NCBI GenBank assembly: GCA_012026655.1
Contig: JAAILG010000609.1
Coordinates: 1 to 64,000 of the forward strand
Length of the DNA stretch: 64,000 nucleotides
Origin: Hydrolagus affinis
Lineage: Eukaryota
Reading direction: 5' to 3'
Position 1 is the first letter of the stretch; each line of letters starts with the position of its first letter. The translations under genes and the position numbers were made by a program. The notes under the pieces were generated by a model, which saw nothing but the letters and a program-made list of their open reading frames with translations, ran no database searches and was not told where the DNA came from. This document shows positions 1-64,000 of the stretch, piece by piece.

Positions 1-29
1 TGAGTGTGTGAGTGAGTCTCCTACCTTTT

Positions 30-210
30 TTCTATATATATATATATCATATATTATACCTATATATATATAATTTATATATACTATATAATTTATATAT
101 ATAATATATTTTTTTAACAAAAACCCACAGCCTTGTATCTCGAACACACGAGAGAGAGAGAAGGAAAAAGAAAGAGAGAAAGAGAGAGAGAGAGAAAGAA
201 AGAGAGAGAA
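30..210. repeat. (TA)n and (GA)n microsatellites; further (CT)/(GT)/(CA) tracts at 515-578 and 730-900
   Basis: Seen directly in the sequence. Confidence 0.9.
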
Positions 211-580
211 CACGAGAGCTTCAGGAAGTGGATGAGTGAGTGAGGGAGACTTTTTGGAAAGGAGTCCACAGCATGTTGCAAAGCAGAGGGTTGCGCCTCC
301 ACAGACACAACCAACCCAACCCAGCTGAGGATCAAGCCTGTCTCCTGACCACAACCCCCCAGCCCAGCTCACCTCCCTCTGCCCATCACAGGAGCCTGGA
401 CATGTCCTACTGACTGACTTGGATCAGCTGGTGGGGGGGGTGGGTGGGTGGGTGGCATTTACTGAACTAAACTGAACTGCCCCCTCAACCCCCCCCACCC
501 CACCTCTCCCCCCCCTCTCTCTCTCTCTCTCTGTGTGTGTGTGTCTCTCTCTCTCTCTCACACATACACACACACACAAC

Positions 581-668
581 ATGACCAGCAGCTGGAAGAA
601 GAGACCAGAGGGAAGCAAGAGACTGGATGTCCAGCCTAGAGTGTTGGGGACACAGAAGAAAACACACG
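581..668 (+). CDS. ARTN: Putative first coding exon of the artemin-like gene (MTSSWKKRPEGSKRLDVQPRVLGTQKKTH + G, phase 1)
   Basis: ATG at 581 has A at -3 (caacATGA). It is followed by 29 open codons plus 1 nt, then a consensus donor G|GTAAGT at 669. Phase 1 joins in frame to the exon at 30845 (G+AC=GAC), which has no in-frame ATG of its own. The link across 30 kb is inferred, not shown. Confidence 0.6.
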
Positions 669-1953
669 GTAAGTAAGTCTTTCCCATTTACAATCAGAGA
701 AAAACAATCAGTTTTATCAATGAAAGAGAATGTGTGTGTGTTTATATATCAATAGATATGTGTGTGTGTGTGTTGAAAAGAAAAACAAGAGCAGAGATTT
801 AGTGAAAGACACACACACGGTGGACACTAGACAGACAGTTTTACTGTGAAACTCTGTGTGTGTGTGTGTGGGTATATGATTGTGTGTGTATGTGTGTGTA
901 CTTGTTTCACTCCTTCTCTTTCTGGCCGTGAATCTTAATACTCTGTGTTCTGCTGCCTGTGTTAGTTATTGTATTATATTGCATTGAAATGTGTTATATT
1001 TTATATTATGTTATATTATTATACTATACACCCAGGGATTGTGATCTTGGCATCTGATGGTCTGTAGTGGGCGACAGAGTGACATGGTCAGGATTAGAAA
1101 GGTGTTCTGCAGGTTTGCAAAGCACCTTAATAGTTTGCATATTATTATCAGTATTATCATTCCTATTTGGGGCTGTCAATAGTTTGGGTGTCAAACTCCA
1201 GGGGTATCATCAACAAGACAGAGGGTGGGTGGGTTGAGGCTCGACAAGTTGGATTTCAATTAAAAAAGGGGAAGGAGGGAGGGAGAGAGAGAGAGAGAGA
1301 GATATACCACAAACACTTTTTAATCCAAGAGATTATAACAATGTGGTTTGTTTTTTAAAAAAGCATTATTTATTATATATATTATATAATAATAATAAAA
1401 AAGAGAGATGTGTGTGGGTGTATCTATTGTTCCAACCCAAACTCCCAACTAGGTTAAGTGGAGTTTTAATGTTATGCACAAGTGGGTGGGCAACTCAGAA
1501 GTATAGAGTTACCTCTTTGTTAGCTGAGATAGCAGTACTGTAAACAGGGGGGGAGAAAGGGTGGAACCAGCCCACTGTGTCAGGTGTTTTTTTCTTGTCC
1601 ATCTGTCAAGCCAAGGGTCGAATTGCTGCTAATGTGCCACTGGTATCAATCTGGCATTAGATACTTAACTCAGCCCTCTGCAAGCTTTCTCTGGAGCTAT
1701 TTGGATCCAATCCTGGCAGTTTAAAAAAATATATATATATTTATCACTATATATCAAATGCAAGTAAATAAAAATATGGAATAGATAAGCAATTCAAATT
1801 TACCAGCCGAATGGTATCAATGGGGGATGTTGTTTCCATGCTGTTGAGTTATGGAGATCTGTCTCTCTCTCTCTTCTCTTCTTAAGTGTGCAAAAGGCCA
1901 CTTAGTCCTCAGTGGGTGGCCCGGGTGTAACTAACATGAACGGTATAACTAAC

Positions 1954-2318
1954 GTGGAGCTCTTGTGGCTCAGTGGCTAGAGCGCTTGCCTTACAAGTGG
2001 GTGAGACCTGTGTTCGAATCCAGGCAGATCAGGGCGAAACCTTGGGCAAGTTGCCTTACTCTACACATACAACACACGCGCGCCTAATAATAATAATAAT
2101 TCGTCCCCCTCAAAAAAACCACATTAATAAAAAAAAGTTGGTCATTTCGATCCACGACTGTTTGTGGGGGACGCTGCTGTGTGCAATTGGCTGCCGCATT
2201 TCGCCCACAAACATACAGTCAATTCATTTTGCAGTATATACTGTGAAGCGCTTTGAGACGTCTAGAAAATGTGAAAAGCATGATATCAAATGCAAGGATT
2301 ATTACTATTATTATAATT
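1954..2318 (+). mobile_element. Full-length tRNA-derived SINE with Deu-type core and (ATT)n tail
   Basis: A box TGGCTCAGTGG, B box GTTCGAATCC, core GCTGTGTGCAATTGGCTGCCGC, tail GTGAAGCGCTTTGAGACGTC..AAATGCAAGGATTATTA. Many copies in this window. Confidence 0.9.
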
Positions 2319-2421
2319 ACAGTGGAACAGGAATGGTCACAACTAGAATGAGAGGAGTGAAATAGGAACACACACACACACATAGCTGGGTGCTGTACAT
2401 GAGCAAGGTCTGTTTATAAAA

Positions 2422-2739
2422 GTAATAATCCTTGCATTTGACGTAGCGCTTTGCATTTTACATCTTCTCGACGTCTCAAAGCGCTTCACACAATACGCCG
2501 TAAAGTGAACTGACTGTATTTCTTGTGGGCGAAACATGGTAGCCAATTGCGCACCACAGAGTCTCAGTCCCACAACAATCGTGGATTGAAACAACCAATT
2601 TTTTTGTTTTGAGGGATTATTATTAATCGTGTGGAGTCAGGAAACTTGCCCAAGATTTCGCCCTGACCCGCCGGGAGTCGAACTCGGGTCTCTCGTTTGC
2701 AAGGCGAGTACTGTAACCACTGATCTACAGGACTCCACG
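2422..2739 (-). mobile_element. Full-length SINE, same family, inverted relative to 1954-2318
   Basis: Reverse complement of tail, core and tRNA head. Confidence 0.88.
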
Positions 2740-4913
2740 CCTCCTCACATGTGAAAGTGTGCTTAGTGTACATCATGTTCTGATTCAAGTTATTTTGTGG
2801 GACATGGCTGGACTCAAATAGTCTGTCAGGTTCGCCTACAAAATACGCAATCACTAAATTACATTTACAGTAAATCCTGCAGAGCACTTTGAGACATCCT
2901 CCTGAGGTGCTATACCAAATGCAAGGAATATTATCATTATTAAATATTGTAAATTAGATGTTGATTCCTGACGTATCAGGAGTAAAAGGTAGGTTTGTGC
3001 AAATACGCTAGAGAAATGTTGCATAAGGAAGTGACTTTGTATGAGAGTCAATGCTGCTGATGTTCCAAAGTGAAATGGTGCAATCCAGACAGCACGACAT
3101 TTTCAAACGACCAGAACTAGGAACCTGAGAGGCTGAACCCATCATCTGTGCCAATAGATTTGTGTAACAGGTAGTGCTGCTGTTGCTAATTATTTAATTT
3201 CATTTAAAAAAGATTTCTAACATATTAGAGGACACAGTTAAAGTGGCTGGTATCTTTGTGTCTGTGTGTATATATAATCCCGTTCTCTCTTAATTCTGTT
3301 ATCAGTTCAGCTAATATTACTCAAAGCTAAAATGCCGGATGGATTCTAAAGTTGATGGTGTATAAGTTGGGACCTTTCCTATCAATCTGTTGTTGTTGTA
3401 TTAGCATATACTATAGACATCATTGTACAAATTTGTTGTGTTGAACAATTATCACCTCCTCCGCACACCCACCACCCCAAACGCTGAGGACTTTTCAGTT
3501 TGTGTTCGTGCATGAATTGCAAATATTCTTTAAGCATATTTTGATGTAAAAGACTCTGTGGTATAATTTAACAATTGTGCTACAATTTTGACAACCAACA
3601 AAACGTTAAAACGCATGTTATATCAATTAAATACTTTATATGAATTGTCAATGTCCAGATTCATGTGTAGGATCTGTTCAAACTATCTTCACCTCATTCT
3701 GGCTTGCCACCAAGTTCATCGCCCTTTACATACTAATGAATGAGAAATCTTCCAGTCTTGAATACTTCTATTCCACAAATGGAGCGCTTAAGGCGGAATA
3801 TAATTCCTGGAAGCAACAGGCCAAATAAGGGGAACAAAATTAATATCTCAAATATGAGTACAAATGGTTCGTGTTCTACTTGTGAACTGAGCTGGAAGTG
3901 GTTAATTTGTCGATTGTATTTAGATTGAGGAATTAAACAATTAGAAGATCACAATCATTTAACCTAATCCCATCCTTTGTTTTGTTGGGGGTGAGATTTA
4001 CCTTGTTTTGAAAGGCATTAAGAGCAACCTGTTTGCAGGGTTCTTCCAATTCCCCTGGAACCAGTGACTTTCCAGTCGAGAAGTGTCCAGTTGCCTTTTG
4101 GTGCCTTTATTAAATCAAATGAGATAGGCAACTCAATGTGTGGAGTATGATGCGAACATGTTCCATGCTATTCTATAACATACTGGGCTCTTGCATTACG
4201 CAATCATTAATGGCAGCGTGAAACACCAAACAATGATCAACGATAAACACATTCTCCCAGAACCAACCATCTCTTTCCTTGAAATATATTATCTATTCCA
4301 TTTCTATTGCGTGGAGCAGAGTTTTCCCCAGTGTTTTAGCTAATAATCCCCAAATAAAATTGGTCATTCACTTCATGGTGGTTGGTGGGACATTGCTGTG
4401 AGCAAATTGGCTACGAGCTTCACTTACAAAACACACTGTCGTTACACTTTACAGTGTATTCTATGAAGCCTTTTCAAGACGTTCCCCCAATACAAAACCA
4501 AATGTAAGGATTAATGTTTATTATTCTTATTTTGCCAACATTTGAGCATTTTGGCATCTTCTTCCAAATCATCTTGTTTGAACAGGGTTGGCCAATTGTC
4601 ATGTGTTCTTCTTGTGAATTTACAGGTGCTATAAGGGAAGCAGTTCTAAGTGTCATAGCTGATACAAAAACAATTACTAACTAATTGGCAAAGATTGAAG
4701 ATTATAAGGGCTGTTTTCTCTGCCCTGTTCCTTGCAATGCTGAGCTAGATTAATGTATATAATGCTGGATTAATATAATGTATTATTAATATTAAGAGTA
4801 AGAAAGATTCTTGGGAATAATTTGGGGAAAACTAAAGTCCATGAGGTCAGGTTTGCTGAAGTAACAAAGGAAAAAGCATCCTGTTAAATATGGAAAATTC
4901 TTTTTGGACTAAG

Positions 4914-5120
4914 AATAATAATAATAATCCTTGCATTTGATATAGCGCTTTTCACATCTTCTAGACGTCTCAAAGCACTTCACAGAATATACTGTAAAGT
5001 GAATTGACTGTATATTTGTGGGCGAAACGCAGCAGCCAATTGTGCACAGCAGGTCTCACAACCAGTCGTGGGTTGAAATGACCAATTTATTGTTGTTTTT
5101 TTTGGTGAGGGATTATTATC
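4914..5120 (-). mobile_element. 5'-truncated SINE
   Basis: AATAATCCTTGCATTTGATATAGCGCTTTTCAC.. through the core; no head. Confidence 0.85.
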
Positions 5121-5498
5121 AAATCTTTATCTGTATCCACAGACGAGAATAATAGACACACACTTTCATTACAACAATAAGAAAAGCTACAGGCAGGAAA
5201 AACTATTGAAACGCCTCCGTAGTGAAAACACATATTACACATTTGCAAAGAATCTACGGTTACCAAGTTCACGGAACAGTAGCAAGCTATTAAACAAAGA
5301 CAAGCTTCGAACAACCAGATTAAAGCCTCAACCCATCAAACAGATTAATCAGTTACCGCTGAGTAACTAACCAAGGCAGAACTCAAACTCAAAGTTTTAC
5401 AAAGGTACTTCCGAGCCTTGATTTGAATGCAGTTGGTGAACCTCTTATCCTGTATGTAAACATTGGGATTTCCATGTTTAGCTGCGTCTGGATACTCT

Positions 5499-5700
5499 TA
5501 TAATAATAATAATAATAATAATCCTTGCATTTGATACAGCACTTTTCACATCTTACCGAGGTCTCAAAGCGCTTCACTGAATATACTTGTAAAGTGAATT
5601 GGCTGCATATTTGTGGGCGAAACGTGGCAGCCAATTGCGCACAGCAGTGTCCCTCACAAACAGCCCTGGATTGAAAATGCCCAATTTTTATTATTGTGCG
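5499..5700 (-). mobile_element. 5'-truncated SINE
   Basis: (AAT)n tail plus core, reverse strand. Confidence 0.85.
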
Positions 5701-6764
5701 CTTAAACACCGTGAAGAGTTTCCACATGTGTTAAGACACCAAGTTGACTCTAGCCCCCCGACCCCCCCAAAAAAAAAATTCTGTAACATGGCTGCCCTTT
5801 GCAGCTGCATCTTCAGGTGTTGGGAACTAATGTGCCTTAGCAAACACCACGAGCAACCATTTTCCCTTTGGCAGTGGGAGGACTGAAAGCTTGAGCCGTG
5901 CGTGCAGTCCCTGTGATTTTGTTTTGACGAGCTTGGCTTTACAGACCCTCTCCAGACACTGGGAAAAGTCCAGAGGAGAGTTGATATAGCTTGCAATTGT
6001 GACTTTTAAACACTTTTAAACAGTTGCTCACGCATAGTTTTGTTTGTTGTTCTGGTGCTGTAGAAACCAGTTCCACATTGTAAATGGGGTGAACTCCGTG
6101 GCAATAGGAACTCGCAATCTTAACAGAGCTGCTCCTGGAAATGGCTCTGTGATTATAAACACATCGTTAGGTATTGAGTCAGAAGATGCTGAAGAAATGG
6201 AGCTCCATCCACGCTGAAAACAGTAATGTTATAATGTTGTTTACTGAGGCATAAATCATTTGCAAGTAATTTTCTTTTTGCATATATACAAATTCATTTA
6301 TTTATACACCTTACCAATTTCAGTCGTGTTGTGGCCTGCTTTCCACATCTCTCTGCTCCCTCATTCCCCCCTCCACCCAAAAAAATAAAAGTATTCCTAC
6401 TAGAATTTGATTTGTAACATAGCCAAGTGAATATACTGTAAGTAACATTCATTCACACCGGAACAAAGGTTTGAACCTGTAACCTGCATTGGAAGGTACT
6501 CATCAATCTGCTGCTGAAGTCATGATTTCGACTCACAGAAGGTTGAAAAATGATAGGGATTTGGCTGAGTGTGATTATCGATTATTTACTGAAAGTTTCC
6601 AGTCGATGTTAAAAAAAACATTATCAACAAAGTTGATCAAATATCTAGAGGGCATTTTGCTACAAGTCAAAACCAGTTGTGTTAATCTTGTGTAGATGAC
6701 TTCTGAATTTTCTCAGTGTTTGTATTTTTTTAAACAAAAGTTGTTTTCTAACTCCTGTTCTCCT

Positions 6765-6940
6765 TGAACATTTTCAAGGCTGAGACTGATAGATTTTTTT
6801 AAAAAATAGAGGGATTAGGGGATATGGAGATAGGGCAGGTAAGTAGAGTTAGATCAGAAGATCAGCCATGATCTTATTGAATGGCGGGGCAGGCTCAAGG
6901 GGCCAAATGGCCTACTCCTGCTCCTAATTCTTATGTTCTA
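6765..6940 (+). mobile_element. CR1-type LINE 3' end
   Basis: GATCAGCCATGATCTTATTGAATGGCGGGGCAGGCTC..GGCCTACTCCTGCTCCTA.TTCTTATGTTCT; related copies at ~26480-26740 and 62867-63250. Confidence 0.75.
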
Positions 6941-7424
6941 TAAGCCCGGATCTTTCGGAAAGTGGTGCTATTTCTGCTTCTTCCAGCTGAGAAATTCTTC
7001 ATTCATAATCAAGGGCAAGGCTTTGACAAACACCCCCAAATAATTCATGGGTGGGGGGGGGGAGGGGGGGTGGGGAAAGGGGGAAGGGATAACGAGGAAA
7101 GTACTGGAGCTTAAGGGGGAAATTCGAAGGACCGAGAAGCAGAATGATTGGTTGACTGATGCAGGCCGCTATTTGATCAGTTCAGTTTCTGAGCTTTTCT
7201 TTTGCGTTCCGAAGATCTGCACTAACTTAGCAACCAAATACTGTACATAAGTTGTGAAATACAAGTTTGGAAACCTACAGCATTGTCATCGGTAGAAAAT
7301 GCCCCCACCCTGTAAATGGGGCTAATTTCAGCAACTCAAGGTATCACAGGGTTGCTTATAATTGAAGCAACAGTGTACTCATCCTATTGATCTTTCCCAT
7401 TGACTTGCTTCTTCTTCGACCTCT

Positions 7425-7662
7425 CCCCCCCACACTCTGGAACTCCATCCCACAGTCGCTTCGCCTTGCTCCCTCCCTCCCTCTCCTCCTTCTACGACCC
7501 TCCTCTTCGACTGTGCCTTCTGCGGCCCTCCCAACTTTCTCTCCCTCCGCTCCCTCCTACCCTGCCCTACTCCCTTGCTTGGGTCCCGACCTGACTGTTC
7601 AGCGCCTGGGGTGTCCTCCAGACGTGAAAGCCTCTCTCTAAATGTAATTTTGTTGTTATTGT
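7425..7662 (+). mobile_element. L2-type LINE 3' end
   Basis: Encodes PTLWNSIPQSLRLA (ORF2 C-terminal LWNSLP motif) and ends ..GACGTGAAAG..AAATGTAATTTTGTTGTT. Confidence 0.75.
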
Positions 7663-8209
7663 TAGTGTTTAATGAGTAATCAGACTGGTTTAGTCTCACT
7701 GCAGATGTTCTTCGTGTTCGGCAGAATTTTATTTAACAAAATACCCCACACGTTTGGCAGCTTTCGGAGAGGCTGTGTGAACAGCCAATGTGTTTTTGAC
7801 TTGTTTACTGAGCACATTGCATGTTCCATGCTGAAATGAAATCTCACTGTCATTGCTATCATAACAAACATAGTTTTGACCAGTGACTGGTCTGTAGACT
7901 TTGTGTTCTGGAATGTGGGATGCAGTGGAGGATTGATAATTGATCAATGTAAATCCGTAGGGAATAATAGATATCTGTCCGCGAGTTATAATTCAGTCGA
8001 GTGGTTTTAGTTGATGATGTAAACAGCAACACCGACTCGCACTTGCATTGTGGCTTTCGGGTAGAAAGACATTTTACAGAACTTCACAGAGACAGAGTGA
8101 GTCAATGGCTTGAAGTGGGTGGGAGATATCGGAGAAGGAAGAAGTGAGGTGATCACAGGTATATTTATGGTACGAGAAATAGGCTTTTACCTTCTGGATT
8201 GACTCGCTG

Positions 8210-8440
8210 ATTGAGTCCCTCCAGTTTGACTCTGCCCATCCACAGTACTGACCACCTTGGTCCAAGTCACAAACAACATGCTCTTCATCTGCACCTGGAA
8301 GCTCCTTATCCTCCTTAAACTCTTTACTGCCTTTCCAGTGGTTGATCTCACTCTCTCTCCTCCCACGTACACACACCTCCGTGGTCCTGTATTTAACCCA
8401 TTTCTGCCCGTCCCAGAGTGGTTTTCTATCTTTTCTAAGT
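8210..8440 (+). mobile_element. Decayed L2 reverse-transcriptase fragment
   Basis: Translation LVQVTNNML..LLILLKLFTAFPVVD resembles L2 RT ALVKVTNDLL..LLILLDLSAAFDTVD. Confidence 0.65.
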
Positions 8441-11429
8441 GCACTATCGGACGGAATTGGGGTTTGAGAGAAGCTGCTTTCAGTACAGAGTTTCGTGAGG
8501 ACAATCAATGAGGCCAGAGTAAATTCAGTAACACTTTGCACAGCTATAACGAACGAGTAGAAATTGATGCATCTGCTTTTAAATGTTTCTGAGGGGTGGG
8601 GTATATTGACCAGTTTTTCCATATCCTGAGTGGGATTGACTTTGAATAGCTCTTTTCAAAGAGCCGGTCCAGACACGATGCGCCAAATGGCCTCCTTTTG
8701 TGTTGTAAAATTCAATGATTCCTCCTGATATTGTTCAGTTTGTTTTTACTTCCTCTGGTGCTTTGCTGAAGTGGCCATTATCTATGTGTCTTGACGGTGA
8801 ATACTGTACAGTATTTGCAGTCTGTTTTACTATGGCAAGTATTGCACTCAAAGCTGACACCTGATGTGCAAAGGACCTGCAGCTCTGGCAGGGATTCTGA
8901 TATCAACTCAAAGGCAACTACTGTTGCTCGGACTGAGATCAGCTAACTCAAAACAGGCTAGAGATCGGACCCGGGAAGATGTGAACAATTAATATGGATT
9001 AAATAAAATTTATTCTGAATGTTTTGCTCCACCAGTAAACTGTGATTGGTCGACGCAATGTGTATTTTGTGTATTTTGAAAAAAAGGTAATTTTCAAGAT
9101 ATTTCCAAGACTGGAATTGAAACAATAGAATTGAAGGAGGAAGGAAGGGTCACACCGAGGTGAGGTTGAACGTTGGCTCACAGGAAGAGAAGTAAATCAC
9201 CTTTATTACACATCTTGGTGGCTCATGAGTGAGCGAGGAAGGAAGTCTGGGATTAAAGTTAATGCCCGACTATTCCCACTGCCAATGGACAGAAGTAATT
9301 TAAGGGTCTTTTATGATATCCAAATTCCCAATTATTTTGAAACCTTTCTGAATTATTAGTATTCCATAAAATCTAAAATTCTATAAAATGTCATCAAATT
9401 AACAAAACAGCGTGTGCATTATATTCTTGAGTTTGAGGCTGCTGCTGGACAGTTGGATTGCCACTTTCGATATTGATTCTTAAAAGAAACACTTTCACTC
9501 TCGTGCGTGCGCGCACACACACACACACACACACAAGAGTTTTAAGATCTCGGAGAATATATTTCCGATGTTCTGCCTCTCTCCACTTTGAGGGAATGCC
9601 AACTCTTCATGAGCAATGGAATGTCAGAAAGAAAAATGTGTTTGTGTGTTTTGTTTTGCTGCCATTGGCTAGAGTCCTGCACAACTCTACCAAGGACGGA
9701 ACCTTCTCCCGTCCTACATTTGCTGAAACCCGAATTATCCTCATGTCGACCTCGTTGATCTTCAAGCCCAATCCTAACAGTCCTTAAAGATTTCAATGTA
9801 TTTCAATGTATTCGAATAATTTAATTTATCCCTTAACCGAATGCAGTGACTTATTTTGCGAGCCAGGAACGGTCAGGCTAAGCTAGAACGCCATGCTACC
9901 TCTCCCGATTAGCTGTTTATTCGCAAGGATGTCTTGACAGTGAGTGTCAACAGGCATTTTTGGTCTTGGGGAATATCACAGCAGAGCCCTTTTCTGACCA
10001 TTAGTTTATCTGCCCCACTTCATAATTGGCAGCGTAAGCAACTGATGTGCTCTGAGGCCTTCTCTGCTTCTATGTCAGTAGTTTCAAGTTGACGAGGGTC
10101 AACTCTTCTCAATGGAATGTCTATCACTGAACTCAGCTCCTTTTTGGAAAAAAAACTCATTCGTTCATGATCTCCAGCCAAGATTTTTTAAGTGAGATGC
10201 ATTCTGTATAAATCTGATTCTCCCCCCACCATCTATTTACTGGTTTATTAATCCTCAAGGACTGGTTGGTTTCCAAGAAGCAGCAAACTTAGGTGGGACA
10301 TATTTTGCGAAAGTCATTGTGTCTCTGCTTTGGATAACATATCCTTAAAAGACATTACAAAGACACTAATAAAGGCCATTAAAACTGATTATTTTTATCT
10401 TCCTCTTGCCCTCGTGCATGTGGAGTTTCCTTTTCAAATGTTTCAAACGATATCCATGTTCCCTTTACTCAGAGCCAATTTATTTCATGAGCTAACATCT
10501 TGATTATATCTTAGAAATGAAGCCCAAATGGTCAAAATGAATATTTTATGTGCAAAATCACTCTAAAATCTTCAAGAAGTAGCCGTTGCCAGCAAAATCA
10601 AGATGCGACTGCTGTACACTGTGTCCTGGAGTAATCACGTAACGAAGATCTGTGAAAGAGTCAAATTTCTAATACTTATCAACCAAACCATCTCTGCTTG
10701 TGCGTTAACCCTGTAACAAGCAAGCCAATTTCTTTTTTTAAAAGTCTTCCATTTAGCTCCAACACAAAACCCCAGTAGCTGTTAGCACCACAAACTGCTG
10801 TGTGAAAACCTGGGAGTGATTTGACGAACTTAAATAATGAAAGTCCATTTATATTAGAAGAAAGTAAGTGAAACCATGCTCAGGATTCGGATGACATTTC
10901 TAAATCAATTAAACCCTTGTCATTTAAAGTTGATACTGAACCCTTCATATATATATTATATATATATATATTTTGTATATATATTTTATATATATATTCA
11001 TACCCTTGGGGTATGTTCTTAAACATTGCTGGCTATTACTTTATATAGTATAAACATTGCGTTTACCATTGCTATAAAATTAGATTTTATTGGAATTATG
11101 TTAATGCGGTTCTAGCTCCTTGTACTTGCCTCGCCGTTGATAGTGCAATCTCTCCCTCCCACCCATTGTAGAATTTCTCAGCTCAAGCTTCATGTGGTCA
11201 TTAGTGTGGGAGAAAATCTTGAAGACATAAGTGAAGGAAGTGGAGGTAAGCACTCAAAAGCTTCCTTTATGAGCTTTAAAAGATAATGCCTTCTGCATGG
11301 AAAGTCAGATATAGATGTGACTTTGTGGTATTTATAGGTTTGAGCAAGTCTGAGACCCGGGTTTGAATTGAACTCACATTGATGGGACATATAACCTAAA
11401 TGTTAATATAGTTAATGGAACAGAGGAAT

Positions 11430-11760
11430 CTTACAGTACAGATAGGGGATCTTTATAGGCGCATGTATGAAGACCAGAGCATTTAAAAATTAAATGGAAT
11501 TTCTAGGATTATATAAAGAGCCATTGAATATAAGAGCAAGTATCTAATGTTACATTTGTACAAGTTGTTGGTTAAACTGCAATTGGGTTGCTATATCCAA
11601 ATTTGGGCACCTTGTGACAGAAAAGACATCATTGTGTGACAGCACAGATTCGCAAGGAATGAGAGTTCTAACTATATGGAGCGTTGGGTATACTTTCGTT
11701 AGAGCGAGGAATTGTTAGAATGTAAGATGCCTGACCACAAATGTCTATATCTATCTACAA
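11430..11760 (+). mobile_element. Decayed CR1 ORF2 C-terminal fragment
   Basis: Reads RAIEYKSKYLMLHLYKLLVKLQLGCYIQIWAP, resembling CR1 IEYKSKEVMLQLYKxLVRPHLEYCVQFWSP. Confidence 0.7.
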
Positions 11761-13235
11761 AGGAAATTGGATACTTACTCAAAGTTTATAGGGAACATAG
11801 CAAGAGAATAGTATTCAGAGTGGAGAGCCCCAGTGGGGAAGCTAGCCCCAAAACAGGCTCGTTGAGAGTCCTTCTCTTTCGGATACAATCTTGAACCTTG
11901 CTGTTTGCTGGATAAATATAATGGTCACATATTAATATTAATAATAATCTTTGTACTTTATGTAGCACCTTATCTTGTGTTGAGATGTTTCAAAATGCTT
12001 CACAAAATATGCTGTGAACTGAATTGACTGTATAATTTGTAGACGAAACGTACTGGGTCTGATTTGCCTAAATAATCCAATTTTCCATCAATAAACCCAC
12101 ATCTTCAATTTAGCAAGAAACATTTAGATAAATTTAGGACAGAGTTTCTATTTAAAAAAAGCAGGTTCAGTCGACCTATCATATTTTAGATGTAATTCAT
12201 TAATCTGAATTAGTGAAAAAATTAACCAGTTTTTCTCTTCTCTGTGATTGACATTAACCTGTTGCACATGTCTAGTGTTTTCTGTTTTTGTTTTTACACT
12301 TGGGTTTCCTTTCGAAACTTAATCTATCTGAAGAAAAGGGTGAAAAATCTTTATATATTTGTCACTGCCCCATCAAAAATAAAAAGGTAACAACTGAAAA
12401 CACGGTACTTTGCACTGGTCAGAAACCATGGAATATCTTGATGTTGTTTCTTTAACAGATCTTTAAATTCATAGAGAAATGCTATGGGGTTATCACCTCT
12501 GTAACAGACCAGGATAACAGGTAAAGCAATCTGGGAATTTAATTTACTGTAACCTTGGAATGTACTGTAAAGTGCAATAACCCAAAATTGTTACTGTAAC
12601 AAGACAGGGAATACTCAAACTGATATATGCGTTTGTTCCACCAACTGACCCTGAATTGGGAATGAAAAATAACGTGAGATTCTTTTGGAATAGATGAAAT
12701 AAATCCACACCTACTTGATAGAGTAGTATTTTCCCCCATAAAATTTTCAGTATGAAGTTCTATGGCTGTCTCTGACGGTCTTATCAACCAGGACTCTCCC
12801 ACCGACATTCAAAACAACACTCAGACCATCTTCACATAATCCACGTCTTAGCCTGAAGGAGGGGAATTAATTTGAATAATTGCTCTTCACTTCAAATGAG
12901 TAGTTGTAAGTAAACATAGTAAGTAAGACTTCATGATATGGAATAACAATAAACAGTGGAAGGATAACATCTTATTGTGTTGAAATGTGCTTTACACCTC
13001 ATTGCTGTAAGCATGATCACACAAACAATCATGAGTGAATGATCAATTAACCTAGAGGAAGTTTGACCAGGATACTGGGAGAAACTTCCTGCTCTTTCTG
13101 AATTTCTGAATGGGATCTTCAACATTCATCCGAAGAGACAAATGAGACCCTATCCATTTGAGATGGCACCGTATCACATTGTCCAAATGCGGCAAAGTGC
13201 TTCATGGATTCACTGTGTGAAAGAATCGTGGCATT

Positions 13236-13715
13236 ATTAGAGAATCAAAGAATTATACAGCACAGAAGACGATCATTTGGCCCATATTTCTCCCGCAAAT
13301 ATAGTCAATTTTCCTATTTTCCTTCCCCCCAACCACCACCCCCTCCACCCCCTCCCCGCTGCTCTGGTGCCAACCTTGGGATGTTGTTGTATTCTGTGAA
13401 GCGTTTTGAGACGTCGATAAGATGTGGAAAGCGCTATATAAATGTAAGGATTATTATTATTATTATCATGTCTGTGCTGATTCTATGAAAAGAGCTGTCC
13501 AATTCAATCCCACTCCCCTGCTCTCTCCCTATAGCTCTTCAAACCTATCCTCCCCAAATAATTATCTAACTGTCTCTTAAAAGTTGTTATCGAATTGGCT
13601 TCCACCACCCGTTCAGGTAATGTATTCCAGATCCAAACAACTCGCGGAGTGAAAAAATGTCTCCTCACCTCCCCTCTGTTGCTTTTAACAACTATTTGAA
13701 ATCGGTGTCCTCAGG
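13236..13715 (-). mobile_element. CR1-type 3' end interrupted by a SINE tail fragment (13288-13467, +)
   Basis: The two flanks rejoin to match the uninterrupted copy at ~14383-14500. Confidence 0.65.
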
Positions 13716-14924
13716 ACTGTGTAAAATCAGCAAATTTAGTTGTGCATCTCATTTTCACTTGTACTGTACACGATTAACTGTTGGGATTAACCAGCAAAAA
13801 TGAGTTGACAGAACAGACTAACTTTGTGTAGTAACAATGATCGGAAGGTGGACAATCACATTTCATTATGTCAATATCGGTGAGATTTGAACCAGGTCCC
13901 ACAGCAAAAATTACAGTATCCAATTAGGATTTCCCTTTATAAATATGGAATGAAAGATTGCAATTTATTAGCAGTTGGTGAATAATGGATAGCAACCTGG
14001 TGGATGCTACATATTTTGATCAACAATCTGATAAGATGAAGTGCTTTGAGACGTATCATTGATGCAGTAAGGTGCTGTATGTAATGCAAGGATTATTTCT
14101 ATTATTATCATCCGTAACATTTGGAGTGAGTGGACTTCTTAGGATAAAACATGCAGTGATATATTGGATCATAAATTAGCTAAATATCTTGTAAAGAAAT
14201 GTAGGGTGGTTGTTGATACTAACAGTTCTAATTGGACTGCTTCCAGGGATCAGCTCTTTAACCGTTGATGTTTATGATATTGAGAAATAATCTTGATAAA
14301 TCTATTAAAATTAGAATGTTTTATTTGTAGATCGTGGTGAGTTGTGTGGGAAAGTAGTATATTTGGAGGAAAGAGACGCATTTCATAGAATCGTAGAATT
14401 ATGCGGCACAGAAGGAGGCCATTCAGCCCATCATGTCTGTGCTGGCTCTTTGGAAAAAAGCTATCCAAATCAATCCCACTCCCTTCCCAAAGCCCTGCAA
14501 ACGCACAGTATCTAATTGGAATTTCTCTTATATAAACATGAAATGAAAGTTAGCAATTTATTAGCAATTGGTTAACGATGGACAGCAATCTGGTGGCTGG
14601 CATATATTGCGATCATCAACAAATATCTAACAGGATGAAGCACTTTGAGACTATTTGGAGGATTGTTGGCAATCCCAGCACACCTCCAGCACTGCTTCAG
14701 ATGTCGGCTTAGACTCTGCAATTCCAAGTCCTGAGGTAGAACTTAAACCCCCAACCTTCTGACTCGCACCACTGAGCCTGGCTGACACAATGTTACCTAA
14801 TGCCATTAGCTCTGCTGAATTATTCAAAAGAAAATTGGGCAAGTTGCTGATTCAGCAAAAGAGTTGGCAATATGAATTTCGGGTAGGAAAGTATGGAAAT
14901 GCATACATTGGGTCCCAAAACATA

Positions 14925-15252
14925 ATAATAATATATTAATAATAATAAAATAATAATCCTTGAATTTGATACAGGGCTTTTCGTGTCTTTGAAGCATCTC
15001 AAAGCGCTTCACAGAATTTACTATAAAGTGAATTGACTGTATATTTTTGTGGGTGAAACATGGCAGCCAATTGCACACAGCAGTGTCCCCACAAACAGTC
15101 ATCGATTGATTGACCAAATTTTTTTTTCTTGAGGGATAATTATCAAGCATGAGGAGTAAGGAAACTTCGCCTAGGTTTCGCCCTAACCCGCCGGGAATCA
15201 AACCCAAGTCTCTCGCTTATAAGGCGAGTGCTCTAACCACTGAGAACTCCAC
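14925..15252 (-). mobile_element. Full-length SINE
   Basis: Tail, core and tRNA head (GGCGAGTGCTCTAACCACTGAG) on the reverse strand. Confidence 0.88.
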
Positions 15253-16248
15253 AGAACCCAGTTGCTTGAATTCACATTTCTTATCTGTTCATTCTTATGT
15301 TCTCCATTCCGAGACGATACCCCATGTGAAGGATGCTGTATCAATGAAAGCTGCCGTTGTTCTTAACAGCTGTATCACCAGTGATGAATTTATACCTTAG
15401 GTTCAGAGGTGAAAATAGAACCACTAATCCCCCTGCAATCTCCTATTCACCTAACAGAGAGGGTGAGAGGCAAATCTCTGCCTGTTTTAGGGTAGAGCTA
15501 AATATTGTTCCTGGAATTGAAAGCAGAATATTCTAACAAACTGTATTCCAAAAATGACTGCTTATACATTTGCACAGGATATTTTACTGCTTATCACATG
15601 GTGGGGGTGGGTTGGGAGCAGGGAATACTCTGCCCTACGTATCACGACATTAAGTCAAAGCTATCCATGGCAAGATGAAACATTTGATATTTACATCACA
15701 ATCCTTTTCTGTAAAGGAACTCTGAGGCAAATTCCAATTCCAGCAGAATTGAAAGAATTACAAATTGTTGGTTTCCACAAACCCTTTAACAGCTGGCCGT
15801 TGCTTTGTCTTTTTAAGTGAGATTTTAGAACAAGTTACTGGCAAGTGTACGTAAAATTAAAGTCTAGGACGCGGGGTAAATAACTGGTCAGCGCTGCACA
15901 AAGAACAGCTGCCGAGTGTCATATGAAGGAATGTCTTGTGAATGTCACAAGAAGCAATAAATTTTGGAAAGTTTAGAGTCATTCCCAGAGTAACCTGAAT
16001 TTCTCCAAACCATCATTAATGGACCTGGCACATAACTGACAATATTTAAAGCTACATTGTCATTGGGACTTTTTTAAAAGGGGAAACAGAACCTGAATGT
16101 GTAAATAATAGGCTAACTTAGGACTCATCTTAAATGATGACGACAACCAAATCCAATGAGAATTCCATAATAATGATCAGCTTAAGACTGTGTCAAACAG
16201 ACCCAGGGCAATAGACAAGACTCAGATCAAATATAAGAAGAAGAAGAA

Positions 16249-16565
16249 GAATCCTTGCATTTGATATAGCGCTTTTCACTTTATATCGGTGTCTCAAAGC
16301 GCTTCATAGAATATACTGAAAAGTGAATTGACTGTATATTTGTAGGTGAAACGCGGCAGCCAATTGCGCACAGTAGTGTCCCCACAAACAATCATGGATT
16401 GAAAATGACCAATTTTTTTATGAATGTGTTTTTTTTTATGGATTATTATTATGCGTGTGGAGTAAGGAAACTTGCCCAAGATTTCGCCCTGACCTGCCTG
16501 GATTCAACACAGGTCATACACTTGCAAGGCGAGTGCTCTAACCACTGACCTACAGGAGCTCCACA
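16249..16565 (-). mobile_element. Full-length SINE
   Basis: Complete head, core and tail; the tail abuts (AAG)n rather than (AAT)n. Confidence 0.9.
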
Positions 16566-17274
16566 AATACTCCACCGAATATCGTTGGTTATTGTTTTTT
16601 GTAGCTTCTTTTTCCCATGTGCTTTATTAAGCCACTCTTCTTAATACGTAGTATGTTATTTAAGGAAATCTATCCTGTTGGTGCAGAATGATGGGAATCT
16701 GTATTATCAGTGGAAATGGAAACTGCAGAGATAAGCTTTCTTTGGAAACTAAATCATAATATTACAAATGTGACCTTACCAATGATCTACGTCTGTTTAA
16801 AATATCATGGTCAACTTATGCCCTCAAGATGCATCCCAGAACCTGATTAGTAGCTGCAGTATGTGTCTTAAAAGTCATAAATCCACAAATCCAGTGACTT
16901 TTTGGGTTAATTTTTAGATACATCACAGACACCCAATTGGCCACTCTTACTCTCACGCCATGAAAAGTAGCTGTGCCTGACTGGATAACTGCACTTCTGT
17001 ATTTTCAGTCAGGAGGTTGTTTTCTCCAGCGGTAGCCCCCAGTCCTGGTACGCACTTTGTTTGTGAACATGGGATTTGAACCAAGGAGAGTTATATAAAA
17101 AAAAGAAAAAAAAAGAGGCTTCAAAGGAGACAGGAAGGGTGAAAGAAGACTAGAGATGAGTAGACAAAGAGAGAGAAACAGGCTAAAAATGATACGATGC
17201 TGAACTAAGGGAAAATAATTTTGTGTTTTAACCTTTTATACAGAATATTTATATTTTCCACTTCAGCTTCGCTC

Positions 17275-17480
17275 TACAGAAGCCCAGTTAATCCAGATCT
17301 CTGTAACCCAAGGCCTCCGACACACAGCTCTACAGACTTACTGAACCCCACCTTTGCTCAAGCTCCATTGGCTCTCCGTTGCCTCTGATTGTACCTCAGA
17401 GGAGTGAGTTGAAGATACTTGTGTGACTCTTCAGTTTCCTTCACAATCTCATCTCACACTACCTTGGCAATCTCTTCCTT
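17275..17480 (+). mobile_element. Old L2 ORF2 C-terminal fragment
   Basis: CTCCATTGGCTCTCCGTT (LHWLxV motif) followed by KILV..FLHNL..YLGNL-like coding remnants. Confidence 0.55.
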
Positions 17481-18722
17481 CAACCATTGTTTTGAATCTT
17501 CTGCATCTAGTGTAGTTCTGTACTTTGTGGGCAAATATATGCTTGACAGATATGATCCTAATATCATGCCCAATTTTATTTGTTAAAACAATTTCAGCAG
17601 TTTCACAAAAAAGGGGGAATTTAAAGCTGAGAACTTTGTTTGGAATTAATCACTTCCTTTCCTGACCTTACATTCAACCATGAACCCTAAAATCCATTGT
17701 ACTGAATAACCCCAAATGTCCATTATCGATGTAAAAATACCTTCTAGACCCACTTTTCTTTGGAATGTCTTTGATGTTTCAACTTCTCCTCCCTATTTTG
17801 GTATCCTGTTTAAGCCCCTTTGGTGGATTTAAGACATAAAAGCTAAGGATTACGGTAGCTTTCCAATTCTCTCGGCTATACTTCTAATTGATGGTCAGAT
17901 TGCAAAATACTTTCACTTGTAAGAAATAGGACTACCTCAATGAGCTCGGTTTAGAAACAGCTATTGTCAAAAAAACACCTGAAAGTTTGTACGTCCAGTA
18001 AGAAACCATTAGCTTCATGTTGAAACCAGAATACATAAAGCACTCTGAAGTTTCTTTTTTCTTTATTACTGTTTAATTGTTCTTGGAAGAGGATAGACCA
18101 AAGGATATTAATGACGTTACATCGCAAGATGTTGAGTTTGTCCCTCCAAAGATGCTCTTGTTTAACTAAGACAAATGATTAATTTAAAAATTAATTTTGA
18201 AGACTTTCCTTTGTCATTCTCCTTCATCCTATGTGTATGTATGTATATTATATGTATCTGCGTCCAATCCAGTTTTGTGTAAAGGTATAAGCATTACTGT
18301 TGGATAAGATTGTTCACATCTCCTGTGTATACGTATGTTTGTATTAGATATTAAACAAGCATTTAATGTTATTCCAAGTTCAAGTTCTCTTCAGTAGGAC
18401 CCAGGATTGTTTCCATTCTAGCAGAGTCACTTTAAAGTTGATGAGCCATGAAAACAGGAGAAGTTCTCACTGACACACTAAATGGTTTGAACTAACTTCA
18501 ATAAGATTTATAGGTATTCCCCCCTGAATACAAATCTGCTGTTTTATTTTTATACTAACCCTACTAAATGTCATGTATACACCACAAACCAATGGAAAAA
18601 CTTGAATGGACGTATAAAAATATTAAAATAACAGTTGTCCACCAGTACAGCTTAAACAAGGAAAAGTTTGGCACTTGCTCAGCCTGAAAGTGAGTCAAAT
18701 TGTTGGCATTCATGCAATACAT

Positions 18723-19232
18723 TGGAGTCCTCCAGCTCAGTGGATGGAGCACTCACCTTGGAAGCGAGAGACCTGGGTTCAATTTCTGGGAAGGGCAAAA
18801 CGTTGGGCAAGTTTTCTTACTCCACATCTCTGTTTACCCAGCGGTAAGTGGGATTCAAGTTGTTTGAAGATTGGCGGATTGCTTTTCCGGGGTTAATAAT
18901 TCAGTCAAAACATAAAATAAATTGGTCACTTCAATCCACATCTGTTTGTAGGACACTGCTGCGCCTAATCGGCTGCCATGTTTCATCCATAAAATATACA
19001 TTCAATTCACTTTACAGTAGAATCTATGAAGTGTTTTGAGACGCCTCAAAGACATCATAAGGCTCTCTACCAAAAAAAGATTATTAGAGAGATCTAAGTC
19101 CATTCTTAGACGAGTCCATTTTGCCCACAAATATATAGTCAATTCACTTTACAGTATATTCTGTGAAGCACTTTGAGACGTCGATAAGATGTGAAAAGCG
19201 CTATATCAAATGCAAGGATTATTATTATTATT
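18723..19232 (+). mobile_element. Diverged full SINE followed by a younger 3' SINE fragment (19119-19232)
   Basis: Head GGAGTCCTCCAGCTCAGTGG..GGTTCAATT, one core and two tails. Confidence 0.8.
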
Positions 19233-19924
19233 TATTATTCTAGTCACTCCTCATAAGCAAGTGGATCTTGTTGTGTCAGGAGACAGCAGGGACTTAGAAA
19301 ACACTGGCACGTTGCCGATGGAAATCAGAAATGTTTACGGATAAATAGCAGCCTTTATAAATATTTTCAGAACTGATATGCAGATGGACATTTTGATACT
19401 TACTGGTTTTGCTTCTTTGCTGACTGAACCTCTGGGAACCAAAAATGTTGATCCAAACACAGAATAGTTGCTATTTGTTTGGAGGCCCAGCACACACAAT
19501 GTGATCAGTCTGTCACTCGGCCGGTATCTCGGTGTAGTTTAGAAACCTGAACAGGTTTAGGTACTATTTTTGTTCAGGCTCGTTGTTCTGCTTGATTAAG
19601 TGTCTGCGGTCCACAGATTAGCTAATTGATCTATTTTTTTAGCTGAATCTGTGCAGAGTAGTATTGGATGCTATTAATGCTGGGGATAGGCTAAGATACA
19701 ATTATGTGGAGGGGGGAAGGGGAAACATAATAAATGTAACTCGTCAGCAAATGATGGAGTATTGTAAATGGAAAGTATTACTTTATATGCTTGGCAGAGA
19801 GAAAATGTGGCAAAGAGTGAGTTTTTGTCAGTGTGACACTGATTTTGGAAGTTAACCCATTTGTTGTTTTAGTTGAGTAAGTATTCAGATGAATTATTAG
19901 GATATATGTTAGGGTATATGATAT

Positions 19925-20262
19925 ATGTTGAGACTTTGAGCTCAAGGCTGACACGCCAGTGCAATGATGGAGGAATACTTCAGGTGAACTGTTCAACCAA
20001 AGTCGTGTCTAGTTTGTTTGGGTTGAAGTCAGAGATCCGATGACACTGTTTGAAAAGTGAAGGGATTTTCCCTCCCAGTGTCCTGGCCAGCAACTCCTCA
20101 GATAAAATTGGTCATTCACTCTATTGTTATTGGCAAATTGGCGGCCAAGTTTGCCAATAAATACACAGTTACTACACGTAGCAATAAATCCCATGAATCA
20201 CTTTGAAATGTCGTGTTATAATGTACGCTTTGAAAATGTGGTATGATAATGTGCAAGGATTA
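19925..20262 (+). mobile_element. Older Deu-domain SINE remnant (related copies ~4320-4525, 41995-42230, 44510-44900, 52860-53060)
   Basis: AGGCTGACAC.CCAGTGCA..GAGG, CAGTGTCCTGGCCA, TTGGTCATT and CAAATTGGC segments characteristic of DeuSINEs. Confidence 0.6.
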
Positions 20263-21010
20263 TTCATTTGAACCCAGGTTCCTGTTCCATGGCTAGTGTA
20301 CAGCTTTCGGACACAAAACGTAGTAGCTATGTACATTCTTGATATCCATGGCAGACCAGCATAATGGAAATTTATCAAAAGAAATTTCAGACTTGTACAT
20401 TAGAAATTCCAGATGACACTGGATCTTTCAAAATGTTCATTCAGAAAGCGTATTCTAAAGATGGCAATCGAAGCAATCAAACAAGAGAGCTAGTGTCTCC
20501 GAGGACAAATTAATTGATGTAGTATTCTGACAGGCATTGAAATAAGCCAACAGCTAATTTCCATGTTCTAACTTGGGATTGTTAATACATTGTTAATGCT
20601 ATCTGGAGTGCATTTTTCAGGCCAAAAGATAGGATAGATATGAAGCATGGTTGAAATGATCTCATTAAATCACATTTTGTGGTGTTTATTGGGATTGAGT
20701 AATGTATTCCCATCTTTCTGGTACAGTGTTCTCTTCAGAATATCACAATGCATTCAAGTAGGGCTCCCAACAATAGAGAAATATCTTAGTAAGTGGATGG
20801 TTTATGTGGTAACCAGTGTCATAGTATATAATGTGTATTAGTCATATAGCCAGAGGGCAAAGCCAGCACAAAGAATATGTCAAAGGTATCAACGGAACAG
20901 GCCGTTGGTTTTCATGCAAATGTACCCATCTGATCCTAGTCAGATCGAGGTGATATATTTATTCCGAATTAAGTTATCCCGAAAGTGAATGAAGTACATT
21001 TTCATTGTGG

Positions 21011-21305
21011 TGGAATCCTGTAGCTCAGTGCAAGCGAGAGACCCGGGTTCGACTCCCGGCAGGGCGAAACTTTAGGCAAGTTTCCTTACTTCACGTGCCT
21101 AATAATAATCCCTCAAAAAAAATGATAATAATTTGGTCAATCAATCCACAACTGTTTGTGGGACACTGCTGTGCACAATTGGCTGCCGCGTTTTGCCCAC
21201 AAATATACAGTCATTTCACTTTACAGTATATTCTGTGAAGCGCTTTGAGACGTCTAGAAGACATGAAAAACGCTATATCAAATGCAAGGATTATTATTGT
21301 TATTA
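21011..21305 (+). mobile_element. Near full-length SINE with an internal deletion in the head
   Basis: Head, core and (ATT)n tail. Confidence 0.88.
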
Positions 21306-22349
21306 ACATAGAGCTTTTCTTTAGGGTGGAGAGATAAAAGGTTGGCGAAACATAATGAATATTACTTTTATTTTATAAGTTTTTTTGTATTTCTTAATTT
21401 TGTGGAAGCTGGAAAGTAAATTTCCATAAGGCGTCCCTCTGTACCTCAAATGTTATAAAGTCGAGAAGGCATATAATAATGAATAATGATAGTAATAATA
21501 AATAATGTTTTCAGTTGATAATAGCGACTTTCATATCATCGAGACAATGTTGTAAAACTATTTTGAAATTTTTCATTGAGACCGCTATCAAAGTATTAAT
21601 GGAAACAGTCATGCAGGGTATACTTTTGGAGTCCAAATAGATGTCATTCAATAATTTACTTAAAACAAAAAAAAACACACTAAAATGTCATGTTGGCCAT
21701 ACTTTGAAATACAGCAGCGGTAATTTAAAGTGGAAACCATTGGACGACTGAGGACATTGTGTTTGTATCAAGAATTCTTTTGGAAATATATTGCTTTGAT
21801 CAGGAATTCTGTACAATGTGGATTAATTCTGCCTAAAGCCAATGATCTTGCAGATAAATCGATCATTCACTACATGTGGACCTTGCTGGCTCAGACAGCT
21901 GCCAAGGTTGCTCTACAAAAATGATCGCTACACTTCGCAGTAAATACCTATGAAGTGATAAGGCACTATAAATTAAAGTTCCTTTCTAAAATAGATATTG
22001 CACACTGTACATCTGAAAGTTTAAGTATGTAGAGTGTCACTTAGCTTCATTACATATAAAGAAGTCGAGCAACCCCCTCCCCCTTCCCCCCCCCCACGCA
22101 CACACACACTCAAACATTCACACGTAGACAACTGAGGTATCTTATTACCTAAATCCATCAAAAGGCCAACTTTAGTGATCAGATACAAGCTCACGACAGG
22201 CAACTCTCTGTTAAATTGCTCCAACTAAATATAGATGATATAAGTGCTTCAAAATCTCCAGTGGTTATCATATAAATATTTTGTCTTTAATGGTAACCCT
22301 ATAGGCATTAAGGCTTTGGGGAATGGAGAGGGGGTAGTTAATGGTAAAT

Positions 22350-22472
22350 AAATGGCTGCTGCGTTTTGCCCACAAATATACAGTCAATTCACTTTACAGT
22401 ATATTCTGTGAAGCGATTCGAGACGTCTGGAAGATGTGAAAGCGCTATATCAGATGCAAGGATTATTATTAT
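22350..22472 (+). mobile_element. SINE 3' fragment inside a CR1-like remnant
   Basis: Core end plus tail; the right flank GAACAGGCTCGATGGGCTGAATGG is CR1 3' UTR-like. Confidence 0.8.
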
Positions 22473-24599
22473 CAAAAACTAGTAGAACAGGCTCGATGGG
22501 CTGAATGGGCTTCTGTTCCACTTCTATTTTTCTCATGAAACGTGGGTCTCCTTAAAAATATATTGTTACTTCAATTTCAGGACCTTTTCACAATCTAGAC
22601 AAAGCTGCGGAATCTACCGTTATAGTTTCACCCCCAAGTCCCCTCCTCCCTCCGCCTCACTGAAAGCTAACACAAGAGATGCCACCGAAACTCCAGATCG
22701 AATTGTCCTCTGTTAAAGAGTTTGTTCAATTACCTGTCCTTGTGGCACCCAGTGTTCTTTTAAACGATTAAATGTTACTGACTTGATGAGAAATGGTCAA
22801 CTGGCTTGGCTTGTACCAGGTCAAATGTACGTTATAACCTGAACTAACCCGCCCGCTTCCAAAAAAAAAATTGTCTGGGTCGAAGAGAAGAAGAACCAAC
22901 TCTATTTCAACAAGTTAATAATAAAATATTGTCTGCCCGAGGGGAAATCTCATGTTCCCTGCCACCAATATTTATTCCCTTGATCTCCTGAGAGTTTCTG
23001 TTCTTAGCTTCAAGTGACTCTTAGATAGTGCCCTGGGTATGAAAATAAGGCCAAGCATAAAAAGAATTCTCCCTTGAGAGCCGTTGATATGTGGAGCAGA
23101 TTCTCGCAGTGAAAGCAGGTGATGGTTTGTTCAGCAGCCCCTTCAAAATGGAGCTGAGTAAATATTTGATTAGATATAGAAATAAACCCGCTGAGGTTAT
23201 GTGCATTAAATTTATTTGTATCAAATCTCGCTGTGTTTCTTCCATCTAAACAATCTTATAGGCTCTCCAAGACTCTGTCCTGTAGGAAGGGCAATAACTA
23301 AACAGTATTTACTGTTTATCAGAACTTATTTGATGGCTAATGTTTTCCTAAAAAGATTCAGAAAACGTTTCTTCTCACAAAGAATTTAGAACGCACTGCA
23401 TCCAAAGGCCATAGATGCAGGTATCAATTGGGAAGTTTCAAAGGGAAATATGTCGGGATCTATGTCGTTTTGCCCGCAAAATATAGTCAACTTACTTTGC
23501 AGCATATTCTGTAAAGGGCTTTGAGACGTCTCGAAGACGTGATAAGGCGCTATATCAAATGTAAGGATTATTATGTTTATACGTGGGAAGTGAGAGTAAC
23601 AAAATTGTACACAACAAAATTACATTTGTACAGCGCCTTTCACATCGGATGAATGTCCCAAGGCGCCAGACAGTCAGTGTTAAGGTACACATCTGTATAA
23701 GGTCTCCTCGGAATCATTTTTCTCAAGACTGAATACGTTTGATTTCTTTCAACGTACTCAGAGGGAGAATCTTATCAACGTCTCCTAAAAATCTAAATAC
23801 ATAGCTGTATAATTTTCTCCATTAGGCTGGTTACCAGTGTAAATAATTACACATTTGTTTCTATCTCTTGCTTAGTTCTATTGCTTGGTTCTGTGCTTCT
23901 CAGGTGGGCATCCGCTATATCCTGAAAACATTTATAAGAATTTTCCCCACAACCGTTGGGAGAATAATTGCTGTATAATTCATTGTCTCTCATCTGGCTG
24001 CTTTACAGTGCTTTCATTTCTGTCGGAAACTCGAGTTCTGCATTGGATTTGTTTTGGTAAAAATGGATGTATAACTGAGGAGTTTCCAGATTGTTCAATC
24101 TGTGACTTCCTATCCAATGGGAATTATACAACATGACCCCCAAGATTCTTGCAGGAACTACTAAAACACTCAATAGAACCTCTAGTATTTTATTGCAATT
24201 TGGTTATATAAATACTAATGAAGAGATGTAGGTATACATTAGGTTAAAGGATAAGGTAAGGAATGGGGGGGAGGGCAGAGAGTTAAATAAGTAAACAAAA
24301 CAGAGAAATATAATACAGTACATCAAAATCACAAGAAAAGAAAGGAGGAAATAAACAGTGGGGACAGAAACATGAAAATAGCCATTTTTAGTATGCAAAC
24401 GCTAAACCTTCTGTCTCTATGTACGTGAGAGGTGATATAGGAAACTAGTTTCTACACTTTTTCGGCATGTTGTCCTTGCTGTCCTTGATGGACATATTGG
24501 AAACACAGGACAAAATATTAACACAAAATGGACACAGTACCAGGAAAAGTATTTGTATGGAAACACTGCGTTTCTAAACCCCGCCTCTAGATTATTCTA

Positions 24600-24900
24600 G
24601 TCATCTTTTAGTCCTCAGGTATAACCTTATATTGCTGGAGTTCCTGCAGACATTAACTGGAGCCTTACCTACTTCCTCAATGATTTCCTTGAGGTTTTCA
24701 AGGCATACACCATCTGGCCCAGGTGCCCTGTAGACATTTAAGGCTTTGAGTTGCCTCGTAACATATGTTTTACTGACCCCTACATGTGTTATAGATTCCC
24801 AAGCAAGTTTCAGTGGATCAGTGGAATCATTTGTGAAGACTGTTGTGAAGAATTAATTTAACACATCTGTCAATTCCTGATCCCCCATGATATTTCTACC
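24600..24900 (-). mobile_element. Decayed CR1 ORF2 fragment upstream of the RT core
   Basis: Reverse strand reads LNVYRAPGPDGVCLENLKEIIEEVG, resembling LINE KSPGPDGIHPRVLKE. Confidence 0.65.
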
Positions 24901-26384
24901 TAACTTATCCCATAAACGATGATCTGGTATTTAACAGTGAACCTACTTTGTACACAGTTGATACATTTATTTTGATGCTTTCAACAGTCATTTTAGTTGG
25001 ACTGGAATTATGTTGACTAACTTTCAGTTCTCATTATTTTGACTCCTGGTAACTTTGAAGGTGATTTTTAGCCATTAGATTGTTCTCAAACTCTTCATTC
25101 ATCCCCTGTTTTGGTCATTTCTTTGTTTCAAAATCCAGGGGAGCAAACACTAATGAATCTTTTGATCTAATTTTGGGTGAGATTAAAGTTTGGGTGGAAT
25201 TCTTCTCTTGACTGACCTGTCATTGTAAGCTTGGTGGTGAGATTGTTAGCAAGCGCTCTGAGACGCCGTCCAGCACGGAGGACGCTATATAAATTTAAAT
25301 TGTTGTTGTTGAAGTTGAGATGAATGCGAGTCACTATTATTACAATTCAAGCTAAATTTGAAGCAAATATATCACATTTTTTTTAAAAAAAACCTTACCT
25401 CAATTTTATCTAACTTTATTTTGACCCACTTTGATACATCTTACTCCCTTCCCTACGTGAGTTGTCCATGGCACACTTCGCAGGAATACAAAAGGCAATC
25501 CGAATATACGATAAGGTCATTAATTTGGATTAACACACGCGAGTTGAAGATGAATAAACCTCAAGTGAAATTAGAGATTAGAAAGAAATTTTTTTCCCCC
25601 CAGTGATTAATTGCTAGTCTATGTAGAATAGACTTCATTAAAAGCAGGTGTAGTTCAGCTAATATATTTTGTCAAAGTAATGTGAATAAATGTCTGGTTG
25701 AGAAAGAGATTGCGTTTTGGAATGGGCAGACGAAGACAATCAAACACAGTGTGACTAAAAGCTGGGAGATGCTACTCTATTATAATAGTTTTTGAATCTT
25801 AATTTCTTTAAGATTTAGTAGACATTGTAAAATGGTATCATGATTTTTTTGGTCACTCTGTACTTCGTGGAACAAAGGTACTAGATAAACCATTGTCTTA
25901 TTTATATTCTTGTCCTCATTGACCTTGTCAGGAATGGATATGCAACAGGTGTCAAAACTGATTCATTGATATACAGTACTGTACAGCCACTGCAAAGGGC
26001 TATGAAAAATCCCCTTTATTAATTGTGCTGCCTCAAACCTTGTATAAAATAACCAATCATTCTTAATCACAAACTTAGGTAATTTTATCCAAATAAAACT
26101 CTGACCATTGTTTTTGCTTAAAGTATTCTCATCAGTTATTTTAGTGTCGGATTGTTGGACCTCTATAAGGGTTATCAAACACTAAATTGAACCATTTCTC
26201 CTGTGAAATGTAAAGTGGCCCAGAATTGTGCAAAGTTCTTAAATTCCGTTTGAATTTGGAAGCCGGTACATTTTACAAGTTGCAGAAAAAACTTCCAAAT
26301 TAAGTCTGAATTTAGGCATCTTGCACAATTTCGTGCAATTTTAAATTTAACAACAAAATGTTCTTACAAGCCTGGCAGTATCGA

Positions 26385-26740
26385 AAACAAGGGGCGTCAT
26401 CTTAAAATGAAGAGCTAGGCCATTTAATAATAATAATAATCCTTGCATTTGATATAGCACTTTTCACATCTTATCGACGTCTCATTTAGGAGTGAAATAA
26501 TGTTTTCCACACCAAGGGTAATGGAAATCTGGAACTCTCTCCCTCCAAAAAAACTGTGGACGCTGGATCTGTAAAACAAATTTCAAGACTAAAGTGAATA
26601 GATATTTGTTAGGTAAGTGTATCAAGGGATATGGGGAAAGAGCGACAATTTGGAGTTGAGGTACAGATCAGCCATGATCTTGTAGATTGGCAGAACAGGC
26701 TCGAAGGGCTGAATGGCCAATTCCTGTTCCTATGGTCCTA
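26385..26740 (+). mobile_element. CR1 3' end carrying a ~60-bp SINE tail insertion (26427-26482, -)
   Basis: AGGGTAATGGAAATCTGGAACTCTCTCCC (ORF2 end) plus 3' UTR; CATTTA is repeated either side of the insert. Confidence 0.75.
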
Positions 26741-28254
26741 GGCTAAGACGAGGTAAAATTTCAGCCCTCTGGTCTCTAAAGCAACAACCTTAGAGCTGTT
26801 TGTGGGAACCAGTAACATCTCCCACAAGAATGAATGGAGATGAACTTGTGCATGAGAAAATATTCTCTTTGAACAAACTCTTGTTTAGTTTACTCTGACA
26901 ATACTGTCAATTAAGTATTTTTTTTTTAAAAACTGCCCATATCGTTCCCGCTATCTGCTTTATAATAACCAGTAATTCCGTAGTTCCGACATTTTCCCAC
27001 CACATTCTGCAGAGAATGTATGTATATCTGCCTATTGAGAAAGCTTGCAGAAACATGTAAGGTTATGTCTGGTTGTCAATAGGTTAAGAGTTCAGTGAAT
27101 CCATTTAATAAAACCAATGACACCAGTAAAGTGGTTATTTTTATTAAATGGAATCTTGGCAAATCCACATATGGACTCTCTCCCACCTAACTACAGTATG
27201 TGAATATAATTTTCATGTGATGAGTGACTGCATAGGCAGAATGATTGCCTACATCTTTAGCTTTGTAAAACACATCACTGTCGCAAGAAGCGCCTGCAAT
27301 TTAGTTGGATGTCAAAGGAGTGCTGACGCACAGTGAGAGAATACTGACTGACTCTGCAAATCCAGTTGTTTCACTAAAACACAGCAGAAAGTTAAACAAG
27401 ACAATTACCAGATTCCAGTCCTTCTCTGCTAATGGCACTTCAGAACCATTGCTGAGATGTACAAAGATTGACTTTGTCCTCAACTCTCTCTGTGGGACAT
27501 GGGTCAACCCTAAATCGGGTTTTCTTCTATTATTATTAATAATAATAATACTAATCCTTGCATTTGATTTGCAGTCTTATCGGGGCTTCGAGACGTCTCA
27601 AAGCGCTTCACGGGTTGTACTGTAAAGTGAATTGAGTGTACATTTTGTGGGTGAAATTTTACGATATGATTATTCAGAAATTGATAATGTTTGAAATGTG
27701 ACATTTCGTCAGTGAAGTGTTATTAAGCTTTAAAACCAAGGGATGGCCTAGGGGCCAGATTGAGCCGTGTGGCTCCTGCTTTGCTGAACGCCATGGTGGA
27801 GCACCACCTGCTGGAGTACAGGAACATTTATCTCCCGCAGAAGATTTCTCATTTTTAATAATATATACTGTATATATATATATATATATATAAAAACTTT
27901 ACCCTGATCTCGTCAATATTTTTCTTATTTCACGGAGTTGACAGAATTGACCTCCCTCAGTTGCTTCGGACTGTTTTTTCCTTTGAAAATTCCTTTCGAA
28001 AAAAATTGTTTAAAACCACGATTATTTCTGAATTCAAATTTCATTAAAAAATCACCTAGTTAGCTCACGTAATAGCTCTGTCTCCAGGGGAATCTAGTGC
28101 AGCATTAAACTCAACACGGCTAACCTCTTCCAATTCTTTTATCAGATTCGCATTGAAGAAGAGTATAAAGAAAGTCCAATTACAGATATTAATCCCATAG
28201 GCTTTCATATAATTTTAATGGTTGTCATGACATCGGTGGACGGGCTTTCAGCCC

Positions 28255-28455
28255 CTCTGCCCCCGCACTCTGGAACTCCATCCCACAGACCCTTCGCCCC
28301 GCTTCCTCCCTTGCCACCGTCTCTAGACCCTCCTCTTCAATCGTGCCTTCTGCCGCCCTCCCAACTCTCTCCCTGCCCTCCCCACTTACCCTGCCCCTCG
28401 CCCTTGCTCGGGTCTCAACCTGACTGTTCAGTGCCTTGAGACATCCTCCTGATGT
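28255..28455 (+). mobile_element. L2 3' end
   Basis: Same family as 7425-7662. Confidence 0.75.
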
Positions 28456-28612
28456 GAAAAAAAAAGGATATTTCATGGTGAGGTTACTTGACCATTTTAC
28501 AATCCACACAATATATTTTTCAATTGAAATGAACGCTTGTGTTTTCAGCAACTTTCAGTTTGGGGTAGAGTGTGAACCTGAACGGGGTGGGAAATTGGGA
28601 GGGGGTGCATTA

Positions 28613-28895
28613 CAACAGCAACAACAACAAAGTTACATTTCAGAGCCTTTCACATCGAGAGGATGTCCCAAGGTGCTGAACAGTCAGTGGTCGGGAACCG
28701 AGTAGGGCAGGAGGGTGGTTGGTGGACGGGTGGGTGGCAGGGTTGGGATGAAGGAGGGCAGAAAGGTAGGGGGGCAGCTGAAGGCACGGTCGAGAAGGAG
28801 GGTCTTCAGACAGGCCTTGTAGGAGGCAACAGAGGCAGCGAGGCGAATGGATTGTGGGAGGGAGTTCCAAAGAGTGGGAGCAGAGAGACTGATAA
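28613..28895 (-). mobile_element. L2 3' end, inverted
   Basis: ORF 28684..28929 reads SAPTLWNSLPQSIRLAASVASYKACLKTLLLDRAF; (CAA)n tail. Confidence 0.85.
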
Positions 28896-30753
28896 CCCCG
28901 CCACTGATGGTTATCAACATTAGGGCCATGGTCTAATAGTAATCACGGACATTAATCCTGAACTGGAAGGCCGAGTTTGAGTGTTTCCACCCATCCCATC
29001 GCTAAAGCCCTATTGGGTAGGGCAGTAGCTGTACAATGTCCAGTTGTTAAGTTTTCGAGCCAATTTGAGGTTGTAATTTGCATTTTAATTGTTTAGGTAA
29101 TGTGTGGTGTACACTCACTATAACATGATATATACACAGAATATACAATGTGTTATACACAGAATGTAACATTATAGATATATATTATATATACATATAG
29201 ACCATATAATGAGGAACCACAACACACAATCTAAACAAGACACCGTTTTCGTAGCTCAAAAATAAAAGTCCAACCAAGATTATCTGTCAAATGGAAAGAA
29301 TCTAAATCCCAATTGATAATCCTATATAAACCAAGACAAATGGGAGTTTAGGAAAAGAGGAACCAAAGTGAACAAAAATTCAGGATGTTAATACCGAGCG
29401 AAATGTGGAAAACTCCTCCATAAAGTTGCTATTTATGTTGTCAAAGAGTCAGTGAGCACCAGTTGTAAGCAGAGCAGGTCAGTCAGATCATGATTGTCTA
29501 TAGAAAAAAGTGGGCATTAACTGAGAGCATGTAGCATGCGAGAAAGAATGTGAGTGGGGAGCATTTATTTACAGCAGTGATTTATGACACATCAACGATG
29601 AACGTGAATGAATACAGTCAATGAGCATCCATTGAGGTTGTTAAATATTCAGAGTATTTGTAATATTTACAGTAGTTTTGGTTTAAATCCCTTTTTTCTT
29701 TAGGTGACGTGCTTGGTTCTGTCACTAGGTGTTCACGGTGATACCTAGCCAATTATTGAAACATGGGAGTGTGTTCAGGGTGGGAATTGTGGTTGGGTGA
29801 AGTGCGGTCAGTGGGTGTGGAGGAATGGGAGGTGTGAGACAGCAGCACGGCTAAATCCAACCCTTTCATCAACCGAGGTCCATACATCGAACTGTTTTCA
29901 AGCAACTCATGTTGAGATAATGGTTTCATTTTCCTCTCTGGTGAACCAGCGTCACCAAGGCTAATCGCTGTCTGCGGTCTTCGATGAAGTTGCCTAGTTT
30001 AGCGCAGACTTGGGATCAAACCTGGGGCCTGTCTGACTCAGAGTAGAAACCATCTGGTACTTTTACGCTCAGATCCATTTTGGGAGCCGTGAATGATCTT
30101 ATTTTCTACTTTTATCAACTCCAGATCGACACGTCCTCAGGCCAAAACATTGAATTCTAGTAAACAAGCCAAACTATTTCACATTCCTCTCGACAACTTT
30201 TGCCGGACCATTTTAATTATTGATTGATTTTAATACGGTCAAAACTAACACCGGTCCCCATGAATTTACACTGGGCGCGAAATTGTGAAATGTGGGGCAC
30301 GCGGAGACAGCAACACAAAGAGGAACATAGCACTGCTGTTCAGTTCCCCAAACTGTTTGACTGCACTAAGGAATAACATGTTGCTTCTAGCGAGTACCCA
30401 CTAAGCATTGTTTATAGAGTTGAATTATTTATACATTGCTTGCTGTTGTAAGCATAGTGGGAAATTTTAGTGGATCAATAATGTAAGGTTTCCATGAATT
30501 ATTACGGCTCGATGAAAAAACAAGTTCCGACTCTACATGGACCCTTTGCCTGAACCTGTTTGAATCATATGTGTGTGTGCGTTTGGAATTTAATAACCTT
30601 TGCCTTGTTTAGATCCGATGCAAAATCTTGTTTTAGTTACTTGTCACCATGTGACCTAACGCCTCATCCACCTCAATTTGCTCTTCATAAAGCAATAAAA
30701 GCCAAATCTCCTCTTTTTCACTCAATGCATATACATCATTATTTATTGTTCAT

Positions 30754-30754
<1 letters not shown>

Positions 30755-30786
<32 letters not shown>
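30755..30786. repeat. (CA)n microsatellite ~60 nt upstream of the exon 2 acceptor
   Basis: Seen directly in the sequence. Confidence 0.9.
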
Positions 30787-30788
<2 letters not shown>

Positions 30789-30844
30789 TCTCCTTCATTT
30801 TGCATTAACTCTTCGTTGTATTAATTTTTAATTTTGTTTTTCAG

Positions 30845-30939
30845 ACAGGTGTTTGAACAGGCCAGTGAGTGGAGGTGAACATAATTTAGATTCACGAGGT
30901 GTGGCTTATTCACCCTTGCAACCTCTCAGGAGATGGAAG
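30845..30939 (+). CDS. ARTN: Artemin-like coding exon 2 ((D)RCLNRPVSGGEHNLDSRGVAYSPLQPLRRWK)
   Basis: Strong polypyrimidine acceptor (ttttgtttttcag|), donor AAG|GTGAGA at 30940, and a stop-free frame. The phase 0 end joins the hydrophobic exon at 31482. Confidence 0.7.
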
Positions 30940-31481
30940 GTGAGAGAACCGATCTGTCGATAATTTGCGATAGTGTTTTGATAACCACCGATAAGGTCCC
31001 CCTTCACCCTTCATCTTTTCTCTCGCCTCCCCCTCTCAGACATCGGTAATCCACTACCTCTCCCACTTGGGGAGGCTGGTGGAATCTGTCAACTTTATGA
31101 TCCTTCAGCCTCAGGCACATTTGTCACAAGCCAGCCTTGTGCCCTGACTACTGTGTAATGAGAAATTGGTTACCTATTAGCTTCATACAGACTGTAAATC
31201 CCTTCTGACAAATGTGTCTAATGCAGCCAGTATGTCAACAAGATAATACAGCCCAGATCCACAGTAAAATTCCAAAGGATTCTGTTTGTTGTTGATGATT
31301 TGCTTTGATGGCAAAGTCGGTTGTGTTTCTTTGATGCTGTTCCAAATCTCCTTGAACTTGGCCTTTAGGAATAAGCCTCTCAAATTAAAGCTGTGTCCAT
31401 GCTTTGAGAGCTAGCACGGGGAGAATGCTTTACCTGATGTTCTCTTTGAAACTATGTTTTTTTATGGCACTTGTCTTCAAG

Positions 31482-31710
31482 GCTACCTTTTGGACCCTGG
31501 CCATCTTTCTGTCCCTGCTTGTCAGCTCAATTGCTTCATCACCAGTAGGGAACTGGTCTCCAGGAAATAATCCTCTATCCCGAGAGACACTCACCCGGGA
31601 CAGACAGATTCCCCCGAGTCAGAATTCCACGGAGATTCAAGGAAACCCGGAGGCAGGGTCGGTCGGGAAGAGTGAATTGCCTACACAGTCTGCCCGGCAT
31701 GCTGCCGATT
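31482..31710 (+). CDS. ARTN: Artemin-like coding exon 3: hydrophobic signal segment ATFWTLAIFLSLLVSSIASSP plus pro-region
   Basis: Acceptor ttgtcttcaag|, donor GATT|GTGAGT (phase 1). The hydrophobic stretch resembles the mammalian ARTN segment PALWPTLAALALLSSVA (recalled, not aligned). Lies within ORF 31404..31727. Confidence 0.85.
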
Positions 31711-32129
31711 GTGAGTATGAAGTATGACTCTCACAATGTTACGGAGAGAAGTTGATGTTTCCAAACAGGAAATATCCCAAAGGAATACAGTCATCCTTTA
31801 AATGATTTTTTTTTTTTTTAAATTGCCCCAAAATTTCTGGCCCTTTGTGCAGACAGCACCTCCTCTTGTGTGGCTTGACATTTCCCAGCTGAGAGAATGG
31901 ACAGAAAGTCCATTCAGGCGCCAATGCAGACTGAATTATCTTCTTTATACAGAAACTCTTCCCTTCTCTTCCTTTGGCTGAGAGTGGGAAGTTACGCTGT
32001 AAAAAATTAACCCGCCGTTTTCTTAACTATGGTGTTAACGTTGTTAGTTTAGTCCTAGACATTGGCTGCTTGCCCTCTCTAACACACACAAGGCGTGTGG
32101 ACCGAGGGAGAACAATTCATTTGCAAAGA

Positions 32130-32515
32130 AATAATAATAATAAACCTTGCATTTGGTATAGTGCCTTATCATGTCTCCGAGACGTCTCAAAACGCATCAC
32201 ACAATTATACTGTAAAGTGGGACTTCACTGTATATTTTGCGGGTGAAACGCGGCAGCCAATTGTTCACAGCAGTTAGTTAAAAAGAGGAGGGAAAAGCAG
32301 AATTGTTAAGATAGCATGGGCAGCTGAATTCCGATCTTCTGCATAATAATAATAATCCTCGCATTTGATACAGCGCTTTTCACATCTTATCGACGTTCTC
32401 AAAGCGCTTCACGGAATATACCGTAAAGCGAATTGACTGTGTATTTGTGGGCGAAACGCGGAGGCCAATTGCGCACAGCGGCGTCCCCGCAAACAGCCGC
32501 GGATTTGAAATGAGC
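32130..32515 (-). mobile_element. Two 5'-truncated SINEs in the last artemin intron (32130-32272, 32344-32515)
   Basis: Tail plus core on the reverse strand; the second copy is CpG-rich. Confidence 0.85.
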
Positions 32516-32802
32516 CGTTCTCTGAGCATTTCACTTGCTGCGAGATCGCTTCAGTGATTATTTCAAAACGTTCTCAAAATGACTGTAATTGCACTTAGAT
32601 GAATGTATCCCGCGGATCTGAGTGTTTTGCGAGAATTAGTGTCATCTTTTATTTAGGTGCTTGCGAGGAAAAATTCCGAGCGACGCATTACATTACACCC
32701 ATTAAACTAGCCGATGATGTGCATCACTATAATGGTGCTAAGAGCGTGTTATTCTGCGCTGTGATTTTATATGCTCTTAATCTGACGCTGTGCGTTCTGC
32801 AG

Positions 32803-33269
32803 ATGGGAGTGCGACGTCTCGCGATCTTGGAGAGCTTGCGGAAGATCTCCTGAGCCGGTCTGAACGAGCTTCAGGACGTCCGCGGCGGAGGAAGAAGAAG
32901 GACAAGAGCAAACACTCAAAGTCACAACGTGGCAAAAAGAAGCCGAAAGGGGACAACAGAAAGTCGGGCCGAGACACCGAGGGATGCCGCATCAGGAACC
33001 TGACAATTAATGTTGGAGACCTGGGGATGGGCTACATGTCAGAGGAGATAGTGCTGTTCAAATACTGCAGTGGATCCTGTCCACACTCCAGGACAAACTA
33101 TGACCAGATAATAACCAAACTCCTCCACGAGGGAATGATTACTTCCAAGGTCGTCAGTCACCCATGTTGCAGACCCGTCAAGTATGAGCCTGCGAGCTTC
33201 ATGGATCTGCAGAACAATTGGAAGAGAGTAGAGAAACTCTCCGCAGCCGAATGCAAATGTGTAGGTTGA
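32803..33269 (+). CDS. ARTN: GDNF-family ligand (artemin-like) last exon: pro-region end, basic segment and mature cystine-knot domain
   Basis: Acceptor gttctgcag|AT (T+AT=Tyr, in frame). Seven-Cys GDNF-family pattern: C..DLGMGY.SEE.VLFKYCSGSC..HPCCRP..SFMD...W..VEKLSAAECKCVG*. Furin-type sites RSER and RPRR. The C-terminal VEKLSAAxCxCVG and the exon layout fit artemin better than GDNF, NRTN or PSPN; family is certain, orthology is likely. Confidence 0.93.
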
Positions 33270-33550
33270 TGGGCGATATATCAGAGGCCATGCATTTACT
33301 TTGAATTTAACAGAACACTGTACTGTACCAGAGAAGGTACCAAGGCTGCACCACACAGTTCTGGATGTAATGGGATGGAGCTGTACTTTGCTAATGAGGA
33401 GGAAGGAGGGGGAGATGTTGGGGGGGTGGGGGAGATGGAGTCTGTGCTTCACATTTTGAGACAAAGGCGAGGAACTGAACTGAATTGACTCAGTTGAACG
33501 GTGGATTGAACTTTGACCCGACCTTCTCCTCCGCTCTTACAAAGGCTTTG

Positions 33551-33556
33551 AATAAA
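33551..33556 (+). promoter_or_regulatory. Candidate proximal polyadenylation signal for the artemin-like gene (second AATAAA at 33859-33864)
   Basis: AATAAA about 280 nt after the stop codon; usage unknown. Confidence 0.3.
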
Positions 33557-35824
33557 TCAGCAGGAACCTGTTACTGGTGACCGTGCCCATGCTAAAGGTA
33601 AAGTTGGGACTTTCAACTCTTCCAGAGTAAATGGCGTCCCAGAGGGTGAAGTCCCTGCCAAGACACTGCAGAAATGACAGCAAGAAGCCTGGATTTTTGA
33701 GTAGAATATACCACGTTTTTAAGAAAGTTGAACATCAGGAATTATTCCTTAATAATGTGTTGATTCCAGAGGATTTTGTTTGTGGGGGAGGGGGGGGGGG
33801 GGCTGAAAGAACCAAGCTGAGCCCTTCACAACAAAAAAAAGCATTGATTTCTTTGTTTAATAAATAAGTAGAGCTTTCCAAATGGAATATAGTCAGACTA
33901 AAGATGCATGGAGATTGTGTAGAAATTCTTCAAAGGGAATACGTGAGATTATCCTTTAGAAAAGTATAATATTTTTGTAAAGAATGTGTTCTAGTCAAAG
34001 GAAAAGCATTCAGTTCTCTTTTAACATGTATTTCACGGATTATTCTAAAGAACGAAGAATGGGAGGGAGACTCAATCCCGTCCTAAAAGAATGAGTTGAC
34101 TTCAGCTTAATCAGTGTGTAGTGTTATCCTTCTGGAACGCATTAAGTGTCAAAGATGGAAAATGCAGAGTTATTACTGACTGCATTGAACTCTCAAAAGT
34201 GACAACTGTGGAATCATCCTTCGCAAAAACATCCACCGAGCTCCTGTGAGCTCTCACCGAGGAAACGCGCGCAAATAATTGCAAAATAACAGCAGTTGTC
34301 GCAACAAAATCTCTGCTGTCTATTTTACACAAACAGAATATTCCGAAGCCAGAGGTAACGCAATCCTGCGGGCTGGTTCGGGCATTTTTTTTTTGTGCTC
34401 CCTCAAGGCTCATTATGGTTCCTTTAACATGACGAGAAAATGTGCGTGCGCGAATGTGTGTGCATGGCGCGAGTGCGTGTTCGCGTGCGTGTGTGCTTGT
34501 ATGTGTACTCAAGCTGGAAACTGACTCATTAGGTGTAGAAATTCACCAAAGCACTTCTTGTTGTTGGAAAGCTCTGGTTTCTAAGATGCCCCTGCCCCTA
34601 CCTTTGGCATAAAGGTTACAGTCCACTGTTTGGGGCGGATGCTGTTAATTCTCCTGAAATATCCAAAGATCTCATCGTGTAGATGTGAAACTGGGTGTGC
34701 CACTAAGAGCAAAAATATTGTTCGTTCAGACACAAGACCCAGAGAGCTCAAAGGGAGGGACAGAGATTACACTGAAATCTCTGTAGCGTCACATGCTGTG
34801 CCCCGCGGAGTTCATAGTGCAGTTCATTCATTGCTTCACATCCGTCCAACATTTTGCTACCCGTATAGTTGCTTTTCGATGCTACGGTCTGTGTTGTCAG
34901 TCGACTGGCAAACTTATAGCTCTAGTAAAATATATTACAAACGTATTCAATGTACATAGGAGCAAACCCAGGAGTCAATTGGTATCAGAAATGACTGAAC
35001 AGCCCAAGAAAACACTGATGATGGTTATGGCCAGGGCTCATTTTCCCCCCCTTTAGATGTAATTATTGCATCTACAATGCTGGCATTCCTGTAGTTTTAA
35101 AATAGGGAAGATAAGAGCAGACTGACTACCTCTGCATCTGACAGAAACAGATGGAAACAAATGAGACTTTTATTGTTCTGTTACATTGCAGGAATTACAG
35201 AAGGACTTGAATCAGCAATTTGTTCTCAATGCCCCCCAAACACTCCAGTGTAATCACGTCCACACATAATCCCTCTGCAAATAATAATCACTATATTTTG
35301 CGACGTGGCAAATTGTTGGTTACTGCTAAGTCAAATTTGGGGAAAGGGGGTTTATTCAGTTCAGGCAAGATTTGACATCCAGTTTATGAGCTGGTCTGTT
35401 GGCCCCCCTGTTTCAAGAGTCCAGTTTGTGTGCAGCAGACGCACACTTAAATTACCAGCCGAGGTTCACACCCTTGCTTCGCTCACCATAACATTGGTAC
35501 CCGATTGATGGATAGATACTGGACAGCCAACATTTGTTATTGCTACTATATTAAGCTATGAAGTTACTTTGCCATCCTGAGTGCCTATTACTGATCGTTA
35601 ACCTACAGTATTCTATTTTCAGATCGTGGCGTGGGCTTATTCCGATCAAAAGTCCTTGCCCTTGACCTGTTCCCAAAACACACCCTGTTTAACCTCGTGT
35701 GTTCCGAGTTTAAATACCGATTATCATCTGGCCCACTCTGCCGCTCTGCCCTTGTGAAAGCACTGGACCTTAAGTAGTCTTTGGCGAGACGGGAAGCGAA
35801 AGGGGTTGAACCTTTGACTCATAC

Positions 35825-35838
35825 CCAGTAGGTGGCGG
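35825..35838 (+). promoter_or_regulatory. CTCF-like motif CCAGTAGGTGGCGG
   Basis: Exact match to the degenerate consensus CCASYAGRKGGCRS; motif only. Confidence 0.35.
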
Positions 35839-36464
35839 GTGTGAGTGCAAAACAGGACTCACCGTTGACTCACTTTGTAACCCGCCCGATCCGCCTCCTC
35901 CTACCCCTATCTGATAAGAGCTTGTCTCTCTCTCTCTCTCTCTCTGCCTTTTTGTCCTGCTCTCTGATCTCAACTCTCCCCTTACCTTTGTAGTAAGCCC
36001 ACTCATGCTCATTGTAATTTCCATTCAAGGTTATGTTGATACATCTCTCTGTCGTTCTCTTGCAAGATTCCAGCAGGCTTCCGCATGACCCTTGAAACTA
36101 GTTGGTTCGTGTGTTTGTTCTGACCTTATTATTTGTGCATATTAAAAAAAATGACAGCAGATATGGGGAGGTGGGGAGTGATCAGTCAGCTTGTGTTATA
36201 CAGTATACATACATTGTCCCTTGTGAATTATTGCTCTTTCTGTCTCTTTTTAATAATACAAGCAAGTTTGTTTGGAGAGGCCGGTTTTCCTTTTCAGATT
36301 GAATTCAGTTGCTTTTGAAACTTTTAAAGTCATTCTCTGGTGATTTTTTCGAATCGTCTCCCCAGTGATGTAGCCCTCCCTTTCTAGTCCCCAGCCACGT
36401 ATCACTGGGATAAGATCCCATACTTACTGGTCTCTGCTACCCCCACACAAGTAATATAATAGTA

Positions 36465-36780
36465 AATAATAATCCTTACATTTGATATAGCGGTTCTACA
36501 CGTCTTCTAGGCGTCTCAAAGCGCTTCACAGGATATATTGTAAAGTGAATTGACTGTATATTTGTGGGCGAAACGCGGCAGCCAATTGCACACAGCAGTG
36601 TCCCCCACAAACAGTTGTGGATTGAAATGACCAATTTTTATTATTGTGTTTTTTGGGGACGGATTATTATTAGGCGTGTGGAGTAAGGAAACTTGCCCAT
36701 TGTTTTGCCTGGATCTGCCTGGGTTCGAACACAGGTCTTACGCTTGTCAGGTTAATGCTCTAACCACTGAGCTACATGAG
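36465..36780 (-). mobile_element. Full-length SINE
   Basis: Complete head, core and tail. Confidence 0.9.
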
Positions 36781-39700
36781 CGAGGTTTGGCAGGCCATCC
36801 GAACAGAGAACGCTCGACCTAATCCATCTTCACCAACTGCCACACACATGCACAACTAGCAGTATGTCAGCACGTAGTGGCATTTGAACCAGTAAGATCC
36901 CAGCCCAGAAGTCCAGCTCTTTTTTTCCCCTAAACCTTTGATGCCCTAGTTGATTTTTTTTTAAGACGCAGTGTCCTTTCAATTCTCCAAGACAGGGACA
37001 TAATAACTCTCATAATGCCTGTAATTTAATTAATGTGATTACATAATGCTGTAATCTCATAATGCCTTGGTAATGTTGTGGGAGGCAATAAGAAATGTAG
37101 AAATGTGTTTTGAGATCATCTCTAAAATGTGCAGCCACACTATCCAAATGTTTCTTCTGCTTTGCGGTTGGCTGATTCAAACTGCAAGGCCTTGTCAATC
37201 ACTGGCTTTGGCTAACAGTGACTTACAAAGAATGCACAGCACAGAAACAAGCCACTTGTCGGTTGGTGTTCGTACAAGTCTCCCCTCAATCCTTTATTCC
37301 CTCCCATAACCTTCTATTTTCCATCTCCCTCACGCAAAGGTCTAGCTTGCTCTCGAATCCTTCTAACAACATCTATTCAACCACTGCTTCAGGCAACGAG
37401 TTTCACAATCTCCCGTCTGCATAAAATAGTTCTCCCTAAATTCTCTTTGATGCTTAGTCACTATCATATTTGTGTCCTCTGGTTACAGTAGAAACAGTCA
37501 ATTTATGTTAACCCTATCGGACCTTTTTTTGAATAAATTTTAAGCGCAGTTGTTTGGGGGAAATGTTGTCGATAACATGTAAATGTGACAATTGCCTACG
37601 GTTGTGAATTGAGATATATTCTAATGCTTTTCTGTAATTGCAACACTTGTTCAATTGGAACTATTGTACTGACAATTCCAATCCTTGCCAGCTGATATCT
37701 TAGTGCTCATAAATGTATGTAGATTTTTGAGCCTACATTATCTAACAACCTTACATGTCTACATTTAAGATTCCTATTCTTATTTTTGACATGTAAAGTC
37801 AAAGAGCTTTGGACTGTAATAGAAGAATATTTTGGCTCTCAGATCTGGCTACTCAGAATTGGCATCTCAAGTTTTTAAGTGGTTTCATTTTTCTGAAGGG
37901 ACGATAGTTCCCAAATCCTTCATCATTGTTCAAGTGATGTTTCCCCCATTCGTTTTGACAATAAATCAAACCAAAGTTGATTTAAAGAGGGGAAAGTAAA
38001 TTTAACTTTTGCCTTGATGAAAATATGTCTCAATTAAGCAAAATGCTGAAGTAGATACAAACATACGACACATGTTCAGTGTTGTGAATATTTTGTAGTA
38101 TTCTGGAACACTAGATTGAGCATTATTATTACTACAGAGTTTTCATTGAGAAAATATGTCATGCAATAGGCCTCTTAGAAACTTCATTCACAAATCTTTT
38201 CAGTCCAATTGCCGTTACTGTACTTTGCTTATTTGACTGGAAATCTACTCAGCCAAATACAACACTGTTGAAATCTCTTTGTTTTGTAAAACAGAGCAGG
38301 TGGATGTGGGGGTGGGGGGGTGGCGGTGGGGATTGTGGGGGTGGGGGTATATCAAGGCAAAAATGGATACTTTCTCTTTAATTTGCCTCAGTGGAAAGGC
38401 AGCTTGATCAATACTTTCAGTTTACACAGAATATGATATTGATGGGAGGAAGCGTTGGTCTCAAAATGAGAGTTGTATTTGGTTGAAGTCGGTTTTGATT
38501 GGCATGAAGGCAAATATAATCTGAAAAACCTGGATCTATTTTAACACACAGTATATTTTTATTCAATCTGATCTGACATTTACCAAACCGTTTGATAAAT
38601 TTGACTTTGCGTTTCAGGGCTGTCTTTCCCCACTCTTTCTTTCACACTGTAGTAGAGAAGAGACCTGCTCCCAGCCCTCGACCAATCGTGCTTTGTAACT
38701 GACACAAGACAGCAGGGTGGGTGACTGTTCCTCTCGTTCTCTCTCCTTTCCCATGAGAAAACACCTGTTTATCTGTCTGCTTGTCACCTCACCTCCGGCA
38801 CGCCCGAGATCACAAACTCACTGGGTGGGGAAACCACTGAGTCAGAAAAAACTTGTCTTTGCCCCAGCACACTTCAAGTGCCTGTTAACATGAATGCCTC
38901 TTAAAAAGTTTCCTCTCCGCAGACAGACAATAAGTGGAATATTGCACTGCTGATGCAGCGCGACAGACATGCTCGCCAGAAAACGATGCGTTTGCATCGC
39001 CAATTGGATTGCTGGGGGTTTTCAGGCAAAAGTATAGTTTTAAGTCCACTTGGTAATGTTGTGGGAGGCAATAAGAAATGTAGAAATGTGTTTTGAGATC
39101 ATCTCTAAAATGTGTTCGGTGAAGATGTACAAATCAGTAACAAGCTGACACTTAACACACGAAGAACCTTTTAAGCGAAAAAGGTTCAATTTGATGTGAA
39201 CGGCTTAAGGAAAAACGACGAGGCAAAAGGCTACCGACCAATTTGCTTGCATGAACTCACAATACTGACTAATGTTTTGAGCGCAAATCAGCCATGTTGG
39301 ATGCTATGCATCTCTGTGCATTAGTGAAACTTAATAGGCAAAGTATTTATTATAGTTAAGTTATTTATTTATTTTTCAACATCATCCTTTTCAGATATCA
39401 GAACCTATTTATTTGAAGTGAAATGCGGGGCCATGTCTCTGACAGCTTTTTTTTTATATTGTAATTTAATCTCAAAACATGCAGAATGTCAACACAAAAC
39501 CTCTGTTAAACGAAAGCTTTTCCAATGCAGTATTTTAAGAAATTTTAAATAAATTTTGTGATACTATAATAATAATTAAAAAACAAAAGACTGCTTTTGT
39601 CCTTATTTCTTGAGGTGAGACACAGGGTTCCGATTCAATTCACCACACGTAAAAACTAAAAAAAAATCTTTGGAGATTTACCAGCAGAGTCGGTTGCAAC

Positions 39701-40800
39701 AGTAGACTTTCACCATTTGGACTCGGTGTACTGTAGTATGTGCTACTGTACTGATGGGATGTACTGTGTATCTCTCGTCTTTTTTAATTGCAAACACCCG
39801 GTGTGAAAATAAGTTGGCCACTCTCAATTCATTTCATCCTGGTTGTGTGTCATTAAGGGTTAAAGTCCCTGTGTGCGTGTATAGAAGTGTATATAAAAGG
39901 TTTAAAGTGCACGCGACAATGTGTCCTGTGTTTCTGGCACTTTGCACCTGCAAGTAGATGAATGAGACTGGTCTGTGATATTGAGGAATTGCTGAGTGTT
40001 CATATATCTCAGCTACTCTTTATCTTATCTCTTATGATTGGGTGAGGTGAATGGATAGACAATGCTACATGAAATGAAATTACACCCAGGATCCTATCTG
40101 CTGCTCACGAATGCAGAGAAGGCAATAATAATAATACTAATAATAAATAATCCTTGAATTTGATATAGTGCCTTATCATGTCTCCGAACCGTTCCTAAGC
40201 GCCTCACAGAATTATCATTTAAAATGAATTGACTGTATATTTTGTGGGCGGCACGTGCAATAGGAAGAATTAATTCCATTAATATAGTGAATTGGTGATT
40301 TGGGTAAACCCACTGTTTGGATTTGAAAGGATTGAGTTATGGAGTCAAATCCATTTCTGAGTGATTGACTGGGCTCATGGCTAAATGGGACGGATATTGT
40401 ACTAACCGGTGGCATTAGTGGCAAATTCAAATCAAAACTCTCCAATTATAATTCAGCGCAAAGAATTAAACTCTGATTAACCACTTAAAAATTTAAAGGT
40501 TTCCTGAATCTTCCAATATGCTATCCTGAGTGAAAAGTCCCACATAAATGCAAGTGGTTGCTGCTGTTGAATATAATCTGTACATTTATGTAGCGCTTTC
40601 CACGTTTTATGGATTAAAATAACAGGGCAACGTGGATTGGTTCATCAACCTTTCCTCTTTGCTACTCTCTGCTCTTGTGAGTATTCTCTAACTGTTGAAA
40701 ATCTCATCACACAGACAAGCAACATCAGTGGCAACGGAATGCAATGATTCTATCTAATCTAGAGAACTCTTGGCACTGAATGATATGATATCATTATATA

Positions 40801-41128
40801 TAATAATAATAATGATAATAATCCTTGCATTTGATATAGCGCTTTTCACATCTTATCGACGTCTCAAAGTGCTTCACAGAATATACTGTAAAGTGAATTG
40901 GCTGTATATGTTGGTGAAACACGGCAGCCAATTGCACACACAGTGACCCACAAGCAGTCATAGATAGAAATGACCAATTTTATTATTGTGGTTTTTTTGG
41001 AGGGATTATTATTAGGTGTTTGTGTGTGGAGTGAGGAAACTTGCCCAAGATTTTGTCCTGACCTGCCTGGATTCGAACACAGGTCTCACGCTTGCAAGGC
41101 GAGTACTCTAACCACTGAGCTACAGGAG
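40801..41128 (-). mobile_element. Full-length SINE
   Basis: Complete head, core and tail. Confidence 0.9.
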
Positions 41129-44100
41129 TTTTCCTCATTCTTCTGACTCCAGCGTATGTGATACCACTTGATTATTTAATGTTTCAAATTAATTCCTAAT
41201 GCTGCTTCCCCCACCCCACACTGCCCGCCCCATCCTCTATAGAGTCACATAAGCCTTTTTAGAATGCTCACTCAAAATGGTCAGAAACTAATTCAACGCA
41301 ATCCCTTTCGACTACAGTTGTCAACAGGAAGATACTTTCTTCTAATTGTAACTCGCAAATTGGACCATTTGGACTGGATCCAAAACTCTGGGCGCCTCCG
41401 CGGAGAAAACAAAAGAAGAAAGACTGTCGGAAAACACACACTGTTGGAGCTATTCAAAGCTATGTGTTCTCAGGGCTGGAGGGCTTGGGTGGGTGTGTGG
41501 GTGGGTGGGGGGAGGGTTGTGGAAGGCTGTCGAGCCCAAATTACTGTACAACCCTTAAACGAGACTGGACGGTTTGGTAATAGTGTCTCGTGTGCTGTGA
41601 TACCATATTGCATCATTGACCATCTCCAGAGGAGGACTGCACCACAGGGCCCCATAGGGGAATCTGTGTTAATGTGTGGGATGTAAACTTCTGAATCAGG
41701 GCCCCACACTTGGGGATTATTTCCATAGATTTATGTGATGTGTGCGGTCAATTAAAAGCCTTCCATGCTTCAAATGTTTAACCAGCTCAATCATGTAGAA
41801 AAATCTTAAGGGCATGTAATTGGCGTTGTCTGTATCATCTGAAGCCGTTCAGATTATTCTTTTTTGTTATTCCATTGTCATTATGAAAGGGTAACCGAGA
41901 TTAATTTGGTTTCGAAGAAACGTTGCTGGTTAAACGCTTGGAATCTATTCTGATACATGTCAACAAGGGGATGTGTGGCCTTGTTGGAGGAATTATGCTT
42001 CAGATGAGACGTTAAACCAGGGTCTGCCTGTTCAGGTGGACTTCAAAGATCCCCTGGCAGGACTCAAAAAGATTGTTCATTTATTTCATGGCTACTTATG
42101 GTTACATTGCTGTGCGCAATTAGCCGCGCTTTCACCTACAAGATCACAGTAAAATCCTGTGAAGTGCTTCGGGACCTCCCTCCCGACATGAAAGACGCTT
42201 TAGACTGAACGCGAGGATGATTTATCATTAAATCCGTCTTTGCTTTGGATTCAGGCCACTGTCAGATCATTGCATCCAACTAATTCAGACCATGAGGGCT
42301 GTGTTAGCCAAGAGTCAAGATCGTTATCGGGCATGTGTCAAGCATATGCCAGACTTTGTTAAAGTGAAGCAGCAAGTTTCCAGGACATCAGGCCGATCAA
42401 CCTGTGTGCGTCCCATTGTATCGAGTTGCAGTAGAACAAAACCATTTGGTTTAAAACCGCTTAAAAAAGCCCTTCCCTGTCCAGAGAGGACGAATGCCTT
42501 CACAGAGACCTTCCCCTCTCCACAGGTAAGTTTGTTTCCCCACCCACCAAGACAACAGCCCCTTTCCTCATGGCAATTGGATATTGAATACTAATGAATA
42601 ATCAGTCAGAGACCTCCTCCCAGGCTCCTTGCCATTAGGTGATCGGGTGAAATGGGGTCAAGCGGATTCTCGCAATCGTTAATGTGGATGGAATCCAAAA
42701 CTCAGAATTTACACCAGTTGTTTACGCAATTCCCGTTTAACGCAGTTGGTCAGACGGTGAAGATTGATTCCCGGGTTCCTAGGCAGATTGTTGTGTTTGT
42801 GTTCGAATGTAAACGCAAACAGAAGGCAACTGTCCTGTCGTAGTTCAAACCTATATAAAGGCTCTTTTATGCAGCTTGTTGTGTGTCTCGTTCACAGATT
42901 GACTGCTGATAACCTGCCATTGAATTTAAGTGATTATAATCCTTGATTCCTGTGCCTCTCGCAGGTGAAAGCAATACGTTAACAAAAGATTGATGTATGG
43001 ATTGGTGCTTTTGTAGGTTTCCATAAACTACTGGGTGCAAACAGCTACTAGAAAACACTGCAGTCTGGGGCTCTCCTTTGATATGCATCTTCAGGCTTTT
43101 AGAAAGTAAAATCTTTCGTTAAAGGAACAGGTACGTGACCAGGTGTCTTGAATTCTTGAATAACATTATCAATGTGCATCACCAAGGAGCCGAAGACATG
43201 AGGGCTCTCGTAACGGAGACAGTGTCCCTTTTGTTCAATCTCAACGGAGTATTTTTCCGCAAGTTAAAAGGTCCAAAGAAATAAAATCGAAATGTAGGGT
43301 AGATCACCCAGAGCTTTGACTCGGGGACTGCATGACGCTTGAAAGACACTGGCCTTTTGTCTCAGTCGCTTGGTTCAAACCTACCCTCGGGAGATGGCGG
43401 GGGGGAAAGCATTCGGGAGATGCAATTGGGTTAGAGCAAAAGGACTCAGCCGTGATCTTTCGAACATTAAAAAGTTGCGCCGAGCACCAAAGCCAGGCTG
43501 TTCCCGCTGTTAATGAGTCATCAGATCAAAATGTGTGGTTTATGACATGGTTAATGCAGTCTGTGGGGCAGATACTGAGCACACGCATGAGTTAGTGGTG
43601 ATTCCTGCTATACTGTACTTTCATATTTCATTGGAGAAGCGTTTCTTTTTGCCCTCCTTGTCTCACGTGTGAGGGTCAAGGTAAAGTAGAAGGAAACCCG
43701 TCAAGGGGAAGGGAAGCCGACTGTGTGAGGACATGAGCTGTTGCGAAAGGAGAGATTTTATTGAGCAACGGAAATTCTGGGGTGAAATGTAAACAGGATT
43801 TGATGGACTTGCTGTTACAAACAGGCATTGAACTCAGCTGATTTTTCACTGAAATACTATACCATTTGGAATACTAAATGAGATGTGCAGCCTACACTTT
43901 ACTATTACATGTTCTGTACCACTGATATGGGCGTCCTCCCGATGTGAAAGGCGCTATACAAATGTAATTTTATTGTTGTTGTTGATGTAATGTAACCTCT
44001 GATACAACACATGTTGTGGCTTGTTTATGAACCAAGAAAAATCTCCCATCCCACTTAACCCAACCCAAATAGCTCTCTGATCTCATTTCATTCTTTAAAC

Positions 44101-45049
44101 CTTATTCACTTCAACCAAATCCAGACCACAGGCAGATTCATATCCACAAAAACATTATTTTTGCTAGTAAATAATAGCTTTAATTAGCATGAATTATTTC
44201 ATAAGAAAATTGTTTAAGAGACACTACAGACTGGATCTATATATATAATAATAATAATCCTTGCATTTGATATCGTGCTTTTCATGTCTTCTAGACGTCT
44301 CAAAGTGCTTCACAGAATATACTGTAAAGTGAATTGACTGTATAGTTGTGGATGAAACTGCATATATGTATATACATATATATTGGATATATATTAGAAA
44401 GCAACAAGATATCCAATCATTGGGAGTTTCTAAATGATTTGAGGTTGAGCAAGATGAATGAAAAATCTGACATTTGCGTGTATCAAAGCCTTCTAAATTG
44501 TGAAATATAGCTCATTTGGCAGCGTGCTAACCTCCGAGTCAAATTACTGTGGTGCCAAAACCATACCAGAAACCTGACATCATAATCTGTACGGAGTTCA
44601 GTGCGCTACTCCAGAGGGCCTATATTGAAGACATTAAAATCCTGTCCGATGGTATGGGAGGACATTAATAATCCTGACCACTAATTTGAAGTCGAGCAGG
44701 GACTTCTGTTATTGTCTTGGCCAATATTCCTCCCTTACATAAAAAGCTGATTAATTGGACAGTCATCTCATTGTTTGTTGGGCGTTGCTGTCACTGATTA
44801 CCTGACCACAAATCCCTATATCACAACTGTCGTTGCACTTTAAAGTATATCATTGCGTGAAGGACTTGAGATGCTTCAATGTGATAGGGCACCATATTAA
44901 ACTATGCTACCAATGCCATTAACTAAAGTAGATGCCAGTTTCCAGTAAAGTACAATTGGTCTCGTTTTGGACACGAGAGATGTCAGATAGGCACATGAAA
45001 AAAGCTACTCAACGTGGAGGGTGCTACATTAATGCAAATTGTTGTTTGC

Positions 45050-45240
45050 CGCTCCTTCCCTTCAAGGCCCGACTGAAGACCCTCCTTTTCGACCTTGCCT
45101 TCAGCCGCCTTCCTCCCCCTCTTCCCTCCCTCATCCCAACCCTGTACTTCCCCGCCCCCGTGCTTGGATCTTGACCCCTGACTGTTCAGCCCCTTGGGAC
45201 GTCCTCCCGACATGAAAGGCGCTCTACAGATATATTATTG
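45050..45240 (+). mobile_element. L2 3' end
   Basis: FKARLKTLLFDLAF followed by the tail GGGACGTCCTCCCGACATGAAAGGCGCT. Confidence 0.8.
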
Positions 45241-45890
45241 TATTTTTATCGATGTTGCGTTTACTGCAGTCTATCAATATCTCTGATCTTCATAAGCCAA
45301 TCCACCATCAGTGTCATGGCTTATAGATGTGATCGGAACCATTTTTTGTAGATTTATAGTCTTGTAAATCACTGACAGTTGGCTATTTTCCTCTACACAC
45401 TAAAAGTATTATTCGATTGTGCTGTGTTTATTGATAGTGCTCAGCTTAGTATCACCTACTCTCCCTAAAATGTAAATACACTAAACCGCTGATAACTCAA
45501 CCCCGGCTTAACTAGTCTAACTACCGTTTAAGCCAATATCCTGGCCACTTCCAATGCAAAAAATTCATGAGGGGAGAACTCTGCTCTACTCGTTACTCGG
45601 TTTAACAAGCGACTCGTGAGCAGTCGAGAAACTTGTGAATGCGTACAGTGTAACATTGATTGGAGAACTGGTGCTGTAAAGTATAGAAACACAGACCCTC
45701 GAGCCTGTTCCGCCATCCTATAAGATCCCGGTTGGTCTGTACATCAAGTCCAATAACCCGGCCTTGCCCCATATCCCTCAATACCCAGATGGCTTCCTGC
45801 CCTCGCCTGAGACAGGATGGGGCGGGACACCCTCCAATAGACTAGAGGCCTCTGCGATGCATCTTAGCGTGCGTGCCCGGCGTCGTCATG

Positions 45891-45907
45891 GCGCCTCCTT
45901 GTGGCCC
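45891..45907 (-). promoter_or_regulatory. CTCF-like motif GGGCCACAAGGAGGCGC in a small CpG-rich patch
   Basis: Close match to the CTCF core consensus (CCAC-AGG-GGCGC), in non-repeat sequence between the two convergent genes. Confidence 0.5.
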
Positions 45908-46914
45908 AGGAATACTTCCGCCTGACTCTCCGCTCCAGGTAACTCATCACTGAGCTCCTCAGCTTTTACTTTTTACGATGTACAGTGTTAACATATTTCA
46001 GGTAAAAGGGACCATAAAAAACAAGTTTTTTTTGGGGGGGAAAGAAATTGATCCGTTTGTACATTTATGAGTAGGTATTGTGAATCACCTGTTGGGAGGT
46101 GTGGAACATTTATTAACACCTATATACGCAGAGCAATGATCAATACTGGGACTGATGATGCTTTGCTGCTCTCTTGTGGAAACTGTTGAAAGTACAGTTA
46201 TTCTGGACAATCCAACGACGATTTGTAACAAAATAACTAACAGCACCCATTTTGGCACGGAATTGAATTTTTGATTAATTATTTTCGAAAAGCTTACAGC
46301 ATAAATGGCCTTTCAACCTCCATGTGTTCTCGTAATAATTCAATTTCCAAAAGCAAAATAATTAGAGATTTTACCCTTCAAGGACAGGTGTAGTTTGAAG
46401 ATGATCAGAATGCTGGTTTGACCCAATTTAGTGTTTGGTAATAGAGCGAAGATGATTTTCCTTGGCAACAAACAGAATTTGTCAACGGTTTATGTACAAA
46501 CACCACAAGGTACAACTGTGTAATGTGGGGAACATGGGGAGGGGTAGGATGTGGAGTTAAGGTGTGGTGGTGCAAATAGAGCTTTAGATTTTCGAATGTT
46601 TGGAATTTGTTTTAAACTTGTGGAGTTTCATTCTTCTTCCTCTTTGTAGAATAGTATCTACCCACCGCACCTTCTTCAGTTGCAGTCGCTTAGTTTTGAT
46701 TTCCACAATTGTAATTTTCAACTAATTGTGGCTCTCTCTCTTTCTATCTCTTTCTCTGAGAATCTCAAAACTCGAAGGGCCTGAAAGAGAACTTTGTACT
46801 TTCACTCCCTCCCTCCCTGCGCAAACCAGGCCAGCCTTTGAACTCTCAGGCCCTCTCTCGCCAAATTGGGAAAACTTTTGAGCTTTCACTTTCTCTTGTG
46901 TTAGAATTAGAGTT

Positions 46915-47106
46915 CTAATTGCGCACAGCAGTCGTGGATTGAAATGACCAATTTTTATTATTATTATTATTTTGGACGGATTATTATTAGGCGTATGTGT
47001 GGAGTAAGGAAACTTGCCTACGGTTTTGCCCTGATCTGCCTGGATTCGAACACGGGTCTCACGCTTGTAAGACGAGCGCTCTAACCACTGAGCTACAGGA
47101 GCTCCA
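46915..47106 (-). mobile_element. SINE 5' half (head and start of core)
   Basis: tRNA head present, tail absent. Confidence 0.85.
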
Positions 47107-48409
47107 AATCTGTTGTGTTGCTTTCAGTTGCGTATGATGCACTGAAGAGGTGATCGTCGACCTTGTAAATACATCTGGTTTCCTCTCTTAAACATGTATT
47201 GTGGCCTGACCAACAACAGGGGGAGTGAATAACCACACATAAATAATTTCAGTGATGTGACCCACATTTGGAATGGAGCTGTGGTGGATATATTTGACTG
47301 GATTGGAGCCAGACAGTAAATAATGTTTTCGCACGCTTTGCAGACATTTTGTAGGTGAAGATATATAATTCTTAGTATTGTGATGAGTAGTTGTTCCAGT
47401 ATTGTTGGCCTCCCCATCTCAGTATTTCAAGGACAATGATTTCATATATATGAAATATATATATATATATATATATACACGTACATATGATTTCAGTATT
47501 TAATATATAACCTTGTTATATATAACTTTAATGTGACCCTCCGTCAAAACTGCAATCTCACCATTTGCTGCCTGACAATTTAGATTTACTAAGATTTTAC
47601 TTCAAACACCCTGCTCTTTCCTCTCTTCTCCGTAATCCCTTACCTGTTCCTGCTCTCTCAGTTTCTGTCTCTTCTTCTACTTTACAAAGTCAAACGTTTA
47701 CTTCTTCAAGCAAGAATCGCAACCGTTTCGATCCACTGAATCTTAAGCAAGCACAGAAACACTGTGACAATAGACGTTTTTGAGCAAACTAAATGTTGGA
47801 GGGTGAAAAATATCCAAACCTGTTGCGTTGCTTTCAATAGAATGTAGAAATAATGCATCAATTGCAAAGAGATTTGACAGGACAAATATTTGCTCTGACT
47901 TCATCATGGCAGGAAACATTTCTTGCTTGCAGTGCTGTGTGATTAAGGTGTGTCTGGCAAACAGAAGGTAAGGGCCATAATGAGACCATTCACTAGCTGC
48001 CCTCTCTGAAACCATTAATATGATTACGCTACTCTTTCTGTACTGTTCCTATTGTCAGTTCACTGGGAGCTTTAATTGCTCTTCAACATGTTCATTTCCT
48101 ATTGTCGCTGCACAGAAATTCCCTAAATGTATTTTGTTGCCGACATCATGGCTGTTGTAAACACCATCAGCACATAAAATGCTCTGCTGTGGGGATTCTT
48201 AATTTCAAAGCAATATGTTTGAACAGTAGACCTAGTCTTTACCCAATGCCCATGAGATAGCACTATCAAGTTATTAACCAACAAACTTTACATTATTGGC
48301 ATATAGTCTGCGAAAGCAACCCACCCAACAACCACACAGTGTGTACAGTACAATACTAAAACTGAGACTAATCACTAATGTCAAGGAAACCAATGATAAA
48401 TAGAAAAAC

Positions 48410-48592
48410 AATAATAAATTGGTCATTTTCAATCCACGACTGTTTGTGGGGGACGCTGCCGTGCGCAATTGGCTGCCGCGTTCCGCCCACAAAATATACA
48501 GTCAACTCACTTTGCAGTATATTCTGTGAAGCGCTTTGAGACGTCTAGAAGACGTGAAAAGCACTGTATCAAATGCAAGGATTATTATTATT
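48410..48592 (+). mobile_element. 5'-truncated SINE (similar fragments at 49463-49610 and 49962-50078)
   Basis: Core plus tail. Confidence 0.85.
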
Positions 48593-51500
48593 AGAAACCA
48601 TTTGTTACTGCAATAGTTTGGAGAAGTCAGATTGGGCCCCAAAGCACATCACAGAATGCTTCAAACCATGCATTCAAATTTAATGTTATTCACATTGTAC
48701 AATGTTTGCAATGCCACAGGGTCAGTGAGTTACACTGGATGTGAACAAACTGCTTCAGGGTTAATATGAACGAATCATATTGTACATCAGCAGAGCAACA
48801 TGCTGTTGTTACATGTCCTTCTCCTGTAAGTTTACCAGTAACAGCTGCAGCAACTCACACTGATATTTACACAGCATATTTGAGCAACGAGATTTAAAGA
48901 CATGATCATACATGTGTATGCACGCATTTTCTCTCTCTGTCTCTCTCTCTCTCACACATACACATAAACACTGTTATTAACAGCCATCCTTTTTGGGAAT
49001 TGTCAGGAATGTTTATTTAGGAATTTGCAAAGGATATCTCAATGATTTGCCTTTTAGCTAACATGGTTACTGACCTCGAAATCTAGTGAACCCAAATCGA
49101 TTGAAGTAAACAACTGCGAGAGTTCAAGCTTCACAGATCAGGACAGAGAGGTGAGAAGGAAAGCCCATCACGCTCTGTGTCAAAGGCCGTCAGCACTTTA
49201 AATGGGATTTTTTTTAATTCTTAAATCTTCCTTTTATTGAAGGTGCAAAATACTTCATTTGAGAGAAAAGTCCTCCATTCAGCAGGTGACATTCAAGTCC
49301 CAAACATGCAAAAGGCAACCAAAACCAGAGCCATTTCTATACCCAAAAAAACGCTTACAACTCAAAGATTTATTGTTAAAGGAAACGGATGTGGCTTATC
49401 GGTAAATGCCAGGTACACAATGAACCTGTCTTGGGTCCAAAAATGAACATTTTGGGGGTATTTTGCGCAATTGGCTGCCGTGTCGTTCTGCCCACAAATA
49501 TACAGTCAATTCACTTTACAGTATATTCTGTGAAGTGCCCTGAGACATTGATAAGATGTGAAAAGTGCTATATCAAATGCAAGGATTACTGTTTTATTAT
49601 TATTATTATTGATCACATTGTAGGCTGATGATCATCTCTTATCACAAATAAGTTTATTGTGCGCCAGTAAATTATTTTCTGCTTTCAATATAGGAGCACA
49701 CAAACCTGAAGTGTTTTGGGGGTGGGGCGGGTGGGAGAGAGAGAGAGAACTTTGCTGTTTCCTTACCACTGACTCTGCAATCCAGTATTTTCAGTTGCTC
49801 CAACCCATCAATCTTTACAGAAGGATTATTAGACTGGAGGGAGCAGCTCAAAATATTTCATTACAGAGCAAGTGGTAGGAAATTCCAAAGATCAAACTCC
49901 TTCCTCATTGTAGCCCTGCCCCAATGAGGAGATGAATGGGAAACTGCCTCTGGACAGATTATTTCGCCCACAAAATAGACAAAAGTCAACTCACTTTACA
50001 GTATATTCTGTGAAGTGCTTTGAGACGTCTCGAAGACATAAGCCACTATATCAAATGCAATGATTATTATTATTATTATGGTTGATGGCCAGCTATATGC
50101 TGTAAGAATCTCAGTCATTGTGGCATATGCAAGATATCTTCCATGAAACAATGATCACTGCTCCTTAATATGAAATATATATTTATTAATTCATTTGATG
50201 CTTTTACGATCTCCCGACACTCCCTTCCTCCCTCAAAAGGTACCCTTTAATAATAGTAACCCTTACATTTGATATCGCACCTTTTACATTGTTGAGATGA
50301 ACAAAGCCCCAAACGCTTATTCTTTCAGATTGTTTTTTTTCCCCAACAAAAGCCTCAGTTTCATAAATACTGAAAAAATTCAAGCTTAAAAAAACACTGC
50401 GTTGAATGGAACGGCTGTACATATATTTTTGTCAAAATATCGTGAAACATCTTTCCGTGTATTGCAGCCTGTGGATCACTAATGAAAATCCACACATCAA
50501 AAGTATAATCCAATTACAATATTCACTGGTAAATACTACCAATGAAATAGAGTACCTTGCTTTTTAAATGGGAGTTCTGCACTACCAACAATCTCTACCT
50601 TCTATCTATTTATCTATCTCTATGTTCACCTGAAGGCGGCATTGTTTCTCGAAGGCAAAAGAGATTTCATTTCCTTGCGTGTTGGGGTGCCAAATTGGCC
50701 CTTCTCAATAAACAGGACAGGCAGGCGACTTAATTACAGCTGTACTCTCTCAGGACTCAAATGTCTTGGTATAAATCAGTGGTGAGTGACGTACCACTGA
50801 AAGTTTTGGGATCTGTTCGCTAATTTTTCTCGGATATTCCAATAGACACTTCACATATCTTTTAAGGGGGCATTTTGTACTAACATTACTGGGGTAATCA
50901 GTAACTCTCTCCCTCAACCCCATTGACTCACCGCCCCTCCCCCACCCCCCCCACCCCGTCCGTCCTTTCCCATTTTCAGGTTACGCCTGAAGAGCTTTCT
51001 CTCCGACTGCACTTACGGTCACCTTCCCCCCACCTACACCCCCCCCACACTCCCCCTGGTTCAGGCCTCGGGCTCCGCCATTGTGAAGCGCTCTGAGAAG
51101 CATCATATAAATGCAAGTCATTGTTGTAGAAACTCATTACTAGAGTAGGGAAACACAACAGGAAATCATAAATATACACATGCTGGTGTGATGCCTGTGT
51201 CAAGTAAGTTCCAGATTGTGATAAGATGTAGTCGAGTCGTACCAGTTTCGATAAGAGTGAGAGAGCTTCCAACCAATAAACCTAACATTATAAAACTATC
51301 TTTGAATTTTCTTTGGCTGCTACAGAGGAAGAATGAATGTCACTCAGTCCTATACATTGCGGACCTCACTTTGACACGTTCCAAGTCTCTCTTTAAAATT
51401 AAACCTGGTCTTCTGTTTGTTTCATTTCAAGTGTGTGATGGAAATGATCTAGGCGTTGACCTCAACTGCGAGCACACACAGGCACAAGGATGGGAGCATT

Positions 51501-51702
51501 GTCACAAACAAACTGAAAACATCAACATTCAACACCATTGATACATTCGAATAATTCTGCCTCACTTCCATTCAAACAATATGGCAGCAAACATGAATAT
51601 AAATCTGTGTCAAATATGAGCCTTATGGCTGTTAAAATATTCTGCAAGTCCGTAGATAATTGTGCAATAGTTTTTTTTTGTGTATGTTTTTTTTGTAGAA
51701 AA

Positions 51703-52347
51703 TTAAATACTTTTTTCTGACACGCAAGATGAAGGCGTGCTGAAAGTGCAATTCAAAATGTCAAATGGTCTGTCCTCCTGGCTTGGCTCAGTGTTGTTTC
51801 GTGTGTTGCGTTGAGGCTCAACGATGGCCTTCTCTTGCAGGATTGTGCACAGGATAGCTTTAGTCTGTGGCGGTGTCCCAGAGAGAGCCTTGTCAAGCTC
51901 AATGTGATTCTCGTGTGGGATGCTGAAGGGGTGAAAGTTCGACCCATGAGCTGCTGCCTCCCACGTTTGGTGGTTGGTGAAGTCTGTAAACAAGTGTCTC
52001 ATGGGGTTAGCTGTGAGACTATTTTGCCTCTGGAGTTCCTTGAGCTCCTCCTTCATGCGCAGTGAGGCATAGCTGGTATTGACACTGTCGGTGTAAGAGA
52101 GTGGCGTTTGATGCCCACTCACCCATCCGACCCTGTGTGTCTGACTGTCCCTAACAGCACCCACTGTCCGCTTCAGTCGCTCACACCCCATGGTAAACAG
52201 CTTCTTCCGGCAGAGTATATACACCCAAGGATCCAGGATTGGATTAAATGATGCAAAACGGATTGCTAGAAGGTCACCAATGTAATCCAGTTTCTCACCA
52301 GCCTGGATCTTCCCGGGGCCATACAGCTGATTCACAAAAATGCGGAG
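51703..52347 (-). CDS. ptger4c: EP4 paralogue coding exon 2 (LRIFVNQLY, TM7 IRFASFNPILDPWVYIL, C-tail ending SEKSI*)
   Basis: Minus-strand acceptor ttttctttttctcctcag| before 52347, in frame with ORF 51703..52335. TM7 carries the prostanoid-receptor Arg and DPWxY motif. The C-terminus resembles EP4 SEKCI. Total 496 aa. Confidence 0.93.
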   Translation of the reverse strand, partial: LRIFVNQLYGPGKIQAGEKLDYIGDLLAIRFASFNPILDPWVYILCRKKLFTMGCERLKRTVGAVRDSQTHRVGWVSGHQTPLSYTDSVNTSYASLRMKEELKELQRQNSLTANPMRHLFTDFTNHQTWEAAAHGSNFHPFSIPHENHIELDKALSGTPPQTKAILCTILQEKAIVEPQRNTRNNTEPSQEDRPFDILNCTFSTPSSCVSEKSI

Positions 52348-52449
52348 CTGAGGAGAAAAAGAAAATACATATTAATTTTTTGGGGAACTGTAGACTGATG
52401 GAGCGTATCAGTTGGAGGCTGAAAAGGAGCAATTCAATCATACACTCTG

Positions 52450-52702
52450 ATAAAAGCACTTCACAGAATACATTGTAAAGTGAATTGACTATATTTGTGG
52501 GCTAAACGCGGCAGCCGATTGTGCACAGCAGTGTTCCCACAAACAGTCGTGGATTGAAATGAACAATTTTTTTTGAGGGATTATTATTAGGCGTGTGTGT
52601 GGAGTAAGGAAACTTGCCCAAGGTTTCGCCCTGACCTGCCTGGATTCAAACACAGGCCTCTCGCTTGTAAGGCGAGTGCTCTAACCACTGAGCTACAGGA
52701 GC
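52450..52702 (-). mobile_element. SINE in the ptger4c intron
   Basis: Head and core with partial tail. Confidence 0.88.
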
Positions 52703-53964
52703 AACAAACGTCATATATACCACCTTGTCACGTGGTTGAAACATCTCAAAGTACAGCACAGGATATGCTGCGATGTGGACTGACTGTAATTTGTGGGCGA
52801 AACATGGCAGCCAGTTGTACCACAAACAACTATGAAGGGAGTCCCAAATGGCTCCGGGGGTTATGAAGGTTGACCACTGCAATGAAACTGTATTGTTCGG
52901 CTGTGTATCAGCCTGGCTCAGTGGAGGAGCTCTCGCCTCGGTGGTCAGATGGTTGTGTTTCGGAATATCCCATTTCCTCGGGTAGTACTGCAGTGGGATG
53001 CTGGGCGCCGGCTGCATTGTCCTCTCAACGTGAAAGGCGCTATATCAATGTAAATTTTGATTGACTGAATTGGTTACTCAATCCTCGGTTGTTTGTGGGA
53101 CATTTAGCCCACAAAATAGCCAGTTAAACCAACTGACAGTATATTCTTGAAGTGTTTTGAAAAATCTCAATGCGATAAGTTGCTGTATCAAATGTTAGGA
53201 TCATCATGATTATTATTACTATTATTATTATTAATGTAGAACTGTTTGAATCAAATATCTGGGAGTCCAGATCCATAATATGGTTTATATTGGTCAGCCA
53301 ACAGGATATTAAAGCCACACACAAGTGTACGCTGATTAAATCTATCTTCACTGTGACTATTGCAGATCTGATCAAGTCGTGAGAAGGGAAGAGAATGTGT
53401 TGACAGCATAAACTGTTACACGTGAAAGCTGACAGAGCTTGCGTATTATCCAATTTTACTAGGAAGGGATGTGTCACAACAGAGAACACTGAGCAGACAA
53501 TACTTAGACAGGAGAGGAAGTGTGCACTTAGTGTGAGCAAAAGATAATTTAAAGGATCGAGCCTATCACTATGTAATAGAAACCATCCACCTACTGGCAA
53601 ACTGTGCGCGCTATTTAGACCCGCGTGTAACAGCAGAAGGTATCTGCTGCTCGTTAAATTTAACTCTGTCACTGCCCAGTTCTGATCATTTAGGATGGTG
53701 CGAGAGTGGCCTGAACCTGACTTTTGTCTGCCATTTCGTTTTCATTGCGTTTTCCATCGTTTAATTTGCGGAATGCCGAGTGGTTGCAAAATCCTATTGT
53801 TTGAACGATACAGTGTGCTGTGCAAACAGGAGCAGCAGTAACCCCAAGCTTACATTAGTTGATACAAGCGAAAGGTTTCAAGCAAATAATAGCAGAGTGT
53901 GACTTGTGTATCCAGAGCCGGTTTATACTTATTTATATTTTAGGCGTATATGGAGTCCTGCAAC

Positions 53965-54095
53965 TCCAGGGTTGTGGACCCAAAACATTGACTCACTTTT
54001 CCTCTCTCTATAGATGCTGCCTGACCTGCTGAGTGTTCTCGGCCATTTCTGTTTTTGTTTCAGATTTCCAGCATCTGCAGTATTTTGTGTTTCTC
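53965..54095 (+). repeat. Interspersed repeat of the AGATGCTGCCTGACCTGCTGAG..GATTTCCAGCATCTGCAG type
   Basis: Motif recalled as an abundant chondrichthyan repeat, possibly derived from a Penelope terminus; family assignment uncertain. Confidence 0.45.
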
Positions 54096-54344
54096 TTTAA
54101 CATGAATCGGTGTTTGTTCGTTTGCAATTACAATTGTTTATTGTAAATTTACTCACACAATTATTTTATAAAATGAACAGCTGCATAGCATTATTTAGAC
54201 AATAACCTCATCACAATTGAACACTTGTGTCTTATTGAAACGTTGTCAAAAAGTGATGGTTTATCCCCACAGGAAGTGACTCTGACAATCGACTAACAAC
54301 AGGGTTCTTAGGTAAACACAGATGTGTGGAGTAATTAGCCCAAC

Positions 54345-54746
54345 GTGGAGTCCTGTGGAGTGCAGGATTAGTAGCTCAGTGGTTGGAGCACTCACCTCGC
54401 ACGCGAGAGACCTGGGTTCGATTCCCAGCAGAGTGAAACTTTGGGCAAGTTTCCTTACTCCACATGCCTGATAATAATCCTTCCAGAAACAAAAAAAATA
54501 ATAAATTGGTCACTTCAATCCATGACTGTTTGTGGCACACTGGCTGCCGTGTTTTGTCCACAGGTATAGAGTCAATTTACTTTACAGTACATTCTGTAAA
54601 GTGCTTTGAGACAGCTAGAAGTTGTGAAAAGCACTATATCAAATGCAAAGATTATTATTATTAATAGTGTTCTGCCCTGACGGGAATCAAACCCAGGGCT
54701 TCTCGGTTGCCAGGAAGTGCTCTAACCACTTAGATACAGGATTCCA
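54345..54746 (+). mobile_element. Full SINE (+) followed by an inverted SINE head (54670-54746, -)
   Basis: Head, core and tail, then the reverse complement of a head. Confidence 0.82.
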
Positions 54747-55314
54747 GTTATCCAGACAAAACTGAAATCGTTTGCCTTCTAAACCTGATACACTTCCAAA
54801 TCTGCAATGATGATACGGAACAGTGCCTTCTACATCTGATAACTACCCCTAATCTCATGTGAGACAGTTTTTCTCCAGATGTTTTCTAAACTGATGTGTG
54901 TGTGTGTATATAAAAAGAATGGATGTGCATGCCACAATCTGAGGATAGGGTATGATTTAGGAATGTAGGAATAGGACCAGAACCTTTGGGCAGTTGATCT
55001 TGACAGTTTATTTTATTGGGTAATGGCAATTCTTTATTTGTAATCCCATTTAGAAACATGGAAATTGGAGGAATAAGCAGCCTATTCCCGGACTGTGACT
55101 ACACTTTACTGTTTCAGATCTTTTAATACCATTTACGACCATTTACTACACATCCCTTAATACCCTTATCTCCCAAGTATCCATCTATATCCCAATTTTC
55201 TCTCTAGGGTTTTCTCTTTGATTTAGATCCATCTCTTATTATTATCATTATCTTTCTAACTATTCAGCTCTCCATTTCTCTGTCTCTCTATGTGTGTCTG
55301 GAAAGTGATTCAGG

Positions 55315-55414
55315 NNNNNNNNNNNNNNNNNNNNNNNNNNNNNNNNNNNNNNNNNNNNNNNNNNNNNNNNNNNNNNNNNNNNNNNNNNNNNNNNNNNNNN
55401 NNNNNNNNNNNNNN
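55315..55414. other. Assembly gap (100 N) in the ptger4c intron
   Basis: Run of exactly 100 N, a usual placeholder for a gap of unknown size. Confidence 0.98.
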
Positions 55415-55486
55415 GGCGTCTGTCACTGTAATTGTAAAAGGATGAAACAATCACCCCACAACTGAAGTCTTTGCAGATTTATAGCC

Positions 55487-55945
55487 ATGACTGTTTGTGG
55501 GACATTGCTGTGCGCAATTGGCTGGCTGCCCACAAAATATACAGGCAATCCACTTTACCGTCTACTCCGTAAAGCGCTTTGAGGCGTCTCAAAAACGTAG
55601 CAAGGCACTACTTGTGGAGTACTGTAGCTCTGTGGTTGGAGCACTCGCCTGGCAAGCGAGAGACCTGGGTTCGATTCCCAGCCAGGGAGAGACCTTAGGC
55701 AAGTTTCCTTACTGCACACACCTGATAATAATCCTTCGTATGTGTACATAAGAAAAAATAAACCCCCAATAATAATTCGGTCACTTCAACCCACGACTGT
55801 TTGTGGGGACACACCGCTGTGCGCAATTGGCTGCCGCGTTTCGCCCACAAAAATCACGCCGTGGATTCACTTTACTGTCTGTTCCGTGAAGCGCTTCGAG
55901 ATAACATCTCAAAGGCAAGGCGCTGGAGCGAACGCAAAGATTTAT
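55487..55945 (+). mobile_element. Tandem SINE fragment plus full SINE
   Basis: Core and tail at 55487-55610, then a head from ~55614 with core and diverged tail. Confidence 0.8.
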
Positions 55946-56108
55946 CAATCATCACAATCACACATGAGTCAATTCAAACTTCTCTGGTGGGAAAGAGAAA
56001 GAGAATCCCACACAAATCCCAGCCCCCACCCCTCTCCAGCCCCAGCCCCCAAGCTCCCAACCCCCCGATCCACCCCCAGCACCCCCAATCCAACCTTTTT
56101 GTACTTAC

Positions 56109-56954
56109 CACCAGAGGGATGGAACACACCAGGAAGACAATGGTCATGAAGACCAACAACCAGAACATCTGCATCTCAGCCGCCGAGGCCGTGAATCGAG
56201 CCAATCGGTGACCCCTGGAGCCCCCGGTGCTGATGGGGACGTCGCACCGGATCGTGGACCTCTGGCGCATGCGGATGAGGGTCCCACACACGGACAGGTT
56301 ACACAGCACCGTCACCAGGATCAGGAACAAGCTGAAGCCGCCGTACATGTAGGTGTACGAGGCAGAGGCCGTGCTGTTGGCTCTCCAGTCCAGGAAGCAC
56401 CAGGTGCCGGGGAAGTGCCGGACGTTCCTGCCCAGCCCGAAGCAGGGCAAGATGCAGAAGATCACGTTGATCAGGTAGGCGGCCATCAGAGCCATCCTGG
56501 CCAGGTCCCTGTCCACGTAGTGGCTGTAGAAGAAGGCGTGGTTGATGGCCAGGTAGCGCTCGATGGACATGGCGCACAGGATGGTCATGCCGGCCGAGCC
56601 GAAGAACAGCATGGAGAAGGAGAAGAAGTGGCACAGGGGCTCCCCGCCCGGCCACCGCTGGCTCAGGTAAGTGGCGATGACCACTGGGCTGGTGCAGCAG
56701 GTACCCAGCAGGTCGGTCACCGCCAGGCCACACACCAGGGTGTAGAAGGTGGTCTCCTTCTGCTCCTTCTTGGAGACGCACAGGACCACGATGGCGATCA
56801 GGTTGCCCAACACCCCGACCCCGAACATGGTGGCCGAGGTGACCACATGGCTGGTCTTGATGCCGAGAGGCTCAGCCGAGCTGTTGGCTGAGGTCTGGTT
56901 CATCGGGTCCCAACTCGAGTCGTTCAGGAACTCAGCCATGGTCAGGCTCACCAT
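56109..56954 (-). CDS. ptger4c: Prostaglandin E2 receptor EP4 paralogue (EP4c/EP4b type), coding exon 1 (N-terminus to TM6)
   Basis: Motifs MFGVGVLGNLIAIVVL..SKKEQKETTFYTLVCGLAVTDLLGT, MSIERYLAINHAFFY, ECL2 FPGTWCFLDW and AAEMQMFWLL..VFLVCSIPLV. Minus-strand donor GTG|GTAAGT after 56109, phase 0, at the TM6 intron typical of prostanoid receptors. An alternative start at 56939 has strong context (accATGG). Confidence 0.93.
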
Positions 56955-57375
56955 CTCTCCCTCTCTCTCTAGCTGTCACTCTCTCTTATCTCTCTAGCTA
57001 TATCTCTCTCTATCTATCCAGCTATCTCTCTCTAGCTAGCTATCTCACTCAATCTCTCTCTCTCTATATATATATATATAGTTCTCTATCTTTCTGTTTC
57101 TCCCTATCTCTCTTTCTCTCTATCCATCTCTCTCTAGCTCTTTCTTTCAATCTCTCTCTTATATCTTTCTTTCTAGCTCTCTGTATATTTCTCTCTATAT
57201 ATATATATATATCCCTCTCTATATATCTCTCTATATATCTCTCTTTATCTCTCTCTATATATAATATATATATATATCTTTATCTATTTCTTTCTCTGTA
57301 CTTCTCTCCCTCTCTTTCTCTGTATCTCTCTTATCTTTCTTTTTCTGTGTGTGTGTGTCTCTCTCTCTCTCTCTG
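56955..57375. repeat. Compound (TC)n/(TA)n/(TCTA)n low-complexity tract directly upstream of the ptger4c ATG
   Basis: Seen directly in the sequence. Confidence 0.95.
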
Positions 57376-57659
57376 TGAGCAGTGAGTAGTGTTAACAGTG
57401 CCCACCACCTCCCTGGTCTCAAGTAATAAGAAAGTAAAAAACACCAACTAGTCCAGAGAAAAGAGTTGCTTCAGCAGCTTCTACCACTGCTGGGGAAACG
57501 AAATGTACCAGTAAGTACAGTACCTGGGTTGAGCTCAGGTCTCTCCTTTAAGTCAAGTCCATTAAGTCCATTCTCTCTAGCCCCTTGCCTTGCCCTTTGC
57601 CTTCCACCTTCTACTGTTCAAGCTGCTCTCTCTGCCTCTGCCTGCCTGGCCGGCTGTCT

Positions 57660-57900
57660 CCCTGTTATATGTGACTCACTAACTAAAAGGCTCTCTTTTT
57701 AAATCCATCGTTGCCTCCTGCAGGTGGCAAACAACACACGCAAAGATGAGCCAGACGTCACATTGCCTTGCAAATCCTCCCCAGCTGCAGATATAGTGAT
57801 CGTGGACAAACCTCAGTGGGGGAAACACTGGAACCCCTTTAGGCAGCAGAGAACAAATTTGCTGCTGTTTTGCTGACCACCAGAGGTGTGTGTGTGTATT
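57660..57900 (-). promoter_or_regulatory. Probable promoter region of ptger4c
   Basis: Non-repetitive block upstream of the ATG. Contains TATA-like TTTAAAA (57697-57703, minus), CRE-like TGACGTCT (57753-57760, minus) and AP-1 TGACTCA (57672-57678). Motif matches only. Confidence 0.4.
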
Positions 57901-57902
57901 AA

Positions 57903-57936
<34 letters not shown>

Positions 57937-58039
57937 TATATACACACACACACATGGTTTTCTTGTTCAATTGCATTTCTGAGACTTATCGGTTGTGATT
58001 TAGCGCCTTCGGTTTTCATCCACTTTCTCTAGTTGGTTA

Positions 58040-58342
58040 ATAATAATAATAAGCCAAACTTCTAGGCGTCTCAAAGCGCTTCACAGAATATACTGTAAAA
58101 GTGAATTGACTGTATTTCTGTGGGCGAAACGCAGCAGCCAATTGCGCACAGCCGTGTCCCCCACAAACAGCCGTGGATTTGGAAATTGACAATCTATTAC
58201 TTTTTTGGGGGAGGGATTATTATTAGGCGCGTGCGTGTGGACTAAGGAAACTTGACTAAAGTTTCGCCCTGACCTGCCTGGAATCGAACCCAGGTCTCTC
58301 GCTTGTAAGGCGAGTGCTCTAACCACTGAGCTATAGGACTCT
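58040..58342 (-). mobile_element. Near full-length SINE
   Basis: Head and core, tail with a deletion. Confidence 0.88.
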
Positions 58343-59419
58343 GGTGAGGAATAAGAGATATATTTTCTTCTTTTTTGAAAAAAAATCCATAAGGTTGATT
58401 TGAGAACCTTTCTCTTTTTTTGCTTTCTCGTTTCCAAAACAGATGAGAACATGTTTTACCTTTTTTTTAAAAAAAAATTGTGAAAGAAACATACAATGAG
58501 TCAGGGTTTGGATGAATTTCTGAGTCGAAGTTAATTCGGAGAACTCACATTCCCAAAATATTCCAGCGCTGTCACGTTCTGCGAAAACAAAGTTCATTTT
58601 CTTTTTGCCAATCTTATATTTTTTCCTTTTTTTTTATGGCTCCCGTGTTTCGCCCGCACCATGTACAGTCAATTCACTTTATGGTATGTCTATACTGTGG
58701 AGCGCTTTGAGACGCCTCGACAACGTGACAAGGCGCTACCTCAAACTCACGGATTATTATTAGCAATCGCTAATACGTATCAGAAATGGCTGTTAAGTCA
58801 TAGGTGTGCTGATATCTGTACTCTCACTTCAACCTTTCTTCCCGCCCACCCCGCCTCCCACCCACACCCCCAAGTGTAACAGTCAAACTCCGTCCATGTA
58901 CACAAGTGAAAATCCACTTCAATCCGTCCTGGCAATTTGCAGATATCTTACGCCTTTTTTGATCTAAACACTTGCCCTCATTAATTGGGGAAAAAGGCAG
59001 TAAATCAACGTGAGTCTTAAATTAATTAACAAGCGAATCCCCGGGGTACAGATTTCAAAGCTTGAAACAAATCAGGACATTTCGATGAGGGAATTGTATC
59101 ATTGTTTTCACATTTTATCTCTTGTTTCCCCTTCCCCAACCCCCAACTCCCACTTTGTAGGTTTTCCTGTCCACTATAATGCGATCTTTACTCTCTGAAT
59201 CAGCACTCCTCGTTGTCTTTAAGATCCAGACTCTGCAAACTACCTTCTTGTCTTTTCCCTGTTTTGATTTCTTTATTTCATCCTTATTTTAGTCATCAAT
59301 CCTTTCTTCAGTTCAAACCTGGTCATCGTGTTATCGTAAAGAACTCGAGTTTTGTCTTCGCCCTGTTCACTCCCGTCAGCTCCTAATCTTCACGGTGAGA
59401 ACGGTAACAACAAACTAGG

Positions 59420-59731
59420 GGAGCTGGGTTCGATGCCCATGTTGGACAAATGTTTGAGCGAGTTTCATTACTCCTATAAGTAGGAACCCAGTTGTTAGTT
59501 GATTGGCGGATCACTTTTCAAGGGAAAATAATCCTGTAAAAAATATACATTAATAATTTGATCAATCAATCCATGACTGTTTGAGGGACACTGCTGTGCA
59601 CAATTTTGACCCACAAAATATACAGTTAATTAACTTTCGAGTATATCCTGTGAAGCACTTTGAGACGTTTAGAAGACGCGATAAGGCATTATAATCAAAC
59701 ATGAGGATTATTGTTATTATTATTATTATTA
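59420..59731 (+). mobile_element. Diverged SINE
   Basis: B box GGTTCGATGCC, core and (ATT)n tail. Confidence 0.75.
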
Positions 59732-62055
59732 TTGTCTCATTCAACCTGCAAGCTATTTCTCCTGTTCTACCAGTGCAAACCGAAGCATTCATAAATATGC
59801 TTTAAGAAAAAGTTACTGCTTATTTCAACGTGTGGTTTTTATAGTGTTTAAATTAATAGTGATAAATCTAATTTTGACATCGGAGTTGCTTTCTGGTAAA
59901 TATTAGTTTCTGTTTCACATCACAGTGCATGACAGATGGTATTATCCAAGGACCCACTCCTGGACTGAGAGAGGACAGACCTCATGATGAAGAAATAATC
60001 TATAGCGCAGACAAGAAGAGAATTTAATTACTTTTTTTATTGATTGCTTGAATCTCATGCGAAAGGTTTCAGAACCCTTACCGTATGTACCATCCACTCG
60101 ATGAAGGAGAAAGTATTCCCTTCGGATGATGTAGGCAATTGAATGTACCTATAGATTTTCAATGAGCGAACACAGAATATATATTTTTCCCGTGTTCTGG
60201 GAAGAATTGCTTTCACCAATATTGTATGGCATTTCAGTGTTTAAATCACAGCAGGATGCAAAGTAGCCACAGTGATAAATGTGCCAACATGTGGAATGAG
60301 ATTGCATTTCCTCTATGCTGATTGTAAACACTGATTGAGTAAGAAAATTAACTGTTGTTAATTTTTTTTTAGCAAATAATATTCATTGATTAAAATACTT
60401 CTGTGCAATTTCAGTTGTGTTTCCAATAACAATGCAACTGGTGTTCCCAATCTCTGACTGATCAACACACTGTAATAGTGAGCGAAGGAGTAAGTATTTT
60501 GATTGGACCATCTCAAATCTGTCAATTAAGAACCACAAAGCTAAATATAATTCAAAATGTCACGTACTCACTGGTTGGTTAAAAAAACCCTTGTATGATA
60601 AACAGAAACAAGTTGACTGAATATGATATTGTTAATTAGATGAATATTGTGCTGTCTGCTTCAAGTCATTCTCCAATGCAATTTGCTTCGTTATTGCTTC
60701 CGTTGTGTTGCTCGTAGATGTAAGATTTTATTTAGATTCTAGATGTTTTTATCGTGAAATTTGTGCTCTTTGGTGATGTTTTCGGCTGGCTGATTTGTCC
60801 CAAGTGAACATTGTTACCAGATTGAACAACTCTGACAGACACAATGGGCCAAATTCTGTGTTGTATTACTCTATGATTTATGAACAGGAATAAAGAATAG
60901 CTTGCATTTATTTAGCTCCACATCCAAATTGCCTCCAAAATATACAGTCACTATTCTTTACAGTAAATCCTGGGAAGCACTTTGAGACTTATCCTGGTGT
61001 GGAAGGGCTATGTAAGGATAGCCCTTACATAGCCCTTAATGTAACGATAATTGTCAATATTTTTCAATGTCCTCTGAATAGACTTTATTCTATCTTCTCT
61101 TTCACCTGCTGAATCCTTGCATTTGATATAGAGTTCTATCACATCTTCGAGACATCACAAAGCATTTCACAGAACAAGATCGTAGATTATTATTATAGAT
61201 TATTATTATTCCATGACTATAATAATCAAATTATTAATCAAATACTTGAATAATAAAAAATATGTATTTTTTTCTTAAGGCATTATTACCCCCAGAAAAA
61301 TGATCCACTAATCGACTAACATCCAGGTTCCTACTTAATACTCTGTAAACGGAGGCGTGTGAAGTGAGGAAACTTGCCTCATGTTACACAAGTCTCTGCT
61401 ACATTGGTCTGGTGAGAACACTCAATTTCTAATTTGCTATTTGGAGAGTTGATTTTGTTATATAAATGCCATCACTTTTATTGTATCCATTCTTCTTTTT
61501 CAATTTCTTTTGACAAGCTTTCAGAGTCAAATTGATGCCTTCATTCTCTCTGATGAAAAGACTCCATTCTGTGGGTGATTCTAAATGCTGATTAACTATT
61601 ATCAAGTTGTCAGATGAATAAAAAGGGCTAACCTTCACTGTACCATGACTATGTCTATGCGTATGGGCACATTCAGATTCCGGCACAGGAGGATTGGGAA
61701 TAGGAACAGTATTGTATGATGTACATCACAAACATTGGTGTATATGAGTTCACTATAAATGCCATCAACAAGTTATCCCTTCAGTATAGTCTAGAGAGGA
61801 TTTGCCTTTTTTTTACACAACGAATGCTACAGACCATTGATTTAAGTATGTGATTGCTTGGAGACTACCATGAGTTAGCGTTAATATGAGGTGCTGTGTC
61901 TTACACTTCCCAATTTCCCCGCTTTCAAATTGCTCCATAAAACTCCTATTTACCCCAAATGGTCAATTAAAATTCTTAGAGCTGTGTTATAGGAATCCTG
62001 AAAAAGGAACTCATCTAAATTAACACACTACACTGGGCATATTGAAGTGACACTA

Positions 62056-62348
62056 TAATAATCCTTGCGTTTGATATAGCGCTTTTCACGTCTTCTAGAC
62101 CCCTCAAAGCACGTCACAGAATATACTGTAAAGTGAATTGACTATGTTAATGGGAGATGCGCAGCAGCTAATTGCGCGCAGCAGTGTCCCCCATAAACAA
62201 TCGTGGATTTCATTATTGGGTTTTTTCTTGAGGATTATCATCAGGCATGTGGAGTAAGGAAACTTGCCCAAGGTTTCGCCCTGCCAGGAATCAAACCCAG
62301 GTGTCTCGCTTGCGAGGCGAATCCTCTAAACACTGAGCGACAGGACTC
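62056..62348 (-). mobile_element. Full-length SINE
   Basis: Complete head, core and tail. Confidence 0.88.
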
Positions 62349-62866
62349 ATATAGCTGAGTAACACGACTGAGACTAAAATAATAAAACGAAAAACTGTGT
62401 AGCAATAATTATTTTATTCGACACACTAACATTCCTTACCCCAATTAACACAAAAATACCTAGAAATAATGAATCATTTTGATCTTCAATTTTCTAAGCA
62501 GAGCAATCTTGTTCTATTAGTCCGTAATAAAGTAGCGGCAACTTAGTCAATTTATTTTCATGTACCTGAATTTAAGATGAATCACAATTCAATGTGAATT
62601 ATTCCAAGCAAAACAGCTTTATCATTGATTATTGATTTAAGTTTATTCTTCCTTAAACTAATATTTTGCTATTTCAGTATTATATAAACATTTATTGCAT
62701 GACTGCTTTTATTACTACCTGTTTTGTACCCAAATAAAACCTAGTGCAGTGTTAATAATAATGCTTTTAACAGTTTCCTGTGAAGTCTAGACTGATCTAC
62801 ATTTTGAGATGGGAAATGGAACTGCATTTTGGTATTTGTTACATAATTTGCTTTGCAATTACAAAA

Positions 62867-63250
62867 GAACATAAGAATAAGGAGCAGGAGTAGGCCATTC
62901 TAGGCAGGTCAGGGTGAAACCTTGGGCAAGTTTCCTTACTCCACAAGCCTAATAATAATCCGTCCAAAAAAAACACAATAATCAAATTGGTCATTTCTAT
63001 CCACGACTGTTTGTGCAATTGGCTGCCGCAATTCGCCCACAAATATACAGTCAATTCACTTTACAGTATATTCTGTGAAGCGCTTTGAGACGTCAATAAG
63101 ATATGAAAAGCGCTATATCAAATGCAAGGATTATTATTATTATTATCATTATTCGACCCCTCGAGCCTGCCCCGCCATTCAATAAGATCATGGCTGATCT
63201 TCTATTCTAACTCCACCTACCCACCTTAACCCCATATCCCTTAATCCCTT
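62867..63250 (-). mobile_element. CR1 3' end split by a SINE (62901-63150, +)
   Basis: The flanks rejoin as GGCCATTC-GACCCCTCGAG, the reverse complement of the CR1 end seen at 6860-6940. Confidence 0.8.
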
Positions 63251-63619
63251 TATTACTGGGGAGAAATTTTACCTGGGTTTAGATTTCCTCAATTTATTTA
63301 ACATTTTAAGAGTGTCCAGATTTTGGCAAATTGTAGAATTTAGGCTTCACTTTGAAGTCGGGTTTCCACAGTCCTCGAAACTAGTTTACAAAAAAAAGAC
63401 TTAAAAAATTCAGACTGTATTGAGTAAATTTGCTAAATGTTGGACTTCTGAAATGTTACTGTACATACATAAAATAAATCTAACGCCGGCTGGAATATTT
63501 TCCCCTTGCATTACCAACAATTGTATTTCTCTCTGAAATATTTAAACCTACCCTTGTGAATTGACCCTGGAATTCGGGTGAAATTTCAGACAAGATATTT
63601 TGATCAGAAATCATGATGA

Positions 63620-63850
63620 TACAACAACAACAACAAAATTCCACTTGTACAGCGCCTTTCACGTCAGGAGGTTGTCCCAAGGCGCTGGACAGTCACGGCT
63701 TCAGACCTAAGCTGGGGACAGGTGCGGGAGGGAAAGGGGTGGGATTAGGAGTTGCCGATGGGACCATCGAAGAGGAGAGTCTCGAGGCGGGACTCGATAC
63801 AACAACAACAACGATAAAATTACATTTATCAATCGCCTTTCATGTCGGGA
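63620..63850 (-). mobile_element. Two adjacent L2 3'-end fragments
   Basis: Two (CAA)n tails, each followed by ..GCCTTTCA.GTC.GGAGG. Confidence 0.7.
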
Positions 63851-64000
63851 GGAAGATGGCACCTTGACCTCGGAAACGCAGGGTTATATGCGAGGCGATC
63901 ATTTTTGTTTGTTTTTCCTCCGTGATGTGAACGCAGAGAATATTGGACTCTTAACGCGGTGTCAATGGGTTTGTTTTCTCAAGCGGCAAAGGCCCATCAT

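Follow-up and report, generated by a model that had tools for sequence, protein, structure and literature searches.

Mammalian artemin (ARTN) and the chimaera gene described here share the cystine knot, RxxR processing, a homologous signal segment and a polar n-region. However, the mammal-type records P0157 and P0161 start in the equivalent of exon 2 with an n-region of 20 residues, whereas the chimaera gene has no methionine in that exon and therefore needs an exon 1. EDA, BAFF and TWEAK are furin-shed type II ligands of the TNF family with full-length transmembrane helices. The chimaera protein would share with them a basic cytosolic tail, one hydrophobic segment and a luminal RxxR motif before the signalling domain, but its core has 11 residues, and a site of the signal-peptidase type comes after it. 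In the NGF family, which is unrelated, the long precursor extends upstream of the signal. NGF, also a neurotrophic factor, has a long and a short precursor, proNGF-A and proNGF-B, arising via alternative splicing or promoters (excerpt of PMC7188814); in the four-exon chimaera message, in contrast, no AUG other than the long start is available. Long signals of the NtraC kind (shrew-1, the interleukin-15 long signal and MMTV Rem) comprise at least 40 residues and combine a polar, basic N-domain with an ER-targeting domain at the C-terminal end, as does the predicted signal of the chimaera protein, and their N-domain controls the export rate or has a second role (PMC2447879). The resemblance is one of sequence layout; artemin is not mentioned in the main text of that article.

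The window, i.e. the whole stretch of 64,000 nucleotides from Hydrolagus affinis that was analysed, contains a gene that is identified from its sequence as artemin, as the original prediction had proposed. Its product matches Pfam PF00019 in exon 4 (E 2.8e-15), its top PDB matches are artemin, GDNF and neurturin, with artemin as the best, and in a tree built on 139 columns it is sister to the elephant shark artemin with a support of 93/89. The seven knot cysteines (Cys 199, 226, 230, 259, 260, 288 and 290) have the spacing of the GDNF-family ligands, and the pre-pro layout is present, with an RxxR convertase site ahead of the mature domain. Separate persephin, neurturin and GDNF genes are found in the same genome: locus L002 falls within the persephin clade (100/99), L003 groups with the neurturins (98/70) and L004 with GDNF (100/99). 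Because the artemins form no single supported clade on the 139-column tree, the artemin call additionally draws on the signal and pro segments that are shared. An ESM Atlas look-up with a sturgeon protein returned only the family, and a Pfam PRY match on exon 1 (E 0.098, below the cut-off) was dismissed as chance. Among the shark records, several that bear the name artemin are persephin.

The four exons of the model (Table 1), when joined, encode 292 amino acids with no in-frame methionine between residue 1 and residue 213. Exon 2 had been described as stop-free, in frame with the signal exon and devoid of an in-frame ATG, and this was confirmed, its sole ATG (30933) being out of frame. Sequence comparison identifies it as the orthologue of the exon that holds the start methionine in amniote models; it is 50% identical to its shark and ray counterparts, matches P0123 in BLASTP with an E value of 6e-5, and was the only match when the genome was searched with the shark leader. 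Use of an alternative acceptor at 30849 or skipping of exon 2 leads to an early stop, and both were rejected. No strong frame-preserving internal exon was found in intron 1, and there is no room for a further coding exon, since the leader has 61 residues in the window against 63 in sharks and rays. Exon boundaries of the homologues, all of them automated models, were deduced from proteins and not from DNA.

Table 1. Features of the artemin gene model in the window and of its predicted product
Feature	Position	Strand	Description
Likely 5' UTR of exon 1	244–580	+	RNA reads at about 244–400
Exon 1, coding part	581–668	+	29 codons + 1 nt; ends in His codon + G; GTAAGT donor
Intron 1	669–30844	+	30,176 nt; ~17% window-internal repeats
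Exon 2, coding	30845–30939	+	95 nt; acceptor after pyrimidine tract; GTGAG donor; ends RRWK
Intron 2, 3' end	31425–31481	+	Stop-free in the frame of exon 3; ATGs at 31425, 31437 and 31464
Exon 3	31482–31710	+	Signal segment and start of prodomain; AAG acceptor
Signal segment	31482–31535	+	Residues 62–79; predicted cleavage after Ala79
Exon 4	32803–33269	+	RSER, RPRR, lysine-rich stretch, seven-cysteine cystine knot
RSER	32856–32867	+	Residues 156–159
RPRR	32877–32888	+	Residues 163–166
Cystine knot	32985–33266	+	Seven cysteines, GDNF-family
Likely 3' UTR	33270–34500	+	Two poly(A)-signal hexamers (33551, 33859)

The first coding exon likely lies about 30 kb upstream of exon 2 and would add to the front of the signal a leader of 61 mostly basic amino acids. 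For this exon the original prediction had named a favourable ATG context, a perfect donor and the fitting phase, and A at position −3, GTAAGT and phase 1 were all recovered. These features are not enough to pick it out, since a scan of positions 1–30800 with a generic donor matrix for ATG-bearing phase-1 donors yielded 21 with a score of at least 6 and seven with a score of at least 8, the donor at 668 being the top of the seven by a margin of only 0.02. Comparison with the leaders of relatives lends further support. The exon, single-copy in the genome, ranked first among 144 candidates on the three-lineage mean, a score reached by none of 454 control peptides, and first or second of 144 against each of four lineage sets; shuffle p-values ranged from 0.007 to 0.24, and part of the score is supplied by the terminal His. 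Its peptide is basic (eight K/R versus two D/E), and its frame and donor are intact across 585–668 in a relative. On the other side of the balance, the four differences from a close relative in exons 1 and 2 are all amino-acid-changing. Four RNA reads at about 244–400 (run X3) have the same orientation as the reads of ARTN exon 3, exon 4 and 3' UTR in that run, and the three short upstream ORFs (ATG at 232, 273 and 402) all end before 581. Exon 3 is covered by about one read, and the likely 3' UTR shows low depth in runs X3 and X4. No read was found over the coding part of exon 1, over exon 2 or over any junction in 27–30% of three runs, which does not count against splicing because the runs are shallow. 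The remote exon is backed by its single copy, its rank and the 5' UTR reads; no read was seen to span 668^30845.

Exon 2 might instead have another partner, the contig starting at window base 1 so that upstream DNA is unseen, or translation might begin at one of four in-frame TTG/GTG codons in exon 2. Such an arrangement would fit the unobserved junction, the six further donors with scores of at least 8 and the low identity of the exon 1 peptide to that of sharks and rays (18%); BLASTP against a shark protein gave no match for this peptide, and two local HMMs of exon-1 peptides, run over 2948 six-frame pieces, left it outside the top 12 with nothing significant. We nevertheless regard it as improbable, given the first rank of 581–668 and the absence of an equally good control, a peptide length (29 residues) that fits the 33 of the shark and ray models, a His-ending junction in common with bony-vertebrate models, and 5' UTR reads that share run and orientation with other ARTN reads. 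Furthermore, the genome-wide search with the shark leader, which has limited sensitivity, revealed no better exon 1, and three of the six competing donors lie in repeats (18744 and two that share the ATG at 28663).

Sharks and rays have the long leader as well. It starts 10 of their 13 ARTN records, nine of them with exactly 63 residues and one with a 14-residue extension, so that the expected conservation of the leader could be confirmed in these groups. Among eight records its exon-1 part is 61% identical between shark and ray, whereas the prodomain reaches 46% and the knot 60%, a degree of identity which indicates that the leader is under constraint in sharks and rays. The models of Hemiscyllium (XP_060685578.1), Chiloscyllium (XP_043556061.1) and Hemitrygon (XP_072918937.1) have, like the window, a basic leader of some 60 residues that begins at an ATG, with DRC at the start of exon 2, RRWK or RKWQ before a near-identical signal segment, and no earlier in-frame methionine. 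These records are automated predictions, often unnamed or called GDNF-like and without comment on the leader, of which no description was found in the literature searched. In-frame upstream extensions are also present in gar, frog, turtle, lizard and bird models, those of bird, turtle, lizard and frog having n-regions longer than the 20 residues of P0157 and P0161, and a His just before the start of exon 2 recurs in gar, frog, turtle, squamate, bird and teleost models. A survey of leader length, in which 60 of 80 matched records had at least 35 residues, was not used as a count; fish, frogs and mammals escaped its pattern, and most of the records came from birds and turtles. The 56-residue sturgeon leader was likewise not taken as evidence for exon 1, as its front part resembles a read-through intron end. 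The original premise that the signal peptide normally sits close to the N-terminus does not hold for ARTN, in which even the two mammal-type records carry the 20-residue polar n-region. The long leader is likely ancestral for jawed vertebrates, the amniotes having acquired an additional start within exon 2.

Near its 3' end, intron 2 has an in-frame ATG in common with catshark and ray models, which, to judge from the alignment, may be the start of a short isoform with an ordinary 24-residue signal. It is quite unlikely that most secreted artemin derives from such an isoform, started at ATG 31464 through intron retention or an internal promoter, and that the long-leader form is minor or regulatory. 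The intron end does match the start of the catshark model P0259 (8 of 19 residues, with Met at −19 and −6), Met at −6 recurs in the Mobula model P0121, the exon 3 acceptor is the weaker AAG, and in humans three pre-pro isoforms of ARTN yield a single mature protein (excerpt of PMC5730419). However, both models may be fallbacks of the predictor to the nearest ATG, because long-leader models also exist for that catshark species and for a close ray (P0257 and P0248), and peptides rich in F, L, V and M arise from T-rich intron ends by composition alone. The ATG has T at −3, and positions 31046–31429 are without RNA depth in the shallow runs.

The four-exon message would encode a 292-residue precursor whose leader stays cytosolic and whose internal signal is cut slowly or incompletely after Ala79, a reading to which we assign a probability of about 0.5. 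We prefer a long, slowly cleaved signal of about 79 residues to a stable type II anchor because the hydrophobic core, from Trp to the last hydrophobic residue, spans just 11 residues, and a conserved site of the signal-peptidase type comes after it; the small-x-small motif S[ST]IA/SS, recognised by eye, is present in 13 of 13 cartilaginous-fish sequences. The 79 residues up to the predicted cleavage site consist of a polar N-domain followed by an h/c domain at the C-terminal end, and 296 vertebrate signals of at least 40 residues are on record (PMC2447879). The best 19-residue hydropathy of the segment (1.78) is below that of four and above that of two of six GPCR helices encoded in the same window (1.53–2.70).

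The original prediction had seen in this segment a possible uncleaved type II signal anchor that would tether pro-artemin to the membrane until a furin-like convertase frees the mature dimer. The basic flank on which it was based is there, with RRWK at residues 58–61 at the presumed membrane face and 14 K/R versus 5 D/E in the leader, and the n-region of 61–63 residues is long. In yeast, according to an excerpt of PMC8277137, cleavage drops once the n-region exceeds about 16 residues and the uncleaved forms are membrane-anchored, and corin is protected from cleavage by basic residues on the cytosolic side (excerpt of PMC11756421). The segment is also unusually conserved (81% identical between the window and sharks and rays), has in sharks 20 uncharged residues between basic and acidic flanks, and is one helix in the AlphaFold model (residues 60–84, pLDDT about 66), which, with a mean of 52, is uninformative on topology; the leader of a shark orthologue is modelled as disordered (pLDDT below 50, residues 1–58). 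Still, an anchor seems unlikely in view of the 11-residue core and of the polar c-region of small residues kept in all 13 sequences, and the core is directly followed by Pro, Gly or charged residues in the homologues of fish, frog and reptile. Mammalian ARTN, with a homologous segment, is a secreted factor, which also counts against an anchor. Signal anchors have considerably longer h-regions (excerpt of PMC2120157), and in one type II protein at least 20 hydrophobic residues were uncleaved and at least 16 partly cleaved (excerpt of PMC2115136). The yeast study, in the part cited, also reports that less hydrophobic signals remain cleavable at greater N-lengths (PMC8277137).

In the favoured route of slow cleavage, splicing of 668^30845 would join exon 1 to exon 2, residues 1–61 would stay in the cytosol while SRP recognises the internal core in residues 62–79, and RRWK would set the N-in/C-out orientation. 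Signal peptidase would then cut after Ala79, slowly or incompletely, and free a signal peptide of about 79 residues. Release at RSER or RPRR had been proposed, and these are the only RxxR sites of the product; RSER aligns with invariant Arg residues (R164 and R167 in alignment A4 of 20 ARTN sequences), while RPRR is not the conserved one. A convertase would presumably cut at RSER, followed by secretion of an ordinary GFRα3/RET ligand, GDNF-family ligands signalling via a GFRα co-receptor and RET (PMC5730419, in excerpt). The leader may tune the export rate or act on its own after release, as other long signal peptides do.

The chimaera artemin gene is hereby completed for annotation, the elephant shark record being partial. 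The mammal-based picture of a short-leader artemin is corrected, as models ranging from sharks to birds show both a first exon that is coding and a long leader of basic character. In cartilaginous fishes the four-exon message has no later AUG by which the leader could be bypassed. A more speculative and rather improbable scenario is that the ancestral gene made both a tethered, furin-released long form that escapes signal peptidase and a soluble form from intron 2, both kept by cartilaginous fishes, while mammals have the short-leader soluble form only; if true, the long form would be the first tethered GDNF-family ligand. The gene offers a simple natural test of the distance between signal and N-terminus that is still compatible with cleavage, and, if the segment is left uncleaved, artemin would be a GDNF-family ligand acting by contact or by timed shedding.

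Exon 4 of the gene matches PF00019, carries the seven cysteines of the GDNF-family ligands (GFLs) and finds artemin as its best structure matches. The 1.11 Gb genome contains four GFL genes. A 38-row tree built from the mature region joins the window to elephant shark artemin as its sister (support 93/89) and points to a chimaera as the likely animal; locus L002 falls within the persephin clade (100/99), L004 groups with GDNF and L003 with neurturin. In this tree of 139 columns the artemins form no single supported clade. Four records from sharks and rays that carry the name artemin or artemin-like (P0060, P0062, P0063 and P0064) cluster with L002 and the persephins (100/99) and are therefore persephins. 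The true artemins of sharks often bear the label GDNF-like or uncharacterized.

The four exons join into 292 residues, with methionine solely at positions 1, 213, 216, 249 and 271, and are separated by introns of 30,176, 542 and 1,092 nt. Base 1 of the window is also base 1 of the contig.

Coordinates of the artemin (ARTN) exons and of other features of the window
Feature	Position	Strand	Description
Exon 1, coding part	581–668	+	ATG at 581, A at −3, 29 open codons plus 1 base, GTAAGT donor at 669
SINE-like repeat	1953–2739; 32126–32513; about 30 other places		tRNA-like head; very abundant
Tandem acceptor	30845–30849		CAG ACAG; use of the second AG would give a frameshift and a stop two codons into exon 2
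Exon 2	30845–30939	+	open in the frame of exon 31482–31710; sole ATG out of frame
End of intron 2	31425–31481		last 57 nt open in frame; ATGs at 31425, 31437 and 31464
Exon 3	31482–31710	+	shares the frame of exon 2; ends at 31710
Exon 4	32803–33269	+	last exon of the 292-residue join
Processing site-to-knot stretch	32877–32984		exceeds its shark counterpart in length and lysine content; extra RPRR site
EP4-like prostaglandin E2 receptor GPCR	51703–56975	−	two coding exons; PF00001, E 1.8e-37; tail to tail with ARTN

The original prediction had chosen 581–668 as first coding exon for its Kozak ATG, GTAAGT donor and phase. All three are present but not distinguishing: a scan of 1–30800 with a generic donor matrix returned seven ATG-bearing phase-1 donors scoring at least 8 and 21 scoring at least 6, with 581–668 on top by just 0.02, so exon 1 does not stand out by its phase and splice signals alone. 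Three of the six rival candidate donors lie in repeats, and the exon is single-copy in the genome. Among 144 ATG-to-GT phase-1 peptides of 20–45 residues from 1–30844, that of 581–668 ranked second against shark/ray and against squamate exon-1 peptides and first against those of turtles and of teleosts; averaged over the shark/ray, squamate and turtle scores it came first, with a mean attained by none of 454 control peptides (two attained the shark/ray score). Exon-1 identity with sharks and rays is 18%, shuffling gives p-values of 0.007–0.24 across six lineages, and the exon was missed by BLASTP and by two local HMMs. The 61 residues preceding the signal segment are compatible in length with the 63 of the shark and ray leaders, and no strong frame-preserving exon was found within intron 1. 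Four reads of X3, an RNA run of a relative, lie at about 244–400 and share the orientation of the reads that this run places on exons 3 and 4 and the 3′ UTR; in the 27–30% of each RNA run that was read, none fell on 581–668, exon 2 or any junction. In a close relative's DNA, where coverage begins after the ATG, 585–668 and the donor are intact with no indel; all four differences in exons 1 and 2 change an amino acid, compared with none of three in the knot. The gene model with exon 581–668 is probably right (probability roughly 0.8).

The leader frame is conserved in sharks and rays. Among 13 retrieved shark and ray ARTN records, all automated models with exon boundaries deduced from aligned proteins rather than DNA, ten start with the long leader (nine of exactly 63 residues, one carrying 14 additional N-terminal residues); two others start in the equivalent of intron 2 and one in the prodomain. 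Comparing sharks with rays over eight of the ten, after leaving out two near-duplicates of P0123, gives 61% identity in the exon-1 portion of the leader and 60% in its exon-2 portion; the signal segment reaches 78%, the prodomain 46% and the knot 60%. The leader is therefore constrained like coding sequence. In-frame extensions upstream of exon 2 also occur in automated gar, frog, turtle, squamate, bird and teleost models, in most cases with a histidine immediately ahead of the exon-2 start, a feature that the window shares. Amniote models carry a methionine of their own two codons into exon 2; at that place the window encodes cysteine. The exon-1 extension is far longer, roughly 90–120 residues, in frog artemin models P0114, P0116, P0137, P0270, P0272, P0273, P0279 and P0280, and its start motif is common to distant families.

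Signal peptidase sites have small residues at −3 and −1. Behind RRWK the window has an 11-residue core (Trp to last hydrophobic residue), followed by S[ST]IA/SS in 13 of 13 cartilaginous-fish sequences (the window and 12 records; P0260, without this part, was excluded), a motif that fits this rule and thus predicts a cut after Ala79. The uncleaved type II signal anchor originally proposed is retained as a minority hypothesis. Signal anchors have considerably longer h-regions than signal peptides (PMC2120157). One type II protein stayed uncleaved with at least 20 hydrophobic residues and was partly cleaved with at least 16 (PMC2115136). In favour of an anchor, cytosolic basic residues block cleavage of corin (PMC11756421), and in yeast cleavage drops once the n-region exceeds about 16 residues, with uncleaved forms remaining membrane-anchored, an effect of length that is smaller for weakly hydrophobic signals (PMC8277137). 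Long cleavable signals are common enough: 296 vertebrate signals of at least 40 residues are on record, some controlling export rate (PMC2447879). The best 19-residue hydropathy, 1.78, lies within the range of six helices of the neighbouring GPCR (1.53–2.70) yet above mammal-type ARTN (1.15–1.31), and therefore does not decide between the two; the AlphaFold model of the basking shark protein, with a disordered leader and a single helix at 60–84, is compatible with both. Most likely, an internal signal would insert N-in/C-out and be cleaved slowly or partially, after which a convertase would cut at RSER, whose arginines are invariant in the family, and the normal ligand would be secreted.

A short isoform starting inside the 3′ end of intron 2 is possible, and a start at 31464 would yield an ordinary 24-residue signal. 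Catshark model P0259 opens with a 19-residue piece identical at eight positions to the intron end, and Mobula model P0121 begins at the −6 Met. Both starts may be fallbacks of the gene predictor, and intron 2 had no RNA coverage in the 27–30% of each run that was read. Multiple precursor forms are known for human ARTN (three pre-pro isoforms, one mature protein; PMC5730419) and NGF (long and short; PMC7188814).

The SINE-like repeat is heavily represented among RNA reads. The lysine-rich stretch before the knot may bind heparan sulfate. The neighbouring GPCR is probably of EP4 type, and in human GDNF lies in the neighbourhood of PTGER4; the two pairs would suggest a common paralogon. Automated records of sharks, rays, frogs, reptiles and birds already include the long leader, and no description of it was found in the accessible artemin literature. 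Long-leader artemin is a real and likely ancestral variant of a known gene.
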